Of a stretch of 64,000 bases of DNA, positions 1-64,000 are shown one piece after another (the first letter of the stretch is position 1; every line of letters starts with the position of its first letter). The stretch is from a virus (Duplodnaviria; Caudoviricetes), in IMG/VR virus record IMGVR_UViG_3300045526_000331, positions 5,858-69,857 of that record. One strand, given 5' to 3'. Below the pieces are notes generated by a model. It was not told the DNA's origin. It did not search any database and saw only the letters and a program-made list of their open reading frames with translations. A program made the translations under genes and the position numbers.

Positions 1-2445
1 GAGTTTACGGAGGATAGGGGGTTTAGGACTATAGAGAAACGTTGTCAGAGGGATGAGAATGGAAACTTCTCCTGGGTTCCTGTGTCAGCCATCCCTACAT
101 ACTTTCGTTCTTTATTGCCAACTTGCTCAGAGACTGTCCATGGTATGCAAGCCATAGTAGATGATGGCAATAACTCTGAGGTTGTTGTTTGTCAGAGGTA
201 TCAGGGGGTTATGAGGTGGGTGAGGAATGGGAAGAGAATCCCCAACCGTTTCCATAAAAAGGGGCCTTTGGTGACCAAGGAGCAATTTCTATCTTCCTTC
301 GGACCTATCTCCGAACTGGAGACAAAGTCTGGCTCGGGGTTTGATTGGGCTGGCCAGAGTAAGGAGATTGTTGACGTGGCCCTAAACGAAGCCATGAAAG
401 ACATCCCACTGACAGGCACAGATCCCCAACTTAAGATAATTCTGGCCGCCATGGGGAAAATCCCCTCAAAGGCATTTGACAGAGCTGAGACTCTTAGGAG
501 AATTGGGGTAGCCTCGATCACAAAGAGAACTGGACTACCCATAGACGAACTTTCTAGAGTTCTTAGGGAGGAATTGGATAGACAAGGACCCCTTGATCCT
601 GTAACGGGCAAAGTGATTGAGGGACTGGGTGAAGCAGCGGACATATTAATCAACGGTGCGAAATTCGGGACGGAAGCCGAAGCATTGGAAAGAGTTGGGC
701 AGAGGGTTCTTCAGGCCTCTGTTGCCTCCCTGTCCCCCCAATCCGCCTCGGTTGTGACCAGCCTCATGTCTGGCGGAGTGGTCGGAGCTATTGATGCCGC
801 AGTTGCCATAGGCCTTGATAAGCTCCCTGAAGAAGCCAATGTATTTGTCAAGCCGGTAGTAGACGCAGCAAAAACTCTTTTGAGTGGGCAGCCGGTTACA
901 ATGACCGACCTTGTGAACTCTGCAATTCAGGGGGGACTTTCTGACAAGGCATCTAAGGCCATCAATAAAGCTATTGGAGCTAACATAGTCTCTGCGGGTA
1001 CAATAGAGGTTCTGGCAGAATCGCTTCTTAGTGGGGGTCTGGGTGAAGTAGGAAAGCTGTTCACAGACTTTAATAACCTAGACTCCATAATCAGTCTGCC
1101 AGAGCCGTACTCGGGGGTCCCCAAACTGGCAAGCTCAGTGCTTGGACTTTTTGGCCAGGAGGGTGGCCTTCAGAACTTTTTTGGCGAAGGTGGAATAGGA
1201 TTAGAAGCCCTATCTTCCTTTTTCGGCCCGGAGTTGCAACCCGCTCTGACTATTCTGAAGGGGGTGAAAGATTTAGCCGGACTACTTAAGGGTGGCGCTA
1301 ACCAGGAGTGCCCCTGTGGTCCTAAATGCCGCAAGACTGAGCACGGGAAGGGTAGCGATGGCATTAACACTCTAGAATCATGTCGTTCTTTGCCATCTAA
1401 TACGGCCAATTCCTATTCTGGTTCTAATGTTCCCGTACCCAACAACACAGGTCCGGTGGCAAAAGAGGAAAAACTGGTCAATACCTTGATAGGGTCTCCC
1501 CTCATACCCTCCAACCCTACAAACCTCACCGCATCGATTAACGAGATTCCCCGAGTGGGAGAGATGGCTAGTAGGTTTTACGATGCCAGATACGCAGACA
1601 CCATCGATTTCATTCTTGAGCACGCCTATACCTACGAAGCAACTGAAAAAGCCCTGAAAGTAGCAGATAACAACATTACCAAAATAGAATCTATTGAGCG
1701 TAAGCTAATAGACGCGATGTTCAACCTGATCAACGACATAGTCTGTAATAAGAGGGGGGGAGGGGGCCTCTCTGTTATGACCGAGTTAATCGGAGATGTG
1801 AGAGAAAACGCCCAGGCAATCCGGGACCTGTACAACTATGTCAAGGCAATTGACTTAAAAAAGAGAGGCAAGAAAGCGGGGGTTAGGGTCACACCCAGCA
1901 TTGCCAAAACCTTTCAAAACATCTCCAGCCTATCCAAACTATCGGCAAGAAACTGCAAGGGGGCGTCAAAAATCCTCAATGGGGCGGTTACACCAGCCCA
2001 TTCAGAGTGGCTTAGCATTGAACCAGGGAATAACTTCAGTAGTGTGCTTGGAGTGTACTCTCCTGACATACCTGTTCCATTTCCCAACGAGCAAACCATC
2101 TTTAACAACTCCAGGGTGCTGAGTGAATCCCTAAATGAGAGGCTGGGGGAGTACGACCCCCAGTCTGGTGACGAAGTAAACTCATTACTCAATCCTAGAC
2201 AGGCCCAGGCCCTGCAGAATACCCCCTTCAGCTCAATTCCCACCTCTCTGGAGGAGGGGATAGAAAGACAGAGGCAATCTCTATCTCCCCTGGAGGAGGG
2301 GATAGAAAGACAGAGGCAATCTCTATCTCCTCTGGAGGAGGGCCAACTCTCACCTCAAAGTCTGGCCGGCCCAAGTCCAATTGAGGGTGGTGAAAGCCTC
2401 TACGACAGGATTACTAATCGCACCGGTCAAACTAATTGTGAATAA
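1..2445 (+). CDS. Large hypothetical, probably virion, protein; 5' end lies outside the window
   Basis: Frame of track ORF 82..2445 is open back to base 1; Gly/Ser/Leu-rich with Cys clusters; directly precedes terminase. Confidence 0.75.
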   Translation, partial: EFTEDRGFRTIEKRCQRDENGNFSWVPVSAIPTYFRSLLPTCSETVHGMQAIVDDGNNSEVVVCQRYQGVMRWVRNGKRIPNRFHKKGPLVTKEQFLSSFGPISELETKSGSGFDWAGQSKEIVDVALNEAMKDIPLTGTDPQLKIILAAMGKIPSKAFDRAETLRRIGVASITKRTGLPIDELSRVLREELDRQGPLDPVTGKVIEGLGEAADILINGAKFGTEAEALERVGQRVLQASVASLSPQSASVVTSLMSGGVVGAIDAAVAIGLDKLPEEANVFVKPVVDAAKTLLSGQPVTMTDLVNSAIQGGLSDKASKAINKAIGANIVSAGTIEVLAESLLSGGLGEVGKLFTDFNNLDSIISLPEPYSGVPKLASSVLGLFGQEGGLQNFFGEGGIGLEALSSFFGPELQPALTILKGVKDLAGLLKGGANQECPCGPKCRKTEHGKGSDGINTLESCRSLPSNTANSYSGSNVPVPNNTGPVAKEEKLVNTLIGSPLIPSNPTNLTASINEIPRVGEMASRFYDARYADTIDFILEHAYTYEATEKALKVADNNITKIESIERKLIDAMFNLINDIVCNKRGGGGLSVMTELIGDVRENAQAIRDLYNYVKAIDLKKRGKKAGVRVTPSIAKTFQNISSLSKLSARNCKGASKILNGAVTPAHSEWLSIEPGNNFSSVLGVYSPDIPVPFPNEQTIFNNSRVLSESLNERLGEYDPQSGDEVNSLLNPRQAQALQNTPFSSIPTSLEEGIERQRQSLSPLEEGIERQRQSLSPLEEGQLSPQSLAGPSPIEGGESLYDRITNRTGQTNCE
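2248..2342 (+). repeat. In-frame 42-bp tandem repeat (about 2.3 copies) encoding LEEGIERQRQSLSP
   Basis: ctggaggaggggatagaaagacagaggcaatctctatctcc starts at 2248 and 2290, with a partial copy at 2332. Confidence 0.95.
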
Positions 2446-4018
2446 GGCAGAACTGGCCAGGGAGAAAGAACTGGTTAGAGAGATGGAGGGCAGAATAGAA
2501 AGCCTGAGTTTCTCCGAAAAGAAGGAGCTTTTGCGCCTAAAATGCCGAACTGAGTTCATTACCTACGCCAAATACCTGACCCGGGAAGTGAGTACCAATG
2601 GTATATTCCAGCCCTTCCCTGTTCACGAACTGATTTGTGACTGGGTCCAGAAGATCTGTGATGGGGACAACGACTATCAAAGGTCGGCCATTTCCCTTCC
2701 CCCTCGAACGGGAAAAAGCCTGCTGATTAGTAAGCTAATGCCATCTTGGCAGTTAGGTAGAAGTCCGTCCGCTCAGTTTATCATGGCAAGCTACGCCTTG
2801 AAACTTAGCCATGAGAACAGCAGGGCAATTCTTGAGTATTGCTCTAGCCCAGCCTTTCAATGGATATTCCCCGAATGCACTATTGACAGAAAAGAGTGCA
2901 ATCTGAAAATCATTCGCACTGGCCAGGGAGGGAAGATAATGTCTGCGTCGGCAGGATCTGGGGTGACCGGGTTTGGCTTTGGAGTCATTTCCAGCGAGGA
3001 TTTGCCCGGCATTGGTATTCTCGATGACGTGATTGAGGACGGTAACTCTATTCAAGTTCTTGACACTACTTGGGGGTGGGTCAGTCAGCAGTTTGGAACT
3101 CGCATGCTGCCCAACTTCGCCCTTATGAGCATGGGAACTAGATTCCATGAGTATGACATTATTGGCAGACAGGTAGAAAGCGACCCGGACAAATGGAAAG
3201 TTTTGAACGTACCTGCTCTGTGTGTAGATGAGGAGAACGACCCCCTTAATCGTAGCTTGGGACAGTCCCATTGGCCCGAGTTCTTCCCTGTGGATGTCCT
3301 GGAGAGTGTGAAGAACCAGGATGAGAAAACCTTCCAGAGCCTGTATCAAGGGGATCCTCAGTCGGGGAATGCCTCTGTGTTTAAGGACTCCTGGTTTGAG
3401 TACCACGACAAGAACAAAGAGTCTTATGAGTATGTTTTTGCCACTGCGGATACTGCGCTGAAGAGGCAGGAGATGAACGACCCTTCTGTGGTCTGCATCT
3501 TCGGGGTGGTAAAAAAGAGCAGAAAGCTACACCTGCTCCATGTCTACAAAGAGCGGATGGAGTTTCCAGAACTGCTCAAGGCCATGCCTGTTTGGATGAA
3601 GCTGTGGAAGGTAAGGGCACTTTACATCGAGAGTAGAGCTTCCGGATTACCCCTTATTCAAATGCTACGCAAAGAGCTTCAGATTCCTGTTCGGGAACTC
3701 ATTCCGACAAAGGACAAGGTTTTGAGAGCTAATGAGGTTGCACCTATTGCCGAGGATGGAAGAGTCTCTATCTACTCCAACATCCCCGATCTGCCCGAAC
3801 TCATGTCAGAACTGGTTTCTTTTCCATTTACAAAGCATGACGACTTTGTCGATTCATTTTCTTCCGGCCTGAAGGTGTACAGGGATGAGATTATGGGTGG
3901 ATCTAAGGCTGCTCATGGGGGTGTGCGAATGAAGCTGCCCATGCTCAATCACCTTGGAGGAGTTCAGAGATTAACCTCCCGCCTTGGAAGAGGAGCGGTA
4001 AGGACGACATATTTGTAA
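2438..4018 (+). CDS. terL: Terminase large subunit (probable GTG start 2438; track start 2381)
   Basis: Walker A PPRTGKS, Walker B GILDDVIED, C-terminal nuclease motifs ADTA and HDDFVDS. Confidence 0.93.
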   Translation: MNKAELAREKELVREMEGRIESLSFSEKKELLRLKCRTEFITYAKYLTREVSTNGIFQPFPVHELICDWVQKICDGDNDYQRSAISLPPRTGKSLLISKLMPSWQLGRSPSAQFIMASYALKLSHENSRAILEYCSSPAFQWIFPECTIDRKECNLKIIRTGQGGKIMSASAGSGVTGFGFGVISSEDLPGIGILDDVIEDGNSIQVLDTTWGWVSQQFGTRMLPNFALMSMGTRFHEYDIIGRQVESDPDKWKVLNVPALCVDEENDPLNRSLGQSHWPEFFPVDVLESVKNQDEKTFQSLYQGDPQSGNASVFKDSWFEYHDKNKESYEYVFATADTALKRQEMNDPSVVCIFGVVKKSRKLHLLHVYKERMEFPELLKAMPVWMKLWKVRALYIESRASGLPLIQMLRKELQIPVRELIPTKDKVLRANEVAPIAEDGRVSIYSNIPDLPELMSELVSFPFTKHDDFVDSFSSGLKVYRDEIMGGSKAAHGGVRMKLPMLNHLGGVQRLTSRLGRGAVRTTYL

Positions 4019-4024
4019 AACTTA

Positions 4025-4033
4025 TGGTAGAAT
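4025..4033 (+). promoter_or_regulatory. Extended -10 promoter TGGTAGAAT for the thioredoxin-sigma operon
   Basis: TGn-TAnnnT ending 28 nt upstream of ATG 4062. Confidence 0.55.
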
Positions 4034-4061
4034 TTACACCGTGCGTTAATAGCGGAGGATT

Positions 4062-4394
4062 ATGACGCAATTTAAGTACAGGGCGGTTTTGTTCTCACAA
4101 CCGGGCTGCCCTGCTTGCCAAGCCATGAAGCCAATTTGGGGGAAGGTAGCAGGAGAGATTGCGGAGGAATACCCTCACTACAATGTGGGCTGGGGAGAAT
4201 TTAATGTCCTTGATGACTCCTGGGAGTTTTTAGAGTCGCTGGTTCCGGGGACCAGTGGACAGGGAACCCCGGAAATCGCCCTGTTCGATGAAGAGTCAAA
4301 CCTGATCGGATTCAACGGTGATGGCATTATGCCGGCAAGTCAACTCAAGGACTGGATTCTCAATTCTATTTCAAGAGGGGTTGTTACTGAATGA
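4062..4394 (+). CDS. Thioredoxin-like protein
   Basis: CPAC CxxC motif after a hydrophobic strand; GTPE cis-Pro loop. Confidence 0.8.
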   Translation: MTQFKYRAVLFSQPGCPACQAMKPIWGKVAGEIAEEYPHYNVGWGEFNVLDDSWEFLESLVPGTSGQGTPEIALFDEESNLIGFNGDGIMPASQLKDWILNSISRGVVTE

Positions 4395-5110
4395 GACCTG
4401 TAGAGCTTCAGAGACTTAACGCAGCCCGGAGAAAAACTGAGGAGGAGAGGACTAGAGATAAGCATATTCGGGAGAATATGTGGAAGGCTAGCCAGGCTGC
4501 GAGAAAGGTGTCTAGCTTTAGTGGCGTACCGTTTGAAGATCTGAGATCTGTGGCCCTTGAGGCTATGGTAAAACTCTACGCTAAGTGGGACCCCAGCAAA
4601 GCTAACTTTAGCACCTGGCTGAATAGAAGTCTGACCTACCAGCTTCTGAACTACCTCAGGGACGGATCGAGAATGGTCAAGTTCCCTCGGGCCTATTCAG
4701 ATACCTACATGAGGATTAGAAAGACCATTGCTGAAAGGCCAGAGGTCACCCACAAAGAGTTGTCTGAAAGGACAGGGATCAGCGAACAGCTAATTTCTGA
4801 AACCAGGGAGGCGTTTCAGATGTCCTATGTCGAGATTGACGAGGACACAGATATTGCCATGGATGAAGCATTGTTGGAGGATAATAGCCTTGGTAGTTTG
4901 TTTGGGGACTATAGAGAGGTTCTGGAGCGACTGTCAGATTTACCCCAAGACGAGTACAACTTCTTAACCGATGTGTACATTCACAAGAGGGCCCAGTCTA
5001 CCATTTACAGAAAGTATGGAAATGCAGGCACACCCGAAGCCATCAAGAAAAAGACCGAGGAGATTATGTCCAAGGTCCTGAATAGGGAGGAGGACAATGG
5101 CCAGAGCTAA
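4391..5110 (+). CDS. Phage sigma-70 family (group 3/SigF-like) sigma factor
   Basis: Region 2-like segment EDLRSVALEAMVKLYAKWDPSKANFSTW...NYLRD...VKFPR; region 3 HTH; degenerate region 4. Confidence 0.88.
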   Translation: MRPVELQRLNAARRKTEEERTRDKHIRENMWKASQAARKVSSFSGVPFEDLRSVALEAMVKLYAKWDPSKANFSTWLNRSLTYQLLNYLRDGSRMVKFPRAYSDTYMRIRKTIAERPEVTHKELSERTGISEQLISETREAFQMSYVEIDEDTDIAMDEALLEDNSLGSLFGDYREVLERLSDLPQDEYNFLTDVYIHKRAQSTIYRKYGNAGTPEAIKKKTEEIMSKVLNREEDNGQS

Positions 5111-5807
5111 GGTTATCATTGCCGGAGTTCAGTACGGCAAAGGAGATTTTAGCAAGAAATGGACAGCTTTGGTCAGCTCCTATGAGGTAGGAGTTAAAGT
5201 GAGGGCGGCAGATGCCGCCTTCCTGGTTGAAGCATGTGGAATGGTCGAACGCTATGCGAAGATCATGAGCAGGGGTAGGGTGGAGTTCAAGGTGGTGAAT
5301 AAGGTGTTTAATGGGAGGAGGGTCAAGGGGATTGCCCTTGTCACTCCCAACTCTGGATATGAGGTTTGGGTTGGCAAGTCCCAGTTAATGGACAGATTGT
5401 TTCCCCGCACCCTTCTCCGAGATGAATCAAAGGAGAACAGGAAGAGGGCGTTGAGAGCCCTCCGGGCCATCATCGACCCCCAGATTAAGGAGTTTAGAAT
5501 GGCGAATATAGAGAATCTTAGGGGAGGATTCTATCACATCGATCACGTCTACCCATTCAAACTCTTGGTCCAGGAGTGGTGCAGGAAAGAAGGATTGGAC
5601 CTGGAGACCATACCGGTGAAATGCAGGGGGATGTTTTGCCAGCTAAGCTCAGTGTCCATGGCCGAAAGCTGGTTTGACTACCACGCTCTGAACGCAAAGC
5701 TGCAGATTCTCAATGCAGCGGAGAATTTGAGCAAGGGGTCTAAGTACTTTGGTGAGACAGTAACTCTTCCAGAATCCGGCCAGCTTCCTGAGCAACCATC
5801 TGACTAA
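5097..5807 (+). CDS. DCL/DUF3223-like protein with a His-containing C-terminal domain
   Basis: Pattern W..LV..Y.VG...DA.FL...Y.KI..G...FKV; YHIDHVYPF. Confidence 0.55.
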   Translation: MARAKVIIAGVQYGKGDFSKKWTALVSSYEVGVKVRAADAAFLVEACGMVERYAKIMSRGRVEFKVVNKVFNGRRVKGIALVTPNSGYEVWVGKSQLMDRLFPRTLLRDESKENRKRALRALRAIIDPQIKEFRMANIENLRGGFYHIDHVYPFKLLVQEWCRKEGLDLETIPVKCRGMFCQLSSVSMAESWFDYHALNAKLQILNAAENLSKGSKYFGETVTLPESGQLPEQPSD

Positions 5808-6255
5808 TTTCTGGACTGGTTTCAACACGGTTCAGCCACGGCATACCCCGGTAGGTGTCGGCCGAGTTGGTCACTGCGCTATAGACTGGAACGGATGGCC
5901 TGTTGACATAAGATTGTGCCCCTCCATACTTTCGGATTAGGAATTGGGCTACGGGGGACTCTGGACCCAGCTCTTCCAGTTCCACCTCAAGCCTTTGCAA
6001 GGCGGACTGAAGCCTGAGGAAGAGCTTCTCTCCCTCGTTATCCTCGGACTCTACCTCTACGCTAATTTGCCCCAGAGATCGGACATATTGGGAGAAGTTG
6101 AACTCTGCTTCTCGGGTAAACCCCTCTGCGACGTGCCTGAGGAACTCCCTTCTTACTCCCTCCTGGACCTGGGAAAGAGCCTCTCTTTTTAGGATGTCCT
6201 TTTGGGCGGATTCAACAACGTCTTTAACAAACAGACCGAGGAGGGACTTTAACAT
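5740..6255 (-). CDS. Hypothetical protein, probably virion
   Basis: 171-aa ORF co-oriented and 3 nt downstream of the tail hub gene. Confidence 0.7.
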   Translation of the reverse strand: MLKSLLGLFVKDVVESAQKDILKREALSQVQEGVRREFLRHVAEGFTREAEFNFSQYVRSLGQISVEVESEDNEGEKLFLRLQSALQRLEVELEELGPESPVAQFLIRKYGGAQSYVNRPSVPVYSAVTNSADTYRGMPWLNRVETSPEISQMVAQEAGRILEELLSHQST

Positions 6256-6258
6256 GGC

Positions 6259-9200
6259 TTAGGTCTGACTTCTTTGACACTTAAAGTTACTACCATCAGG
6301 TCCAAAAAACTTTCTAGCCTCTTCCGCTCTTCTGGAGTCCTCCCCCCTTTCGTAATACTTATTCCATAGCATAGCAGCTTCCTCAGGGGTCTTAGCATTA
6401 TTCATTTCCGATACTATAGCTGTATCAACATCCTTCCCCTCCTTTATTTCACTGACCATAAACTGCAGTTGACAGTCTAGATTCCCTACATTCCCACACT
6501 TTTTTACTACATTTTCCTTCCTCACTCCACCCCACTGAGCTACCCCGTAGCACTCTTCTCTAGCTCCACTTCTAGACGTACAAGTTTTTGATTCGTACTC
6601 GTTATGGATATTGGCATTTATTCCTTTGCTCTCGATAGAAAAGTTTCCCAATACTCCCGCTATGGCAACAGGTCCGTTAATTCCCGAGGCCTTTAACGCC
6701 CCAGCTATGGCTTGAATATCTGATTTCTTTCCGGACAAGTGCTGACCTACATATTCACAATCCGAGCTGGGGAAGGATGACACCGATGGATTAGACCCTG
6801 TTCTGCTCCTGAGAAAGTCTCTGACTTCTTCCGCCTCGGCGCAGATCTCCTCGCATGAGTTTTTTCCTCCCTCCAGGGTGTAGCACAAGTCCCCCAAAGA
6901 TCGGATGTAGTTGTAGTAATCGTTCCCCTTCTCAAACTTCTGACTCTTCATATAGTCCTCGAATGACGGGGCGGGAACCTTCGCAGTGACAACACCCCAG
7001 TCCGTCACCCCTTCAATACCAACCCTTAGGTTGCCCTGGGTCCAGTTGTACCTCACAGATTGAACAAACCATTTAGAGAAACGTTGTGGAATCCACACCC
7101 CAGGGTCTATGGTGGATGGGCGCCCGTTCTCAATCCACTCATCATATTTCGTAACAAAACTCAAAACTGTCCGACCAGGGATAATCCTGAGTGCCCGGGG
7201 CACACCGACAAACTCCGTGCTGATCTTGGCACCGATAGCCGTAGGGGAGCCCTGGACGCCTGAAGAGACTCCTGTAGCCGTCCCAGTAGAGGTCTGGCCA
7301 GCCCTCACCCCCTCCAGGGAGCCGTCTCTGAAGTGGGCTAGCAGCAGGTCATATCCTGCCGGAGTCCTGATCTCCACATAGTTGCCATATCCCCCGGGCT
7401 CATTTCCAGTTTTTATCACAGACGCCCCATTTACCACCGTAACGGGCTGATTATCATTCCCACCATAGTCAATACCGTTGTGAGGTCCGCCTCTTCTCGG
7501 TGCCCCATACCCAGAAGTTACTGGCCAAGCACTAGCCGGTTTGCCACCAATTCTAACATAGGCATCTACATCTGCGTCGGTGATTGGAACACCCCTTCCG
7601 CCTCTCTGACCTGGAGGGAATTTTTCTACGTGGAGGTGGGGACCAGTAGAATTGCCCGTACTGCCAACTCTTCCGACATATACCCCTGAGGTTTGTTGCC
7701 CAGAACTAGATTTTGGATCTAGCCCGGCCTTAGCTCTTTCTTCGTCCGTGAGGGCCTGAGTGGGTACAGCAAACCCCTTCACAATAGCAGGATCGACGGT
7801 GATAACCTGCGTGCCGCTAAACCCCTTCAAAAACAATCTGACCTGCTCGGGTTCACTAGCTGCGGCCGTTCCCAGTTTCTGATTCATTCTAACCTGTGAA
7901 CCGTATGCCAAGCCCTCTTCAATTTTGTTTATCTTGTTCGATTCCTGAAAAATAACCTTGTTAAAGCACTCTTTGGGCTCCTCCTTTTTGCACATTCGGA
8001 GGAAATAGTTCGTCTCAATGGTAATTGATCCGCTGTCTCTGGAAATACCTTTAATCGTCCCATCCAATATGGCATTGGAAGTAGAACCATTTACCCCCAC
8101 ACCGAACATATACGTCTCGGAGTACTCTCTAAGGTCTACCTTTGAGTCAATTAGTTTTAACGCAGGGGCCCTTCCTCTTAGCTTTTTCATGTCTACTGTA
8201 AACTGCTGGGGAAAAGGATCTAGCTTCGCATCCTTCAGCTTTTCCCTGCGCCTTGTCGGGGAAATGTCATCCAATTCGTAAGTACCATGATTAAATTGAG
8301 CCCGGACGTCGTCAACACCTGTACTCCCGTCATTACCCACCTCAAGGTTTTGATTTAGGATATTTGGGTCTACGCCCCCTGTGATATTATAGCCCTCGTA
8401 CAGGCCCTTTCCCAGGTAAAATACTGAACAGCCCTGGTTTACATTGGCTCTGGTGCAAATAGATAGCTTGTTTGCATACTTTTTAATGGGGAGTTTACTG
8501 TACGTTCCTTTTACACTACGGACGTACTTTCTTATGACCTCTTCAGCAGTTACCGATCTTTCCTTAAAGCTTCGGGGAATAAGATACTCTTTACTATAGT
8601 CTACGCCAGGAGGATTGCAAAAGGAAACTGTGTGTCCATAATCCTTTACAATCTCCTTTAAGTTATCTTCCAGAGTCATATTCTCCTTTAGCTGGAAGTT
8701 ATTCAGGGTTTGGTTGAATGCTATGGTTTGAGGGTCGACTCCACGGATGGACACGGAGGGGTAGGATCCCCCATGCTTAATGTCAAACCCCTGCACCCTG
8801 AAGTAGGTCTCAAGGCTGAACTTTGTACCGGCTACCTCATAGTATAGGGTGATCAGGAGGTGAGCAAATTGCCCCAAGACCCCCTTCCTTTCACCTGGAT
8901 CTTCTACGTCAATATACTCAAAGCACCGGTCTTTCCGGGGATCTTGACCCGCCCCACACTTAGGCAAGAGGATGTTATGGGCTGCGGCATTTGTCTGATT
9001 GGTGAAGGCTGCAGCAGTGTCAAAAAGAACTGCCCAGGAGGCCCCCGTCATGTATGGATCTGTAAGGGTAACCTGGGCAGTCGAACCGGTCAACGCATTG
9101 ACAAACTGAGTAGGACCTAGGGCTCCATCAGCATTTAGATTTATCGGGTCGGGAGACCAGCTCATGTTTATTTGAGCATTGGCCACCTGCTTCTCCTCGA

Positions 9201-9270
9201 AGACAACCATATAGTTGACTCCGAAGGGACGGTAGGCTACACGACATTTGCACCGATAAAGGCTATGCAC
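6259..9270 (-). CDS. Baseplate hub/tail-associated lysin with M23 peptidase and C-terminal lysozyme-like domains
   Basis: GSTGNSTGPHLH, HNGID and GGYGNYV motifs; C-terminal GVLGNFSIES...YGVAQW...QLQFM...AMLWNKYYER. Confidence 0.82.
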   Translation of the reverse strand: MHSLYRCKCRVAYRPFGVNYMVVFEEKQVANAQINMSWSPDPINLNADGALGPTQFVNALTGSTAQVTLTDPYMTGASWAVLFDTAAAFTNQTNAAAHNILLPKCGAGQDPRKDRCFEYIDVEDPGERKGVLGQFAHLLITLYYEVAGTKFSLETYFRVQGFDIKHGGSYPSVSIRGVDPQTIAFNQTLNNFQLKENMTLEDNLKEIVKDYGHTVSFCNPPGVDYSKEYLIPRSFKERSVTAEEVIRKYVRSVKGTYSKLPIKKYANKLSICTRANVNQGCSVFYLGKGLYEGYNITGGVDPNILNQNLEVGNDGSTGVDDVRAQFNHGTYELDDISPTRRREKLKDAKLDPFPQQFTVDMKKLRGRAPALKLIDSKVDLREYSETYMFGVGVNGSTSNAILDGTIKGISRDSGSITIETNYFLRMCKKEEPKECFNKVIFQESNKINKIEEGLAYGSQVRMNQKLGTAAASEPEQVRLFLKGFSGTQVITVDPAIVKGFAVPTQALTDEERAKAGLDPKSSSGQQTSGVYVGRVGSTGNSTGPHLHVEKFPPGQRGGRGVPITDADVDAYVRIGGKPASAWPVTSGYGAPRRGGPHNGIDYGGNDNQPVTVVNGASVIKTGNEPGGYGNYVEIRTPAGYDLLLAHFRDGSLEGVRAGQTSTGTATGVSSGVQGSPTAIGAKISTEFVGVPRALRIIPGRTVLSFVTKYDEWIENGRPSTIDPGVWIPQRFSKWFVQSVRYNWTQGNLRVGIEGVTDWGVVTAKVPAPSFEDYMKSQKFEKGNDYYNYIRSLGDLCYTLEGGKNSCEEICAEAEEVRDFLRSRTGSNPSVSSFPSSDCEYVGQHLSGKKSDIQAIAGALKASGINGPVAIAGVLGNFSIESKGINANIHNEYESKTCTSRSGAREECYGVAQWGGVRKENVVKKCGNVGNLDCQLQFMVSEIKEGKDVDTAIVSEMNNAKTPEEAAMLWNKYYERGEDSRRAEEARKFFGPDGSNFKCQRSQT

Positions 9271-9282
9271 AATGGTCTAGGA

Positions 9283-10059
9283 TCAGACAATTTCTGCGAC
9301 GTTGAACGTAATGGTCTTGGGAGTAGGATCGAGATTCACACCACCACCTGCAGTCCCGCCATCATCTTGAACCTGGAAGGTAAAGGTGGTGTAGGGAGTA
9401 CCAAACTCTCCAGTAGCCGGGGTAAAGGTAAGGAGGGCAATACTGGCCGCCGGTACAAAATCGCCTGCGGTGACAGGAGTGCCATCCAAATCCAAAGTAC
9501 CATCGGCAGGAAGCGTGGTAATCTTCACTGCGTAGAGGGAGTTGGCAGGGTTGTCGTTAGTATCGCTAAAACCAAAGTCAGAGGCGGAGAAGGTATAGAC
9601 CTCATCTTCGTCAATAGAAATGGTCTTGCTGGTTCCGGTCGGCGGGTTATTGACCGGGGCTACGTTGTCAAAGATGGAGAGAAGGGTGACACTAAGGTTG
9701 TACACAGCCACCATGAAGTGGTAATCACCCTCTCCAGCAATACCCACGTACCGAGATACATTGACAAGTTGATCGTTCAGGGAGTCGACGTAGGGATCGG
9801 TCGGAACATCGACATTACTAACCAGGGCATCAATGACCAGTTCAAGCATGCCATAGGCATATTGTTTGGCCGAGTAGCCCATGCTAGGGCCACATCGGTT
9901 GAACTTGTCCAGGAGTGCTTGTCTGGCTGCGGGGGTATTGCTACCTTCGGAGTAGTTCTCCAGGAGTTCATCTCCCAGAACGGTCTCGAACCAGGACTGG
10001 AGTTCAAGCTTATAGTTGTATTCGATGCCGATAAGGCGTCTTAGGGTGGATACTGACAT
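9283..10059 (-). CDS. Virion protein with C-terminal cadherin-like/Ig domain
   Basis: NNPPTGTSKTISIDEDEVYTFSASDFGFSD...LTFTP...TFTFQVQDDGG. Confidence 0.75.
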   Translation of the reverse strand: MSVSTLRRLIGIEYNYKLELQSWFETVLGDELLENYSEGSNTPAARQALLDKFNRCGPSMGYSAKQYAYGMLELVIDALVSNVDVPTDPYVDSLNDQLVNVSRYVGIAGEGDYHFMVAVYNLSVTLLSIFDNVAPVNNPPTGTSKTISIDEDEVYTFSASDFGFSDTNDNPANSLYAVKITTLPADGTLDLDGTPVTAGDFVPAASIALLTFTPATGEFGTPYTTFTFQVQDDGGTAGGGVNLDPTPKTITFNVAEIV

Positions 10060-10099
10060 GGCAATGATGAGGTTTGGGGAATCGCCCCGGGTACATCAT

Positions 10100-10108
10100 G
10101 CTTTCAAC
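10100..10108 (-). promoter_or_regulatory. Late-type motif GTTGAAAGC
   Basis: 40 nt upstream of the ORF starting at 10059. Confidence 0.7.
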
Positions 10109-10111
10109 GGA

Positions 10112-10459
10112 TTACGCCCTTCTAACCCTCAGTACGCTACCGGCTAGGTACATGCCCCCAATGGGAACAGGAGGAGTGGCAGCCGCAGCTTCAGAATCGT
10201 TGGCGAAATCCCTAATCCCGGTAAAGTCGATTCGGTTAAAGGGGATGGGAAGGGAGCCATTTACTGTTTTGCAGACTCCGTCCGAATCGACATAGTACAG
10301 TTCGGCTTTCGGCTCATTTAGAAACAGCTCTCCCCTCTTTGCCGAGCTATCGTCGTTATCGTACAGGTTCTGGAGGTATTCCTGGTCGTGGTCGGGGTTT
10401 GCGGTAAAGCGCACTCCCCAGCGGGGCATTGGGGTGAGGGGCATGGCGAATCTGGACAC
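10112..10459 (-). CDS. Hypothetical virion protein
   Basis: GELFLNEPKAELYYVD resembles tail-fibre N-terminal modules; late motif at 10471-10479. Confidence 0.7.
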   Translation of the reverse strand: MSRFAMPLTPMPRWGVRFTANPDHDQEYLQNLYDNDDSSAKRGELFLNEPKAELYYVDSDGVCKTVNGSLPIPFNRIDFTGIRDFANDSEAAAATPPVPIGGMYLAGSVLRVRRA

Positions 10460-10514
10460 TGCTCTATTTGGCTTTCAACTTTGCTAGAATGCCGCCCAAC
10501 CGAAGCCTTTCTCC

Positions 10515-11123
10515 ATGGATGTCATTATTTTTCTCGGACCGGACAGAGTGGGAAAATCCACTTTGATCTCTAACACTGCTTGTCATCTGAAACAGGCAGG
10601 ATATAGAGTAAATACCTTGCATTTTTCCGAGGTAAAGCCCTCCCATCACTCCCCCATTGACCAATACATCAATAGCATGGGGAAAGACTTTGACACCTCA
10701 GTCGATTACCTGCTTATTGACAGGTTTGTACCAGACACCCTGTTCTACGAGAGGAACAGAGCTAATTTCCCCAAGATTGATGAGTCCTGGGCAAAGACCG
10801 CCGAGTCCATTTTGCTGGGGAAACTCCCTGAGGGTAGCAGAGTGTACGTAGTCCATCTTTGCATGGATTGGACAGAGGACATAGCCAAACGTCACAGGGA
10901 GGAAGTTAAGCTACTTTATCCTGATTGCACAGAGTACTGGATTGGTATCAATCTAGAGAAGAGAAAAACAGAGCATATAATGTACGATCGTTTTGTCTCA
11001 GAATACTTTAGGGGTGAAGCCTCTACCACAGGGCTGAAAGAATACCGTGTAGTATCTAGACCATTTGCCCATAAAAAAACCGTATTTGATGTGACCAACA
11101 TCCCAGTCAAAGACCTGAATTAG
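10515..11123 (+). CDS. Thymidylate-kinase-like P-loop nucleotide kinase
   Basis: GPDRVGKST P-loop and IDRF motif; TGCTAGAAT at 10482-10490. Confidence 0.75.
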   Translation: MDVIIFLGPDRVGKSTLISNTACHLKQAGYRVNTLHFSEVKPSHHSPIDQYINSMGKDFDTSVDYLLIDRFVPDTLFYERNRANFPKIDESWAKTAESILLGKLPEGSRVYVVHLCMDWTEDIAKRHREEVKLLYPDCTEYWIGINLEKRKTEHIMYDRFVSEYFRGEASTTGLKEYRVVSRPFAHKKTVFDVTNIPVKDLN

Positions 11124-11185
11124 GTGAAAGCAGGATAAGGAGTGAGGCTAAGCCTTGACCCATCAGACTTTTCCAACTCCTTCCA

Positions 11186-11216
11186 GCGGGCAGACCCCAA
11201 ACTCTGCCCGCTTTTT
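11186..11216 (+). terminator. Intrinsic terminator-like hairpin 20 nt upstream of phoH
   Basis: gcgggcag / ctgcccgc stem followed by TTTTT. Confidence 0.6.
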
Positions 11217-11235
11217 CTGTACCTAATCACTTACT

Positions 11236-11982
11236 ATGGCCAAGGGTAGAACCAGGAGAGATAAGATGACCATCGTACCTGGGTACGATGAAATGGCTTA
11301 TGGGCTCCCTATGCCCCGAGAGGATAACTCCATTCGGAATATCCAGCCAATGAACGAAAATCAGAAAAGAGCCCTTGATTACCTCAGACAAAAAACACTG
11401 ACCATTCTCACTGGCCCTCCAGGTACAGCAAAGACCCTCCTGTCTATCTTTGTAGCTTGTGAAAAACTCCAGAGAAGGGAAATTGACAGGATTTACTATG
11501 TCAAACCTATTGTGGATGTCCCCGGGGAAAGGGGCATTGGGTTTTTGCCCGGCAAAGAAGACGAAAAGTTAGCTCCTCACATTGCCTCGTTGAGGGATGC
11601 CCTGTCCGTATTCATGGCTAAGGGCAAGGCCGATTATCTTGTTGACAAAAAGATCATTGAGTTTTTGCCAATCGACCATTTGAGGGGCAGATCTCTCCAC
11701 CGCTGCATGATCATCGCCGATGAGATGCAAAATGCCACGGCACACTCTGTGCTAACTGTACTGACCAGACTGGGAGAGTCCTCCTACATCTCACTGGTGG
11801 GTGACACAGTTCAACGGGACTTGTCTGATAGATACGGAAAGGACGGATTGACCGATGCAAGCTCAAGGTTGAAGAACTTGACTGAACATGTCGGGCATGT
11901 TCAGTTCAGGGTTGATGACATTGTCCGGTCAGGGTTTGTCAAGTCTGTGATTCAGTCGTACTTTGATCTTTACGAACAGTAG
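11236..11982 (+). CDS. phoH: PhoH family ATPase
   Basis: GPPGTAKT, GFLPG, LRGRS, IIADEMQN, GDTVQRDL, DDIVRSGFV. Confidence 0.95.
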   Translation: MAKGRTRRDKMTIVPGYDEMAYGLPMPREDNSIRNIQPMNENQKRALDYLRQKTLTILTGPPGTAKTLLSIFVACEKLQRREIDRIYYVKPIVDVPGERGIGFLPGKEDEKLAPHIASLRDALSVFMAKGKADYLVDKKIIEFLPIDHLRGRSLHRCMIIADEMQNATAHSVLTVLTRLGESSYISLVGDTVQRDLSDRYGKDGLTDASSRLKNLTEHVGHVQFRVDDIVRSGFVKSVIQSYFDLYEQ

Positions 11983-12193
11983 TCCTTCTCTGGGTAAACG
12001 AAGTAGAAGCACTGGTAATGCTTGAGGGGAAGAAGAGTCCGGCCGCGAACATCCAACGCTCCACGCAGGCATTGGGGTCCGGCTGGCTCTTTGTCCAGTT
12101 TGGCAACTCGCAATTAGCAATGAAAGCCGCACAGAAAATTGCCTCGAAAAGGAGGAAGGTAATCCCCTCCAAAGAGGGTTTTGTCTTATTCAT
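11939..12193 (-). CDS. Small membrane-associated late protein (possibly lysis-related)
   Basis: Two hydrophobic segments; late motif at 12215-12223. Confidence 0.6.
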   Translation of the reverse strand: MNKTKPSLEGITFLLFEAIFCAAFIANCELPNWTKSQPDPNACVERWMFAAGLFFPSSITSASTSFTQRRTTVRKDQSTTESQT

Positions 12194-12275
12194 TTGTGTA
12201 CCGGTCTATATAGGGCTTTCAACTTTCTCATTTTGGCCCCTGTGCGGTTAAAGCTGAGAGTAGACTACTCCCCCT

Positions 12276-12440
12276 ATGGACAGAGAAAATTTCGCCAAAC
12301 TGATTGACGCCTATGCGGATGCCAAGTTATCCAAAAACCAACACCTAATCGGTGTCATGGTCTCCCAGATCAAACAAGCACTGGATCTGGTTTTCCCTGA
12401 GCCCAAGGAAAGTGAAGAGACCGAGGATGGAAAGTTCTGA
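12276..12440 (+). CDS. 54-aa hypothetical protein (below track cutoff)
   Basis: MDRENFAKLIDAYADAKLSKNQHLIGVMVSQIKQALDLVFPEPKESEETEDGKF; overlaps the next ATG. Confidence 0.7.
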   Translation: MDRENFAKLIDAYADAKLSKNQHLIGVMVSQIKQALDLVFPEPKESEETEDGKF

Positions 12441-12768
12441 GGTCTTACCCTCGATCTACGTCCTCAGGAAGGCCAAGGACCCCCTCCCCAATCAGTCAGA
12501 TACCAGGGCGGGGGACGTGGTCATAATGCACAGCGGGGACATCATGGTCAATGACGGAGGAATGTGGTACTTGCTCCCGGGTAGGTACCTGGAACCCGAA
12601 CAACTCAAGTTGTTCATCCGCTATGTGGCCTCAGGATGGCCATCTGATCCCTCCCTGGTAGAGGGTGATATGGCAGACCTGAAGGACAAGAGGTTCCTCT
12701 CGGAGATGATCAAGGTAGCGGAGAAGATTTGCCAGAGGAATCAGGCATCTCCCACCCTCGCTCCGTAG
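12427..12768 (+). CDS. Hypothetical protein (probable start MESSEVL)
   Basis: ATG overlaps the end of the preceding small ORF; track ORF is 12352..12768. Confidence 0.65.
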   Translation: MESSEVLPSIYVLRKAKDPLPNQSDTRAGDVVIMHSGDIMVNDGGMWYLLPGRYLEPEQLKLFIRYVASGWPSDPSLVEGDMADLKDKRFLSEMIKVAEKICQRNQASPTLAP

Positions 12769-14834
12769 ATCGTACTGCCCACTTTCCACATAACAATCAC
12801 CGCAAATCCCCCCGTGCTGCTATTCAGTGTGGGGGAATTTCCTTTTTCTGTCTTCCAAGAGACGGAGAACCCCGTCCAGTTGATGGAGTTGAGGTCGGAT
12901 GTGCGGCTTACTAGGAGGGTAATGGACTGTCCGGAGCCCCAACTGGCTTGTACAGGGGCCCGGTTGGCACCGGTCAGGGTAAGGACCTGAATCGGGCCGT
13001 TGTTAGGGTTGAGGGTAAAAGTGTTGTTGACAGTGTCTTCGGTTATGGTAAATGTTGACTCGGTATAGTTGTTGAAGGTCTTGTTGGATATGTTTTGGGT
13101 GTCAGTAGTGCCTAGAATGTCCCCGGTAGGAGAGTTACGCCAAGTGGTTTGATAGTTTACATTGGAAGACTTTACCAAAATTTGACCGGTAGTACCACCG
13201 GTAGGTAGGCCCAGTCCGGGGTCCCCTTGGTCTCCCTTGTCCCCCTTCAGGGCCGAAAGAGCTATGAGGTCTGTCCAAGTAAGGTCACTCGGGTACTTCC
13301 ACTGGATATGGGTGCTATTGACCTGAAGCTGGATAGACTCCCCTTGGTCACCCTTTGGGCCTGTAATATCTGCTAGGGGGACCAGATCAATCCAGTCAAC
13401 ATCCCCCTCATATCTCCACTGGATATGGGTGGCGCTCAATCCAAATTCGACGTTCTTCCCAGGATCGCCCTTAACCGTCCCGATATTAACCCACAACCCT
13501 CCATCCCAAACATACAAACTCCCGTTTTCATTTACGAAATAACAGTCTCCGATTTGGGGAGATACTATGTCATCAAGATGGGTAATTAATTCGACAGACC
13601 CTTTGATTGTAAAACTCGTACCATTATCTCCCGAAGGGCCTGTGATTTCATTGATGGGGATGAGGTCAATCCAGTCGGGATCTCCTACATACCTCCATTG
13701 CACATAATAGTCTGTTTTTCTAAGCTCGACTTCTCTACCAGGTTCTCCAATAACGTCAACAGATTTCGCTTCCCATCTCTCTGTCGTACCATTGTACGAA
13801 AGCAGATCTCCGTCTACTACAGAGCCATTGGCATCAACATCGTGAAGGTCTGCCAATCTGCTTCCTGTATCCCACCTGACCATTATTGTCCCATTGTTAG
13901 CCGCATGAATAACCGCAGCGACAGGGAGTTTTAGGTTGGGTGCGCTGGGTTCTGTGGCTGTAAATCCCCCGGGGTTTGCCGGATCGCACCAGAGGATGTT
14001 TCCGTCTGCGTAGGTGGAAGTATTGACCCCCTTGATCTTGCCAAACGTGGTTACATATCCATCCTCGCCTACCCCGATGGATTGGCAAGTCACACCGAGA
14101 AAGACATAGCCAGGGTAGGTAGAATCGGCCACCATCGGCTTGATTTTGATCCTACCGGAGTTCCCTACAGTTCCAGAGAACATGACCGCCTTGCCCTTAG
14201 GGATAGTCACCCCAGCGTCATTTCTACAAAGGAGTTGTATGCTTTGACCAAGGTGATTGATTATGCCCCCGGACAGGGCGAGGTCTACTGTTGCCTCATC
14301 AGCGTTCCAGCCAAATTCCCCCGGAAGAGTAGGTGCTACCTCGCCCACCTGAATTGTGGAATCCAGGGTGGTCTTACCTGTAACTGCCAGGGTACCGGGG
14401 ATGTCAATGTTACTAGCCCATTCCGCAGAAGTGCCAGCGGAGTTTACCTGAAGTAGCTGACGGGGGGTGCCAAATGCAAGTTTGCCTACAGCTACTTGTG
14501 ATAGTTCTACGGCCAGGGTTACATTACCTGACAGATCAGTAGAGACATTCCCTGTCACCGCACCCGTAACTGTAAAGACCCGGGCAGACTTAAGCTGATC
14601 TGAAGAAAGAACTGATACGGACTGAGTTAAATGGTCTATTTCAAAGTAATCCGGATTGAGTTCGTATGATCGCTGCAGATTAGCCTCATCCCCTACGAAG
14701 GTATGGCCTTCCTCCAGAAAGTTTAGATCCAGTTCCCTTTTGTCCCTGAGAATCCTGTTGATCTCATCCTTGGTATAGTAGTCGCTAATACTCCCAAGGT
14801 TAGGAGTACAGGATTTTCCGTAAATATTTGACAC
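12741..14834 (-). CDS. Tail fibre-like protein with collagen-like triplets
   Basis: GPKGDQGE and GDKGDQGDPG repeats; repeated IQWRY..W.DL modules; late motif at 14861-14869. Confidence 0.8.
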   Translation of the reverse strand: MSNIYGKSCTPNLGSISDYYTKDEINRILRDKRELDLNFLEEGHTFVGDEANLQRSYELNPDYFEIDHLTQSVSVLSSDQLKSARVFTVTGAVTGNVSTDLSGNVTLAVELSQVAVGKLAFGTPRQLLQVNSAGTSAEWASNIDIPGTLAVTGKTTLDSTIQVGEVAPTLPGEFGWNADEATVDLALSGGIINHLGQSIQLLCRNDAGVTIPKGKAVMFSGTVGNSGRIKIKPMVADSTYPGYVFLGVTCQSIGVGEDGYVTTFGKIKGVNTSTYADGNILWCDPANPGGFTATEPSAPNLKLPVAAVIHAANNGTIMVRWDTGSRLADLHDVDANGSVVDGDLLSYNGTTERWEAKSVDVIGEPGREVELRKTDYYVQWRYVGDPDWIDLIPINEITGPSGDNGTSFTIKGSVELITHLDDIVSPQIGDCYFVNENGSLYVWDGGLWVNIGTVKGDPGKNVEFGLSATHIQWRYEGDVDWIDLVPLADITGPKGDQGESIQLQVNSTHIQWKYPSDLTWTDLIALSALKGDKGDQGDPGLGLPTGGTTGQILVKSSNVNYQTTWRNSPTGDILGTTDTQNISNKTFNNYTESTFTITEDTVNNTFTLNPNNGPIQVLTLTGANRAPVQASWGSGQSITLLVSRTSDLNSINWTGFSVSWKTEKGNSPTLNSSTGGFAVIVMWKVGSTIYGARVGDA

Positions 14835-14876
14835 GGCAATGGGGGATGGTCTTCTAAACTGCTTTCAACGACTGCC

Positions 14877-15749
14877 TTAGGTTGAGATAGTGTTTGAAGT
14901 CTTTGTGTTTCCGTACTTATCCGATACAACAGCACGGAAAATTCGGGGGGATGGAGGAGGACTTGCGGAGACCGCCGGAAAATCTTCCCAGCTAATCCCA
15001 TTATCCGCAGAGACCTGGAAAGTAGTCAGGTATGTGGAAAACCTAGAGCTACCCCCAGAAACAGCGAGAATAAAGTCTCCGTCCTCCACATAGGAGAACA
15101 AAGTTCCTGCTTTGGGGTAGGCAATATACTCCTCGTCAGCTATGGGAACACAGGCAATATCTCCGGCCTTGCTTAGAAGGACTGGTTGGGTACGGAAATT
15201 GCCGCAGGTGAATGACTTAGCACACCTATTTTCCTCCCCATTACGCAAACAATATAGCAACTTCCACTTCTGACTGTCTGGCACCTCCCGTGCTTCAGAC
15301 TCAGTCAGAGAGAATGAACCTAGGGATTCGTAGACGCAGGTGTGATCGCCGCAATTTGTATTACGGAGCCTGCGATCACCAACTACATAGCTACCTGCAG
15401 AAATTAAGCCGTAGTTCGAGATGGTCAGACCGTCTTTACCCGTAGGACTGATAGAGCAAATACTGTCCCAGAGAGACAGATTAAATACTCCGGCAGGAGA
15501 TACAATGTCTTCTTTTGCCTCATAGACATCATATCTGTCCCCAAAAGATGACAGAACTATTACCCTGTTCCCCACCCCATAGCCTACTTTTGGGTCATAT
15601 AGGCCGTACTGAGTAATGGCCTCCAGGGCTGCCATTCCGCAAGTATTCACTTGAGCAGAACTGCAAGAATAAGAGCGTAGGCTGGGGGACTCCAAGGACT
15701 CCGATTGGAGAGGAGTTAAGCACCCCCCAGCATACACTCTGGCTGCCAT
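14877..15749 (-). CDS. Cys-rich hypothetical virion protein
   Basis: 290-aa ORF directly downstream of the tail tube gene. Confidence 0.7.
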   Translation of the reverse strand: MAARVYAGGCLTPLQSESLESPSLRSYSCSSAQVNTCGMAALEAITQYGLYDPKVGYGVGNRVIVLSSFGDRYDVYEAKEDIVSPAGVFNLSLWDSICSISPTGKDGLTISNYGLISAGSYVVGDRRLRNTNCGDHTCVYESLGSFSLTESEAREVPDSQKWKLLYCLRNGEENRCAKSFTCGNFRTQPVLLSKAGDIACVPIADEEYIAYPKAGTLFSYVEDGDFILAVSGGSSRFSTYLTTFQVSADNGISWEDFPAVSASPPPSPRIFRAVVSDKYGNTKTSNTIST

Positions 15750-15769
15750 GTTCCCTACCCCTTCTTCTC

Positions 15770-16198
15770 TTAGTTGAAGGTGAAGTTGTCCATAACAAAG
15801 GTCATTTCAATCGTGCTAGGGGTTCCGCTAGTACGGTCGACTTGGCCAAAGTTAAGGGCGGTGAACTGAGCGTCGGGGATGATGATCTGGCGTGAGCCTA
15901 GGCGCTGAGGATCTTCGCCGCAAGTGACCGGGGTAATGGACACTGTGACGAACTCGCAACCATGGGACTTCCAAAAGTCCACCATGTCATAGTGGACAGT
16001 CGGGTCGAAGGGGGTGCTGATGGTGGCTTCCTGCAGAGTCTTAACGCCCTTGAGCTGATAGACTCGCTGACGAACGCCGTCAGCATATTGCGAGGTGGCA
16101 GCAGTGTCACGAATACCTGAGAAAGACACAAAGTAGTGATTCCAGGCTGAACACTGCACCCAGTATTGAGATTGAGTAGAGGGGCGGATCTGTAGCAT
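15770..16198 (-). CDS. Tail tube protein (probable)
   Basis: 142 aa, beta-rich, FSGIRDTAAT...DRTSG...IEMTF; late motif at 16239-16247; sheath present in window. Confidence 0.7.
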   Translation of the reverse strand: MLQIRPSTQSQYWVQCSAWNHYFVSFSGIRDTAATSQYADGVRQRVYQLKGVKTLQEATISTPFDPTVHYDMVDFWKSHGCEFVTVSITPVTCGEDPQRLGSRQIIIPDAQFTALNFGQVDRTSGTPSTIEMTFVMDNFTFN

Positions 16199-16264
16199 GA
16201 CAGAAGGGTCTGTATGATTACGGGCTAATGCCTAAAAGGCTTTCAACACCCCACCAGAGCAGAT

Positions 16265-16276
16265 CCGTGCTACACT
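16265..16276 (+). promoter_or_regulatory. Extended -10 CCGTGCTACACT upstream of clpS
   Basis: Matches the recurrent motif; 23 nt before ATG. Confidence 0.65.
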
Positions 16277-16299
16277 TGCTCAGACCCTAGGCACGACCC

Positions 16300-16590
16300 A
16301 TGTCAGCCTCTACCACGCTCGACCGTCAAACCTCCTCCGAAGTCAAAAGGAAGCCCTCTCCACGGTACAAAGTACTGCTTCATGACGACCCTGTCAATAC
16401 TATTGAATTTGTCATTGTCACCATTATGAAAGTAATGGGGTATGGCCAAGAGCGAGCTACCCAAATTACCCTGGAGGTTCACAACTCCGGATCATCAGTG
16501 GTTACAGTATGCGACATTGAACCCGCTGAGCATTACTGTGAGTGTTTTAAGTCCAAAGGACTTACTTCCTCCATCGAGGAGGACAAGTAG
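16300..16590 (+). CDS. clpS: ATP-dependent Clp protease adaptor ClpS, cyanobacterial type
   Basis: PRYKVLLHDDPVNTIEFV...EVHNSGSSVVTVCDIEPAEHY..GLTSSIE. Confidence 0.93.
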   Translation: MSASTTLDRQTSSEVKRKPSPRYKVLLHDDPVNTIEFVIVTIMKVMGYGQERATQITLEVHNSGSSVVTVCDIEPAEHYCECFKSKGLTSSIEEDK

Positions 16591-16593
16591 GGG

Positions 16594-18522
16594 TTACATG
16601 TAGTACGGGGCAAAGTAGGACCAGTATCCAGACTTTTCCGTATCCAAAACCACACACTCGTTGTGTACAGCGAACCGATTCAGCCTGTATGCCCTGTTGT
16701 ACAGGCTGATAAGTTCATTGACATCTTCCTGGCCAAAGCTTTCTCCGGCCAGGGCCATGTTCTCATACTTAACCAGATCGGCTCTGATAGACCCGGCAAG
16801 ACCACAATACTCCTTGCACAGTCGGGGGAGGATTTTAACCTGTTCTGTCAGACGTTTAGTCACGTAGATGATGTCTCCAGGGGAGGTGTACTCATCTATA
16901 ATGATCCGGGCAGTCTCAGCTTCATTGTTGCTAATGCCCGTAGCAATTCTCTCCCAGCCAATCTCATCCATCGGCCCGCTGTTAAACCTTTCAGAGATTG
17001 CCTTGGCAACCTTATCCCTCGTAGTCTCATCCTTAAGGTCTCCAGATTCGTCAAACTCTGAGAAGTCAAGGTTCTCCGCAGAGATCGAACTGACCTTGGA
17101 GAGCATTTTGCCAATAGTGCTCTCTCCTACCACAGACTCAGAGGCATTTGCCGTCTGGGTATTCTCCGACATTCCTGGCATCATCATCTCAGACGGATCA
17201 GCTTTCTCCAGGGACGGGATTTCCAGTTTGTCTCTCAGCCAGTCAAGATCGCTGACCTTGTACCCCAGGGCCTGAAGCTGACTCATAATCTGAACAACCC
17301 TGACCGGATCCTCTCTCTGCTCCAGGTCTTCAAAGTTGCGTCGGAGTCTGGGAATAGACGCTCCGGGGTAATTAAGCTCTACGATCCAACGAACCAGGGT
17401 GGCGTTCAGGGTCTTGTCAAGATTGTCACTGAAGGCCTTGGCCTTTCTCATCCTGACGCTATCTGCCACTGAGTCCCTGGCGTATGACCCTGTAGAGCCG
17501 GTATCCTGACCTACAGTAGACTCCCCATTGATCAGGAATGAGATCTGCTGATCGACGTAGCTGATTAGGTTGTCGTAAATCTCCGGTCTGCCAGCTCCTC
17601 CCTCCAGCCAGCTCACGTTCATCTCATCGGGTATGACAATGGCGGTCTCCTGGCCCAATCTTTGTAGGGCTGAGAATAGAGATTGAACCTCTTCATCCGG
17701 GGTCCCCAGACTGAATTTTCCTACGGCAGTTGGCGTAGTGTGCTTGTCAGCGTACTGGAGCCAGAAGGAAAGGAGTGTTCTTCTAAACTCAACTAGGCTA
17801 TAGAGTTGTCTGCCCAGACCTGACCCGTAGGGGTCCATGGTGCTGCTATAGGCCCAGTGCCTATGGATGACCATGGATCTCATCGGTAGAGGTAGACCCT
17901 CTACCGGGGATTGAACGGTGATTACGTGGGGGCTAATAGTACCATCGTCGTTCAAAATGAATTGAAACCGACGCGGGTCTCTGATCTTAATCTCAGAAGG
18001 TACGACGTAGGAGCCCTGCCTCATCCAGCAGATCTCCCCAATGCTAATCCCCAGGATCAGACTTTCGCACATCCCTCGCACAAAGGAGTCAAAACCGGAG
18101 TTGGATGAGGCAACCATGTCACGACCTCTACTCTGACGTGTGTTCGTACCCATGTGGTAAATGGTCTGACGAACAAACTCAGCTACCTCCTCATCCCTGT
18201 CGGAGTTGGATGCCGGGAATACTTCCCACTTCCTTTGTATGATCTCTCCTACAAGTTTTTCCCAGGCTGAGATTACCGCACTGTCATTGAAGAGGCGGGT
18301 GTAGTGCTCAATGGCGCGAGCACCACCACCACCCTCTTCGATTAGGATGTCATCCCTTCGAGGGAGGATAGTGCCAGCAATAGCACTTGGAATCCCTCCC
18401 CAAGTATAGGGGTCTGACTTGTACCCTGCTAGTGAGCCTTGGCTTACCCCTAAGCCGTAAAGACGGTCATTGTAACCAGTCTTAACAATACGTTTCTGGG
18501 ACTTTTCCGCCATCAGCAGCAC
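16594..18522 (-). CDS. Portal protein, Mu gp29/DUF935-like (probable ATG at 18513)
   Basis: PYGSGLGRQLY, WLQYADKH..P..VGKF, GSYARDSV, LVRWIVELNY; late motif at 18534-18542. Confidence 0.85.
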   Translation of the reverse strand: MLLMAEKSQKRIVKTGYNDRLYGLGVSQGSLAGYKSDPYTWGGIPSAIAGTILPRRDDILIEEGGGGARAIEHYTRLFNDSAVISAWEKLVGEIIQRKWEVFPASNSDRDEEVAEFVRQTIYHMGTNTRQSRGRDMVASSNSGFDSFVRGMCESLILGISIGEICWMRQGSYVVPSEIKIRDPRRFQFILNDDGTISPHVITVQSPVEGLPLPMRSMVIHRHWAYSSTMDPYGSGLGRQLYSLVEFRRTLLSFWLQYADKHTTPTAVGKFSLGTPDEEVQSLFSALQRLGQETAIVIPDEMNVSWLEGGAGRPEIYDNLISYVDQQISFLINGESTVGQDTGSTGSYARDSVADSVRMRKAKAFSDNLDKTLNATLVRWIVELNYPGASIPRLRRNFEDLEQREDPVRVVQIMSQLQALGYKVSDLDWLRDKLEIPSLEKADPSEMMMPGMSENTQTANASESVVGESTIGKMLSKVSSISAENLDFSEFDESGDLKDETTRDKVAKAISERFNSGPMDEIGWERIATGISNNEAETARIIIDEYTSPGDIIYVTKRLTEQVKILPRLCKEYCGLAGSIRADLVKYENMALAGESFGQEDVNELISLYNRAYRLNRFAVHNECVVLDTEKSGYWSYFAPYYM

Positions 18523-18797
18523 TATTCTCTAGTGCTTTCAACGGATTCTGAAGATTTAAAGACCACATCCAGGTCCATGATGCTGTTGTAGAGGTCTTCC
18601 CTGCTGAGTTCCCCCCTCTCATACATGTCAATGACCTCTTCCGCCCCTTCAACATACACCCCGTGCTTTGAGTCGGTCAGGATATTGATTCCTCCCATGC
18701 TTTCTGCTGCGTCTTCACTCGGAGTTCCAGACTTCTTAAATCCTTTAGCCATTTTTCCTGGTAGGTAGGTAGGTATTGAAGCCAGCTCTGTGACCAC
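18522..18797 (-). CDS. Small hypothetical protein (true start may be internal)
   Basis: AEEVIDMYERGELSREDLY segment. Confidence 0.6.
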   Translation of the reverse strand: MVTELASIPTYLPGKMAKGFKKSGTPSEDAAESMGGINILTDSKHGVYVEGAEEVIDMYERGELSREDLYNSIMDLDVVFKSSESVESTRE

Positions 18798-19453
18798 TTA
18801 CTGACCACTTTGACTTCGGGGGGCTGGTTCTTTTTGAACCGTTCCCTTAACAAATATACAGCAGTCTGGGTGAAATTGCCACCCTTTGTGCTGTACTCTT
18901 GGTTAAAGTCATCCGGATCGATGTCCGGATAGGCCCTATGGAAGGCCTTGAAGAGCGGGGAGTTGATTATTTTTGATCTTTCCCTCTCTTCAATCTCTTC
19001 CTTAATTGCTTTCATCTCGTCTTCTACCAGGCATCCTTCCCAGTCCGGTATCCTGTCTATACACCGTAGTATTTCCTCCAGACCATTGCTCTTTTGCAAG
19101 TGACGGAATTCTTGCCTCAGAGCTTCTACCGCTTTCTCATAGTCATTGGCCGTAGGCCACCTCACAGACCTTTTACCGCACCAGGAAATGTGAAGAAGAG
19201 TGGCGTAAAGATCACTTTCTCCTATCTCTTTCGCCCTCTGAACCGCACCCCTCTTCACCCTGGTGCGCGAGATGTTACCCTTGCTGGAGTCTGCACAAGC
19301 ACCGTTAGAGGTCTCTAGGTTAAACTCATCATCATCTTCACTTTTTAGATTTAGTTGAAGCCTCAGTAGTTCTTTTTCGTGTCTGTGCCTCTCCAGGGTT
19401 TTCCACCTGTCGTGGTCGATCCACATTACCAGGAGTTCCTTCAGCAGGGGCAT
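18677..19453 (-). CDS. Hypothetical protein
   Basis: 258-aa charged ORF; probable start MWIDHDRW. Confidence 0.65.
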   Translation of the reverse strand: MPLLKELLVMWIDHDRWKTLERHRHEKELLRLQLNLKSEDDDEFNLETSNGACADSSKGNISRTRVKRGAVQRAKEIGESDLYATLLHISWCGKRSVRWPTANDYEKAVEALRQEFRHLQKSNGLEEILRCIDRIPDWEGCLVEDEMKAIKEEIEERERSKIINSPLFKAFHRAYPDIDPDDFNQEYSTKGGNFTQTAVYLLRERFKKNQPPEVKVVSKWSQSWLQYLPTYQEKWLKDLRSLELRVKTQQKAWEESIS

Positions 19454-19856
19454 TTTTGGAAATCTGTCTACAAATCCCGACGATGTCCCTGTAGGTCCAG
19501 GAGTGGGTGACCTGGGAGAGTACAGAGGAGGGCAGACGTTGAGAGTCTACACCAGAAAAGAGGATGGAGTTAAGCTCCCTCTCGATGGAGTCCCCGGGCA
19601 AGTCATACAATAGCACAGGAATCCCCTGCGCCATGGCCGCGAACAGGGCTGAGAGGAGGTGGAGGCTGTACCCGCAGAAGATCGCCAGGGAGTAGCTCTG
19701 GAGGGCCTCAGGAGGGGCTGAGGCCCTGTCCGCGCAGAGTTCGACCACGTCAAGTCCTTCGACCGAGCCGAGTTCGGAGAGAAGGATGGACTTTAGGGTA
19801 GACATGTCCTTGTCTTCCAAAACCTTTTCGTCGTAAAAAATGGCGATTTTGACCAT
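19338..19856 (-). CDS. Hypothetical alpha/beta protein
   Basis: 172-aa ORF; GTTGAAGGC variant at 19878-19886. Confidence 0.65.
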   Translation of the reverse strand: MVKIAIFYDEKVLEDKDMSTLKSILLSELGSVEGLDVVELCADRASAPPEALQSYSLAIFCGYSLHLLSALFAAMAQGIPVLLYDLPGDSIERELNSILFSGVDSQRLPSSVLSQVTHSWTYRDIVGICRQISKNAPAEGTPGNVDRPRQVENPGEAQTRKRTTEASTKSKK

Positions 19857-19925
19857 GGGTGGTATGGGGGATACTGTGCCTTCAACTCCTTTCCGTTGAA
19901 ATGATAAGTAGGGGCAGATCTTTTT

Positions 19926-22900
19926 GTGAATACTGAAAGGCTTATCAGGGAGAGGGCAGTACCGATTGTCTCATCGGTCGTAGACTCCTATCTACTCTTT
20001 AAGACAGAGGGGGAGAGGGAAGAGTTCTACAGGGTGGCTGTAGATCTTCTTGTTAGAATATCCAATAGAATAGAATCCAATGAGTCAATTAGCATTAGTG
20101 AGTTTAAGGGGGAAATACTTGCCCTGGTGTTTTACTTTGGACACGACACTAAGACTTTACTGAGGCTCTTTGAACTTGTCTGGGTGGGTATTGATAAGGA
20201 GGTTAAGAAGAACAATGTAGAAAACCCCGATGCCGTAAAGACATTTGAAAGGTATGGGAATCTGATCTTTGAGTCTTTGAGGGACGTAGCCCTTCTCGCT
20301 CAGGATGATGTTACGGGCTTGTTGGGTAGACTGGAGGAGTATGGGGAGTCAACACTCCAGGTAAACCTGGGCAGGACAGACTCAAGATTGCTTGTCAAGA
20401 ATAGAGACGAGGAAGAATTCTCCCTGACCTACCCAAAAAGACTCAAGACTAGCTTTCAATCCGTTTTTGAAGAAAAGGTACTGACGCAACGCCAAAGAGT
20501 TTTCTCCGCAGCGTTTGACATAAATAGCGTCATATCGGATTCCTACGTAAAAATCCCTAGCCCTGAGGAAATAAACCTTGACCTCTTAACTGCTACATTT
20601 GCCGGAGAGGGTAAAAAGATCTACGACTCTTCAATCGATATTTTATCCAAAGCCACGGACATAGCCGGCTATCAGGGCTCCCATGCCGGGTCTCTGGACT
20701 ACCAAGCAGTGTTCTATGAGTATTTGCTGGCAATGTCCTACGGCAAAGTACTGTCAATGGGTTCTCTTAATGAGAACTTTGGGAACTTTGAGTCGATATA
20801 CGGGGAGAAGAGTAGAAAGGGCGGGATCTTTGGCCTGAAATTTCTCGAACCTATCTACAAGACCCGCTCAGCCAATCAATCAGAGTCTTTATCTCAGCCT
20901 GTTTCCAGTAAGTTTTTGGGTGGGATTAGGGAAAGATTTGGGGCTCCGGAAGGTTTTGGAGTCAGCTTTGGGGCTCTAGTTCTGGAGTCAATCTACGAGC
21001 AGTGCCTTAAGTTGGGAGACTCTATCAACTCCATACTTAACAGGCCCCCGTCTGGTATAGGAGACGTTAGCTATATCTACGGTATTCTTCAGGAAATCTT
21101 TCCTCCCTCCATGTCCATGAGGGGTAGGAGGGAGGGATTGACCGGGAGCATTTACAACCTGCTAAGCTCCTATAAGAAGCTCTATTCTCTGACCATGGAA
21201 GAGCCAGATCTTGGGCTGTTCTTCCAACAAATAGCCACCCTGTCCCAATCCATTCAGACCCTGTCTTCCTCAGTAAAGTCTGCTGGGTTTGACAAAAATG
21301 GAATTGTGGCATCCTTAGAACTTAAGATACACACTCCGAGTAAGGAAAAGGCATCTAAGAGGCTAATACAGTTGGGATTTACAAAGGATGAGGTTGAGGG
21401 CATAATGACCTCTCAGAACTTTTCCGATCTGCTTAGTAAATTCAGCCCAATAACAACCTCTGCGGATATTATCTCCTTCTTCAGGGCTTTTGAACTGGCC
21501 AAGCTCATTTATGAGTTTGGTGGGCAAGAGTCTATTGATCAGTATATCAACTACCTTTACGGGGTGGATGAGTCCACCTCCCTCCTCAGACTGTTAAGTT
21601 TCCTGGAGAAGGGGAGATCTACAGCATCAAGGGTCGTAGGAAGTAAGTATGCTAAGCTGATTGGATACTTGGTCACACTGACCTACGCCATAAATCCCTC
21701 AGAGCTTATTAGGGTAAACTCCATCCTCTCCAAAAATAATCTAAACCTCTTTGACTCCATCACATACCTGATCCAAAGAGGCGAACCCTCAGTAATCAAG
21801 AACAAGGACCAGATCTTCCTCCTTAGCGGAGTAGCCGCCCAGATGGTAGTCTCAGATAACTCTGACTATGAGTTTGGTAGACCGCTTTGGAATGAACTTA
21901 TCTCCAAGTCCTCGGGAAATGCCATTGAAGATTTAACAGGACTGTATGACAAAGTAGAGGGAATTATTCCGGAGGAACTAAACTCTATTTTGAATCAACC
22001 CTCCCCTACTTCTCCACTCGGACAACTCATGGACGGTGTTAGAGGGGGAAGTCTAACGACTGTTCTTCGGCAGTGTAATCTGCTGGGTATTCTGTACAGC
22101 CTGTCCGACTATAGGAACTCAGGGCAACTGATCAATAAAAGAGCGGAAGAGTTTGAACCAATTTTGCGCACGGTATCTACAATGGATACTCTGTCTGAGA
22201 GGCTAGACCTGGCCTATCTGATTTTCAGGAAAAGTTCAGGGGAAAGACCTCCTGTTACGACTTACAACGACCCCCTAATTACCGCTCAAAATAAGTCTTT
22301 TGAGGCCATTATCGCCCTGATAACCGGACAGACTGTTGTTGACCCCCTTCCTGTAGATCCCCCGGGAATTGGTAACTCTCGTCTACCCAATGGGGTTAGA
22401 ATGACCAACTCCCTAACCCCCGAAGAGGCTTCTATAATCGCACCGTTAGGTCAAAGCCTGGGGGTGTTCTCAAGAACGGTAGGGGAGTCTACTACGGGGA
22501 GTGGACTGATCAGAATGTCAGTAGAGAACCTCTTGGCATCTGGAGTAGTTACGGGAGGAGTTACCCCGGGCATTGAACTCCCAGAACAAACTTCTAACGT
22601 TGTTCCACTGTCCGAATACAGTGTGAAGTATGAGGTTAGCCCATCGGCCTCTCCCCTTATCACCTCAGGTTCTCCGTTCAGTCCTACAAGTTCCTGCAAG
22701 AAATTTGGAGGGACGAATTGTGAGTATGATGAGGACAGCTTGTGTAAGACGAAGAATGGTTACAATAAGTCTTCACTTCCAGAGGACGGATACGGTCAAT
22801 CCCTATTGCCCGGGGTGGATAATCCCTCGGTAATGGTAGACAGGCCTTTGGGGCAAACACTTACCCCCAGTACTACCAACAACTCCGTTCCCTCGTCCTC

Positions 22901-23117
22901 CCCAGAGTATTACTTTACCCAGTACGGACTGAATAAGTCTAGTAGACAGGGTTTGCTAAAAACCACGGAGATGCTATGTGCGTCCTTATCCGATCCTTTT
23001 GAGTACGGAGCCTGCATGTCCTTGCTAAAGTGTAAAAAATTCAGGCCACCCTATCTGGGCAAGTACAGTCTGCCCTTCTGCCCCACAACTCTTCAGGGGG
23101 GTAGGATAATCCGATGA
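19926..23117 (+). CDS. 1063-aa hypothetical, probably virion, protein with Cys-rich C terminus
   Basis: Long ORF; GTTGAAATG variant at 19895-19903. Confidence 0.8.
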   Translation: MNTERLIRERAVPIVSSVVDSYLLFKTEGEREEFYRVAVDLLVRISNRIESNESISISEFKGEILALVFYFGHDTKTLLRLFELVWVGIDKEVKKNNVENPDAVKTFERYGNLIFESLRDVALLAQDDVTGLLGRLEEYGESTLQVNLGRTDSRLLVKNRDEEEFSLTYPKRLKTSFQSVFEEKVLTQRQRVFSAAFDINSVISDSYVKIPSPEEINLDLLTATFAGEGKKIYDSSIDILSKATDIAGYQGSHAGSLDYQAVFYEYLLAMSYGKVLSMGSLNENFGNFESIYGEKSRKGGIFGLKFLEPIYKTRSANQSESLSQPVSSKFLGGIRERFGAPEGFGVSFGALVLESIYEQCLKLGDSINSILNRPPSGIGDVSYIYGILQEIFPPSMSMRGRREGLTGSIYNLLSSYKKLYSLTMEEPDLGLFFQQIATLSQSIQTLSSSVKSAGFDKNGIVASLELKIHTPSKEKASKRLIQLGFTKDEVEGIMTSQNFSDLLSKFSPITTSADIISFFRAFELAKLIYEFGGQESIDQYINYLYGVDESTSLLRLLSFLEKGRSTASRVVGSKYAKLIGYLVTLTYAINPSELIRVNSILSKNNLNLFDSITYLIQRGEPSVIKNKDQIFLLSGVAAQMVVSDNSDYEFGRPLWNELISKSSGNAIEDLTGLYDKVEGIIPEELNSILNQPSPTSPLGQLMDGVRGGSLTTVLRQCNLLGILYSLSDYRNSGQLINKRAEEFEPILRTVSTMDTLSERLDLAYLIFRKSSGERPPVTTYNDPLITAQNKSFEAIIALITGQTVVDPLPVDPPGIGNSRLPNGVRMTNSLTPEEASIIAPLGQSLGVFSRTVGESTTGSGLIRMSVENLLASGVVTGGVTPGIELPEQTSNVVPLSEYSVKYEVSPSASPLITSGSPFSPTSSCKKFGGTNCEYDEDSLCKTKNGYNKSSLPEDGYGQSLLPGVDNPSVMVDRPLGQTLTPSTTNNSVPSSSPEYYFTQYGLNKSSRQGLLKTTEMLCASLSDPFEYGACMSLLKCKKFRPPYLGKYSLPFCPTTLQGGRIIR

Positions 23118-23911
23118 AAACCATCCAAACTTTTTTTAAAACTGAAGGCCAGGTAAACTCGCTCGATTTTGGGTCGGGGCAGGAGTTCAATCATATTAGG
23201 GGAGACTCTGTCTATAGGGCCTTCCTTAGAAAAGAACTTGTAGACTCCTATAGGATGGATGTGGAGGTCACCGGAGAAAACATAGACACTTTAAAGCTCA
23301 CCAACCAGCAATTACTGACATGGGACGATCATTGGATCGATCCTCAAGCCGGCCTGTGCATCGATCCCCTCATCCGGTCAGTAAACCTTCAAAGAAACTC
23401 CCTGGTCTATGCAAACTTCAGTGTACCCAGGGCTAAGCTGGAGGAGCTTAACCTGGAGGGGAATGGAAAGCTTACCCACCTCTACATACACTGCACCCCC
23501 GAGCTGAAAAAACTCAATTTATCCGGCTGTACCTCTCTGCAGCATATCAGTATGGGGGAGAACAAGGAGATAATGGAGCTGAATGCGAAGGATTGCAACC
23601 TATCCACCTCTTCTCTGGAGCAATTACTCAGGGACTTCCGTCCGACTATCACCTCCAGTGCTAATGATAGAGGAGCGGGAATGTTCCGGAAAACACATAG
23701 TACCTTGCTGGATCTGAGGGGAAACCCTATTGACTGGTCCAATAGGAAGATAGCCTCTAAGATCCGAATGCTACTCTGTAACAACTGGATTGTTAAGTGG
23801 GATGTCAACCCTCCGACTGAGGTCATTCCTCCCGCTCTCTACGCATTTTACGTTGAAAGCAAGATAGCGAACAGAATAGAGTATGGCCGATCTCCGGACC
23901 AGGTTTCTTGA
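23114..23911 (+). CDS. Leucine-rich-repeat protein
   Basis: LEELNLEGNGKLTHL, LKKLNLSGCTSLQHI, LLDLRGNPI. Confidence 0.75.
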   Translation: MKTIQTFFKTEGQVNSLDFGSGQEFNHIRGDSVYRAFLRKELVDSYRMDVEVTGENIDTLKLTNQQLLTWDDHWIDPQAGLCIDPLIRSVNLQRNSLVYANFSVPRAKLEELNLEGNGKLTHLYIHCTPELKKLNLSGCTSLQHISMGENKEIMELNAKDCNLSTSSLEQLLRDFRPTITSSANDRGAGMFRKTHSTLLDLRGNPIDWSNRKIASKIRMLLCNNWIVKWDVNPPTEVIPPALYAFYVESKIANRIEYGRSPDQVS

Positions 23912-24785
23912 AGATTATGCCGGTGGCTTGTTAAACGTAGCCCGGCAGGAAATTTCTAGCACTGGGGAGGTACTGGCCCAGGACGGATTTGTCGATAATC
24001 TGACTTTTTTTGTCGAAGACGGGAGGGGAGTCAAGAGCGGTCTTAGACTAGGGGCTTCTCTAGCTGAGTGTACAGATCCCCTTACGGAAACAGGGGTTCT
24101 TAATGTCAGGACAGCCGATAGAACCTATGCCAAGATCAGGGACCTGAAGATCTTCTCCACTGCGGTGGCTTCGGCTCAAGCTGCCCTGTCCGAATCAGTC
24201 GCAGATTCCTTCACTAATTTAGAAGGGGCGTTTGAGTCCTTGGAAACTGATGTTCAAGTCTATAGAGAGAGGGGGAATGAGGCTGTAGAGGGACTAAGTC
24301 AGCAAATTACATCATTGACGACCTCGCTGACAGACGTACAAAGTTCCTTGTCTAGCAATACCCTAGAGATACAATCTTTGTCGTTAAAGCTATCCGAAGT
24401 TGAATCTACCCTGTCTTCCTCAGGCGTAATTAAACAAGAACTTACGTCTAGCGTACTCACCCCAATCATCACTGCGGGACAAAGCTCAGACCTTTCTATT
24501 GATGCTTGGAACTACTACGCCATTCTAAGCGTTTCCACTGACGTTCCCTCCTGGGTTAGCTTCTACATCTCCCCCGAAGCAAGAGAAAACGATCTTAGAA
24601 CTGAAGTGCAAGGAACTGTGCCCGGCTTGATTACTGATGTTGTTACGGGTACGGGGGGATTGACCATCGTATTCGCTCCGGCTATTATCGGGTATGGGGC
24701 AAGCAGGGGAGTAAATATCAGAGTTAGGAATATCAGCCAATCATCCAATAGGATTAACGTAACCCTACGGTATATTAAGCTCTAG
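23883..24785 (+). CDS. Hypothetical virion protein with coiled coil
   Basis: Heptad segment; late motif at 23852-23860. Confidence 0.7.
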   Translation: MADLRTRFLEDYAGGLLNVARQEISSTGEVLAQDGFVDNLTFFVEDGRGVKSGLRLGASLAECTDPLTETGVLNVRTADRTYAKIRDLKIFSTAVASAQAALSESVADSFTNLEGAFESLETDVQVYRERGNEAVEGLSQQITSLTTSLTDVQSSLSSNTLEIQSLSLKLSEVESTLSSSGVIKQELTSSVLTPIITAGQSSDLSIDAWNYYAILSVSTDVPSWVSFYISPEARENDLRTEVQGTVPGLITDVVTGTGGLTIVFAPAIIGYGASRGVNIRVRNISQSSNRINVTLRYIKL

Positions 24786-25127
24786 AGAGTTTCTGACATC
24801 GGTCAGAAATTTTTTAGTCAATCTGACTGCTACGATCGGTCCCACTTTTCTCATGACATAGAGCAGCACTCCAGACTCGCGCTCCCACTCCTCCTCAAAG
24901 ATAGAGGAGAAGGTCTTTTTGTGAATGTCTACACCCCCCAACATCTCATACAGAGTATTCTCATCGAATATCCACATGCAATTTGACTTATCCAGTGTGG
25001 CGATGTACAATGCGAAGGGTGTGCCCTTCGCCAGAACACGGTCAATAGAGTCTATGGCATCCTTGACGTTGCCACTCCGTCTAAGACACTCAGTAAGTAC
25101 GTGTTTTTCCTCTTCGGTGTTAAACAC
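24765..25127 (-). CDS. Hypothetical protein
   Basis: 120-aa ORF overlapping the upstream ORF end. Confidence 0.6.
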   Translation of the reverse strand: MFNTEEEKHVLTECLRRSGNVKDAIDSIDRVLAKGTPFALYIATLDKSNCMWIFDENTLYEMLGGVDIHKKTFSSIFEEEWERESGVLLYVMRKVGPIVAVRLTKKFLTDVRNSLELNIP

Positions 25128-25404
25128 GGAAAGACCGGGATTTCTTGTCCAATCCCAACACCCCCATAATGTGCTTATTCATTTGAATGGCTAGTTTTAG
25201 GTCTTCGGGGGAGAGTTGCACGGCTGGCTTAGCGGATTCGACCACAACTTCTGCAGCCTGATGCTCTGATTCTGAAGCCGGCTTGCTGCGGCGGTGCTTT
25301 TGGGGCTTCTTCGGAGAGACTTGGGGCTTCTCTTCGGGTTGAGTTTCTTCTTGCCCATTCGTGCCAGGCAGCAAGTTGAGACTTTGTGAAGTTTCCGGGT
25401 CCAT
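25120..25404 (-). CDS. Hypothetical low-complexity protein
   Basis: Late motif at 25438-25446. Confidence 0.6.
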   Translation of the reverse strand: MDPETSQSLNLLPGTNGQEETQPEEKPQVSPKKPQKHRRSKPASESEHQAAEVVVESAKPAVQLSPEDLKLAIQMNKHIMGVLGLDKKSRSFRV

Positions 25405-25447
25405 GGGGGTTCATAACGGCTATGTCGCCTCTAGAAAGCTTTCAACC

Positions 25448-25804
25448 CTACTTTGTGGAGCGGACGGCATGGCCGGAATTAACCAGGGCATCCGATAGCT
25501 TTTCCCCATTTGCACGATAGACATCGGCCACCCACCTCTCAAAGGTGGTAAGGCCGGTGGTTTGGACAATGCAGGGCTCGGAGGACAACCAGACCGAAGT
25601 GTATTGTGCTGCGCTGACTCCAGCCAGACGGGTAGCTCCATACATCTCGGGGCAATTGATCCCTTCTATCCTAATACGGATTTTCCAGGTGGGCTTTAGG
25701 TTAAACCCCACGTCCTTGCCGACTACGAGTTCGATAGTATCTCCGTCGATAACTCTAACAACTTGGATAAGGTCGTAGCGGTAGTCGGGAGTGAGAAGGG
25801 ACAT
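25448..25804 (-). CDS. Thermonuclease (SNase-fold) protein
   Basis: VVRVIDGDTI, IRIEGINCPE, FERWVADVY. Confidence 0.85.
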   Translation of the reverse strand: MSLLTPDYRYDLIQVVRVIDGDTIELVVGKDVGFNLKPTWKIRIRIEGINCPEMYGATRLAGVSAAQYTSVWLSSEPCIVQTTGLTTFERWVADVYRANGEKLSDALVNSGHAVRSTK

Positions 25805-25819
25805 TTTGCACCGTAGGTT

Positions 25820-26110
25820 CTAGATGCTTTCACCTTCAGGGAGGGGAAATGGATAGGGTGTTGGGCTGAAGAGGACTTCAAACCACTCTCCGCGCTCATT
25901 ACACCAATACAGGGAGGGTTCTTCCCCCGGAGGCTCATACCACACCATCTGTTTCTTCGCATTAGGGGTGAGGAGGGTGGACGGGGGCTTTGAGCCGTGT
26001 TTGAACTTAACAATTCGCCCCCCAAGACTTATCTCATTTCTAAAAAGGGCATGGGATGGGGGTAATGCTGAGGGTCTTTCGTCTAAAGACCACCAAGGGG
26101 CTTCTTCCAT
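25820..26110 (-). CDS. Hypothetical protein
   Basis: 96-aa ORF in the tail fibre operon. Confidence 0.55.
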   Translation of the reverse strand: MEEAPWWSLDERPSALPPSHALFRNEISLGGRIVKFKHGSKPPSTLLTPNAKKQMVWYEPPGEEPSLYWCNERGEWFEVLFSPTPYPFPLPEGESI

Positions 26111-26128
26111 GCCTAAATCTTAGCAGAT

Positions 26129-26581
26129 TTAGGTGCCCGGAGGGGTTGGCCACTCCACCTCCCAGGGATAGAACACCTGGAGTTCGATCTCACGCAGGTT
26201 CTTTCTATAGGCAGCCCAGAGTTCTTTGTCCACAGGGGAGTCCGGAAGCTGAGTCCAGTCCGATTCCTGCAATAGGAAGTTTCTTTGGGATTTTACCTTG
26301 GAGATTTGCTCTGACACCCGAGCATCCACTTCTTTTTTGCTCGCCGCGACTATTCCCCAGGCCTGCAACCAAGCTCCATCTACATTTTCCGGATCGAGTT
26401 CGATTACGTTCTGAGTGTAGTCAGTTTGGGGGCGAGGTGTCTCTTCTACGAGAATCACCCCGTGCTCAGCCAGGAGTTCAGCACTGGGCTCAAAGGGCAT
26501 GCTGATATATCTCCGAAGATTGTCCAAATCATAGGGATACTCAACTATAGTGTTGTCTTCGACTCTGGCGTAGAGGGTCAT
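26129..26581 (-). CDS. Tail fibre assembly chaperone-like protein
   Basis: RNFLLQESDWTQLPDSP...WAAYRKNLR. Confidence 0.8.
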   Translation of the reverse strand: MTLYARVEDNTIVEYPYDLDNLRRYISMPFEPSAELLAEHGVILVEETPRPQTDYTQNVIELDPENVDGAWLQAWGIVAASKKEVDARVSEQISKVKSQRNFLLQESDWTQLPDSPVDKELWAAYRKNLREIELQVFYPWEVEWPTPPGT

Positions 26582-26584
26582 TTG

Positions 26585-27235
26585 TTAAGAGGGTTTGATT
26601 GAGAAAAGGACACACTGCCTATTTGAGCTGGTAGAACCAGTGCTAGTTCCAGCTAATCTATCACCAGTAGCCCCAGCACCTACGTTCTGCCTATATACAG
26701 CGAAGAGGGGCCGGGTCGTTCCCCCGTAGGACACAACTTCAGTCATACCCGAAGGGGAGATCCAAGACAATGGGGGAGATTGAGAAATATCAAGCCCCCA
26801 AGCTCCCAGTAGAATACTGTCGGAATCTGCAGTGGTGATAGATAATGCCCTGTATGCGTTTCTATTTACAGTACCTGTTACTCCCCAAGCAGCCCCCCTA
26901 AAAGCCATGATAATTCCGCAAAGGTTGGCGTTGTTAGTCGTAGAAAAAATTACAGAGGTGGAAGATGTCTCCCCCGGAGCTGCGATTTTGTAAGCAATAC
27001 CTAGCCCTGGAGGGTTAGATTCGTTTATTGCCCAAGTCCAACTAGCTTGTGTCCAGCCGTTCGGGTTATTACCCCCTCCAAAGACCACAGCGATTAAAAG
27101 GTCTCCTTGCTGAGTGCCAACGGGGTAGGTAATAGTCAGATTTTTACCAGATACTGAGGGGTAAGTAGCCCTCATACCCACATAGGTTGGCGTAGATTTA
27201 ACCGATGTCGAGGCCGCTAGTCTTGTCCAAAGCAT
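26585..27235 (-). CDS. Tail fibre-associated beta-rich protein
   Basis: YPVGTQQGDLLIAVV, Ser/Thr-rich. Confidence 0.65.
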   Translation of the reverse strand: MLWTRLAASTSVKSTPTYVGMRATYPSVSGKNLTITYPVGTQQGDLLIAVVFGGGNNPNGWTQASWTWAINESNPPGLGIAYKIAAPGETSSTSVIFSTTNNANLCGIIMAFRGAAWGVTGTVNRNAYRALSITTADSDSILLGAWGLDISQSPPLSWISPSGMTEVVSYGGTTRPLFAVYRQNVGAGATGDRLAGTSTGSTSSNRQCVLFSIKPS

Positions 27236-27272
27236 GGGGAGTTGGGTTCCTATTTAGCCTATCAACGCAATT

Positions 27273-27614
27273 TTACCCTCCGGGGGCTATCCCTCCGACC
27301 CAGGCCTCATTTTCAGGGGTGCTGGGGTCGTCTCCAACGAATCTCCCCTGCTCATCACGCGCACGAGTTGCCACTGGAGACGAAAATACATCAAGGATCT
27401 CGTCATAGACATCCCCGATAGCGGCGTACTTCCCTCTGAAGTTTGAGTTGTAACTTGTTTGCACCCAGCGGGTATCGCTGCCAAAGATTCCCTGCAGGAA
27501 AGCCACGCCAATCTCTTCGTGCTCCTGCCCGTCTCCCGCGAGCAAGTCGTTGTTGTCAACGGTTAAAATGCGAACAACCTTGCTGTTCTGGTCAAGTTCT
27601 GCAAAGTGTGCCAT
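27273..27614 (-). CDS. Hypothetical protein of the tail fibre module
   Basis: MAHFAELD...WVQTSYNSNFRGKYAAIGDVYD. Confidence 0.75.
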   Translation of the reverse strand: MAHFAELDQNSKVVRILTVDNNDLLAGDGQEHEEIGVAFLQGIFGSDTRWVQTSYNSNFRGKYAAIGDVYDEILDVFSSPVATRARDEQGRFVGDDPSTPENEAWVGGIAPGG

Positions 27615-28540
27615 TAGGAGTTGACGGTAAAGGTTCCAGTTGCGGTGAATGTGTGAACAGTGTAGTACGCCCCATTGAAAAAGACATTGACAATGGTTCC
27701 GCCTGTGGCCCGCTGACTTCCCCTGTAGCGAATAACGCAGCGACCGCCTGATCCTGAGCCAGCCTGGTTTCCGTTTCTGGCCCCACTGCCACCCGATCCC
27801 CTAGTCGCCGTTGCATTGTTATTGCCACTGCCACCACCTACGCCACTACCGCCAGTGCCCAATGTGATGCCATCGGCACCACCAGCTCCACCTCCACAAA
27901 TAAACGTAGAGGTGCCACCATCGAAATTGGCAGTGTCATAGCCCGAGCCGCCATTGCCAGACCCCGACGAGGAAGCATCCCCCCCAGCAGAGCTGTACCC
28001 GCCACCACCACCGCCACCGTTTGTAGCGTCCGTAGTGGAATTCCAACCAGCTCCACCACTGTTTCCCTGTCCACTGGTTCCGGCTGCGCCCACCGATGAG
28101 GTATCAGCGGTGCTTTGAGCCCAGCCACCACCGCCAGAGCCGCCAGCTTTTGGTGGAGTTGTAGAGGACGCGCCACCACCACCTCCCCCAGTAGCCGTCA
28201 GCCCCAACGCACTTGAATTGCTGCCATCTGAACCAGCAACTCCAGTGGTGCCTCCCGCCGCTCCACCGCCGCCAATCGTAATGGTATAGGCAGTGCCTGG
28301 AGTAAGCTCAAGCCCGTGGCCAAAAACAAGGCCGCCAGCGCCTCCACCACCTCCAGTGCCGCTGTTCCCGCGACCACCGCCACCACCACCCGCAGCAACG
28401 AGAACATCAACAAGAAACGGCCCTCCGGGCCACTCGTTGGCCCTTATCGCCTCCAATGCCTCGCTAAGTCGCCAAACACCAGATGCAACAGTAAGGGTAG
28501 GGGCGTTATTCACCCCAATCACGCCACCTTGCGGACTCAT
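27614..28540 (-). CDS. Glycine-rich tail fibre/receptor-binding protein
   Basis: GGGGGG/GGAGG repeats; ends HTFTATGTF. Confidence 0.75.
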   Translation of the reverse strand: MSPQGGVIGVNNAPTLTVASGVWRLSEALEAIRANEWPGGPFLVDVLVAAGGGGGGRGNSGTGGGGGAGGLVFGHGLELTPGTAYTITIGGGGAAGGTTGVAGSDGSNSSALGLTATGGGGGGASSTTPPKAGGSGGGGWAQSTADTSSVGAAGTSGQGNSGGAGWNSTTDATNGGGGGGGYSSAGGDASSSGSGNGGSGYDTANFDGGTSTFICGGGAGGADGITLGTGGSGVGGGSGNNNATATRGSGGSGARNGNQAGSGSGGRCVIRYRGSQRATGGTIVNVFFNGAYYTVHTFTATGTFTVNS

Positions 28541-28878
28541 CAGGTAATCTCCAGTGCGCTAACTGTTACTTCCAGATCCCCACCAGCACTTGCTGTCGCC
28601 CTAATTTTCTCCCCCTGTTTCAAGACCAACTTGTTTGGGATTACCTCAAGAGAGGCATCGGGTGGAACCGCAATCGTACTAGCAATCTTTGCTATGGCAG
28701 TGTTGCTGCTGTTGGTGATGTCGAGAGTAATGTTACAAGGAGCTGTGCCGTCAACATTCGCCACGAGACAGCTCATAACAATGGCGCGATCGGTTGACGC
28801 AGCATTGGGTGCTTGATATACGTCAGTAATACTCGTACTGGAAAGAGCTACGGACGCCCTGTTAAAGGTTTCAGCCAT
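28540..28878 (-). CDS. Hypothetical virion protein
   Basis: Start/stop overlap coupling with neighbours. Confidence 0.7.
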   Translation of the reverse strand: MAETFNRASVALSSTSITDVYQAPNAASTDRAIVMSCLVANVDGTAPCNITLDITNSSNTAIAKIASTIAVPPDASLEVIPNKLVLKQGEKIRATASAGGDLEVTVSALEIT

Positions 28879-28881
28879 GTC

Positions 28882-29082
28882 TCAACTCAGTGCAATTATT
28901 CGTGAATAGGAAGCGGTGGAAGTAGTTCCACTACCCGCCCCTACTTCCGCCATCGACCCGTCCGCAGCTTTTACATAAAGTTTCTTGTTGGTGCTGTCCC
29001 AAGCTGGCTCAGATTCAACAAAATCCGCAGGGTTAGGGGTGGTCGACCCCTTACGGATTGTGATCTTGTGATTCCTTGGCAT
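28882..29082 (-). CDS. Small tail fibre N-terminal-like protein
   Basis: ITIRKG...EPAWDSTNKKLYV. Confidence 0.7.
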   Translation of the reverse strand: MPRNHKITIRKGSTTPNPADFVESEPAWDSTNKKLYVKAADGSMAEVGAGSGTTSTASYSRIIALS

Positions 29083-31109
29083 TAGAAGGATCCCCCGTCA
29101 ATATCAAAACCTGACACAGAGCCATTCTCCAAAAATGTGACCAAGTCGCTAAGAGCCACCTGAACCATCGTCCCCCCGTCATTGATCACCATTCTGTCAG
29201 TGGTTGCCAAAGTAGTAGCTGTGGCCGACGTGCTTCCGTCAATGATGTTCAGCTCAGCAGTAGTAATCAGTGCCCCATCGAGAATCCCAATCTCCGTAGC
29301 GGTGAGAAGGGCGAGTGCGGAGGCCGCTCCGGTCTGCATTCCGGCAAGCGTTGCCAGATCAGCATCGTAAGCCTGGACATCAGTGCCAATTACCAAGCCC
29401 AGCGTCGATCTAGCAGAAGCTTGATCGGCATCGTCGATCAGAGTTCGGGCGAAAGAGGTAAGGGTTGCAGTGGTAAAGGTATCCGCTGCAGTTGCATAGA
29501 TGATCTTATCCGCGCTGGTTGTTACTCCGGCAAGAGCGGTCAGAGTTGCATCTAGGGGTTGGGCATCGGTAATGCCATAGCCCGAAAGCGTAGTAGGATT
29601 AGTGCCAGCGGTGACACGACCGTATGCGTCAACAGATACGGATTGATAGGTCCCTGCTGTCCCAACCGTAGCAAGATCGATATTGTCAGCATTTACGACA
29701 ATTCTTGACGTACTTGCCGTGCCGACATTGAAGGTTGTACCGGTGCTGCTCAGACCGGCTCCAGCGGTATAGGCCCCCGCACCAGAGAACTGAACCCAAT
29801 CCTGACCGGAGAAACTTGTAATGTAGTGGTCAGATTGCAGCCAACCTGTACTGGCATACAGGGTGCCCTCTTTGATAAATACCGCAGCTCCGATCAGCTC
29901 TTGGTAGGTATTGGCGTCAGAAGACCGGACAAGTGTATAGTTGCCACCCGTAACCGTGTAGTCATAGATGCCGTTCTCGCTCGAAGTAGTCTGAGCGATG
30001 AGCAGGATTCTATATCCAACTTCTGCTGAGGTAAGTGCGGCATGGCCATCAATAGCCAAAGTACCGTCTGTCCCAGTCAGAGAGACGTTCGTAGCAGCGA
30101 GAAGGTTGACAGACTCTTTCCAAGTCAGGCCGCTAATCGCATTGTCTACATAGGCCTTATTCGCAGCGTCGTTTGACTCCGTGGGGGTGCCAAGGTTGGT
30201 GATCTTTTGGCCATTGAAGCTGACTGCGGTGTTTGGGGCAGTCAGTTGATCCAGTCTGTTTTGTTGAACACCCGTGTCAAAATCTGAAACTTGTTCGTGG
30301 GTAATACTAATAGTCGTACTTGACGCTGCGGTTAAACGCCCCTGAGCGTCGACAGTAAAGGTTGCGACCGAGCTTGCCGAACCGTAACTCGCGGCAGTGA
30401 CGGTGGTATTGTCTAGGTTAAGGGTTACAGACTGGTTGCTAGCAGTAGCAGTCAGTCCAGTTCCACCGGAAATAGTTAGGGACTGGGTACCGAGAGCAAC
30501 AGAACCTGTGCCGCTATCTCCAGCAGTGTTAAGAGTAGTGGAAATGCTCGCAGTTCCAGCAGCGGTAAGACGTCCCTGAGCATCAACAGTAAAGGTTGGA
30601 ATTGCCGTTGCTGAACCATAACTCCCCGCAGTAACTGCGGTGTTGTCTAGATTGATTGTGATGTTATTTCCCGAACCAACGCTACTCAGGCCAGTCCCGC
30701 CCAGAATACCGAGGGTTTCCGTAGTAGGATCAATAACTACTGTCGAACCGCTGTCCCCAGCCACATTCAGGTCTGTGGAAGAACCGGAAACCGCAGCGTC
30801 CACATAGGCAGTAGTAGCCACTGCCGTACTATTATTGCCAGGAGACTTAGTTACTGCTGTGGCCGAGCTACCGAGGGATACAGTACCAGTAAATGTTTTA
30901 GCCCCAGAGATAGTCTGGGTAGTGTCGAGAGTTGTGTATGCACCCGGACCACCAATAGCTACGATTGTAGTAGCAGTACCTCCCTCACCTCCAGTTCCAA
31001 CACCATAGAACAGTTTTTCACTAAGCTCAGAGTAAGCAACCTCAGCATTCTGAAGACTGGTTGGTACTGCAGTCGTAGTACTGCGCTTAATTCTGATAAC
31101 GTTAGCCAT
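29082..31109 (-). CDS. Long tail fibre protein
   Basis: MANVIRIKRS N terminus; repeated GSYGSA...FTVDAQGRLTAA; DAANKAYVD. Confidence 0.82.
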   Translation of the reverse strand: MANVIRIKRSTTTAVPTSLQNAEVAYSELSEKLFYGVGTGGEGGTATTIVAIGGPGAYTTLDTTQTISGAKTFTGTVSLGSSATAVTKSPGNNSTAVATTAYVDAAVSGSSTDLNVAGDSGSTVVIDPTTETLGILGGTGLSSVGSGNNITINLDNTAVTAGSYGSATAIPTFTVDAQGRLTAAGTASISTTLNTAGDSGTGSVALGTQSLTISGGTGLTATASNQSVTLNLDNTTVTAASYGSASSVATFTVDAQGRLTAASSTTISITHEQVSDFDTGVQQNRLDQLTAPNTAVSFNGQKITNLGTPTESNDAANKAYVDNAISGLTWKESVNLLAATNVSLTGTDGTLAIDGHAALTSAEVGYRILLIAQTTSSENGIYDYTVTGGNYTLVRSSDANTYQELIGAAVFIKEGTLYASTGWLQSDHYITSFSGQDWVQFSGAGAYTAGAGLSSTGTTFNVGTASTSRIVVNADNIDLATVGTAGTYQSVSVDAYGRVTAGTNPTTLSGYGITDAQPLDATLTALAGVTTSADKIIYATAADTFTTATLTSFARTLIDDADQASARSTLGLVIGTDVQAYDADLATLAGMQTGAASALALLTATEIGILDGALITTAELNIIDGSTSATATTLATTDRMVINDGGTMVQVALSDLVTFLENGSVSGFDIDGGSF

Positions 31110-31112
31110 TTT

Positions 31113-31364
31113 TTAAAAGTTTCCTCCGTCAGTTAGAGTGAGTTTGGTGTTAAGCTCATTGGCGATGAACTTCCCATTTAGCTGGCTGTAGACAGGGATA
31201 CTTCCATTCACCGCTTCTTCGTAGTCGATAACGGACTGTCTTTCCTCTAGAGCTTTCAACTGAGAGAGGGTGACAGGTTCGGAGTCATCAACTGCTTCCG
31301 GAAGATTTTTTATTCTGCTGACTCCCGCAAAAGTCAGATCGGTATTGATTAACCTGGTTTCCAT
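31113..31364 (-). CDS. Small virion protein
   Basis: RIKNLPEAVDDSEPVTLSQL; ends DGGNF. Confidence 0.65.
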   Translation of the reverse strand: METRLINTDLTFAGVSRIKNLPEAVDDSEPVTLSQLKALEERQSVIDYEEAVNGSIPVYSQLNGKFIANELNTKLTLTDGGNF

Positions 31365-31945
31365 TAGATCAGTCTTGCCCTCCCAGACACAGGAATGTTA
31401 AACAGAACGCGGAGGGTGGCTATGGAGATGTGATCAACATATCCCTCCATCTCAGCATTGTCACTGTTAAGGAGTTCGACCGAAGGATAGAATCCTAGAT
31501 TGTGGTTGATAACCCATTCCGCGGAAGGAGTAGACTGAACATGATTGTACCCCTTAAAGGTTGTGTTAATTATCACAGTATCAGGGCTCACTTCAACCTG
31601 AACCGGCTGATCGTCAATAACCAGACCTCCGATTGCCACATCTGACTCTTCGAGAAGATTGGAAGACAGATCTGAACCGACTAGGTAATACCCCTTCTCA
31701 GCCCATGGTTGCCAACCCCACAAGTCCTGGTTGTTGACTCTTTCAGGGTATGGACCAAACAGATCAGCATTTTTCGCCCGGGTATTTCTCAACGGACCAG
31801 GATTAACCCGGTTAATCTCCCTCAAGTACTCCGGTCTTTTCATCATCTGACGAGTCAAAGAACTCATTTGGGTTTCTCTTGACCTGTAGTCAGAAGAATC
31901 CCTCTGTCTTTCCCAATTCTGAAACGGGTTATTTGAGACAGCCAT
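31364..31945 (-). CDS. Hypothetical virion protein; first gene of the fibre operon
   Basis: YNHVQSTPSAEWVINHNLGFYP; late motif at 31965-31973. Confidence 0.72.
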   Translation of the reverse strand: MAVSNNPFQNWERQRDSSDYRSRETQMSSLTRQMMKRPEYLREINRVNPGPLRNTRAKNADLFGPYPERVNNQDLWGWQPWAEKGYYLVGSDLSSNLLEESDVAIGGLVIDDQPVQVEVSPDTVIINTTFKGYNHVQSTPSAEWVINHNLGFYPSVELLNSDNAEMEGYVDHISIATLRVLFNIPVSGRARLI

Positions 31946-32030
31946 CTCGTCCAGATTCTAAACAGCTTTCAACTTTTTCTCAAAGTAGCCAAAATAGGTT
32001 TAAGGCATGGAGTAGGTACGTAGTAAGGCC

Positions 32031-32408
32031 ATGGCACTTTCCAACAAATCCCTGCGAGATATTGAAAGTCTTGCGGAAGCCCCTCTTGATTTCGACTTCG
32101 GCTCCCCCGAGGTGATTAATGTGGAGATCGCACCGGGGAAATTCCTCTCCCTCCATGAGCCCAGTGCGGAGGACCTGATTGAAATCGACAAAATCTCCAA
32201 GGATAAGGATCTCAATGAGATCGATGCGACCCTGAAGACTATCTGCATCCTTCACATGCCCACAGAAGGTGGTCGAAAGCTCACCTTAAAGGATGCCAGG
32301 AAGCTCCGGGCAAAACAAATCAGGGCTTTGGGGGAGACGATGAGGGGTCTTTTGGGGAATGATCAGGAGGACTCGGAGGAGGACAAAAGCAATACAGACG
32401 AGGATTAA
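32031..32408 (+). CDS. Tail assembly chaperone-like protein
   Basis: LHEPSAEDLIEI...LTLKDARKL; upstream of the sheath gene. Confidence 0.55.
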   Translation: MALSNKSLRDIESLAEAPLDFDFGSPEVINVEIAPGKFLSLHEPSAEDLIEIDKISKDKDLNEIDATLKTICILHMPTEGGRKLTLKDARKLRAKQIRALGETMRGLLGNDQEDSEEDKSNTDED

Positions 32409-32832
32409 CCACAACTACACCATTAGCTGTCTGGACGGGGAGGGTCGATCAGTGTCATTTAGAGACATAACAGGAAAAGACCTAGAACTGCTCGACCTAA
32501 TCCTGTCCAAAGACAGCGACAGGGTAGAATCAAGTCATGTCATTGACATTCTTTCCCTCCTCTGTACAAACTCCGGGGCAAACTTCTACCGATTTACGCC
32601 AAAAATTATCGGAAAGCTGTATGAGGAGGTGACTACCCACATCCTTAAAAACTACATTAGCAAAGAGAACTGGCTAAGGCAATGCTTCTCAATTCAAAAC
32701 GGGTCTTTCCAGAATCTCGATGCGATGGAGCATGTTCCCATGTCAAAATTCGTAGCAATGTGTCAGATTCACAAGGAAGCAATTGACCAACTCAACACCC
32801 CCGCAGCCGTCAACAGCTCAGAGGTTCAGTAG
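32359..32832 (+). CDS. Tail assembly chaperone-like/hypothetical protein (start uncertain)
   Basis: FRDITGKDLELLD resembles the preceding ORF. Confidence 0.55.
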   Translation: MIRRTRRRTKAIQTRINHNYTISCLDGEGRSVSFRDITGKDLELLDLILSKDSDRVESSHVIDILSLLCTNSGANFYRFTPKIIGKLYEEVTTHILKNYISKENWLRQCFSIQNGSFQNLDAMEHVPMSKFVAMCQIHKEAIDQLNTPAAVNSSEVQ

Positions 32833-33076
32833 CGAGGCAACTCATCAAGAGTTGCTCTCCCTAATGGTTATTCTCTGTCAGATTTCTACGAACCAGAGCA
32901 TTGTAGAGCTTAATCGGTTCGTAGTTGTCACGTCGAGAATTATAGGACCGGAGGACTTTAGTAGGCTTTTACGGAGGACGGTAAAGATGCTAGGGGATAG
33001 CAAATGCGGCGATCAGCAATGCTCTGATTGGCTTATGACTAAGCTGTTCGACCTATATTCCACCCTTGGTTCGTAA
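32783..33076 (+). CDS. Hypothetical protein
   Basis: 97-aa ORF in the same operon. Confidence 0.55.
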   Translation: MTNSTPPQPSTAQRFSSEATHQELLSLMVILCQISTNQSIVELNRFVVVTSRIIGPEDFSRLLRRTVKMLGDSKCGDQQCSDWLMTKLFDLYSTLGS

Positions 33077-33091
33077 AACCACCCGCTCTTC

Positions 33092-33100
33092 GTTGAAAGC
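33092..33100 (+). promoter_or_regulatory. Late-type motif GTTGAAAGC upstream of the tail sheath gene
   Basis: 35 nt before the start. Confidence 0.75.
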
Positions 33101-33135
33101 TGTACGAGAGGTCTGTACATTTATGGAGAGCAACC

Positions 33136-35967
33136 TTGGCTAATCAAGTCACCATTAATGCCTCGGCCATTAATCGTCCTGGAGTCTTTGTGGCCCAGTC
33201 GGTTAGTGGCGGGCTGCCACAGCCTATCGCAAGCCATGCAGTGGGGTATTTGTTCGGTACTACTCCAGCCGATGAATACTACGAAGGCGATGCGGAAGGC
33301 ATCTATTCATCTTACCTGCCGTATAAACTGACTCAGGTCGGTTCGGCTCAGGATTTTCTTAACCGTATCGGTGGTGTGCTTCCCACCGGTAGTACGGGGG
33401 CTCTGGCCACCTACGACTCAGTCAAGGCATTCTTTGACAATGTGGGTGTGAACGGAATTCTTTATTTCGGTCGTGTAACTCCCACCCCTGAAACTGTCAT
33501 TGATCTGAGCGCAAGCGCAGCCGGAAGTGGCTATAACGCTTTTGCTATTAAGATCAATGGCCGGTACTTTGGTACTCCAATCAACGTCCCCGATGTTGAC
33601 GGAGATGAGATCAAAGTTATCACTACGACTGCCATTGACGCAGTGGATAACGCTCGGGATCTGTACAACTACTTGTCCGGACCCGACTCTGACGGCTTTA
33701 GCGATTTCTACAGAATTGAGCAGACTGCTACTGAGGCAACTCAGGGTAAGTTCCGCATTTTCTCCAAGGACAGCACAGTGCTGCCCGAGGTTGACCGCTT
33801 TGTGGCCTATCAGTTCAGCGATACGGGCTTTACCACCCCCCTCAACCTGGACACTTCGTCTATTGTCAAGCTCTTTACCTCGGTCAAAGAGGTAAACTTC
33901 CGGTGCAAGTCTCGTTTCCTCTCCAATGGGGAAGAGATTATGTACGTGGATGGTTCGTCTCTCAGTCTGTTTATCCAAGCAGCTAATGCTGCTAGCGCCG
34001 GAACTTACGATCCGACTACCGATCAGTCAGACATCCTCAAGGCCTACCTGATTGCCAACGGTAGCTACAGTGGCGCTTCAGCTATTCCCGATGACAAAGT
34101 CATTGCTGTGAGCAAAGATTTTAGCTCTGGTGTGGGTTCTGGAGATAAGTGGGCAGATTCCGACGCTGCGTATTGGGAGTACAATCTTGGTACGACCTCC
34201 TTCTCCAAACTGGTCTCCGGTCTGAACTCAGTAGTTCCTACGGGTACGGTTACGGTTAGCGGGGATAGCATTACCCGGACCGGTTACCTGCCCGACTCAG
34301 TCCAGGTGTTCTATGTCAGTGTCGCTGGTGAAAACCGCGCCATTGTGGTCAATGGAGCCAATCCTGATGAGCTTGCTGAAGGTCTTAGGGACGAAATCCA
34401 AGCCATCCTCGAAGAAAAAGATCTGGCCCAGTATTACACAGTTGAAGCTGTGGCTACCGGTTCTAACTACTCCGGAACTAACTATGCGCCGAACAACGGC
34501 TATGCCGTCTCCAACCTGATCTCTGCTGCTGGTGCGCCTTTCACCCGTCCGGATATTGGTGACATTGCCCTTAGCGGAACCCTGGCCATTAGCGGAGGTA
34601 CGGTGACCGGTACCGGTACTGCGTTCCTGAGCGAAATCGGTGTGGGTGATGTCATTGTTGCCAATGGAACTCGTTTTACCGTCACTGCCAGAACTTCCAA
34701 CACTGCTGCGGTGGTCACTCCGGCCAACGTGACTGTGACTGCAGGATCTACTGCATATCTGGATAAGTCTCTGGCCAACGGGTTTAAGTCTTTTGACTAT
34801 GTGCTCAGAGTCCGCATTACCTCCAAGAACGGCCTTATCAGCCCTGTTCTGACCGGTACCGATCGCAGTGGTCTTCTGGACTCCAGAGTGGTCAAGCTCA
34901 CCTCTTCCCTGGAGCAAGCTGGGTATGGCCAGTACAAACTGGTATCTAGTGCTAAGTCGCAAGACTTTGTCTATGCCATTGAAAAGGCTATGGGAGATGA
35001 GTACTACGCTCCCGGATTCCTGATGGCCCCTGAGGCTTACAAGGAACTGTCCTACCAGGCCGGTTCTGATCTGGCCAGCAGATCTGAAGCCATGTCCGAA
35101 AGGCTGAAGATTACTCAGGCTCTGGTCGCCGCCGCAGAAGGACGTTTTGGTTCGACTGAGGGCATTAGCAACACCCAGCACGTTGCCCTGATTGACTGTG
35201 GCGGAGATGTCGAAAATCTGTCCCAGGCTCAGGAAGAACTGGCTCTGATCAAGAAAACTGTCGGTGTGTTCTTTGGTAATGCGGCTTTCTTCGCCCCCTA
35301 CATCAAGAATAGCTCCGATCGTTTCGTTCCGGCCAGCCCCTTTGTTGCCGGCATTGCTTGCGGTCGCTACATCAATGAGGGTTTCCAGCAGCCTCCTGCT
35401 GGTTCTCGCTACCCGCTCAGAGGTGCAAATGGTCTGAAATTCAACATCACTGCTCAGCAACAGGAAGTCACCTATGCCCTGGGCCTGAACCCAATCAGAT
35501 CTCTCCCCAACAGGGGGATTGTGGTCTGGGGTTCTCGGACTCTGTCCAGCTCTCCTCTGTTCCGGTTTGTCAACACTCGCGTCATTCTGAACGTCCTCAT
35601 CGACGTAATGAATAGAAGCTTTGATGACATCCTGTTCGAGGGTATTGATAGCTCCAACACGGTTTACTCCCGCGTCAAAGCCATTGCTTCCCAGGTTCTC
35701 AATCAGTTCTACCGTCAAGGTGCTCTGTACGGGAATCGTCCCGAACAAGCTTACCTGGCCAAGTGTGACAGTGACAACAACACTGACACCCTCCTTGAGC
35801 AGGGCACGGTTCGTCTCGATGTGTATGTGGCTACCAGCCCGACCCTGGAAAGACTTGCTGTGACCATCGCCAGAACTCCTCTGGGTCAAGTGTCCCTAAT
35901 CAGTGACTCTTTCAGCCGGAATGAGGAGAGGTTTAGTTCATTCCTCAATGCAACTAATCTGGTATAA
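33136..35967 (+). CDS. Contractile tail sheath protein
   Basis: N-terminal RPGVFV; C-terminal GLNPIRSLPNRGIVVWGSRTL...FVNTR; ends with a sheath-type beta domain. Confidence 0.92.
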   Translation: MANQVTINASAINRPGVFVAQSVSGGLPQPIASHAVGYLFGTTPADEYYEGDAEGIYSSYLPYKLTQVGSAQDFLNRIGGVLPTGSTGALATYDSVKAFFDNVGVNGILYFGRVTPTPETVIDLSASAAGSGYNAFAIKINGRYFGTPINVPDVDGDEIKVITTTAIDAVDNARDLYNYLSGPDSDGFSDFYRIEQTATEATQGKFRIFSKDSTVLPEVDRFVAYQFSDTGFTTPLNLDTSSIVKLFTSVKEVNFRCKSRFLSNGEEIMYVDGSSLSLFIQAANAASAGTYDPTTDQSDILKAYLIANGSYSGASAIPDDKVIAVSKDFSSGVGSGDKWADSDAAYWEYNLGTTSFSKLVSGLNSVVPTGTVTVSGDSITRTGYLPDSVQVFYVSVAGENRAIVVNGANPDELAEGLRDEIQAILEEKDLAQYYTVEAVATGSNYSGTNYAPNNGYAVSNLISAAGAPFTRPDIGDIALSGTLAISGGTVTGTGTAFLSEIGVGDVIVANGTRFTVTARTSNTAAVVTPANVTVTAGSTAYLDKSLANGFKSFDYVLRVRITSKNGLISPVLTGTDRSGLLDSRVVKLTSSLEQAGYGQYKLVSSAKSQDFVYAIEKAMGDEYYAPGFLMAPEAYKELSYQAGSDLASRSEAMSERLKITQALVAAAEGRFGSTEGISNTQHVALIDCGGDVENLSQAQEELALIKKTVGVFFGNAAFFAPYIKNSSDRFVPASPFVAGIACGRYINEGFQQPPAGSRYPLRGANGLKFNITAQQQEVTYALGLNPIRSLPNRGIVVWGSRTLSSSPLFRFVNTRVILNVLIDVMNRSFDDILFEGIDSSNTVYSRVKAIASQVLNQFYRQGALYGNRPEQAYLAKCDSDNNTDTLLEQGTVRLDVYVATSPTLERLAVTIARTPLGQVSLISDSFSRNEERFSSFLNATNLV

Positions 35968-35976
35968 TTAGGAACA

Positions 35977-37521
35977 ATGGCAAGACGATTCCGGAAACCA
36001 GCCTCACAGGAAATCATCCTAAATGGGAATGGGCCTCTCACTGAGGCCCAGCCCAAACGTGCTGTGTACATCGAGATGTTCAAAGCTGGTCCGCAGATTA
36101 GTTCAGCGGGGCAAAAGATGGTTTTTAGTGAAGAGGATCTGGATCAGGTCGTCAATAGCTACAACCCGTCTAAGCACGAAGCACCGCTCATCATCGGCCA
36201 TGAGCAGGATGATTCCACTCCTGCTCTGGGCTGGGTGAGAGAAGTGTGGCGCAAGGGCAAATCCTTGTGGGGTAAGATCGAGCTTACCCCCAAGGCCGAG
36301 CGCCTAATTAGAGACGGTGTTTTCAAAAAGGTAAGTAGCTCGTTCTACTTACCTGATGCCGATACCAATCCCGTTCCCGGGTCTTTGCATCTGCGTCATC
36401 TTGGACTTGTGTCCATACCTGCGGTGAAAGGCTTAACGGCTTTTTCCGAACTTATCCCTGAAGGTTCGATAACAATTACTTCAAGGGAGTCTTCTATCTC
36501 ATTTCAAGAAACTCTACCTACTATGGCAAAAAGAAAAACCGAAGCCTCTCCTCAGGTTGTCGATCACGCTGACGGGAAAGGCATGACCATTAATGTGAAC
36601 ATTAATGGGCTGAAGACCGAGGCGGACACCGAACCCACCGTGGTCGAGGAAACTGGCTTTGAGAGCCAAAATTCCGGTCCTGCTGCGCCCTATGCGGCTC
36701 AGTATGCGGACGATGGTCTACCCGGCGCACCTGTTCCGGGCATGGCCGACCCTTCCCTGCAGAGAATGGACATGGTTGAGGGTCCAGATGGCAAGGAAAT
36801 GGGCGATGAGGATGGTGGCGAAGGCGATCCGATTCCTCCCAGCGGCGAGGGTCCGGATGGGATGGAGGGCGAGCAAGATGACATGGATGTAGATGATGTG
36901 TCCGGTGACGACGACGAAGCGGTGGCCTCTGATCTCGCATCCAAGTACACCGAAGAGCAGCTCATCATGGCCCTGTATCAACTTGCCAATTCCGGCAATG
37001 AGTCGGACATGGGCGAGGGCTACATGGGCTATTCCGAAGACGAGTCGGACTCTGTCTCCTTCTCTGAAGAAGATCCCATGGCCGAAAGAGTTGCTCAGCT
37101 TGAAGAAGAGCTGGCAGCTCAACGTCGGATGATGAGGCAGCGCGAGATTAGTGACTTCTGTGAGAAGCTCTATGACCAGGGCAAACTCACCGAGGCCGTC
37201 ATCCCCTCTAATGACCTGGTAAGATTCATGGAGACCCTCAATGCCAAGAACACTGTGAACTTCAGTGAGACTGGCAAGTCCTCCCAGTTCGACTTCATGA
37301 AGTCCATGCTGGAAAATCTCCCCTCCATGGTCAACTTCAATGAAGTGGCTACGCAGGCATCCGCTCCCCCGAAGAAGAGAAAAGTGGGTAAGCCTGCTGC
37401 TGATGGCTACGTGTTTGATGAGAGAAATGCGGAGATCCACGCCAAGGCTGTGGAGTACTCTGAGGCTAACGGTGTGGACTACATGTCCGCCGTCCGTCTT
37501 GTCATTTCCGAATCATTTTAG
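35977..37521 (+). CDS. Mu-like prohead protease fused to an acidic scaffold
   Basis: APLIIGHE, ALGWVRE, KKVSSSFY, HLGLVSIPAVKGL; long Asp/Glu/Gly linker; coiled-coil C terminus. Confidence 0.85.
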   Translation: MARRFRKPASQEIILNGNGPLTEAQPKRAVYIEMFKAGPQISSAGQKMVFSEEDLDQVVNSYNPSKHEAPLIIGHEQDDSTPALGWVREVWRKGKSLWGKIELTPKAERLIRDGVFKKVSSSFYLPDADTNPVPGSLHLRHLGLVSIPAVKGLTAFSELIPEGSITITSRESSISFQETLPTMAKRKTEASPQVVDHADGKGMTINVNINGLKTEADTEPTVVEETGFESQNSGPAAPYAAQYADDGLPGAPVPGMADPSLQRMDMVEGPDGKEMGDEDGGEGDPIPPSGEGPDGMEGEQDDMDVDDVSGDDDEAVASDLASKYTEEQLIMALYQLANSGNESDMGEGYMGYSEDESDSVSFSEEDPMAERVAQLEEELAAQRRMMRQREISDFCEKLYDQGKLTEAVIPSNDLVRFMETLNAKNTVNFSETGKSSQFDFMKSMLENLPSMVNFNEVATQASAPPKKRKVGKPAADGYVFDERNAEIHAKAVEYSEANGVDYMSAVRLVISESF

Positions 37522-37529
37522 TTGAAAGC
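37521..37529 (+). promoter_or_regulatory. Late-type motif upstream of the cement/capsid leader
   Basis: Exact GTTGAAAGC overlapping the scaffold stop codon. Confidence 0.7.
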
Positions 37530-37534
37530 TTTAC

Positions 37535-37624
37535 AGCTTGACGTGTAACAAGGGGGGCTCTGCCCCCCGCAGATAGCAAGACTATCTGTTCTGGTTACAC
37601 CGATACCGTCAAAGCTTTTTTTTT
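37535..37624 (+). ncRNA. Candidate structured RNA or leader (multi-stem junction plus U9)
   Basis: Nested stems agcttgacg/cgtcaaagct and tgtaac/gttaca enclose hairpins ggggggc/gcccccc and cagatag/ctatctg. Confidence 0.5.
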
Positions 37625-37659
37625 GTCCCCCCTAATTTTCCCTACGGAGATTTGAATAC

Positions 37660-38373
37660 ATGGCGAAAGATCCTCGCTACATGTCGTTCGATCACCAGTA
37701 TGTAGAGACCGTTACCGTCACCGACGCAACCGCTCTCGCTAATGGTGTTGAACGCTACCGCTTTGTAAAGCGGTCTGGTGCTTATGCTTCCGGTGGCGGC
37801 TATGCTGCTGGTCTGAGCATCTACAAGGTTTACGGTCAAGGTGAGCTGACCGACAAAGGCTACAGCGTGGTTGAGTCGGACATGACCGCTCTGACCGGCA
37901 CCCTGGCCATCAGCACCGCTGGTGTTGTGACCGGTACCGGTACCAACTTTGACCCTGAGCTGAAGGTTGGCGACACCATCAAGGTGGGTGCCCAACTGTT
38001 CCGTGTCATGGCACGGACTAGCGACACTGCTGCGACTGTTTCCCCCGCTCCTGCTGCTGCGATCAGCGGCGCTACGGCTTACATCTGGCCCGGCACTTAC
38101 GAGGGTGAAAGCAATCCTTCCACCACTGCTCGTAAGCCCGGCGTGTTCCCTTACCAGGGGCTCCTGTCCATTGTGACCACGGGCGTTGCGATTGTCGAAG
38201 TGGATTCTGCTTCCACCTTCGCAGTCGATGATCCTGTGTACGCAGGCAGCAACGGTCTTGGTTCCAGCACTGCTGGTACTGGCAATGTTGTTGGTCGTGC
38301 TCTTGATGTGATTAGCACTGCGGGTGCTGGTCAGTATGTCCGAGTGAAGCTCGGTAATGAGGCTGGTTCCTGA
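37660..38373 (+). CDS. Capsid cement/decoration protein (DUF2190-like) with an inserted beta module
   Basis: Located between scaffold and capsid; LSIVTTGVAIVE...VGRAL...GQYVRVKL. Confidence 0.7.
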   Translation: MAKDPRYMSFDHQYVETVTVTDATALANGVERYRFVKRSGAYASGGGYAAGLSIYKVYGQGELTDKGYSVVESDMTALTGTLAISTAGVVTGTGTNFDPELKVGDTIKVGAQLFRVMARTSDTAATVSPAPAAAISGATAYIWPGTYEGESNPSTTARKPGVFPYQGLLSIVTTGVAIVEVDSASTFAVDDPVYAGSNGLGSSTAGTGNVVGRALDVISTAGAGQYVRVKLGNEAGS

Positions 38374-38384
38374 GGTAACTAACG

Positions 38385-39374
38385 ATGCTTAATCTCGATC
38401 AAGTAAGGGTAATTGACCCCATCCTTACGCAAATTGCGCAAGGCTATAAGAATGCTGAAGGCGTTGCTACTTTCTTCGCTCCTGCCGTCAGCATGAATGT
38501 CCGTGCCGGTCGTACTCTGGTGTTCGGTAAGGAGGCGTTCGCTGCGCAGTCCTTCCTGCGTTCTCCTGGTAGCAACATCCAGAAGATCAGCCAAGAGTTC
38601 GGTACTCGCAACTTTGCTCTTCGTCAAGAAGCCATTAGCTGGGAAATTGCCGAAGAGGTGGCTGCTGAGGCCAAGAACGGTGCTGCGGCTATCGATCTGC
38701 GTGCCTTCGCTGCCAAAGACGCTTCTAATCGTCTGATGCAGAGCTGGGAAGTGCAGGTCAGCCAAAAGGTTCTGGACATCACCCAGTATGAAGGTGGTAA
38801 CGTGCTCGACCTCGCCACTTACAACAGTGGTGCGGATCAGTTCAACAACCCCACCTCCGACATCGAAGTCCTCATGGATGCGATGAAGGAACAGGTGCGT
38901 AGCCAGATTGGTTGCTATCCGAATAAGCTTGTGCTGTCTCCGGACTCCTTCAACGCCCTGAAGCGTAACAAGCGTATTCGTGACTTCATGCAGCGTGGTA
39001 TCCTTGTCGACGAGAAGAGCCTGGCTCAGATCTTCGGCCTGGATGAAATCCGTGTGGCCCGTCGTCTCAAGCTTAACCAGGAAACTGATAAGCTGGAGAA
39101 CATCTACAACAACGTGGCCATCCTGTTCTATCACCCCAGTGGTAGTACTGATGGTTTCACCCCCGCTCTCGATGCTAACTACGGTACTCCGGCCTTTGCG
39201 TACACCTATACGCTGTCCCGTTATCCTGTGGCTACTCCCGAGCGTTTCAACATTGAGCGTCGCACCTTCACTGGTGACATCCTTGTTGAGCGTAGCTTTG
39301 AGCTGGTGGGTATGGGTGAGACCGGCCGCTGCGGCGCTGGTGCTCTGTTCCTGAACCCGGTCGGTACCTACTGA
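38385..39374 (+). CDS. Major capsid protein
   Basis: IDPILTQIAQGY, FGKEAF, PNKLVLS; position in head module; codon bias; strong downstream terminator. Confidence 0.85.
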   Translation: MLNLDQVRVIDPILTQIAQGYKNAEGVATFFAPAVSMNVRAGRTLVFGKEAFAAQSFLRSPGSNIQKISQEFGTRNFALRQEAISWEIAEEVAAEAKNGAAAIDLRAFAAKDASNRLMQSWEVQVSQKVLDITQYEGGNVLDLATYNSGADQFNNPTSDIEVLMDAMKEQVRSQIGCYPNKLVLSPDSFNALKRNKRIRDFMQRGILVDEKSLAQIFGLDEIRVARRLKLNQETDKLENIYNNVAILFYHPSGSTDGFTPALDANYGTPAFAYTYTLSRYPVATPERFNIERRTFTGDILVERSFELVGMGETGRCGAGALFLNPVGTY

Positions 39375-39395
39375 GGTACGGCTCAATAAATCCAG

Positions 39396-39421
39396 GCCCA
39401 CCCTCCGAGGTGGGCTTTTTT
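39396..39421 (+). terminator. Rho-independent terminator after the capsid gene
   Basis: gcccacc-ctccga-ggtgggc followed by TTTTTT. Confidence 0.88.
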
Positions 39422-39429
39422 ATGTTAGG

Positions 39430-39822
39430 GTGGAGGGTAGTTTTTCCCCTCTAATGGCCTCCCCTCGCCGGTACCTAATTCTCCTAGACACACTGGGGGA
39501 CGGATTGACAACGATTAGCGGCTCTATTGGGGACCTGGACATTATTGAAGAACCCGACCTTGAGCAGTCAGTAAAAGACACAATCGAGGACATTATATCA
39601 AGGGAGGGGGCAAGCACAGTAGAAGAGTACTACAATATCACCCACGGGTCAGAAATATCTGATGAAATTGTATTGCTTGAGCTGACTGGGAGAGTTGGTG
39701 GTGAGGATGTTCAATCCTTTATTGGTCGCATGTGTGTTGAATATGACAAAGTCATAGAGGATAAACAATCAGACGAATACAAAGAATACTTGCGACTCAA
39801 GGCGATATTCGACCCGGACTGA
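39430..39822 (+). CDS. Acidic hypothetical protein
   Basis: 130-aa ORF. Confidence 0.6.
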   Translation: MEGSFSPLMASPRRYLILLDTLGDGLTTISGSIGDLDIIEEPDLEQSVKDTIEDIISREGASTVEEYYNITHGSEISDEIVLLELTGRVGGEDVQSFIGRMCVEYDKVIEDKQSDEYKEYLRLKAIFDPD

Positions 39823-39853
39823 GTTGAAAGCGGTATAGAGGCAGATTTCACCA

Positions 39854-40645
39854 ATGAGTCCATATACCCCGTCTCCAGATAGTCACGGCGTAGCCAATAA
39901 CTGCAATCCGGCTACAGTAGACTACTTCATTGACATCTTTGGGTATAATGAGGCCTTGGAGCTATCCAGACTTGAGGACCCCACGGCCAACTCCGTCAAC
40001 TACGAGAGAATCCAACTCGCTCTGAATGACGCTGCGGCCCTGATCACAAACTACATGGATACAGCCCCTCCGCAGGGGAAAATCCTGATTGCGGGGTCGT
40101 ATAGGCGTACTCAGGCTACTATCGCCCGGTGGTATTTGGATACGTTGCGCCCCCGGCAACAAGTCGTAGATGCGGCAGAAGCAGCCCTTAAGCAACTGGA
40201 TGTCTGGGCAGCAAAGTCATCTCCAGGGTCTGGATTCAAGTGGCAGGAGGCCTACCGCTACTGGAATAGTGCTTGTGCCATGACCATGTCCAGTGTTCAG
40301 CGCGATAGGGCTTTCACAGACACCTCTCTGGCCCGCTGGGAGATGAGGTGGGGAACCAACAACCGCTGGAACCCCTACAAGCGTAAGGGTGCGGTGGTGA
40401 TTGATGGAGTGACGGTGAGGCAACCTAGCGGAGATCTTGGGAGGCAAAACCCGACCATTATTGGAGATAGCACGCTGGCTGTCAACCGGGTGTTTGATGA
40501 GCTAGAGACGACTAGGGACCTAGCCTCGTTTGCCGACACCCAGGCCGCCGCCACGCCCGCCGAAGGCGACGTGGTAGTGGTCGAAGACAGTGATGGGAAT
40601 ATGACTACTTACGACGGAGGGTTACAGGAGGAAGATACGTTCTAA
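39854..40645 (+). CDS. Head-tail adaptor, Mu gp36/DUF1320-like
   Basis: IQLALNDAAALI..Y...IARWYL...A.KQL; late motif at 39823-39831. Confidence 0.75.
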   Translation: MSPYTPSPDSHGVANNCNPATVDYFIDIFGYNEALELSRLEDPTANSVNYERIQLALNDAAALITNYMDTAPPQGKILIAGSYRRTQATIARWYLDTLRPRQQVVDAAEAALKQLDVWAAKSSPGSGFKWQEAYRYWNSACAMTMSSVQRDRAFTDTSLARWEMRWGTNNRWNPYKRKGAVVIDGVTVRQPSGDLGRQNPTIIGDSTLAVNRVFDELETTRDLASFADTQAAATPAEGDVVVVEDSDGNMTTYDGGLQEEDTF

Positions 40646-40678
40646 AGTTGAAAGCACTGTAGAAGCAGACCATAACCA

Positions 40679-41029
40679 ATGTCCCTGAACCAACCTTATG
40701 GCTACGATCCCTTCAACCCTGCTCAGCCAGGGGGTGCAGGGCTTCTGACTATCATGCCGGACTCTGGGGGTTCGGCATGTAGCTATAACCTCAGTAGTCT
40801 GTACGGGTTAAAACATAGTAGCTTTGGGGTGTTCCCGGACTCGACCCCATACAAACAAACTGCGAGCGAACTCCGCCAATACATTATCAATCTGGAGGCA
40901 ACCAGAAAGCTGCGCGATCTTGCCGATGTAAACTTCCAGAGGTCACCACAACCCGGGGATGTAATTGCGTACAATTACACCACGGGGTACTGGGAGCTAC
41001 TAGACTTTGTTTCCGGTGGTGAATTCTGA
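40679..41029 (+). CDS. Small virion protein
   Basis: LRDLADV...PGDVIAYNYTTGYW; late motif at 40647-40655. Confidence 0.7.
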   Translation: MSLNQPYGYDPFNPAQPGGAGLLTIMPDSGGSACSYNLSSLYGLKHSSFGVFPDSTPYKQTASELRQYIINLEATRKLRDLADVNFQRSPQPGDVIAYNYTTGYWELLDFVSGGEF

Positions 41030-41624
41030 CAACCACTTACAAGTTCCCCACGGGTGGAGAGTTGACTCCAACTCATTGCCTGAGTTTGCCGTAACCCTAA
41101 AACCAGGGAAACCCAAAGGGACGGGTATTTGGTACGATATATACAACAGAATGGCCAAGTGGAACGGTATGGCCTGGGAGTTAGTAAAACAGGAGAAGGT
41201 TGAGAAAAACGATACGGCCAAACATATATCTCAGCTTAAACCTGGTCAGGCTGACTTTTTTGCCGGCACAAATATCGTGGAAAAGAATGAGGATGGGTCA
41301 TACGAAATTACTGTGCCGGAGCTTTCTGAACTCAGGGGATCTCAGCTAAGGGAGGCTGGACTCAGTCCACAAAAAGTAGCTGAAATGACTCCCCTAGAGC
41401 AACTTAAGACCCTCCGAAACAACTTTGAGGAGTTGAGGAAAGAGCTGCCGGAGGGTCAGTATTACTTGGAGGGATACGACGAGCAAAGGCGTCGGATCTA
41501 CAGTAAATGGTTTGAAAAAGACCCGCAAGCGGAGTTTCTCCATCGCCTAACTAAAAAGCCCCATGTCCCCGGGCCAGACTCTATCGTCAGATTAAACGTA
41601 AAATCTCCCAACCCCCCTGATTAG
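41007..41624 (+). CDS. Hypothetical protein (start uncertain)
   Basis: 205-aa ORF. Confidence 0.55.
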   Translation: MFPVVNSDNHLQVPHGWRVDSNSLPEFAVTLKPGKPKGTGIWYDIYNRMAKWNGMAWELVKQEKVEKNDTAKHISQLKPGQADFFAGTNIVEKNEDGSYEITVPELSELRGSQLREAGLSPQKVAEMTPLEQLKTLRNNFEELRKELPEGQYYLEGYDEQRRRIYSKWFEKDPQAEFLHRLTKKPHVPGPDSIVRLNVKSPNPPD

Positions 41625-41994
41625 TAGAGTAATACACCCTCTTAATGCTCGACTCAGCGATTGCCAGTTGGCAAACTGGGCATGGCTTGGCCATGCAAAG
41701 CTCACCCCTTTTATTCACCCTGCAGACTACCAGGGTGTCGCAGCGGGAAGCCCAAGGCTTCAACAAAGCTCGCACTTCGGCATGAAGATAAACCTTTTTG
41801 TCCAGTCCAGCCCTGCTAGCAAAATGAGCCTGAATAGGGTGGGTCTTAATGTCTGTATTGGTAGAACTGACCAATACTTTACCCTTACTAAGTAGTAGGC
41901 AACCCACCCTGAAAATAGAGGGGGAGGAGAGTGCTACGGCCCTAGCACAATCCTCCGTGACTTGGTCAATTCCCTCCTTCATATCTCTTGGCAA
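41587..41994 (-). CDS. Zinc-dependent cytidine/dCMP deaminase-fold protein
   Basis: RVGCLL, HAEVRAL, KPCPVCQ. Confidence 0.85.
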   Translation of the reverse strand: MPRDMKEGIDQVTEDCARAVALSSPSIFRVGCLLLSKGKVLVSSTNTDIKTHPIQAHFASRAGLDKKVYLHAEVRALLKPWASRCDTLVVCRVNKRGELCMAKPCPVCQLAIAESSIKRVYYSTNQGGWEILRLI

Positions 41995-42214
41995 CTCTCA
42001 TGCAGACATCTCCCCAGCGAAGAATGTCCTGGGTCCGAAAATGCTTGGAGATGGGGACCTCTGTGTCAAGAACCCTCTCCCCATCACTATGGCGCTCCAT
42101 CCTGAGATACCCGTAGGTATCCGTCTGTTCCAAGACATAGCAGTGGTAAATTCCGTCTAGGTCATTGGACCAGACAACCTTGGGGGCATGCTCAGGCTTG
42201 CTCATCATGATCAT
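41966..42214 (-). CDS. Hypothetical protein
   Basis: 82-aa ORF coupled to neighbours. Confidence 0.6.
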   Translation of the reverse strand: MIMMSKPEHAPKVVWSNDLDGIYHCYVLEQTDTYGYLRMERHSDGERVLDTEVPISKHFRTQDILRWGDVCMRVAKRYEGGN

Positions 42215-42389
42215 TGGATGGTTGGGGGTCTTTGAGCAGTGTCTTCAACAAGACAACTGCTATACTCAGTCCGGCAAGAATTGGGGCCATTAGAGAAAAA
42301 AGCAGAATTACCACTATAGCTGAAAATAGTGCTAGTTGTGGCGTCATTGTTGAAAGCGCATTAGGGAGTGTGCGCAGACACAGTCCCAT
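42192..42389 (-). CDS. Small membrane protein (probable start MTPQLALF)
   Basis: Hydrophobic helices; GTGCTAAGAT at 42388-42397. Confidence 0.5.
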   Translation of the reverse strand: MGLCLRTLPNALSTMTPQLALFSAIVVILLFSLMAPILAGLSIAVVLLKTLLKDPQPSNDHDEQA

Positions 42390-42397
42390 CTTAGCAC

Positions 42398-43339
42398 ATG
42401 TTACTTGAGATTGAAAACCAGCTCCATCGCAAGATCCATGAGTCTCTGGGTCAGAGCGCGGTGGTCCTGAGGCTCGCGGAGAGCCTAGACGACTCCGGGC
42501 GTGTGGCCGAACAGACTGTAATAATTGTATCCTTTACCTCCTCCGAAACTCAGAACTCAAACAAGGGAGCGTACATCCCCACTGTACGCAACCGGACAAT
42601 GAACTTCACCGTTACCCTTGTCCAGAAACAAGTTCAGAGGGAGGGGCATTCTTTCTGTTTGCCCATCCTCGACCTAATTGCCGATTCTGTCACGGGGTGG
42701 TGTCCCCCCATTCCCGGAATTGAATGGCAGACGGGATTTGAACTGGGGTCGGAGAGGTTTGTACAGGTAACCAAGGAGGCTTCTCAATTTATCTACGAGC
42801 AAACCTACAGCATTACTGCTAATCTCGTAGATGGAAGGTTCTACTCCACACCTTGCGCAGCATACGACCCTATAAGGGTTGAAGACTTTCTGCCCACAAG
42901 GAAATGCCTCCTTACCCCGGCCGGTAGACAGACCGGGCTTGCTGTCTGGAGAAGAACTGTCGGTCCTGACTCTGTAGAAAAATATGTAGTGGAAGATCCC
43001 CGGTGCAATAGAGCTGTGGGGGACAGATTATCTGTTCAATGTACTTCACCTGGAGATGGTAATGCGACCTATGTGTTCGTTCCCCTAACAGCAGTGAGAG
43101 ACGACGGAACACTGGATGAAGCCCAGGTGGTTACAGGAACAATAAACAATGTTTGGAAATGTACTAGAGAAGGTATTAAGTCTGGACGTGACCTCCCAGA
43201 GTGGTTTAAGCTCAACATCGACTGCGGGTTGTGGAGAAATAGTGTAGATACAGTTCCAAACACAGACCCGGGGACAAGTTCTTACCAGCCCCTGGACATT
43301 CTCCTCAACCCGAGATATAGTGAGCAGACGGCAACGTAG
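42398..43339 (+). CDS. Tail terminator/completion-like protein
   Basis: MLLEIENQL...LDLIADSVTGWCP; late motif at 42349-42357. Confidence 0.55.
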   Translation: MLLEIENQLHRKIHESLGQSAVVLRLAESLDDSGRVAEQTVIIVSFTSSETQNSNKGAYIPTVRNRTMNFTVTLVQKQVQREGHSFCLPILDLIADSVTGWCPPIPGIEWQTGFELGSERFVQVTKEASQFIYEQTYSITANLVDGRFYSTPCAAYDPIRVEDFLPTRKCLLTPAGRQTGLAVWRRTVGPDSVEKYVVEDPRCNRAVGDRLSVQCTSPGDGNATYVFVPLTAVRDDGTLDEAQVVTGTINNVWKCTREGIKSGRDLPEWFKLNIDCGLWRNSVDTVPNTDPGTSSYQPLDILLNPRYSEQTAT

Positions 43340-43371
43340 CCCAAGCTCCTACCTCCTCTCATCAACTCACC

Positions 43372-43785
43372 ATGGAAAAATCCTTCATTGAAGTCCTGAC
43401 TCGGCTTCACAATCTCTCCGGAGCCGCGCAACTAGCCCACTGGAACATCACGGGTCCGGAGTTCCCCCAGTACCATGAGCTTTTTGCCCGAATCTACGGG
43501 ATGGCGGACGGGAACATCGATCCCATGGCTGAACAGGCCAGGGGGAGTGGTGTTGAAATCCCGGCCAAGATCTTCCACGATGTGCCGGAAATCGACTGGA
43601 GCACCAACAAAGAGCTGATCGAGGGGCTTTTTAAGGTGGTTGAGGAGCTTTGCGAAGCCCTGGATAAACTCCACAAAGATGCCGATGAGGCGGAAGAGTA
43701 CGGTGTTCTGAACCTCGTAGAGGACTTGATGACCCAAACTCGGACCATGAAGTACCTTTTGGGCTCGGTTCTGGACAAATTCTGA
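43372..43785 (+). CDS. dps: Dps/ferritin-like DNA protection protein
   Basis: HWNITG..F..YHELF..IY...IDPMAEQARG. Confidence 0.85.
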   Translation: MEKSFIEVLTRLHNLSGAAQLAHWNITGPEFPQYHELFARIYGMADGNIDPMAEQARGSGVEIPAKIFHDVPEIDWSTNKELIEGLFKVVEELCEALDKLHKDADEAEEYGVLNLVEDLMTQTRTMKYLLGSVLDKF

Positions 43786-43828
43786 ACAAGAAAAGAGGGG
43801 CGTATGCCCCTCTACTTGCCAAGCTAAG

Positions 43829-44194
43829 TCAGCTCAACCTCGTATAGCAGACACTCTCATGGCCACGGGAGGGGTTGGAGATCCGTGCAAAAGCCCCGTA
43901 GGACAAGTCCAGGATTCTCCCACCATAGTACGGGCCTCTGTCTGTCACCTTAACCCGAACGGAGTTGCCTGTTCTGCGGTTGGTGACCAGAAGAACAGAG
44001 CCGAGAGGGATGCTGGGGTGAGCAGTGGTCATGCGGTAGGGGTCCATCGGACGGCCATTGGCCATGGTCCTACCGCCATATCCATCCCCCACTCCGTAGT
44101 GGGATGCCTGTCCACAACCGGACCATGAGGCCAGAGCCGGTACGGGGGACAAAGCCAGAAGAGAGAGTGCGGCTAGTGCGAGAGTTTTACGCAT
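43829..44194 (-). CDS. rlpA: RlpA-like (double-psi beta-barrel) lytic transglycosylase with signal peptide
   Basis: ASHYG, TMANG, TTAHPSIPLGS, VTDRGPY...ILDLSYGAF; signal peptide MRKTLALAALSLL (track start 44266). Confidence 0.88.
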   Translation of the reverse strand: MRKTLALAALSLLALSPVPALASWSGCGQASHYGVGDGYGGRTMANGRPMDPYRMTTAHPSIPLGSVLLVTNRRTGNSVRVKVTDRGPYYGGRILDLSYGAFARISNPSRGHESVCYTRLS

Positions 44195-44347
44195 GAAACT
44201 GTTGCAAAGGACAACACAGCGGCCTCTGTGACGAGGTAGGGGGAGAGTCGTTGACCTTCCCCCCATTTGCCCCCGTCTGGGGCGCTATGCGACGGACGAC
44301 GAGACGGACGAATCCGCAAAGCCGGCCGGTTAGGGAACGTGGCTCCC

Positions 44348-47077
44348 TTAGGGAACTATAGCACGGAGAGACTCCAGCACGGGGACTAGGCTGGCGATGG
44401 TGTGGGCTCTTCCATCGGGTTCAGCCCTGGTCTGAGAGATGGTCAGAGTAGAGGCTGTAGCAGACTTCCTAAAGATCTTATCAATCTCAATACTGCTGAA
44501 CCAGGCATTTGCGTGGGGCATCTCGTAAATACCATAGTTGTACCTCAGCCAGGCCCAAGACCAGAGGTGGGCAACCTGGTAAAGAGCTGCGACTACGTCA
44601 GCATCTTCTTCCCTGCACATATAAAGGACGCTGTCATGAACTGAAATGCAAAAACGTGCGCTTACTCCGTATCTATGGGTAAGGTACTCCATCGCAGTCA
44701 AGAAGGCATGTAGCATAGCACTGCCAGTAGATTGAATAACCCAGTTGTTCCGCATGGTGAAGAAGTTTTCCCCCACGTTAGATGGACGAAAAGCCGTAGA
44801 CATTCTCGTACCGCTGAGGGGGTTTAGGGGGATGTCCAAGTTGGCAATGCGAGTCATTTCATTGTATGCGAATGAATCACTCCCACCGTAGTAAACTCCA
44901 TTCTCCTTCTTGCCCTTCTTCTTGGTAATAAGGGTTTTGGCCATGCCCTTAGCCTTAGACAAAGAGATGTTCTTGTTCCCTTTCCGGATAGTAGATGCAA
45001 GGGTGCTAATCCCCGACCCATACAACATCCCGTAATTACAGTTTTTGGAAATAGACCGGGAAATGCCAATGGTTTTAGCAGTCATGCTGTGCATGTCCGT
45101 TCCATCGTCCTTCGATCCGGCCAGTACACTATGACCAAACTGAGTGCTGCCGGCTATCTTGTACACGCTGTCGGCAAAGATAGACGCCACTACGCCTTCC
45201 TGTCCGTCATAGTCAGAGGAAACAAAGGTGTAGGGGGATGACACCTGGACCCGGGTCTTTACCTCCGTCCCTATCTTCTCAGGCTTGGGGTCAGGGACTG
45301 TAAGCCAGAGATTTTCACCCGACCGGTTGGTCGCAGTGTTGTGAGGGATGGTGGAGGGAATGATAATGGTAAGACCGGTATCGTTCGACTTAGTTGGAAG
45401 TTGCTTCTTCACCCTACTCCTTACAGAAGTCCAATAGGATACCCTTATGGCCAACTGTAGTAGTTCTTGGGCCTGGGGAAGATCGCTGGACAAAATGCCA
45501 CTTTCAAAGTCAGGCAGATAGTCCTTGCTGAGGACTCCTCCCACATTCACCCCCTCTCCGTCTACGTGAGGGATCTGGGCAGATACACCCTTCTCCTCGT
45601 CAAAGAACTGCCACCCCTTCTCCTCTGTGTAGAAGATGGGCTGGCCTTTCCACCTCAAACGCAGCAACAAATGACTAATTCTACTCTTGGTAGTAATGGG
45701 ATTGAGGACAATAGCCCCCGTCTCTTTATTCCTACTTGCATTCTTCCTGAACCATACGGGCACCCCGTACCACACAGACTTAGGGGTGCCATTCTTTTTC
45801 AAAGCATGGTCTGCAGTCCAGTCTAGTTGCTTATACCATGGATCTGACTCCACATCGACCTCGTCATTCTTCCAGTCCTCCAGGAGTTGAAGTGCCAGTT
45901 CCTTGAGCAGCTCATTTTGCCGATCAATGGATTGCTCCCATACCCTCTCACACCCTTCCACCCACTCGTTCCAATCAGGACTGACTGGCAGAATGGCTGA
46001 AGTTTGGGCAAAGTGGCCGTATAGGGTGGTAAGGGACGGGTTGGACTGCAGATACTTCAGGCAGACAATAGAAAAGAGATCGAAGGTAATTTGGACATCC
46101 TTCAGTGCGTAGGCAACCAGCTCGGGTTTGTCCTTATCAAAATCCGACATGGATTTAGCAACGACAAACAGATTCCGGGTGTTCTTCGTATCCTTGGAGA
46201 GTTTTTTCTCCGGATTGCAGTGGAAGTTGTAAGTGTCGATGAGGTTGTTAAGGGATCCCTTCTCCGACCATGATGGAGGAATAGAGAACTTGCTGGCTTT
46301 CTCCTTGAACCAGAATCTTTGCTCAGAGGCCAAACCGGATACGTTGATGTGGGCAGACATGGTGTCGAACCAGAGGTTGCCAAACCTTTTATCTTTGTCC
46401 GGGTTGAGTGGGTCGTGATGGAGATAGTATGCCTCTACAGTTCTTTGACGATCAAACCCCACATTATGAGCGACAAGAATGGAGTTAGTGGTCCCCAAAG
46501 GTACCAGCTTTTCTGTGTAGGGGATGCTGCTGTCACAAAATGATTCGTGCATCCAGACGTAATACGTCCCCTCCATGTCCACAGCGGTGGCCAGAATAGG
46601 ATGACCAAACTCAGAACCTTGGACAAAGGTTTCGCAGTCGAATACGGCAATGGGCACACCTTCCAGTCCCTTCTCCCCCAGATATGTACAGGCCCAAGAC
46701 GTGCCGTCAAACTTGTATGAGGTCCAACCCTCATAGTTGCGAATTTCTTCGGGTGGAGGCGGGTCCCCTACCTTGACGCTATTAGCAAATAGGGTCAGGA
46801 GTTTTTTCTGCTCTCCTACCGCCCCCTCAGAAATCAATTTAAAGTGCTCGGAGATGTTCTCCCCTTGGATCTGGGGCAGATTGAACTCCGGGAGATTAGT
46901 AAATGTCGGAGGGTTTTTGATGGGAAATTCCACACCAAACCCCTCCATTTGGGTAATGATCTCATTGATATTGGTTTGTTCTTCGGGATGATAGCTCTTT
47001 ACCACCTCCTCTCCAAATACCTTAGAGGCCATGCTCGGGGGCAGGATGGAGTACCCAAGAGCATTGGTGTGGGTCAT
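44348..47077 (-). CDS. Family A DNA polymerase, mitochondrial Pol-gamma-like
   Basis: Exonuclease FDCETF, AHNVGFDR, DTMSAHINVSGL; polymerase SDYDGQE, KNCNYGMLYGSG, NWVIQS, ISVHDS. Confidence 0.92.
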   Translation of the reverse strand: MTHTNALGYSILPPSMASKVFGEEVVKSYHPEEQTNINEIITQMEGFGVEFPIKNPPTFTNLPEFNLPQIQGENISEHFKLISEGAVGEQKKLLTLFANSVKVGDPPPPEEIRNYEGWTSYKFDGTSWACTYLGEKGLEGVPIAVFDCETFVQGSEFGHPILATAVDMEGTYYVWMHESFCDSSIPYTEKLVPLGTTNSILVAHNVGFDRQRTVEAYYLHHDPLNPDKDKRFGNLWFDTMSAHINVSGLASEQRFWFKEKASKFSIPPSWSEKGSLNNLIDTYNFHCNPEKKLSKDTKNTRNLFVVAKSMSDFDKDKPELVAYALKDVQITFDLFSIVCLKYLQSNPSLTTLYGHFAQTSAILPVSPDWNEWVEGCERVWEQSIDRQNELLKELALQLLEDWKNDEVDVESDPWYKQLDWTADHALKKNGTPKSVWYGVPVWFRKNASRNKETGAIVLNPITTKSRISHLLLRLRWKGQPIFYTEEKGWQFFDEEKGVSAQIPHVDGEGVNVGGVLSKDYLPDFESGILSSDLPQAQELLQLAIRVSYWTSVRSRVKKQLPTKSNDTGLTIIIPSTIPHNTATNRSGENLWLTVPDPKPEKIGTEVKTRVQVSSPYTFVSSDYDGQEGVVASIFADSVYKIAGSTQFGHSVLAGSKDDGTDMHSMTAKTIGISRSISKNCNYGMLYGSGISTLASTIRKGNKNISLSKAKGMAKTLITKKKGKKENGVYYGGSDSFAYNEMTRIANLDIPLNPLSGTRMSTAFRPSNVGENFFTMRNNWVIQSTGSAMLHAFLTAMEYLTHRYGVSARFCISVHDSVLYMCREEDADVVAALYQVAHLWSWAWLRYNYGIYEMPHANAWFSSIEIDKIFRKSATASTLTISQTRAEPDGRAHTIASLVPVLESLRAIVP

Positions 47078-47098
47078 GGGGGAATGCAGAGTCAGACC

Positions 47099-47740
47099 TT
47101 AGTAGTATAGCACGGACTCGTCCCTGTCTGTGTAATACACACCTACTCCCTCCAAGGAGGTCGCATCGAGGATGTGGACGTTCCCCTTCCTGTACGGTAA
47201 ACCGTAATGGCCAAAGTAGTACTGATAGTTGGGGTCTATTCCGTGTACGGATAGATCCTCATCCCTAAACCAAAGATAGCCCGGCCCATGAATGACCTGG
47301 TTCCGGGATACCTGTACCCCCTGATGGGGATAGTAGGCATGGGCTAGCCTGTAAGTTCCGTCTATTTCCAAATGAGTTGGGGAGTTAGAAAGCATTCCCA
47401 GGTAAGCTACTCTTTCTGCCAGAGGAAGCTGCTTTAGGCACTTCAGGGTGTACTTTACCTCTTTCTTCTTGATCTTTTCCTCCCCATTTATCAGATTTCT
47501 AAGGATGTAGTTTTCATTATTTCCCAGTATGAGTGTTCCTCTTCCAGTCGAAACCAGCTCATACACCTGGGCCAAAATGCGAATGGGTGACACCCTTTTC
47601 GCTCTACGGAAGAAGGGTTTGTGGTGGAGAATGTCCCCGAGGAAGATGTAGTGATACTTCCCCTTGTCCCTTTCCAGAATGTCCTGGAGAACATTTGCCC
47701 TGCCGTGCAAATCTCCCACGAAGGCGTAAGGTCTAGACAT
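47099..47740 (-). CDS. Calcineurin-like metallophosphoesterase
   Basis: GDLHG, LGDILH, LGNNE, LAHA, FGHY. Confidence 0.85.
   Translation of the reverse strand: MSRPYAFVGDLHGRANVLQDILERDKGKYHYIFLGDILHHKPFFRRAKRVSPIRILAQVYELVSTGRGTLILGNNENYILRNLINGEEKIKKKEVKYTLKCLKQLPLAERVAYLGMLSNSPTHLEIDGTYRLAHAYYPHQGVQVSRNQVIHGPGYLWFRDEDLSVHGIDPNYQYYFGHYGLPYRKGNVHILDATSLEGVGVYYTDRDESVLYY
47104..47115 (-). promoter_or_regulatory. Extended -10 CCGTGCTATACT upstream of the polymerase
   Basis: 26 nt before ATG 47077. Confidence 0.7.
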
Positions 47741-47858
47741 CGTAAATCCTGTTGAACAACCTCATCTTCTCCGTATATTCTCTCATCAATTCAGCATTAG
47801 ACCTCTCTTCAGCACGTCGAAGAAAGTAGTTCTTTAGAAACGGGACATTGCTGAACAT
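47733..47858 (-). CDS. 41-aa hypothetical protein
   Basis: MFSNVPFLKNYFLRR...IYDV; overlaps the next start. Confidence 0.45.
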   Translation of the reverse strand: MFSNVPFLKNYFLRRAEERSNAELMREYTEKMRLFNRIYDV

Positions 47859-47880
47859 CTGCGGGTTGTGCAGAATGGGG

Positions 47881-48015
47881 TCAGGTAGGCCTTTTGACAC
47901 TGTCCAGCTTAAGCAACAGGAACTTCCTCCGCATCTTAGCACTCCGGAGGGAGGCGGGCTTCAGGGTGCGTTTCTTCTCTTTCCCGGAGTTGTGTTGCCA
48001 GTTAGGGGTGGTCAT
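47881..48015 (-). CDS. 44-aa basic protein of a type I recall from cyanophages
   Basis: MTTPNWQHNSGKEKKRTLKPASLRSAK...; GTGCTAGACT at 48041-48050. Confidence 0.65.
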   Translation of the reverse strand: MTTPNWQHNSGKEKKRTLKPASLRSAKMRRKFLLLKLDSVKRPT

Positions 48016-48123
48016 CGTCCCAACACCGTACAAAGACGCGAGTCTAGCACACGACCGCACTGGGTAAGCCAGATTGCGTAGTGGCCGTCAAAATCGACTA
48101 TTGTATGGACTACGGAATAGATC

Positions 48124-48612
48124 TCAGATCTGTGTAGTACTCGAAGGCCACGCATAGCGAATGAGGGGGGCGGACTGTGGGGCAGGAGCCGGGAGGATCC
48201 TTTCCGCCAGTTTAAGCTGATTGATGAAGAACGAGCTGGCCAGAATCACCCCGAACCAAATCCACCGGTTTTTCTTAAGGTCTTCTAGGGTGGTGTTCAT
48301 GTCGTTAATCTTCTTTTCGTGCTTGTCAAGGTCTTCCTTGAACTTCTTGTCTTGCTTCTCCATCTCACCCTTTAGATCACTCTCACTACGGCTTAGCATG
48401 GTCAAGATGGCATCATTTGCTTCTACCGATCTATCTATCCTCTCCTCATGTCTAATCAGTATTTGGCTGATATTTTGATTAGATTCGGAGATTTTCTCCA
48501 CAGCCTGCTCGAGTTTAGATAGCATTTTTTTACTCAGCTCATCATAAGCCTGGAACTTTTCCTCCAGCAGACTGATGCGAATGGGGGTGGAGGGTTTGCC
48601 AAGCGGGATCAC
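48124..48612 (-). CDS. Coiled-coil protein with C-terminal transmembrane helix (holin/hemolysin-like)
   Basis: Heptad repeats followed by KKNRWIWFGVILASSFF; late motif at 48640-48648. Confidence 0.65.
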   Translation of the reverse strand: MIPLGKPSTPIRISLLEEKFQAYDELSKKMLSKLEQAVEKISESNQNISQILIRHEERIDRSVEANDAILTMLSRSESDLKGEMEKQDKKFKEDLDKHEKKINDMNTTLEDLKKNRWIWFGVILASSFFINQLKLAERILPAPAPQSAPLIRYAWPSSTTQI

Positions 48613-48669
48613 GGCCTAGTTGATTGAGGTCATCAACTAGCTTTCAACTAGCCCTCAACGGAATTTTAA

Positions 48670-48966
48670 CTACCAGAAGGACTCTTTACATGCTTTTTCC
48701 GCCTCCAGTTCGTCAATTCTATCACTCATCTGCTGCAATACTTTGCACAGATTGGAAAGAAGTTTAAAGTTAATGGAACTTGCGTCATCAACTTCACTTA
48801 GCAACTGCCCCATCATCCATAGGGTGCCTCTCTCCCCCTGGTAATTGTAGTAACTATAGGCAGAGTCAAAGTCACTAACCGAGTAGTCCCAGTGTATTCC
48901 ATGCCTTTCCCACATTTTCAGTCCTGTGGTTGAGACGAGACCGGAAGGGGGAGGAAGATTAGCCAT
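48670..48966 (-). CDS. Hypothetical protein
   Basis: 98-aa ORF directly downstream of tRNA-Arg. Confidence 0.6.
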   Translation of the reverse strand: MANLPPPSGLVSTTGLKMWERHGIHWDYSVSDFDSAYSYYNYQGERGTLWMMGQLLSEVDDASSINFKLLSNLCKVLQQMSDRIDELEAEKACKESFW

Positions 48967-48991
48967 GAGCGTGGTATTTTCACTATCTTAA

Positions 48992-49066
48992 CACCCTCTG
49001 CAAGATTTGAACTTGCGACCAGTGGATTAGAAGTCCACGGCTCTATCCAGACTGAGCTAAGAGGGC
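48992..49066 (-). tRNA. tRNA-Arg(UCU)
   Basis: GCCCTCT acceptor, GTGGA-CT-TCT-AA-TCCAC anticodon arm, GCAAG-TTCAAAT-CTTGC T arm; CCA not encoded. Confidence 0.95.
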
Positions 49067-49233
49067 AGATGCGGGGGGCCACCCCGCCGAGGGATGCTGT
49101 TCACCCCCCTAGTCACAGCCTACTACGCGGGCTGATTTAAGCGCCTTGACTTTGTTCCTGTTACGTCAAGGAGCAGGGGTGCATTTCGGCTCCTGGTCAC
49201 CACTCCAGGTCGAAAACAGCGTCCTGTTTTCGA

Positions 49234-49315
49234 TGAGGGAAGGGGGACTTGAACCCCCAAGGCATAAGCCAGCGCATTTTGAGTGCGCCGCGTCTTCCAA
49301 TTCCGCCATACCCCC
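49234..49315 (-). tRNA. tRNA-Leu(CAA)
   Basis: GCGCA-CT-CAA-AA-TGCGC arm, long variable arm, GGGGG-TTCAAGT-CCCCC. Confidence 0.93.
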
Positions 49316-49318
49316 AGG

Positions 49319-49391
49319 TGCGGGATGCCGGGATCGAACCGGCCTTCGGCGGATTATGAGTCCGCTGCATTCTCCAGATTGCTAAACCCGC
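49319..49391 (-). tRNA. tRNA-Met/Ile2 (CAU), non-initiator
   Basis: GCGGA-CT-CAT-AA-TCCGC, GCCGG-TTCGATC-CCGGC; lacks the initiator 3G-C stem and the 1:72 mismatch. Confidence 0.9.
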
Positions 49392-49392
49392 C

Positions 49393-49542
49393 CTAGTGTC
49401 CCTGACCCCTATAGCGTTTTTTGCGCCCGTTGCGACTTGTCGCACTCAGCTTAGTGTGTAAGCTGCACCCTTGACGGGTTTTTTTGGGCTTGGACTCAAG
49501 CTTCATAGCCCCGAGCTTGGTCAGGGAGGTCTTAGCTGCCAT
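49393..49542 (-). CDS. 49-aa basic protein of a type I recall from cyanophages
   Basis: MAAKTSL...ESKPKKTRQG..HTKLSATSRNGRKKRYRGQGH; stop lies 1 nt before the tRNA. Confidence 0.7.
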   Translation of the reverse strand: MAAKTSLTKLGAMKLESKPKKTRQGCSLHTKLSATSRNGRKKRYRGQGH

Positions 49543-49584
49543 GGGAAAGATGGAGTGGTGAGGGAAGAGGAATTGCCCTCCCCT

Positions 49585-49950
49585 CTACCTTAGCACACAC
49601 ATCAGCTCATGGGTCGAGGCGCCAAAGTAGGTCAGGGTGTCGTGACAAATCCCCTTGGCGTCCACGCTCCCGCAGGTGAAGACGTCGACCGCAGCAGATG
49701 AGGTCTCGGGCCAGGTGTGTACGGAGTAGTGGGAGGTGCTGAGAAGGTGGAGAGAGGTGAAGCCAAACCCCGGACCGGGGAACTTGTGGGAGGTCACCCC
49801 CTTTACCACCGCCCCGTGCTTAGTCAGAACAGTCCGAGCAAAATGCTCGAATAGCATGAGGTCCTTTAGCTTAGACTCATCACAGCCATATAGGTTCAAG
49901 AGGCAATGGTTGCCCATGGACTGGCCCTGGTTGTTAAATTCCGGCTGCAT
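49585..49950 (-). CDS. speD: S-adenosylmethionine decarboxylase proenzyme
   Basis: MGNHCLLNLYGC, LLSTSHYSVHTWPE, AAVDVFTCG. Confidence 0.88.
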   Translation of the reverse strand: MQPEFNNQGQSMGNHCLLNLYGCDESKLKDLMLFEHFARTVLTKHGAVVKGVTSHKFPGPGFGFTSLHLLSTSHYSVHTWPETSSAAVDVFTCGSVDAKGICHDTLTYFGASTHELMCVLR

Positions 49951-50770
49951 AATATGCCTCTTGGGTGAGATTGTTTAATCCGTAGCTACTACTGTCTTTC
50001 AACACAGTGTAGATACTTGGCCTGAACAGGTCCTCAGGCAAAAGGTTTCTGGACATCGGGATCTGTCTACCCCACCTGGAATGCAAGGTACTGACACAGA
50101 CCCTATACCCCATACTGGCCAATTCGACCAACTGGGTTTGGACAAAGCGAAGTTTTCTCCTTGTCCAAACATATCCGCACCCGTATTGGGAGAACTGTAT
50201 GGGGATATGAATGTAGATCAGGGTTGTTTCTTTGTCTACCTCCTGGATGGGGAAATTGAAAATGGTGCGGCGTCGGTAAAGGAGGCGCTTGTCCTTTGCC
50301 ATGAGGGAAAACCTCTCAATGGAGGGAAAATCGGGGCGGACCGGGTTGTGCTTATCTATCTGCAAGGACCACCCCCTGAAGTGATAATTAAATCCTCCTT
50401 GGGAGAGCAAGCAGTAGTAAATTGCTACGTCGGTCCAATTCCAAGACCTCGTCCCCCTCTTGGCTGATTTGTAGTTCAGCCACTTTAGGCGATTTTCAAC
50501 ATAGGCTATGTTCCTACCCTGATCGAAACGATTTGGGTCGGTCCATACCTCTTCGATAATAGACTTTGAGTTGGGCAAAGCAAGCATTTTATGGACCTCG
50601 AGAATGTACTTCTCATTGGTACATAGAGTAATCGCCCTGGAATTACTACTGTAGGCTAGTTCTGCAGAGGAGCAGTCCAGAACCATAATACTAAGTCCGG
50701 ACAGATTGCCATTATCCGCGAGAAATTGGTCGTGGGTTTTGGTCATTCTGCCCGGACAGACTATGGTCAT
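49934..50770 (-). CDS. Dam-like (D12 class) methyltransferase fold, catalytic motifs degenerate
   Basis: AIYYCLLSQGGFN and TLIYIHIP...ELASMGYRVCVS follow the Dam layout, but FxGxG and DPPY are missing. Confidence 0.55.
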   Translation of the reverse strand: MTIVCPGRMTKTHDQFLADNGNLSGLSIMVLDCSSAELAYSSNSRAITLCTNEKYILEVHKMLALPNSKSIIEEVWTDPNRFDQGRNIAYVENRLKWLNYKSAKRGTRSWNWTDVAIYYCLLSQGGFNYHFRGWSLQIDKHNPVRPDFPSIERFSLMAKDKRLLYRRRTIFNFPIQEVDKETTLIYIHIPIQFSQYGCGYVWTRRKLRFVQTQLVELASMGYRVCVSTLHSRWGRQIPMSRNLLPEDLFRPSIYTVLKDSSSYGLNNLTQEAYYAAGI

Positions 50771-51243
50771 TGCACAACCCCCGTACGCTTTAACCTTATC
50801 CAGTTTTTTCCCGTCCAGACAGACATCAGCTCATTGCTGAAAACCCTAATGGTACCCGGGGCCGGCCCCCTAAATCTTTTATGTTTGGAATCTCCAAAGA
50901 ACTGATCGACCTTCAAAGACATTCCCTCCTCCGTATTGAGGAGGATTTCCTGAGCGCGATCTATTAGGGAAATTGCTTCGAGGGTTGTAATATCTAGGGT
51001 CCAGACTTTCATGTACACATTTACCTGAGATTCATCCAGATTGAGTGAGTTGCATAGGGCTGTTACTCGCTCCAGGGGGTAGTGAGGGCAGGGAGAGTAC
51101 GGGAAGGCTAAATCGTCCCCCACTACCTCTCTCTTCTTAGCCAAATAGTCCCTCATTTCCGGGGGAATATCCCTATATACATTAGAGTCAACTAACGACA
51201 GAGCTATTCTTTTGTGAGAATAGGACTCTTCTGAGGTACTCAT
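50767..51243 (-). CDS. Hypothetical protein
   Basis: 158-aa ORF coupled to both neighbours. Confidence 0.65.
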   Translation of the reverse strand: MSTSEESYSHKRIALSLVDSNVYRDIPPEMRDYLAKKREVVGDDLAFPYSPCPHYPLERVTALCNSLNLDESQVNVYMKVWTLDITTLEAISLIDRAQEILLNTEEGMSLKVDQFFGDSKHKRFRGPAPGTIRVFSNELMSVWTGKNWIRLKRTGVVQ

Positions 51244-51799
51244 CGGAGAAGGACCGGCCGAAATACGCCGCTATTATACCACGGGCGGGGTCGTTGGCAG
51301 CCATGTACTGGTTAAACCCCTCATGACCAGGGGGGATCCCCGTCCTCAGGTGTAAATTTCTGTTAAGAAGACGATAATACTCCCTCAACCTAGCCTCGTA
51401 TTCCGACTCAAACCTCTCTATTAGCTCCTCCTCCCCTCTTTCCAGCCAAAGTAGGGGTCCAAACCATAGGTCGAGGTCGTAATGACGGGATGTAAGGGTG
51501 GGACGAGGGGGAAAAACCTCGACCAGGTGTCCAAAATCGGTAAGTGGACCGGCTGAGGGGTGAAAATCAACCGCTGCGAAGGATTTCTGCCCAATTTCAA
51601 GGTATTCCGAGCCAAAAATGGGCAGATTTGTGCCTACGCAGGGGTAGATTGCCACAGTCTGGGCTAAAAGTTTGCCCGGAACGTGAAAATGGCACTGTCT
51701 TGACTTGTAAAACCCGTATTTTTGCCCGGATCTGACCGTAGTTGTCAATACTGCCCCGTTAGACTCATACCTAGAGCGGCATTCTATGTCACCAATCAC
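51188..51799 (-). CDS. Ferredoxin-dependent bilin reductase (PebA/PebS/PcyA family)
   Basis: IYP...NLPIFGSE, AAVDFHP, NQYMAANDPARGIIAAYFGRSFSDEYLRRVLF. Confidence 0.8.
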   Translation of the reverse strand: MIGDIECRSRYESNGAVLTTTVRSGQKYGFYKSRQCHFHVPGKLLAQTVAIYPCVGTNLPIFGSEYLEIGQKSFAAVDFHPSAGPLTDFGHLVEVFPPRPTLTSRHYDLDLWFGPLLWLERGEEELIERFESEYEARLREYYRLLNRNLHLRTGIPPGHEGFNQYMAANDPARGIIAAYFGRSFSDEYLRRVLFSQKNSSVVS

Positions 51800-52133
51800 C
51801 AGTCTTCTCCACCCTTACCGTGCCATCCGGAGAAATCGACCATGAAATACGGTCATTCTCAGTCCAATCTAGCATGGTTGAGGCCTGGGCAGGTAGAGTT
51901 ATGCGTCCGTCAGGGGAAATTTCAGCCTGGCCGCTCGTAAAACTTGCTAAGTCGTCGGTTTGGATTGAGTCCATAGACGTTTGGCAGTGCTCCCTCAGAC
52001 CAATCAGCATATTTGCCATTCTGTCCGCAGAGTGAGAATCAATCTCTGCCTGGTCGAGGACATCCAGAATCGTGTCACACAGCTCAGAGGCACAGAGAAA
52101 TTGACGCAGAATCCGTTGATTAGAGTTTTCCAT
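51789..52133 (-). CDS. Protein with C-terminal AbrB/MazE-like DNA-binding domain
   Basis: DGRITLPAQ...LDW...DRISW...DGTVRVEK. Confidence 0.65.
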   Translation of the reverse strand: MENSNQRILRQFLCASELCDTILDVLDQAEIDSHSADRMANMLIGLREHCQTSMDSIQTDDLASFTSGQAEISPDGRITLPAQASTMLDWTENDRISWSISPDGTVRVEKTGDW

Positions 52134-52329
52134 AGAAAGTTTGGTATCTGATCCAGCTAGTCAGGCTGGGTTTAACCCCCAAGGACGTGCAACACTCCAG
52201 GTAAGAGGAGTATTCGTACCAAGGTACGGACTCAATCTGCTCCTGAGTCTGACCTTTCTGACATGAGTTGACTAGCCATGTCCATGTGACGTCTAGAAAC
52301 AACGCCCCTCTTGAGCATAAACTTTTCAT
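52120..52329 (-). CDS. Hypothetical protein
   Basis: WYEYSSYLECC.SLGVKPSL..WIRY. Confidence 0.5.
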   Translation of the reverse strand: MKSLCSRGALFLDVTWTWLVNSCQKGQTQEQIESVPWYEYSSYLECCTSLGVKPSLTSWIRYQTFYGKL

Positions 52330-52486
52330 ACTTGAGCTGGAATAGGAGTTTGTACTTGAACAGGGAGGTTCGGATGAACAGGAGGGGGACCTTTAGCAGC
52401 CTGAGGTGCAAGTACTCTGACACATTGCTGTCCACGGAAATGATGTAGACAAGGACGATTAGGGGGATGAGTGGCAAATAGTACAT
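52232..52486 (-). CDS. Small membrane-anchored hypothetical protein
   Basis: N-terminal hydrophobic helix; GTTGAAAGC at 52510-52518. Confidence 0.6.
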   Translation of the reverse strand: MYYLPLIPLIVLVYIISVDSNVSEYLHLRLLKVPLLFIRTSLFKYKLLFQLKYEKFMLKRGVVSRRHMDMASQLMSERSDSGAD

Positions 52487-52503
52487 TTATGGTCGGAGTT
52501 AGC

Positions 52504-53004
52504 TTACGAGCTTTCAACCGTAAGCTCCGACATGTGGTGAAGGTTCCGTTTAGGTACGAAGTATGCCGGTCTTCCTTTGGCCGGATCCGACCAAAACTTC
52601 TCTTGCATGACGTCCCCTGCCACACACCACCCGTGGATCCTGATGTCGGTGCTTGACTCGGCCGTGACCAATACGATTTTCTTCTCCCTGCGCTCATCTC
52701 TCTGCACAATTAGATCGTGCCAGTGTTTAGACCGGGTCTTTACCTCTATGTCACCCGGTAGATCTGCGCTTCCCCTTACTGCTTGCTGATCTCGAAACAG
52801 TTCGGCCTCTACCCCCAGATGTACTGCTACTGCGACTTCTCCCAGTGCTCCGAGAAGGTGAAGAGACAGTGCCTGATTTCCCACCGCTGCTGCGTTGTTT
52901 CTCCCCAACAGGCCGGACTGCTCGTTTACTGACTGTCTTCTTTTTGCCTCTTCCTCTGCCAGTGCTAGTTGGGCCGGAGTTAGGACTACTTGGATGTGGG
53001 GCAT
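52504..53004 (-). CDS. Hypothetical protein with PD-(D/E)XK-like motif
   Basis: GALGEVAVA...ADLPGDIEVKTR; own CCGTGCTAGGAT at 53026-53037. Confidence 0.7.
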   Translation of the reverse strand: MPHIQVVLTPAQLALAEEEAKRRQSVNEQSGLLGRNNAAAVGNQALSLHLLGALGEVAVAVHLGVEAELFRDQQAVRGSADLPGDIEVKTRSKHWHDLIVQRDERREKKIVLVTAESSTDIRIHGWCVAGDVMQEKFWSDPAKGRPAYFVPKRNLHHMSELTVESS

Positions 53005-54700
53005 TGGGGGGCGGGAGTTTCTTCGATCCTAGCACGGATTTTTTGTGCTGGGCCCATCTAGACTCTACCCCTCCTCCGACATTTTCCCTGATCCATTTGT
53101 TAATGGCCCGGGTACTCATCCCCAAAGACTTGGCCTCTTCTACAATCTGATCTCGGACAGATATGGCCCTGGGTTGTGAAGAAGTTGTAAAGTCCGGCCT
53201 TGTCTCCAACCACTCTGACCTGGACGGGGAGGAAAGAGATTTGAACGAGCGCAGTTCGGAAATAATATACCTGTCCAGATCTAAACCGGTTTGGCAAAGT
53301 GGCTCAAGGGACCGGATCTGGTCCTGTACCTGACTTAGCTTATCTCTAACCTTGCCGGATTCCGTAGCAATCAGTGTGCTGATTGGAATGGCTATGACAT
53401 ACTCTGCCAACTCCGCACTGAGTTTCCACCCTCTGCTTACCGAACTGATTGCCGAGGGCTTATCCTTCGCCTTTCTTACAACCGACAAAAATTTATCCAG
53501 GGACTTGAGTACCTCGACTACGGCCTCAAGTCTCTCACCCTCCTTGCGGAGCTTTTCCACCTCTCTTTGATGCTTTGACACCAGGTAACCGGTTCGCTGC
53601 TCATACCAACACTCTATGGTCCTCCTCGCCCCAAATAGACTGGGCTTTCCGTCTACCCCTACCGCTGTGGAATTAACGTTGTGAACATGCCTCAAACCTG
53701 TTGACTCCAGCAACACCCTAAGAATGCCCTCCCTGTGCTCCTTCTCTCTCAGAATAAGCTCGACCCGGATCCCGTCCCTAGTAGAGTGGTCGGAGATTGA
53801 CAGCAGGCCCGGTAGTTTTTCTTTTTCGGCCAGGTCATGGACCTTTTCTACAAACTCCTCGGAAGATCCATTGGCCAGAAGGGTTACGATGATCCCTGGC
53901 CTATTGGACCTTTTACCGTACGGAATCTTGTCCTCATAGATCCATTTCCCATAAACCTCGATCTGCCCCCTGCCAGTTCTCAACAGTTCGGCAAAATCTT
54001 CAGATCTGAGGATTCGCCCACCTTGGGGAGGCTCGGGTGGCGAACAGAATTTCTCAAAAAACCTGCTGTCGGCAATTTTCTTATTCTTAATCCACGCAGT
54101 TGACGCGGAAATAACGTCCTCAAGTCGAAATGGGATGTGGTTAGCTGCGTAGCCAGAGGCTATGCCCGTAGACCCGGTCAGAAGTAGAGCGGGAAGGGCT
54201 GGAACGATGCGGATGGGTTCATTGCTGCTGCCATCGTAGTTAGGCCTCCACTCCCCCAAACCTCTATCAATCTGAGACAGGTAGATCGCTTCGGTGAGGG
54301 GGGTTGCCCTGACCTCCAAATAACGAGCAGCGGCAGGGCCATCCGCTGAGACCTTCTGCCCCATGTATGGACCGGTCTGTATAGATCCCCCGCAATTCCC
54401 GTGAATGTCTGTCAGGGCATATCTTTGTGAGGATTGCTGGCCCAGGTTAATTATGGTGCCTGCACATCCCCCGTTCGGGTGGTACCTGCCAAGTACGTGG
54501 CCCTCCAAACGACTAACTTTGCAGTAGGGGGAGCTGGACCAGAGGGACAGATCCTTTATGCCCAGCAAGGATCTTCTCTGGGCGACTTTCAGCCCGTCGA
54601 CACAATCAGGCAGAGCCCTGCTAAAGACCGCTGTGCTATAGGACAGAAAATCCGCAATGATTTCCGAGGTTATGGAACAGGACTGTGGCTGATTGCTCAT
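52751..54700 (-). CDS. Type IIA topoisomerase A subunit (GyrA/ParC-like)
   Basis: RALPDCVDGLKVAQRR, GRYHPNG, AAARYLE active-site Tyr, GIASGYAANH. Confidence 0.92.
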   Translation of the reverse strand: MSNQPQSCSITSEIIADFLSYSTAVFSRALPDCVDGLKVAQRRSLLGIKDLSLWSSSPYCKVSRLEGHVLGRYHPNGGCAGTIINLGQQSSQRYALTDIHGNCGGSIQTGPYMGQKVSADGPAAARYLEVRATPLTEAIYLSQIDRGLGEWRPNYDGSSNEPIRIVPALPALLLTGSTGIASGYAANHIPFRLEDVISASTAWIKNKKIADSRFFEKFCSPPEPPQGGRILRSEDFAELLRTGRGQIEVYGKWIYEDKIPYGKRSNRPGIIVTLLANGSSEEFVEKVHDLAEKEKLPGLLSISDHSTRDGIRVELILREKEHREGILRVLLESTGLRHVHNVNSTAVGVDGKPSLFGARRTIECWYEQRTGYLVSKHQREVEKLRKEGERLEAVVEVLKSLDKFLSVVRKAKDKPSAISSVSRGWKLSAELAEYVIAIPISTLIATESGKVRDKLSQVQDQIRSLEPLCQTGLDLDRYIISELRSFKSLSSPSRSEWLETRPDFTTSSQPRAISVRDQIVEEAKSLGMSTRAINKWIRENVGGGVESRWAQHKKSVLGSKKLPPPNAPHPSSPNSGPTSTGRGRGKKKTVSKRAVRPVGEKQRSSGGKSGTVSSPSRSTGRSRSSSTSGGRGRTVSRSASSKGKRRSTG

Positions 54701-55065
54701 TCTTCCAGATGATCGTTTGTTCCATACACTCCTACATTCCTGGAGAGCAGGTAGTACCCTATTTCCGGGTGATAGTACGGGAGGTAAGTCTGTTCGCCTT
54801 CCAGCAGGTAGTTGTTGACGTAGTCAGACATTACATCCAGCTCCTCCTCCGTTTGCATTCCCGGACTGTAAATGCTCTTCAGGCACAATGTATTGTCATT
54901 AAAGTCTATGTCATAGATCTCAACCGTCCCCTCTCCGAAAACTGGATGGTTCATTTTTACCCGTATTGACTCGGAGTCCACCCTCGCCCTCTCTTCGATG
55001 ATGTCGCTACGGTCCAGAAAATCCATCTCCACATAAACCTCTGGGTATCTCTTTGGGGGCTTCAT
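54697..55065 (-). CDS. Acidic hypothetical protein
   Basis: 122-aa ORF with an ATGA-type overlap. Confidence 0.6.
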   Translation of the reverse strand: MKPPKRYPEVYVEMDFLDRSDIIEERARVDSESIRVKMNHPVFGEGTVEIYDIDFNDNTLCLKSIYSPGMQTEEELDVMSDYVNNYLLEGEQTYLPYYHPEIGYYLLSRNVGVYGTNDHLEE

Positions 55066-55122
55066 GTTGAGATGGGGGGCAATGCTTGCTAAGCTTTATC
55101 CAAAATACTCTACAGGAGAATT

Positions 55123-55386
55123 ATGGACCCGGTCAAATCTCTCGAAGAAATCTCAGAGAGGATGGAGGAGGAGAAGTCTCCAGGGGGGAAGGGGGACGGG
55201 TACAAGGCCATCAGGGTAAGGCAAGAGGTCTACGAGGAGCTGGGGCAGTGGAGATCGATGTGGTCAGACATCTCCCTCTCGGACACCCTGAGCCGGGCCC
55301 TCACTCTCGCCCGACGTGAGCTGAAAAATGTTGCGGAGCGGGAGAGAAGGGTGAGGGAGAGGATGGATTTACAAAGGGAAAAATAG
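55123..55386 (+). CDS. Small putative DNA-binding (RHH-like) protein
   Basis: YKAIRVRQEVYEEL...SLSDTL. Confidence 0.55.
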   Translation: MDPVKSLEEISERMEEEKSPGGKGDGYKAIRVRQEVYEELGQWRSMWSDISLSDTLSRALTLARRELKNVAERERRVRERMDLQREK

Positions 55387-55421
55387 TGCTAGGATATTTT
55401 TGTCCAAAGCAATTCTGGCCA

Positions 55422-55676
55422 ATGGCCCAGCAAAACTCCCCGAATCGGCCCAAGCGCCACTACTTCGGTCCAGACGAAAAGTTCATCTACTGCCACGACG
55501 ACACCTACCTGCGTCAGGAGGAGGTGGGCTACTGCGGTATTTGCAACAAAAAGACCCGGTACAAGTCCGTCTACGCAGCGGAGTACGTCTGCAGCCCCGA
55601 GTGCAGCAATGAACTCTGGTGTGACATTACGGAAAGACTGGCCTCTATCGTTGTCCGTCGTAAGAGAGGTAAGTGA
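55422..55676 (+). CDS. Small Cys-rich (zinc finger-like) protein
   Basis: CGICNKKT...YVCSPEC; the track start at 55386 coincides with a promoter-like GTGCTAGGAT. Confidence 0.6.
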   Translation: MAQQNSPNRPKRHYFGPDEKFIYCHDDTYLRQEEVGYCGICNKKTRYKSVYAAEYVCSPECSNELWCDITERLASIVVRRKRGK

Positions 55677-55677
55677 A

Positions 55678-56340
55678 ATGGCGAAAAAGGGTACGAGAGA
55701 TCTGACAGATCTCTACAACATCGCAATTGATCCCTCCTCCAGCCGTAAAGAGCTTAAGAGGGTTTGGGAAGAGACCAAGTCGGTCAGGATCAGGAAGGCC
55801 ATTGCCTCTAACCTGAACTGTGACCCGGACGTCATGAAGATCGCTTCGCGGTTATATGTGAGGGAGGTGGTAACCAATCCTTCCTTTGAGGTCCTGAAGC
55901 TATTTGGAGAAGACCCCTTCGTATCTAATCTTTTCGATGCTTTTGACTCTCCCGATGTTTTCTTAAAGAAACTAAGGAGGTCTGGTGAGGAGAACGAACT
56001 CTATGCTAAGGCAGCACTTCTTTCCCCCAACCTCTCAAGCCATTCCGCAATCGAGGCTATTTTCACCGTTCTTAATATCTCTGATATTAAGAGGGAGATG
56101 AAGGATGTCTCGACTAAAGACAAGGTTCGGAAGATTTGCCTGGCCGGAGCTGGCCTGAGTCGGATCGGTACGGGGGTGGTAATGGACCTGTACAATTCTG
56201 GGGTAATTAGCCTGGATGAGCTGGACTCTTACCTCAACTCCTGCAGACCTGGTATGTTTACCAGTAATACGGCAGGGAGAGTATTAAGAGGCTGCTTGAG
56301 TCTCAGATCAATAGCCTGGACAATTCCAGATATGAGATGA
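55678..56340 (+). CDS. Variant leucine-rich (LRV/HEAT-like) repeat protein
   Basis: IRKAIASNLNC...EVVTNPSFEVL. Confidence 0.6.
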   Translation: MAKKGTRDLTDLYNIAIDPSSSRKELKRVWEETKSVRIRKAIASNLNCDPDVMKIASRLYVREVVTNPSFEVLKLFGEDPFVSNLFDAFDSPDVFLKKLRRSGEENELYAKAALLSPNLSSHSAIEAIFTVLNISDIKREMKDVSTKDKVRKICLAGAGLSRIGTGVVMDLYNSGVISLDELDSYLNSCRPGMFTSNTAGRVLRGCLSLRSIAWTIPDMR

Positions 56341-57098
56341 TCTTCAAGCTCATCGTCTCTTGCCCACCTCGCCTGGTAGGATCGATCTTTAAGTCTGCAC
56401 TGACAGTCTCCGGTGGGGATAAATACTTGACCCTGGTCTCCAACCTATACAAGGACCTGCTCCTCTTTGACCTGAAGAAGGTCAGAAAGTCAAACAGCAG
56501 CAATGCTCCAAGAAGACCCTACTGGTACGCCCCTAGAGGCCTATGCTCCTCAGATGCTTCGTTCCAAATCTGGTCGGCATCCTGGAAGTTTCTGGAAAAG
56601 AAACACCTGGGCAAGTCTAATTCCTGGGACCAGGAAAAGATCCTTGGACTTCTTGGCGATCTGGAAATTCTGGGGTTTATGGGTGAGTACTCCGGTTACT
56701 CCCCCCGGCTTAGAGTTAAAAAGGAGTCTGAAACTGCATCGTCTCGACTAAAATTAGTGGAAACCCTGCTAAGCATTAAGTCCGACCAGCACTTTGAATT
56801 CCTTGCCTCCACCCTGACGAAAGACCTGATCTTCTACTCCAGGGCCCCTGAGGGATCACTTGATCGCGCTTTGTCAAAGCGCCTCAACTCTCTGAACTTC
56901 TCCCGATTCACCAAAGGAGACTCTCTCTTGTTTGAGAAGACGGAGATTGATTGCTCATTCCCCTATTGCAAGGTGGGTCTAAAGGATGGGTATAAGATCT
57001 ACGGGGCGCATAAGTCCTTGCCGTATTTCGCCCAAACCCCTCCGGGATCCGGCCTAATCGATGTCAAGATTATTGACAACTTTGTAGACAAAGCCTAG
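56337..57098 (+). CDS. Hypothetical protein
   Basis: 253-aa ORF with an ATGA overlap. Confidence 0.65.
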   Translation: MIFKLIVSCPPRLVGSIFKSALTVSGGDKYLTLVSNLYKDLLLFDLKKVRKSNSSNAPRRPYWYAPRGLCSSDASFQIWSASWKFLEKKHLGKSNSWDQEKILGLLGDLEILGFMGEYSGYSPRLRVKKESETASSRLKLVETLLSIKSDQHFEFLASTLTKDLIFYSRAPEGSLDRALSKRLNSLNFSRFTKGDSLLFEKTEIDCSFPYCKVGLKDGYKIYGAHKSLPYFAQTPPGSGLIDVKIIDNFVDKA

Positions 57099-57100
57099 GG

Positions 57101-57595
57101 ATGGGCCAGAGAGGTCATGGGGGGATTAATCCCCCCTTCAAACACTGCGCTGAATGCGGTAAGTTAAAGCCCCTGGGGGAATTTTATAGGGGTAAGGGGG
57201 TAGGAGGTAGACGTTCAAAGTGCAAAGTTTGCGAAGTTTCTCTGGGTGCCAAAAATAGGTCTAGAGACCCAATTGACTACAAGCTAAAGAGAATGCTCTG
57301 TGAAGCCAGAAGAAGATCAAAGTTAAACGGTAGAGACTTTTCTCTCACCCACAAGGACATCTACGACCTCTACTGCGAAAAGTGTCCGGTTTTGGGGGTG
57401 GACCTGGCATGGAATAACTCCAAACTATTATTTAACTCCCCCACCCTGGACAGAATAGACAACGAAAAGGGCTACGTGCCCGGAAACGTCGTCATTGTAA
57501 GTTGGAGAGCAAACAAGATTAAATCAGATGCGAGTATGGAAGAACTAGAAGCTATTGTCGGATTTTTTAAGCATAGAGGAGTTACCTCCCAATAG
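57101..57595 (+). CDS. HNH-family (His-Me finger) endonuclease with N-terminal zinc finger
   Basis: CAECG..K...EFY...SKCKVC; CPVLG; PTLDRIDNEKGYVPGNVVIVSWRANKIK. Confidence 0.85.
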   Translation: MGQRGHGGINPPFKHCAECGKLKPLGEFYRGKGVGGRRSKCKVCEVSLGAKNRSRDPIDYKLKRMLCEARRRSKLNGRDFSLTHKDIYDLYCEKCPVLGVDLAWNNSKLLFNSPTLDRIDNEKGYVPGNVVIVSWRANKIKSDASMEELEAIVGFFKHRGVTSQ

Positions 57596-57741
57596 TCCCG
57601 AATCACGGGTATTAAATCAGGGTCGGCCCTGATCTATCGGGAGGGGTTTGACGGAATCCCAGACCCCCCTTACCGGAGGGGGGTCCAAGGCCCAGGTGAG
57701 ACTCTGGGCATCCCTGGCGCCAGGGGCGTTGGCCAACGCCC
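57596..57741. other. Dense cluster of inverted repeats between convergent genes
   Basis: At least six stems, including perfect palindromes at 57712-57725 and 57724-57741. Confidence 0.75.
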
Positions 57742-57758
57742 AGTAATACTACCACGGA

Positions 57759-58634
57759 TCAGAGGTCGTCGGGGTGCCTAAACCCCAAAAAGACCGGGTG
57801 CCTAGGCTTCTCTTTCGCCCCGTGTTCTAGGTATTTGTACTTAACAATACTACCCAAATACTTCTCTTTGTTCTTCCAGATTTCATCCCTCATTGCATCG
57901 TCTAAGCCACTCCCTATGTGAAACTCACGACCACTATCATCCCTGACAAGCAGGGCTCCGGTGGTTCCGGCCGGAACCATACCGGTCTGGCTCGTAGAAC
58001 GCTTAGTAAGACCAAATGCGTCAGCCTGGGCCGGATTGTTATTGATCAGCTTCTCCTCTATGCCGATCAGGGCGGCCTCTGCATCAGTAAATCTCTTTAC
58101 CTTCAGCAGAGTGTTTTCCCTCACCGTCGCCCTGCCAAACTTATACCCTCCGTCCGGATCCCTGATCATCACCCCCTCATGCCCCTCCCAGAGGACAATG
58201 GCCTCGTAAGTTTCAAGCTCATCAGGAGTACAGACCTCAATTCCCTCCAAGATCTCCAGATCGAAGGGAGGACTGTTTCCCAGGGTCAGACCTTTCAGCC
58301 GATCCTTATAGGGCAGGATTAGGGAACTGTTCGGATCGACATAGTCAAAAATCCACACCTTGAAGTCCGGCTTGCCATGTACGGACATTATCGCAGAACT
58401 GGACTGGTGAAAGGATTCACCGCAAGTAAGCTCGCCATCGACCCCGTCAGGGAGGTAAGTCGAAAGCATTTGCTGGATGTGAAGATTTCGGATGGGCTTG
58501 AAGGATCGGGACAGGGCTTTTCCCTCTACCATCAGAAACCTAATCCCATCGATTTTGGGGGTGGCTATGTAGGGGTATTTCGCCTTGGCCGGGTCGAACG
58601 TACCGGCCAACATTGGTTTTAGAATTTTGACCAT
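57759..58634 (-). CDS. ATP-dependent DNA ligase, minimal type
   Basis: KPMLA, TPKIDGIR, DGEL, EGVMIR, LLKVK, IGSG, KYKY, PRHPVF (track start 58640). Confidence 0.95.
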   Translation of the reverse strand: MVKILKPMLAGTFDPAKAKYPYIATPKIDGIRFLMVEGKALSRSFKPIRNLHIQQMLSTYLPDGVDGELTCGESFHQSSSAIMSVHGKPDFKVWIFDYVDPNSSLILPYKDRLKGLTLGNSPPFDLEILEGIEVCTPDELETYEAIVLWEGHEGVMIRDPDGGYKFGRATVRENTLLKVKRFTDAEAALIGIEEKLINNNPAQADAFGLTKRSTSQTGMVPAGTTGALLVRDDSGREFHIGSGLDDAMRDEIWKNKEKYLGSIVKYKYLEHGAKEKPRHPVFLGFRHPDDL

Positions 58635-58653
58635 GCCCAATCATAGCACGGAT

Positions 58654-59142
58654 TTAGGTATAGGTGTCCCTGTAAGCCTTCAGAAGGGCCTTGTACCTCG
58701 TACGGAGGTATGTCGACCCCGGGGGCAAGCCGAGGGTGGCTTCTAGGGCATCACAGACCCCTGAAATATAGGCCTTGCTTTCCGAAGAGAGACTGGAGTG
58801 AGTCAGGGAGTCGAAGTCCGTAGTCGACCTGCCCTCCTCATAGGCAGACTCCCACTTTGCCAGTTTCTTCTCCGCAGTCGACCACTTGGCCGGGAAGATA
58901 TTGGAGTTATTCCACCTAAACCCTTGTTTTTGGGCCTTGGCCAGCCTCTCCTCAAAGGTCGGAGGGGCCTTGGAGAGAAGCTCCTGCTCCCGCTCCCTCA
59001 GCTCATTGAGCTTCTCATGGCACTGGCTCTGGTACTTGCTCAGGTCCCTCAGAACCTCCGTTGCCGACTTCATATAGGTGGCCCTGTCCGCCCCCGCATC
59101 GGTGGAAAGGAAGGCCCGGGCTCTCTCTGTGGGTGAGGTCAT
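58654..59142 (-). CDS. Hypothetical protein (start MTSPTERAR)
   Basis: GTGCTAAACT at 59162-59171; the track extension merely translates the repeat array. Confidence 0.65.
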   Translation of the reverse strand: MTSPTERARAFLSTDAGADRATYMKSATEVLRDLSKYQSQCHEKLNELREREQELLSKAPPTFEERLAKAQKQGFRWNNSNIFPAKWSTAEKKLAKWESAYEEGRSTTDFDSLTHSSLSSESKAYISGVCDALEATLGLPPGSTYLRTRYKALLKAYRDTYT

Positions 59143-59190
59143 GTCCACTCCGATCGGGGTCAGTTTAGCACCCCCCCCCGTCCTTTTGGG

Positions 59191-59409
59191 ATTTCTGCTC
59201 CTGTTTTCCGATGTGAAAATCCATTTCTGTTCCTGTTTTCCGATATAAAAATGCGTTTTTGTTCCTGTTTTGCGATGTGAAAATGGGAAAAAGCAGGGGG
59301 TACCCCCCGCATTTTGGGCATTTCTGTTCCTGTTTTCCGATATAAAAATGGATTTTCGCTCCTGTTTTGCGATGTGAAAATTGAAAAAGCAGGGGGGGTC
59401 ATTTGGGGC
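59191..59409. repeat. Iteron-like array: five 30-bp units (32-bp period) in blocks of 3 and 2, each followed by a G/C-tract spacer
   Basis: Units at 59191, 59223, 59255, 59320 and 59352; core CCTGTTTTSCGATRTRAAAAT. Confidence 0.92.
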
Positions 59410-60085
59410 AAAATCCATCGGAGATGAGACTCATGAGACTCGCTTTGAGAAACCCAGTCAGGGCAAGGGTTTTCAGAGGGGCGATTTTCGGGATTTTGAA
59501 AAATTCCTACAGGTTTACTACCCCCCCCCCCCCCTGTATTTTTCTCTCTCCAATTTGGAATGAAAATGGAATATATACCAGGGGGGGGGTATATATGGTT
59601 GTGTAGGTATATGGGATTTTCTTCTGGAAGAGGAGGCTCTTCTGGAGAAGCGCCCGCCTTGATTTAGGGGGGCGGGATGAGGAGCCCCGCCCCGGCAACT
59701 TCCGCTTCGGAGGTCGAGGTGCTTGCCGGAGCCGCCTTTGAGAGAGCCATGCCCCTGCCGATCACGCCCCGATGATCCCTCCTCCGTGCGCAGAGGACGA
59801 CGCATCGCGCAGGTGAGCAGCTCCCAGAGCAAAGCCGTGGCGGAGCACATCGCCCACGATGCGGAGGCCCGTGCATTCATGACCGACTGGGCGCGAGGAT
59901 CCAAACCGCCCCGGGAAGCCTCCAGAAGCCCCTGTAAGGCGTTCTACCCCCGTAACAGTACTTCACACGCCAGAGGCCCTACAGGGGCCTTCCTGGGCGT
60001 GCTATAGTGCTCTGACAGCCATCAGCCCATGTCCAGCGATTCTACTCTTAATTCCTGGGAAGCAACTAAAATAATATGTAGGCTC

Positions 60086-60205
60086 ATGAAAGCGCCAAAG
60101 CTGAACTACTCTCAGTATTGGCATTGGAGATTCAGTAAGAAGCTCCTCCTACTAAGGAGAGACGGGGAAGGGTTTATCCAACTCTGCCCTCCCGGCAATG
60201 TCTAA
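60086..60205 (+). CDS. 39-aa hypothetical protein
   Basis: Downstream of CGTGCTATAGT (59998-60008); overlaps the next ATG. Confidence 0.4.
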   Translation: MKAPKLNYSQYWHWRFSKKLLLLRRDGEGFIQLCPPGNV

Positions 60206-60392
60206 TTCTAAGGTCAACTTTGAGGTGGTCTATTTAAAGGGATCTGTCCGTGGTCCCTCTTCCGTTCCCCCGCCCTGCATGTTCGACACCTACATGGAAA
60301 TGACAAGGAAGATGTGCTCTCCCCGGATCAGCCGTAGCTCCCTGAGGGTCCTCTGGGCCTGGAATCAGGTAATTCTCAAGCCCAAGAAGTGA
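60198..60392 (+). CDS. 64-aa hypothetical protein
   Basis: ATG overlaps the preceding small ORF. Confidence 0.45.
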   Translation: MSNSKVNFEVVYLKGSVRGPSSVPPPCMFDTYMEMTRKMCSPRISRSSLRVLWAWNQVILKPKK

Positions 60393-60583
60393 GCGCAAGA
60401 GTCAACCCCCACTCCCAATAACCATGGCATGTTATACCTGGGTGCGTATTCCCATCCCCACTCCTCACCCCCTCGCGGCCCACCATTCACTCTTACGCAT
60501 GACCAGGATAATGAAATCCCCGAAAATTTCCCTGTGGGCCATCAGATCCCTTTACCTTTACAGAAAATACCCAGTAAAAAGAA

Positions 60584-60991
60584 CTATTTGATATACCTGT
60601 CATGCCACTCTATACTGAATAGTACCCGGGCAATAAGTCTTCCTAGCCTGCTCGGGGTCTTGTCCGACCAGATATTTTGCAATCCGACTTTCCAATAACC
60701 TTTCGCCCCGGGGTAATAACCCCCCGCCCCCGAGAGATACGTCTCGGTATGCGCAGAATAAGTTACCTTTACCCCGTACAGAATCCCATACCCCGCCCCA
60801 CAAGGGAACAAACTATTTATTTCCCTCCTCGCCCTCTTTCTCTCCTTCGCAGCAGGGACGGAGACATTCTTCCTGTACCACCAATCCCCCGTCAGCTCCC
60901 AGAACCGGTCCTGTCCATGATATGACCAGGCAAGGCGGCACGATCTCCACCCCCTCCTCATTCCGTTGAAAGTAGAACGAGCAGACCTCAT
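60584..60991 (-). CDS. Basic Trp/Tyr-rich hypothetical protein
   Basis: GTGCTAAGAT lies 6 nt before the ATG. Confidence 0.6.
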   Translation of the reverse strand: MRSARSTFNGMRRGWRSCRLAWSYHGQDRFWELTGDWWYRKNVSVPAAKERKRARREINSLFPCGAGYGILYGVKVTYSAHTETYLSGAGGYYPGAKGYWKVGLQNIWSDKTPSRLGRLIARVLFSIEWHDRYIK

Positions 60992-61010
60992 TCACCCATC
61001 TTAGCACAGA

Positions 61011-61496
61011 GTGGCCCTCCCGCAACGTTTCAACGATCCCTCCATCCTCCGAGAAGAGAGCTTCGCACCTGGCCTCAGCCGCCCCAATCCCGACCAATTC
61101 GGCCAGTCTGCATCTCTCGATGTGTACGTGGACGACGAGGGGAACACCAACGTCCAGGGGAAGATTCTCAGCTATGCCTCGACCGACCCCATCGACTGCG
61201 AAGAGGTCCCCCGGTTCAGCTCCGATAACAACTTTGTAGCCGGCCTGGCCAAGTCCATCCCGGGCGTACCCCCCGGTGCCTATTTCCAGTACGCAGGCGA
61301 TAAGAAAAAAGCCCCGGAAGGATATGCCTATTGCAACGGAGGGGTGTACACCCTGGCAGATGGCACGGAGTGGGTAACCCCGTACCTGATCACTCCGCCC
61401 AGTAAGTTCTCCACCTATATCCAGAAGTTGCCCGAGGGGGCTACTTTCACCGGCAGATACTACAGCCCCTTCTGGACCGGATCTATAGGGAGTTGA
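61011..61496 (+). CDS. Isolated late-type hypothetical protein
   Basis: GTTGAAAGT at 60965-60973; C-rich third codon positions. Confidence 0.65.
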   Translation: MALPQRFNDPSILREESFAPGLSRPNPDQFGQSASLDVYVDDEGNTNVQGKILSYASTDPIDCEEVPRFSSDNNFVAGLAKSIPGVPPGAYFQYAGDKKKAPEGYAYCNGGVYTLADGTEWVTPYLITPPSKFSTYIQKLPEGATFTGRYYSPFWTGSIGS

Positions 61497-61722
61497 CCCC
61501 AAAGGCCTCCATGTAGCAGGTGAACACCAGCTCCCTAATGTCCTCTTCGGACATGTGATCAAGCTCGGAAAGCTCGATCCTATCTCTAATGACTACTGCG
61601 GCATGTTGAGAGACATCAATGTTGCAGATTGCAAAGGCAGGACCTGGCTCTACTACGCAAAAGAGCCCGTAGGAAACGCACTCTTTCTTTAGGAATTTAA
61701 ACCCCTCACTGTTCACCAACAC
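61483..61722 (-). CDS. Small hypothetical protein, paralog-array member
   Basis: C-terminal MSEEDIRELVF. Confidence 0.55.
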   Translation of the reverse strand: MLVNSEGFKFLKKECVSYGLFCVVEPGPAFAICNIDVSQHAAVVIRDRIELSELDHMSEEDIRELVFTCYMEAFGVNSL

Positions 61723-61933
61723 AGTCCATGATTAAACAATTCACAAACCACTCCTTCATGTCCCCCTCAGAAATCCTCGAGGTATATTTACCTCCGGGCA
61801 ATTCCCTCTCCGTACGGGGATCACGGAGTGATATGAGGCCACTGAGACATACTTCCAAATCGTACTCTTCACAAAGCTCCACTAAGAGCTTTAACCTTTT
61901 GAGGTAGTTATAGTGACTGGGGGGGTTACCCAT
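61706..61933 (-). CDS. Small hypothetical protein, paralog-array member
   Basis: C-terminal ISEGDMKEWFV. Confidence 0.55.
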   Translation of the reverse strand: MGNPPSHYNYLKRLKLLVELCEEYDLEVCLSGLISLRDPRTERELPGGKYTSRISEGDMKEWFVNCLIMDCVGEQ

Positions 61934-61936
61934 GGC

Positions 61937-62251
61937 TTAGAGAAGTGAGTCGACAAGGTAGGTATTGTAAATCCTTTCAGATATGTAGATCAGGTCGCTT
62001 CGGTCACTAATGCAAGCAATTGGGCGTACACTACCATCCTTGTGCCTAAAGTACACCCTTGCAGAACCCCTCCTAGGCAATAGGGAGAGACTATTGATAA
62101 GTCTATGGGGATTTAAACTCGACTTTTTGCACAACTCGGACAACTCCTCCCTTACCCTTTGCACCGTCCCTGACCAATCTGTGGCATATACAACATGGTA
62201 GTAGAACGGGGTGTATTTGGGGGAAAGCGATCTGTGGTCGATGGGGATCAT
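61937..62251 (-). CDS. Small hypothetical protein
   Basis: 104-aa ORF downstream of a structured leader. Confidence 0.55.
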   Translation of the reverse strand: MIPIDHRSLSPKYTPFYYHVVYATDWSGTVQRVREELSELCKKSSLNPHRLINSLSLLPRRGSARVYFRHKDGSVRPIACISDRSDLIYISERIYNTYLVDSLL

Positions 62252-62259
62252 GAGCCTCC

Positions 62260-62353
62260 GGGCGCAGCCTCCATCCTACACGAATACGGCCCGGGCCACC
62301 GGCCCGGATCTGGGATCCGGCATCGCCGGTCCCAGCCACGCCCGTTAGGGCGT
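62260..62353 (-). ncRNA. Candidate structured leader or ncRNA
   Basis: Closing stem GGGCGUGG/CUGCGCCC encloses two GC-rich hairpins; alternative 5' hairpin. Confidence 0.4.
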
Positions 62354-62354
62354 A

Positions 62355-62717
62355 TCAGATCAACTTATTTACCATGTAAATGTCGTACAGGCTTTCAACC
62401 ACAGCCTCCTCTCTATCTCCTTCCCTTAACCTCCCCGCCTCAATAATATCCGTACCAACCTTGTACCCCAGGGTCAACTCCTCCCCATCAAACCTACAGT
62501 TTATATCGAACAACCTCTCCTTCCACCCCGTCTCCGACCCCAAAATCCTCACTACCTCCATCAAAGAGTCATAGACCCAATAGGGTATGGCATCCTTAGC
62601 TTCGATGGGCTTACCCACGCCCCCCATAAACTTCTGCCTGTGGTACTCCAAGATCAATTTGCCAGCCCTAATCCACTCAGTCATGGTTTGCCTCCAGGTC
62701 AGCTCCCACCATAGCAT
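62355..62717 (-). CDS. Small hypothetical protein, paralog-array member
   Basis: C-terminal LREGDREEAVV. Confidence 0.55.
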   Translation of the reverse strand: MLWWELTWRQTMTEWIRAGKLILEYHRQKFMGGVGKPIEAKDAIPYWVYDSLMEVVRILGSETGWKERLFDINCRFDGEELTLGYKVGTDIIEAGRLREGDREEAVVESLYDIYMVNKLI

Positions 62718-62723
62718 GTACCC

Positions 62724-63041
62724 CTACATCAGGTCTATTATCGTTTTGTGAACCCATATCGATTCCACCTCTTCATCGGTCAAGTACTCCCTCTCCAAGT
62801 TCGTAATTTCTATTTCGTCAAACCTATTCTTCTCCATGCGAAGTATTTCCACCCTCAAGTAACTCAGTATCACAATGCCCCTCTCTGAATCTTCATCCCT
62901 CCTCATCCTTAGAAATATGTATCTCCAGTCCTCTAGATCAGACTGAGTACCTCCCCTCTTACAAATTTCCCTACAAATCACACCTAGTCTGCTAACTGGT
63001 GGTGCATCCTCGTACTTCATAACTTCAACCCATCTCCCCAA
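62724..63041 (-). CDS. Small hypothetical protein, paralog-array member
   Basis: C-terminal YLTDEEVESIWVHKTIIDLM. Confidence 0.6.
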   Translation of the reverse strand: MGRWVEVMKYEDAPPVSRLGVICREICKRGGTQSDLEDWRYIFLRMRRDEDSERGIVILSYLRVEILRMEKNRFDEIEITNLEREYLTDEEVESIWVHKTIIDLM

Positions 63042-63339
63042 TTACATCCACAACCGTAATAGCCTTGAGAACTCTCTCTATCTCTTCCTCCGTCAATATC
63101 CCCCCCGTCTCTCTGTCCTCAAATCTTTTCTCATCTATGGTCAAAACACTCTGCTTTTTATATCTCAGCTCAAATACACCCTCCTTCCGGTCCAAAGAGC
63201 AGTGGATGTATATATTTGCCCAAGACACACTCGATCTTTGGTAAATCTCATCACATATTTCGGTAAATACCGCAGTTACCCCTGTCAAACCGTATTTGTA
63301 TCCCATTAGAAGTTCTCCGCTAGAGAAATAGTAATGCAA
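63025..63339 (-). CDS. Small hypothetical protein, paralog-array member
   Basis: C-terminal ILTEEEIERVLKAITVVDVI. Confidence 0.6.
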   Translation of the reverse strand: MHYYFSSGELLMGYKYGLTGVTAVFTEICDEIYQRSSVSWANIYIHCSLDRKEGVFELRYKKQSVLTIDEKRFEDRETGGILTEEEIERVLKAITVVDVIGEMG

Positions 63340-63632
63340 CCAGAATTAACATTCTCATCCCCCAGTGTGTCTACCTTACGAAACTCCCCTAGTTCTTTAA
63401 CCTTTAGGGCAAACATTTCCATCTCTCTATAAAGAAACACGCACTGTTCTCCCCTAACTTCATAGGACATGCGTGAGTAAATCTCAAACCACGTAATTTT
63501 TTTGGGCATCCACCCCAAATGGCATAGCCTGATGGCCACCCTGCAAAGGTCCAGCTCTTCTGGTTCCAAGGCTCTGTTGCGTCTTGAACCCCCACCATAG
63601 CACGGGGTGAAAGCCCGATGGGCCATAGCCAT
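63306..63632 (-). CDS. Small hypothetical protein (start uncertain)
   Basis: Purine-rich ORF in the same array; internal CCGTGCTATGGT at 63594-63605. Confidence 0.5.
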   Translation of the reverse strand: MAMAHRAFTPCYGGGSRRNRALEPEELDLCRVAIRLCHLGWMPKKITWFEIYSRMSYEVRGEQCVFLYREMEMFALKVKELGEFRKVDTLGDENVNSGCITISLAENF

Positions 63633-63662
63633 ATCAACTAATCACCCCCAGTGTTACATTAT

Positions 63663-63676
63663 GTAACAAAAGATAC
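63663..63676. promoter_or_regulatory. Candidate NtcA box GTAACAAAAGATAC
   Basis: GTA-N8-TAC with GTAAC/GATAC half-sites, intergenic, overlapping a 17-bp palindrome. Confidence 0.4.
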
Positions 63677-63999
63677 GGGCCGCCCTTTCCACCGACTTCA
63701 TCGAAGGCCACATCTTCTGCTTCGACACCACCCTCTACCACATCTGTAAGCTAGAAGATCTCCACCCGCCCACCTTCGTCCCCAAAGGGGGCGGCGGCAC
63801 CTCCTTCCACCCCATCTTCAAGAAGGCGTCGTCCGACTCCTTTTCGCCCACCCTGCACATCATCCTCACCGATGGCTGGGCCAACCTGGACACTCTCCCT
63901 GCGCCCGGACCCTCCTCCTCCATCCTCTGGGTCATCAGCCCGGGGGGCGTAGACAGCAACCTCTTGCCACACGGCGAAGTTGCCCGTATCAGAGCATGA
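63667..63999 (+). pseudogene. 5'-truncated VWA-like (DUF2201 C-terminal type) gene remnant, absent from the ORF track
   Basis: QKIRAAL...IFCFDT...KGGGGTSFHPIF...HIILTDGW...ILWVISPGG...PHGEVARIRA*; preceded in frame by ATG TAA; no DxSxS strand. Confidence 0.65.
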
Positions 64000-64000
64000 T

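Follow-up and report, generated by a model that had tools for sequence, protein, structure and literature searches.

The late promoters of T4-type phages, including those of T4-like cyanophages, carry TATAAATA at -10, which is read by gp55 together with gp33 and the gp45 clamp. Other phage sigma factors are paired with late or middle promoters, namely gp28 and gp33/34 in SPO1 and gp36 in phiEco32. Among the group-3 sigma factors, the promoters of Bacillus SigB (GTTTAA-N12-14-GGGTAT, with GTTTAA as the -35 element) and sigma-28 (TAAA-N15-GCCGATAA) are described, as is the pilA1 promoter of Synechocystis SigF. For the TIM5-like cyanophages, which are widespread in the oceans, no description of the regulation of gene expression was found in the searchable literature.

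The DNA analysed here, a window of 64,000 nt from a genome of 69,857 bp, belongs to a small relative of cyanophage S-TIM5, with which it has about 50 genes in common. This phage falls in a separate clade of small genomes (64-71 kb contigs sampled) with a sigma clade of its own. In this 70-kb cyanophage and its relatives, a nine-letter DNA word precedes nearly every virion gene block. The word, GTTGAAAGC, has 18 exact matches on the two strands of the window. The 17 that the earlier note had listed are all at the correct coordinates, and one more, on the minus strand at 31252-31260, had been overlooked. In dinucleotide shuffles of the window (n=100), 0.46 +/- 0.70 copies are expected, with a maximum of 3, which agrees with the chance expectation of about 0.5 given previously. 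The whole genome contains 19 copies, the last of which is located 4.9 kb left of the window. All 19 have the same orientation as an ORF that starts 3' of the box, and 16 of them lie within 60 nt of its start (binomial p = 5e-20); the earlier note had placed most of its copies 12-45 nt before the start. The three that lie outside this class are those at 31252 and 37521 (Table 1) and the copy left of the window, for which the distance rests on an ambiguous start codon. The one- and two-mismatch variants previously listed do exist, with the correction that the one placed at 49996 is at 49995 by recount. The variant at 2389 is doubtful as a signal, because the coding sequence around it is conserved at the protein level in the relatives.

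Table 1. Boxes, box variants and elements of the sigma operon in the window
Feature	Position	Strand	Location relative to genes	Remarks
Host-type extended -10 (TGgTAGAAT)	4025..4033	+	28 nt before thioredoxin-like gene heading the sigma operon	
Phage sigma factor, proposed box reader	4391..5110	+		Pfam Sigma70_r2 1.5e-7; TIGR02980 SigB/F/G 1.5e-10
Exact box	10100..10108	-	40 nt before ORF 9283-10059, homologue of S-TIM5 virion protein gp112	S-TIM5 gp112 also preceded by box
Exact box, N4-TAG	10471..10479	-	Before ORF 10112-10459, virion protein gp114 homologue	Same place in S-TIM5 and 7/7 relatives
Variant GGTGAAAGC	11123..11131	+	104 nt before PhoH gene 11236-11982	
Exact box	12215..12223	-	21 nt before small ORF 11939-12193	
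Exact box, N4-TAG	14861..14869	-	26 nt before tail-fibre-like gene 12741-14834 (697 aa)	
Exact box, N4-TAG	16239..16247	-	Before tail tube gene 15770-16198	
Exact box	18534..18542	-	20 nt before portal gene 16594-18513	S-TIM5 portal: box 30 nt upstream
Variant GTTGAAGGC	19878..19886	-	Before ORF 19338-19856	69-nt divergent gap, back to back with 19895
Variant GTTGAAATG	19895..19903	+	Before 19926-23117 (1063 aa), virion protein gp140 homologue	
Exact box, N4-TAG	23852..23860	+	22 nt before 23883-24785, virion protein gp142 homologue	
Exact box, N4-TAG	25438..25446	-	33 nt before small ORF 25120-25404	
Variant GGTGAAAGC, N3-TAG	25826..25834	-	Before endonuclease-like ORF 25448-25804	
Exact box	31252..31260	-	Within ORF 31113-31364; 142 nt before fibre-like gene 29082-31109 (675 aa)	
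Exact box, N4-TAG	31965..31973	-	19 nt before 31364-31945, virion protein gp146 homologue	Homologue aligned from residue 1
Weak variant GTTTAAGGC	31998..32006	+	Before 32031-32408, gp147 homologue	Divergent partner of 31965
Exact box	33092..33100	+	35 nt before tail sheath gene 33136-35967	
Exact box	37521..37529	+	Overlaps protease gene stop; capsid-module genes 130-150 nt on	Hairpins 3'
Exact box, N4-TAG	39823..39831	+	22 nt before 39854-40645, virion protein gp154 homologue	
Exact box, N4-TAG	40647..40655	+	23 nt before 40679-41029, virion protein gp155 homologue	
Exact box, N4-TAG	42349..42357	+	40 nt before 42398-43339, gp156 homologue	
Exact box	48640..48648	-	27 nt before DUF7201 gene 48124-48612	
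Variant GTTGAAAGA	49995..50003	-	44 nt before speD 49585-49950	
Exact box	52510..52518	-	23 nt before small ORF 52232-52486	
Variant GTTGAAAGT	60965..60973	+	Before ORF 61011-61496	
Exact box	62391..62399	-	Before small ORFs 62103-62339 / 61937-62251	

The alignment of 31 sites gives a simple architecture. The trinucleotide TAG is conserved at +13 to +15 (T 74%, A 77%, G 70%), and nine exact copies are directly followed by N4-TAG, the same number as counted before. The distance from box to TAG is constant, whereas that from box to ATG varies from 19 to ~150 nt, a spread that speaks against a translation signal. Where start codons are confirmed by alignment with S-TIM5 proteins from residue 1, they are found 18-23 nt 3' of the box, and with start codons as little as 18-19 nt away the box is not expected to be itself a -35 element. 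Counted from the box, each of the positions -40 to -1 has an information content of ~0 bits, which bears out the earlier statement that no -35 element is shared, and the content is also ~0 bits from +18 to +34, where a second box was looked for. The box is a non-palindromic 9-mer, and divergent gaps of 60-85 nt hold back-to-back boxes (19857-19925 in this phage; 57023-57082 in S-TIM5, with the two boxes 5 nt apart). This indicates that transcripts must begin in these gaps, where separate -35 boxes would not fit.

The motif scan of the genome and its relatives that had been proposed in the earlier note finds the box at orthologous genes in nine genomes, which are this one, S-TIM5 and seven metagenomic relatives, and all nine have both the sigma gene and the box. 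The S-TIM5 genes preceded by the box are gp100, gp112, gp114, the tube, the portal, gp139/gp140, gp146/gp147, the sheath, gp154 and PhoH. The gp139/gp140 gap contains a back-to-back pair as at 19878/19895, and the gp146/gp147 gap contains an exact pair where 31965/31998 stand in the window. A box is also located ~100 nt before PhoH in six of the seven relatives, and 83 nt before it in S-TIM5. In S-TIM5 the form of the box is GTTTAAAG, with 25 of the 36 copies at 60 nt or less before a start (p = 6e-28), and it precedes 17 of the 47 genes annotated in the S-TIM5 record as virion or packaging genes, versus 8 of the 165 others (Fisher p = 1.6e-7).

The two forms differ by a G or a T at position 4; GTTGAAAGC has the G and an invariant ninth base, and GTTTAAAG starts with GTTTAA. 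The GTTGAAAGC form is found in five genomes with a GC content of 44-57% and sigmas 57-100% identical to that of the window, and the GTTTAAAG form in four genomes with a GC content of 40-46% and sigmas 41-47% identical to it. Across the nine genomes, the form of the box goes with the clade of the phage sigma and not with base composition. The outgroup S-CBWM1, with a portal 36% identical and a sigma only 28% identical, shows no enrichment of the box (5 copies versus 20 for a control word).

The phage sigma has 138 homologues. Its region 4 is divergent in sequence and falls below the Pfam threshold, which the earlier note had read as degenerate. This reading is not supported, as the AlphaFold (AF2) model contains sigma-2, sigma-3 and sigma-4 domains, the latter with four helices (pLDDT 72-88), and Foldseek aligns the protein over nearly its full length to SigD, SigB, sigma-28 and sigma-S, with group-3 sigmas among the matches. 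Judged by this model, the phage sigma is a full three-domain group-3-like factor. Six of the seven relatives have, in the same position, a counterpart (TGnTAnnnT or TTGACA-17-TATAAT) of the host-type promoter at the head of its operon, which suggests a cascade from host to phage sigma. The phage contains a second promoter class, GTGCTAnnnT, which is of the extended -10 kind and fits TGnTAnnnT. The gene directly after sigma, translationally coupled to it in every relative, encodes a 236-aa protein without a known family. Among about 40 ORFs searched with Pfam, neither a phage RNA polymerase nor another recognisable transcription or DNA-binding regulator was found.

These observations suggest, with a probability of about 0.68, that GTTGAAAGC forms the core of a class of one-box promoters which is read by the phage sigma and serves the virion, tail and packaging-side genes along with a few more. 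As for a promoter class of a phage sigma-70-family factor, a sigma gene is present, the upstream element is enriched, and both are conserved together. The single-box virion-gene promoter proposed in the earlier note gains indirect support from the placement and orientation of the box, the fixed distance to TAG and free distance to ATG, the divergent gaps and the conservation in nine genomes. The role proposed for the sigma is also supported indirectly, by the box variant following the sigma clade and by the lack of box enrichment in S-CBWM1. From the sequences we infer that the box is used at a late stage, that transcription starts there and that this sigma is the reader. The idea of exclusively late use is not supported; PhoH, speD and the DUF7201 gene also have the box or a variant of it. 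These non-virion genes (PhoH, speD with a variant, DUF7201 and small ORFs) count against the one-box virion promoter class, and so, apparently, does the intact-looking region 4 of the model, given the absent -35.

In the mechanism that we propose, host RNA polymerase with its primary sigma would start at the extended -10 promoters (GTGCTAnnnT / TGnTAnnnT), which stand before the replication genes and the thioredoxin-sigma operon, and the phage sigma would then take the place of the host sigma on the core polymerase. The surface formed by regions 2 and 3.0 of sigma would read the 9-bp box as a -10-region element, roughly from -15 to -7, and a -35 contact would be unnecessary. The box fits such an element with a start in or beside TAG, and the start would be placed 5-7 nt past the box. 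A register with T at -1, A at +1 and G at +2 would best fit general start-site preferences. How the box is registered against the start site is conjecture, and in an alternative register TAG would lie at -12 to -10.

When compared with the described systems, the proposed class resembles the late promoters of T4-type phages in its single -10-region box without a -35, its virion genes, and its reader of the phage sigma-70 family following an early phase with host sigma. The box itself is unrelated to TATAAATA, and gp55 consists of region 2 only, whereas the sigma modelled here has sigma-2, -3 and -4. No gp33- or gp45-like product is found among the annotated S-TIM5 products, and the class is not known to be coupled to replication. 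A T4-type late system was rejected, because the consensus is absent and the sigma is not reduced to region 2. The extended -10 promoters (TGnTATAAT) used by the primary sigma are also single boxes, where the -35 contact gives way to contacts made immediately 5' of the -10 hexamer, but the late box has no TAnnnT hexamer, so that this identity was rejected and activity of the box with the primary sigma is not to be expected. Group-3 sigmas are the closest to the phage sigma in sequence and fold, and the box of the relatives begins like the SigB promoter. The promoters of this group are bipartite, with a spacer of 12-15 nt, while here the second box is absent and the genes start too near the box. 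A bipartite SigB/SigF/sigma-28 promoter was rejected on the ~0 bits on both sides of the box and the ATG 18-23 nt on. In SPO1 and phiEco32, a phage sigma likewise redirects the host core polymerase to a phage-specific consensus, with sigmas of other families and other consensus sequences, and with bipartite promoters in SPO1. A promoter of a single-subunit T7-like polymerase was rejected because Pfam gives no RNA polymerase family in the about 40 ORFs searched and the large ORFs left unassigned match virion proteins of S-TIM5.

The reader of the promoter may also be another factor, either a host alternative sigma or the host holoenzyme redirected by a phage activator, for which the 236-aa protein coupled to sigma in every relative is a candidate. 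The role of the phage sigma is deduced from co-occurrence, and non-structural genes such as PhoH have the box too. Nonetheless, this is unlikely, since genomes that differ in sample and GC have the box variant that goes with their phage sigma clade, a sigma contact would be expected to look like this box (non-palindromic, 9 bp long and at -10 distance from a TAG that resembles a start), and Pfam finds no DNA-binding regulator in the about 40 ORFs searched. It is considerably less probable that the box acts in RNA, as a processing site or as a leader element to which a factor of the phage or the host binds, with transcripts starting elsewhere. The strict co-orientation with genes would suit an RNA signal equally well, and the boxes at 31252, 23852 and 37521 fall within an upstream ORF or at its end, so that read-through RNA would include them. 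However, the back-to-back boxes would then require promoters within the opposing genes, the aligned sites have no conserved pairing partner sequence, and the Rfam matches in the window are tRNAs only. That the box is a -35-type element with the real -10 further 3' is highly improbable, for even though it contains TTGAAA, near TTGACA (paired with weak -10-like hexamers at 33093 in a consensus scan), the relatives have a GTTTAA identical to the -35 of Bacillus SigB promoters, and the sigma is in the SigB/F/G family (NCBIfam) with region 4 folded in the model, there is no information 12-18 nt past the box, where the -10 would be, the verified start codons would be upstream of such a start site, and sigma-70-like matches in the region equal the shuffle expectation.

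A further reading is that a full-length group-3-type sigma would work on a lone 9-bp -10-region box with no need of a -35 element, in two matched pairs (GTTGAAAGC and GTTTAAAG) that are one base apart, with specificity maybe held in a few residues of region 2.4. We put this forward tentatively, as a possibility that falls short of even odds. The helix of region 2.4 has a fixed difference, Q84/H84; the 34 clade-specific sigma residues are scattered along the entire protein, without concentration in the DNA-reading helix. Sigma clade and box variant may be associated through shared descent rather than co-adaptation, given that the association rests on one G/T change on the tree. Should the matched pairs be real, nature would supply two compact sigma-promoter pairs that are native to cyanobacteria and exclude each other.

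Combined with the extended -10 class, the box would provide a simple two-stage transcription map for the whole lineage, including the small-genome clade, which is known here from assemblies only. It predicts transcription units and putative late genes, among them PhoH and small ORFs without annotation. Two box variants occur naturally, and with their matching sigma clades they offer a system for studying the recognition of a one-box promoter by a group-3-like sigma, and the box/sigma pairs could be compact switches in cyanobacterial engineering.

The 9-bp proposed late-gene word GTTGAAAGC (the box) is found 18 times in the window, compared with 0.46 ± 0.70 matches in shuffled sequences, and the whole genome, a single contig of 69,857 bp of which the window covers bases 5858-69857, holds 19 exact copies and 21 copies with one mismatch. 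The 17 exact sites reported in the earlier note are all present, together with one at 31252-31260 on the minus strand that had been missed. Every exact copy is co-oriented with an ORF starting downstream and nine are directly followed by N4-TAG, both as first described. The placement is far from random: 16 of the 19 exact copies have that ORF start within 60 nt, a condition satisfied by some 4% of strand positions (p = 5e-20). The copy at 31252 lies inside a short ORF; if this ORF is a gene, the box there would be an internal promoter, and otherwise the ORF is not a true gene. The variant GGTGAAAGC had also been put forward as a signal, but its recurrence in two relatives falls inside the conserved peptide G-E-S-(P)-L-Y-D, so that its conservation is explained by the encoded protein and coding conservation is the more likely. 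A position weight matrix derived from the exact sites yielded no trustworthy extra sites, because its core is overfitted.

Features discussed in the text (window coordinates unless another genome is named)
Feature	Genome	Position	Strand	Context
GGTGAAAGC	window	2389-2397	+	before terminase gene; also present in L006 and L009
TGgTAGAAT	window	4025-4033		ahead of thioredoxin-sigma operon
236-aa protein	window	5097-5807	+	overlaps sigma stop codon
PhoH-upstream box	window	11123-11235 (box and leader)		
PhoH-upstream box	L006	17265		
PhoH-upstream box	L007	16891		
PhoH-upstream box	L008	16737		
PhoH-upstream box	L009	16837		
PhoH-upstream box	L010	16728		
Divergent gap	window	19857-19925		two variant boxes back to back, 8 nt apart
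Exact box	window	31252	-	inside 83-aa ORF 31113-31364 (-), 142 nt ahead of 675-aa fibre-like gene
Exact box	window	37521		GC-rich hairpins (GGGGGGCTCTGCCCCCC among them) come directly after it, 37530-37659, ahead of capsid-module genes
GTGCTAnnnT	window	42388-42397	-	
GTGCTAnnnT	window	47104-47113	-	
GTGCTAnnnT	window	49587-49596	-	
GTGCTAnnnT	window	58640-58649	-	
Late box facing extended -10	window	42349-42397		
Late box facing extended -10	window	60965-61007		

About 50 predicted proteins have homologues in cyanophage S-TIM5, including terminase, baseplate proteins, tube, sheath, protease and major capsid protein, as well as a Pol-gamma-like polymerase, PhoH and speD. The portal is 59% and the phage sigma factor 41% identical to those of S-TIM5, and together these similarities show that this 70-kb phage is related to the TIM5-like phages, which measure roughly 170 kb. 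No DNA-level match to any phage record was found. Public assemblies contain 138 members of the sigma family, and many of these lie on 63-71 kb contigs whose gene order is the same. One small-genome relative, L009 (a 63.7-kb contig, 57% GC), has a Phage_integrase gene at 19602-20465, close to the PhoH region, which may mean that some members of this clade are temperate.

In S-TIM5 the box takes the form GTTTAAAG, with 36 copies against 8 for the control word, 25 of them no more than 60 nt ahead of an annotated start (p = 6e-28). Of the 47 genes whose annotation is virion or packaging protein, 17 are preceded by one of these 25 copies, as are 8 of the 165 other genes (Fisher p = 1.6e-7). The window and S-TIM5 share box-bearing orthologues of gp100, gp112, gp114, tube, portal, sheath and gp154, and the divergent pairs gp139/gp140 and gp146/gp147. 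For PhoH, the box lies 83-113 nt upstream in both genomes (83 nt in S-TIM5), and one about 100 nt upstream is found in the window and five of seven relatives, which points to a conserved long leader, in contrast with the 20-40 nt leaders of the virion genes. These seven metagenomic loci were sampled around sigma homologues, and a motif scan of them, proposed in the earlier note, shows the box at the same places. The GTTGAAAGC form occurs in the window, L005, L006, L009 and L010 (GC 44-57%), with sigma factors 57-100% identical to that of the window, and the GTTTAAAG form in L007, L008, L011 and S-TIM5 (GC 40-46%; sigma 41-47% identical). The sigma alignment splits into two clades along exactly this line. 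Base composition was rejected as the cause of the difference, given that GTTGAAAGC is used at 44% GC (L006) and GTTTAAAG at 46% GC (L011). The outgroup phage S-CBWM1, which shares the portal type (36% identity) and has a sigma only 28% identical, shows no enrichment of the box, which has 5 copies there while the control word has 20.

For the sigma, Pfam reports region 2 alone, the nearest NCBIfam subfamily is SigB/SigF/SigG, far below the family cut-off, and among solved structures the closest match in sequence is with regions 2 to 3 of cyanobacterial SigA. The AlphaFold model, built from 31 homologues, contains sigma-2 (17-90), sigma-3 (100-142), a disordered linker (144-165) and a four-helix sigma-4 (167-230, pLDDT 72-88), and Foldseek aligned 217-253 columns with SigD, SigB, sigma-28, sigma-S and sigma-32. 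Region 4, previously considered degenerate, is therefore divergent but structurally present in the model. Residues separating the two clades amount to 34 of 239 overall and 4 of 21 on the helix equivalent to regions 2.3-2.4 (77, 80, 84 and 85, with Q84/H84 as a fixed difference). This rate is no higher than protein-wide: no concentration in the DNA-reading helix was found, and co-adaptation of sigma and box has no statistical support. The four residues are candidates for a change of specificity rather than evidence of one.

It is rather improbable that the same promoter has another reader, which would be either a host alternative sigma or the 236-aa protein whose gene is coupled to that of the sigma. 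The latter keeps its position in S-TIM5 (gp109) and in each of the seven relatives, which favors such a role, and it may be a sigma partner or anti-sigma; it has no family in Pfam, NCBIfam or PHROG and only a weak DUF3223 lead in Atlas. Nonetheless, among the about 40 ORFs searched with Pfam no phage-encoded RNA polymerase or other regulator was found, and two uncharacterised ORFs of 1030 and 1063 aa, considered as polymerases, match S-TIM5 baseplate-module and virion proteins.

A promoter function, probably with the sigma as reader, agrees with the anatomy of the box. When 31 exact sites, taken from this genome and two relatives, are aligned, essentially no information is seen at -40 to -1, which bears out the reported lack of a -35 element. 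After the 9-mer, T is found at +13 in 74%, A at +14 in 77% and G at +15 in 70% of the sites, with nothing conserved further downstream. The distance to TAG is fixed, unlike that to the start codon, which lies between 19 and 56 nt apart from outliers at 104-150 nt. The box is unlikely to act at the RNA level, given this free distance to the ATG and the back-to-back divergent pairs; at the box sites no known RNA family was found, Rfam reporting only three tRNAs. The divergent gap 19857-19925 of the window holds two variant boxes, and the orthologous gap of S-TIM5, of 60 nt, holds exact boxes 5 nt apart. The transcripts of both genes must start within these gaps, and nothing else in the sequence speaks as strongly for a promoter and against an RNA signal. 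The minimum of 18-19 nt between box and start codon is alike in the relatives and is anchored by starts aligning from residue 1 with S-TIM5 proteins, such as 31364-31945, the gp146 homologue. Together with the fixed TAG distance, this minimum excludes a -35 role for the box, whether for a host sigma or a SigB-like sigma, for which the start codons are too close and a downstream -10 signal is missing. The geometry would instead fit a -10-region element, with transcription starting in or beside TAG. Bacterial polymerases prefer to start at a purine (+1) that has a pyrimidine before it (-1) and G after it (+2), and from this we infer the register T(-1) A(+1) G(+2) for box promoters.

The late box is complemented by a second class, GTGCTAnnnT (18 sites, window 4025-63603), which appears to be a promoter-like extended -10 (TGnTAnnnT) for a primary sigma. 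It precedes the Pol-gamma-like polymerase, DNA ligase, dCMP deaminase, the tRNA cluster and the sigma operon, and in six of the seven relatives TGnTAnnnT or TTGACA-17-TATAAT is found at the same place upstream of the sigma operon. The host holoenzyme would thus produce the sigma from the extended -10 promoter and, in the simplest reading, the sigma, once made, would switch on the box genes. At two places a late box and an opposite-strand extended -10 face each other 30-40 nt apart, so that the two transcripts would overlap head-on, and the promoters could interfere with each other when early expression gives way to late. At 60991 an ATG lies 6 nt after the -10, a spacing that suggests an early mRNA without a leader.

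Phage sigmas that have a promoter class of their own are a well-known kind of system. No account of the box was found in the literature searched on S-TIM5 and TIM5-like phages, cyanophage late promoters and the 9-mer; the original S-TIM5 description lies outside that search, and GTTTAAAG may have been published before. Within this literature there is apparently no description of the consensus, of its one-box form paired with a full-length sigma, or of the two matched variants. What this window newly contributes is the clade with the G-variant and the link between the form of the box and the clades of the sigma.
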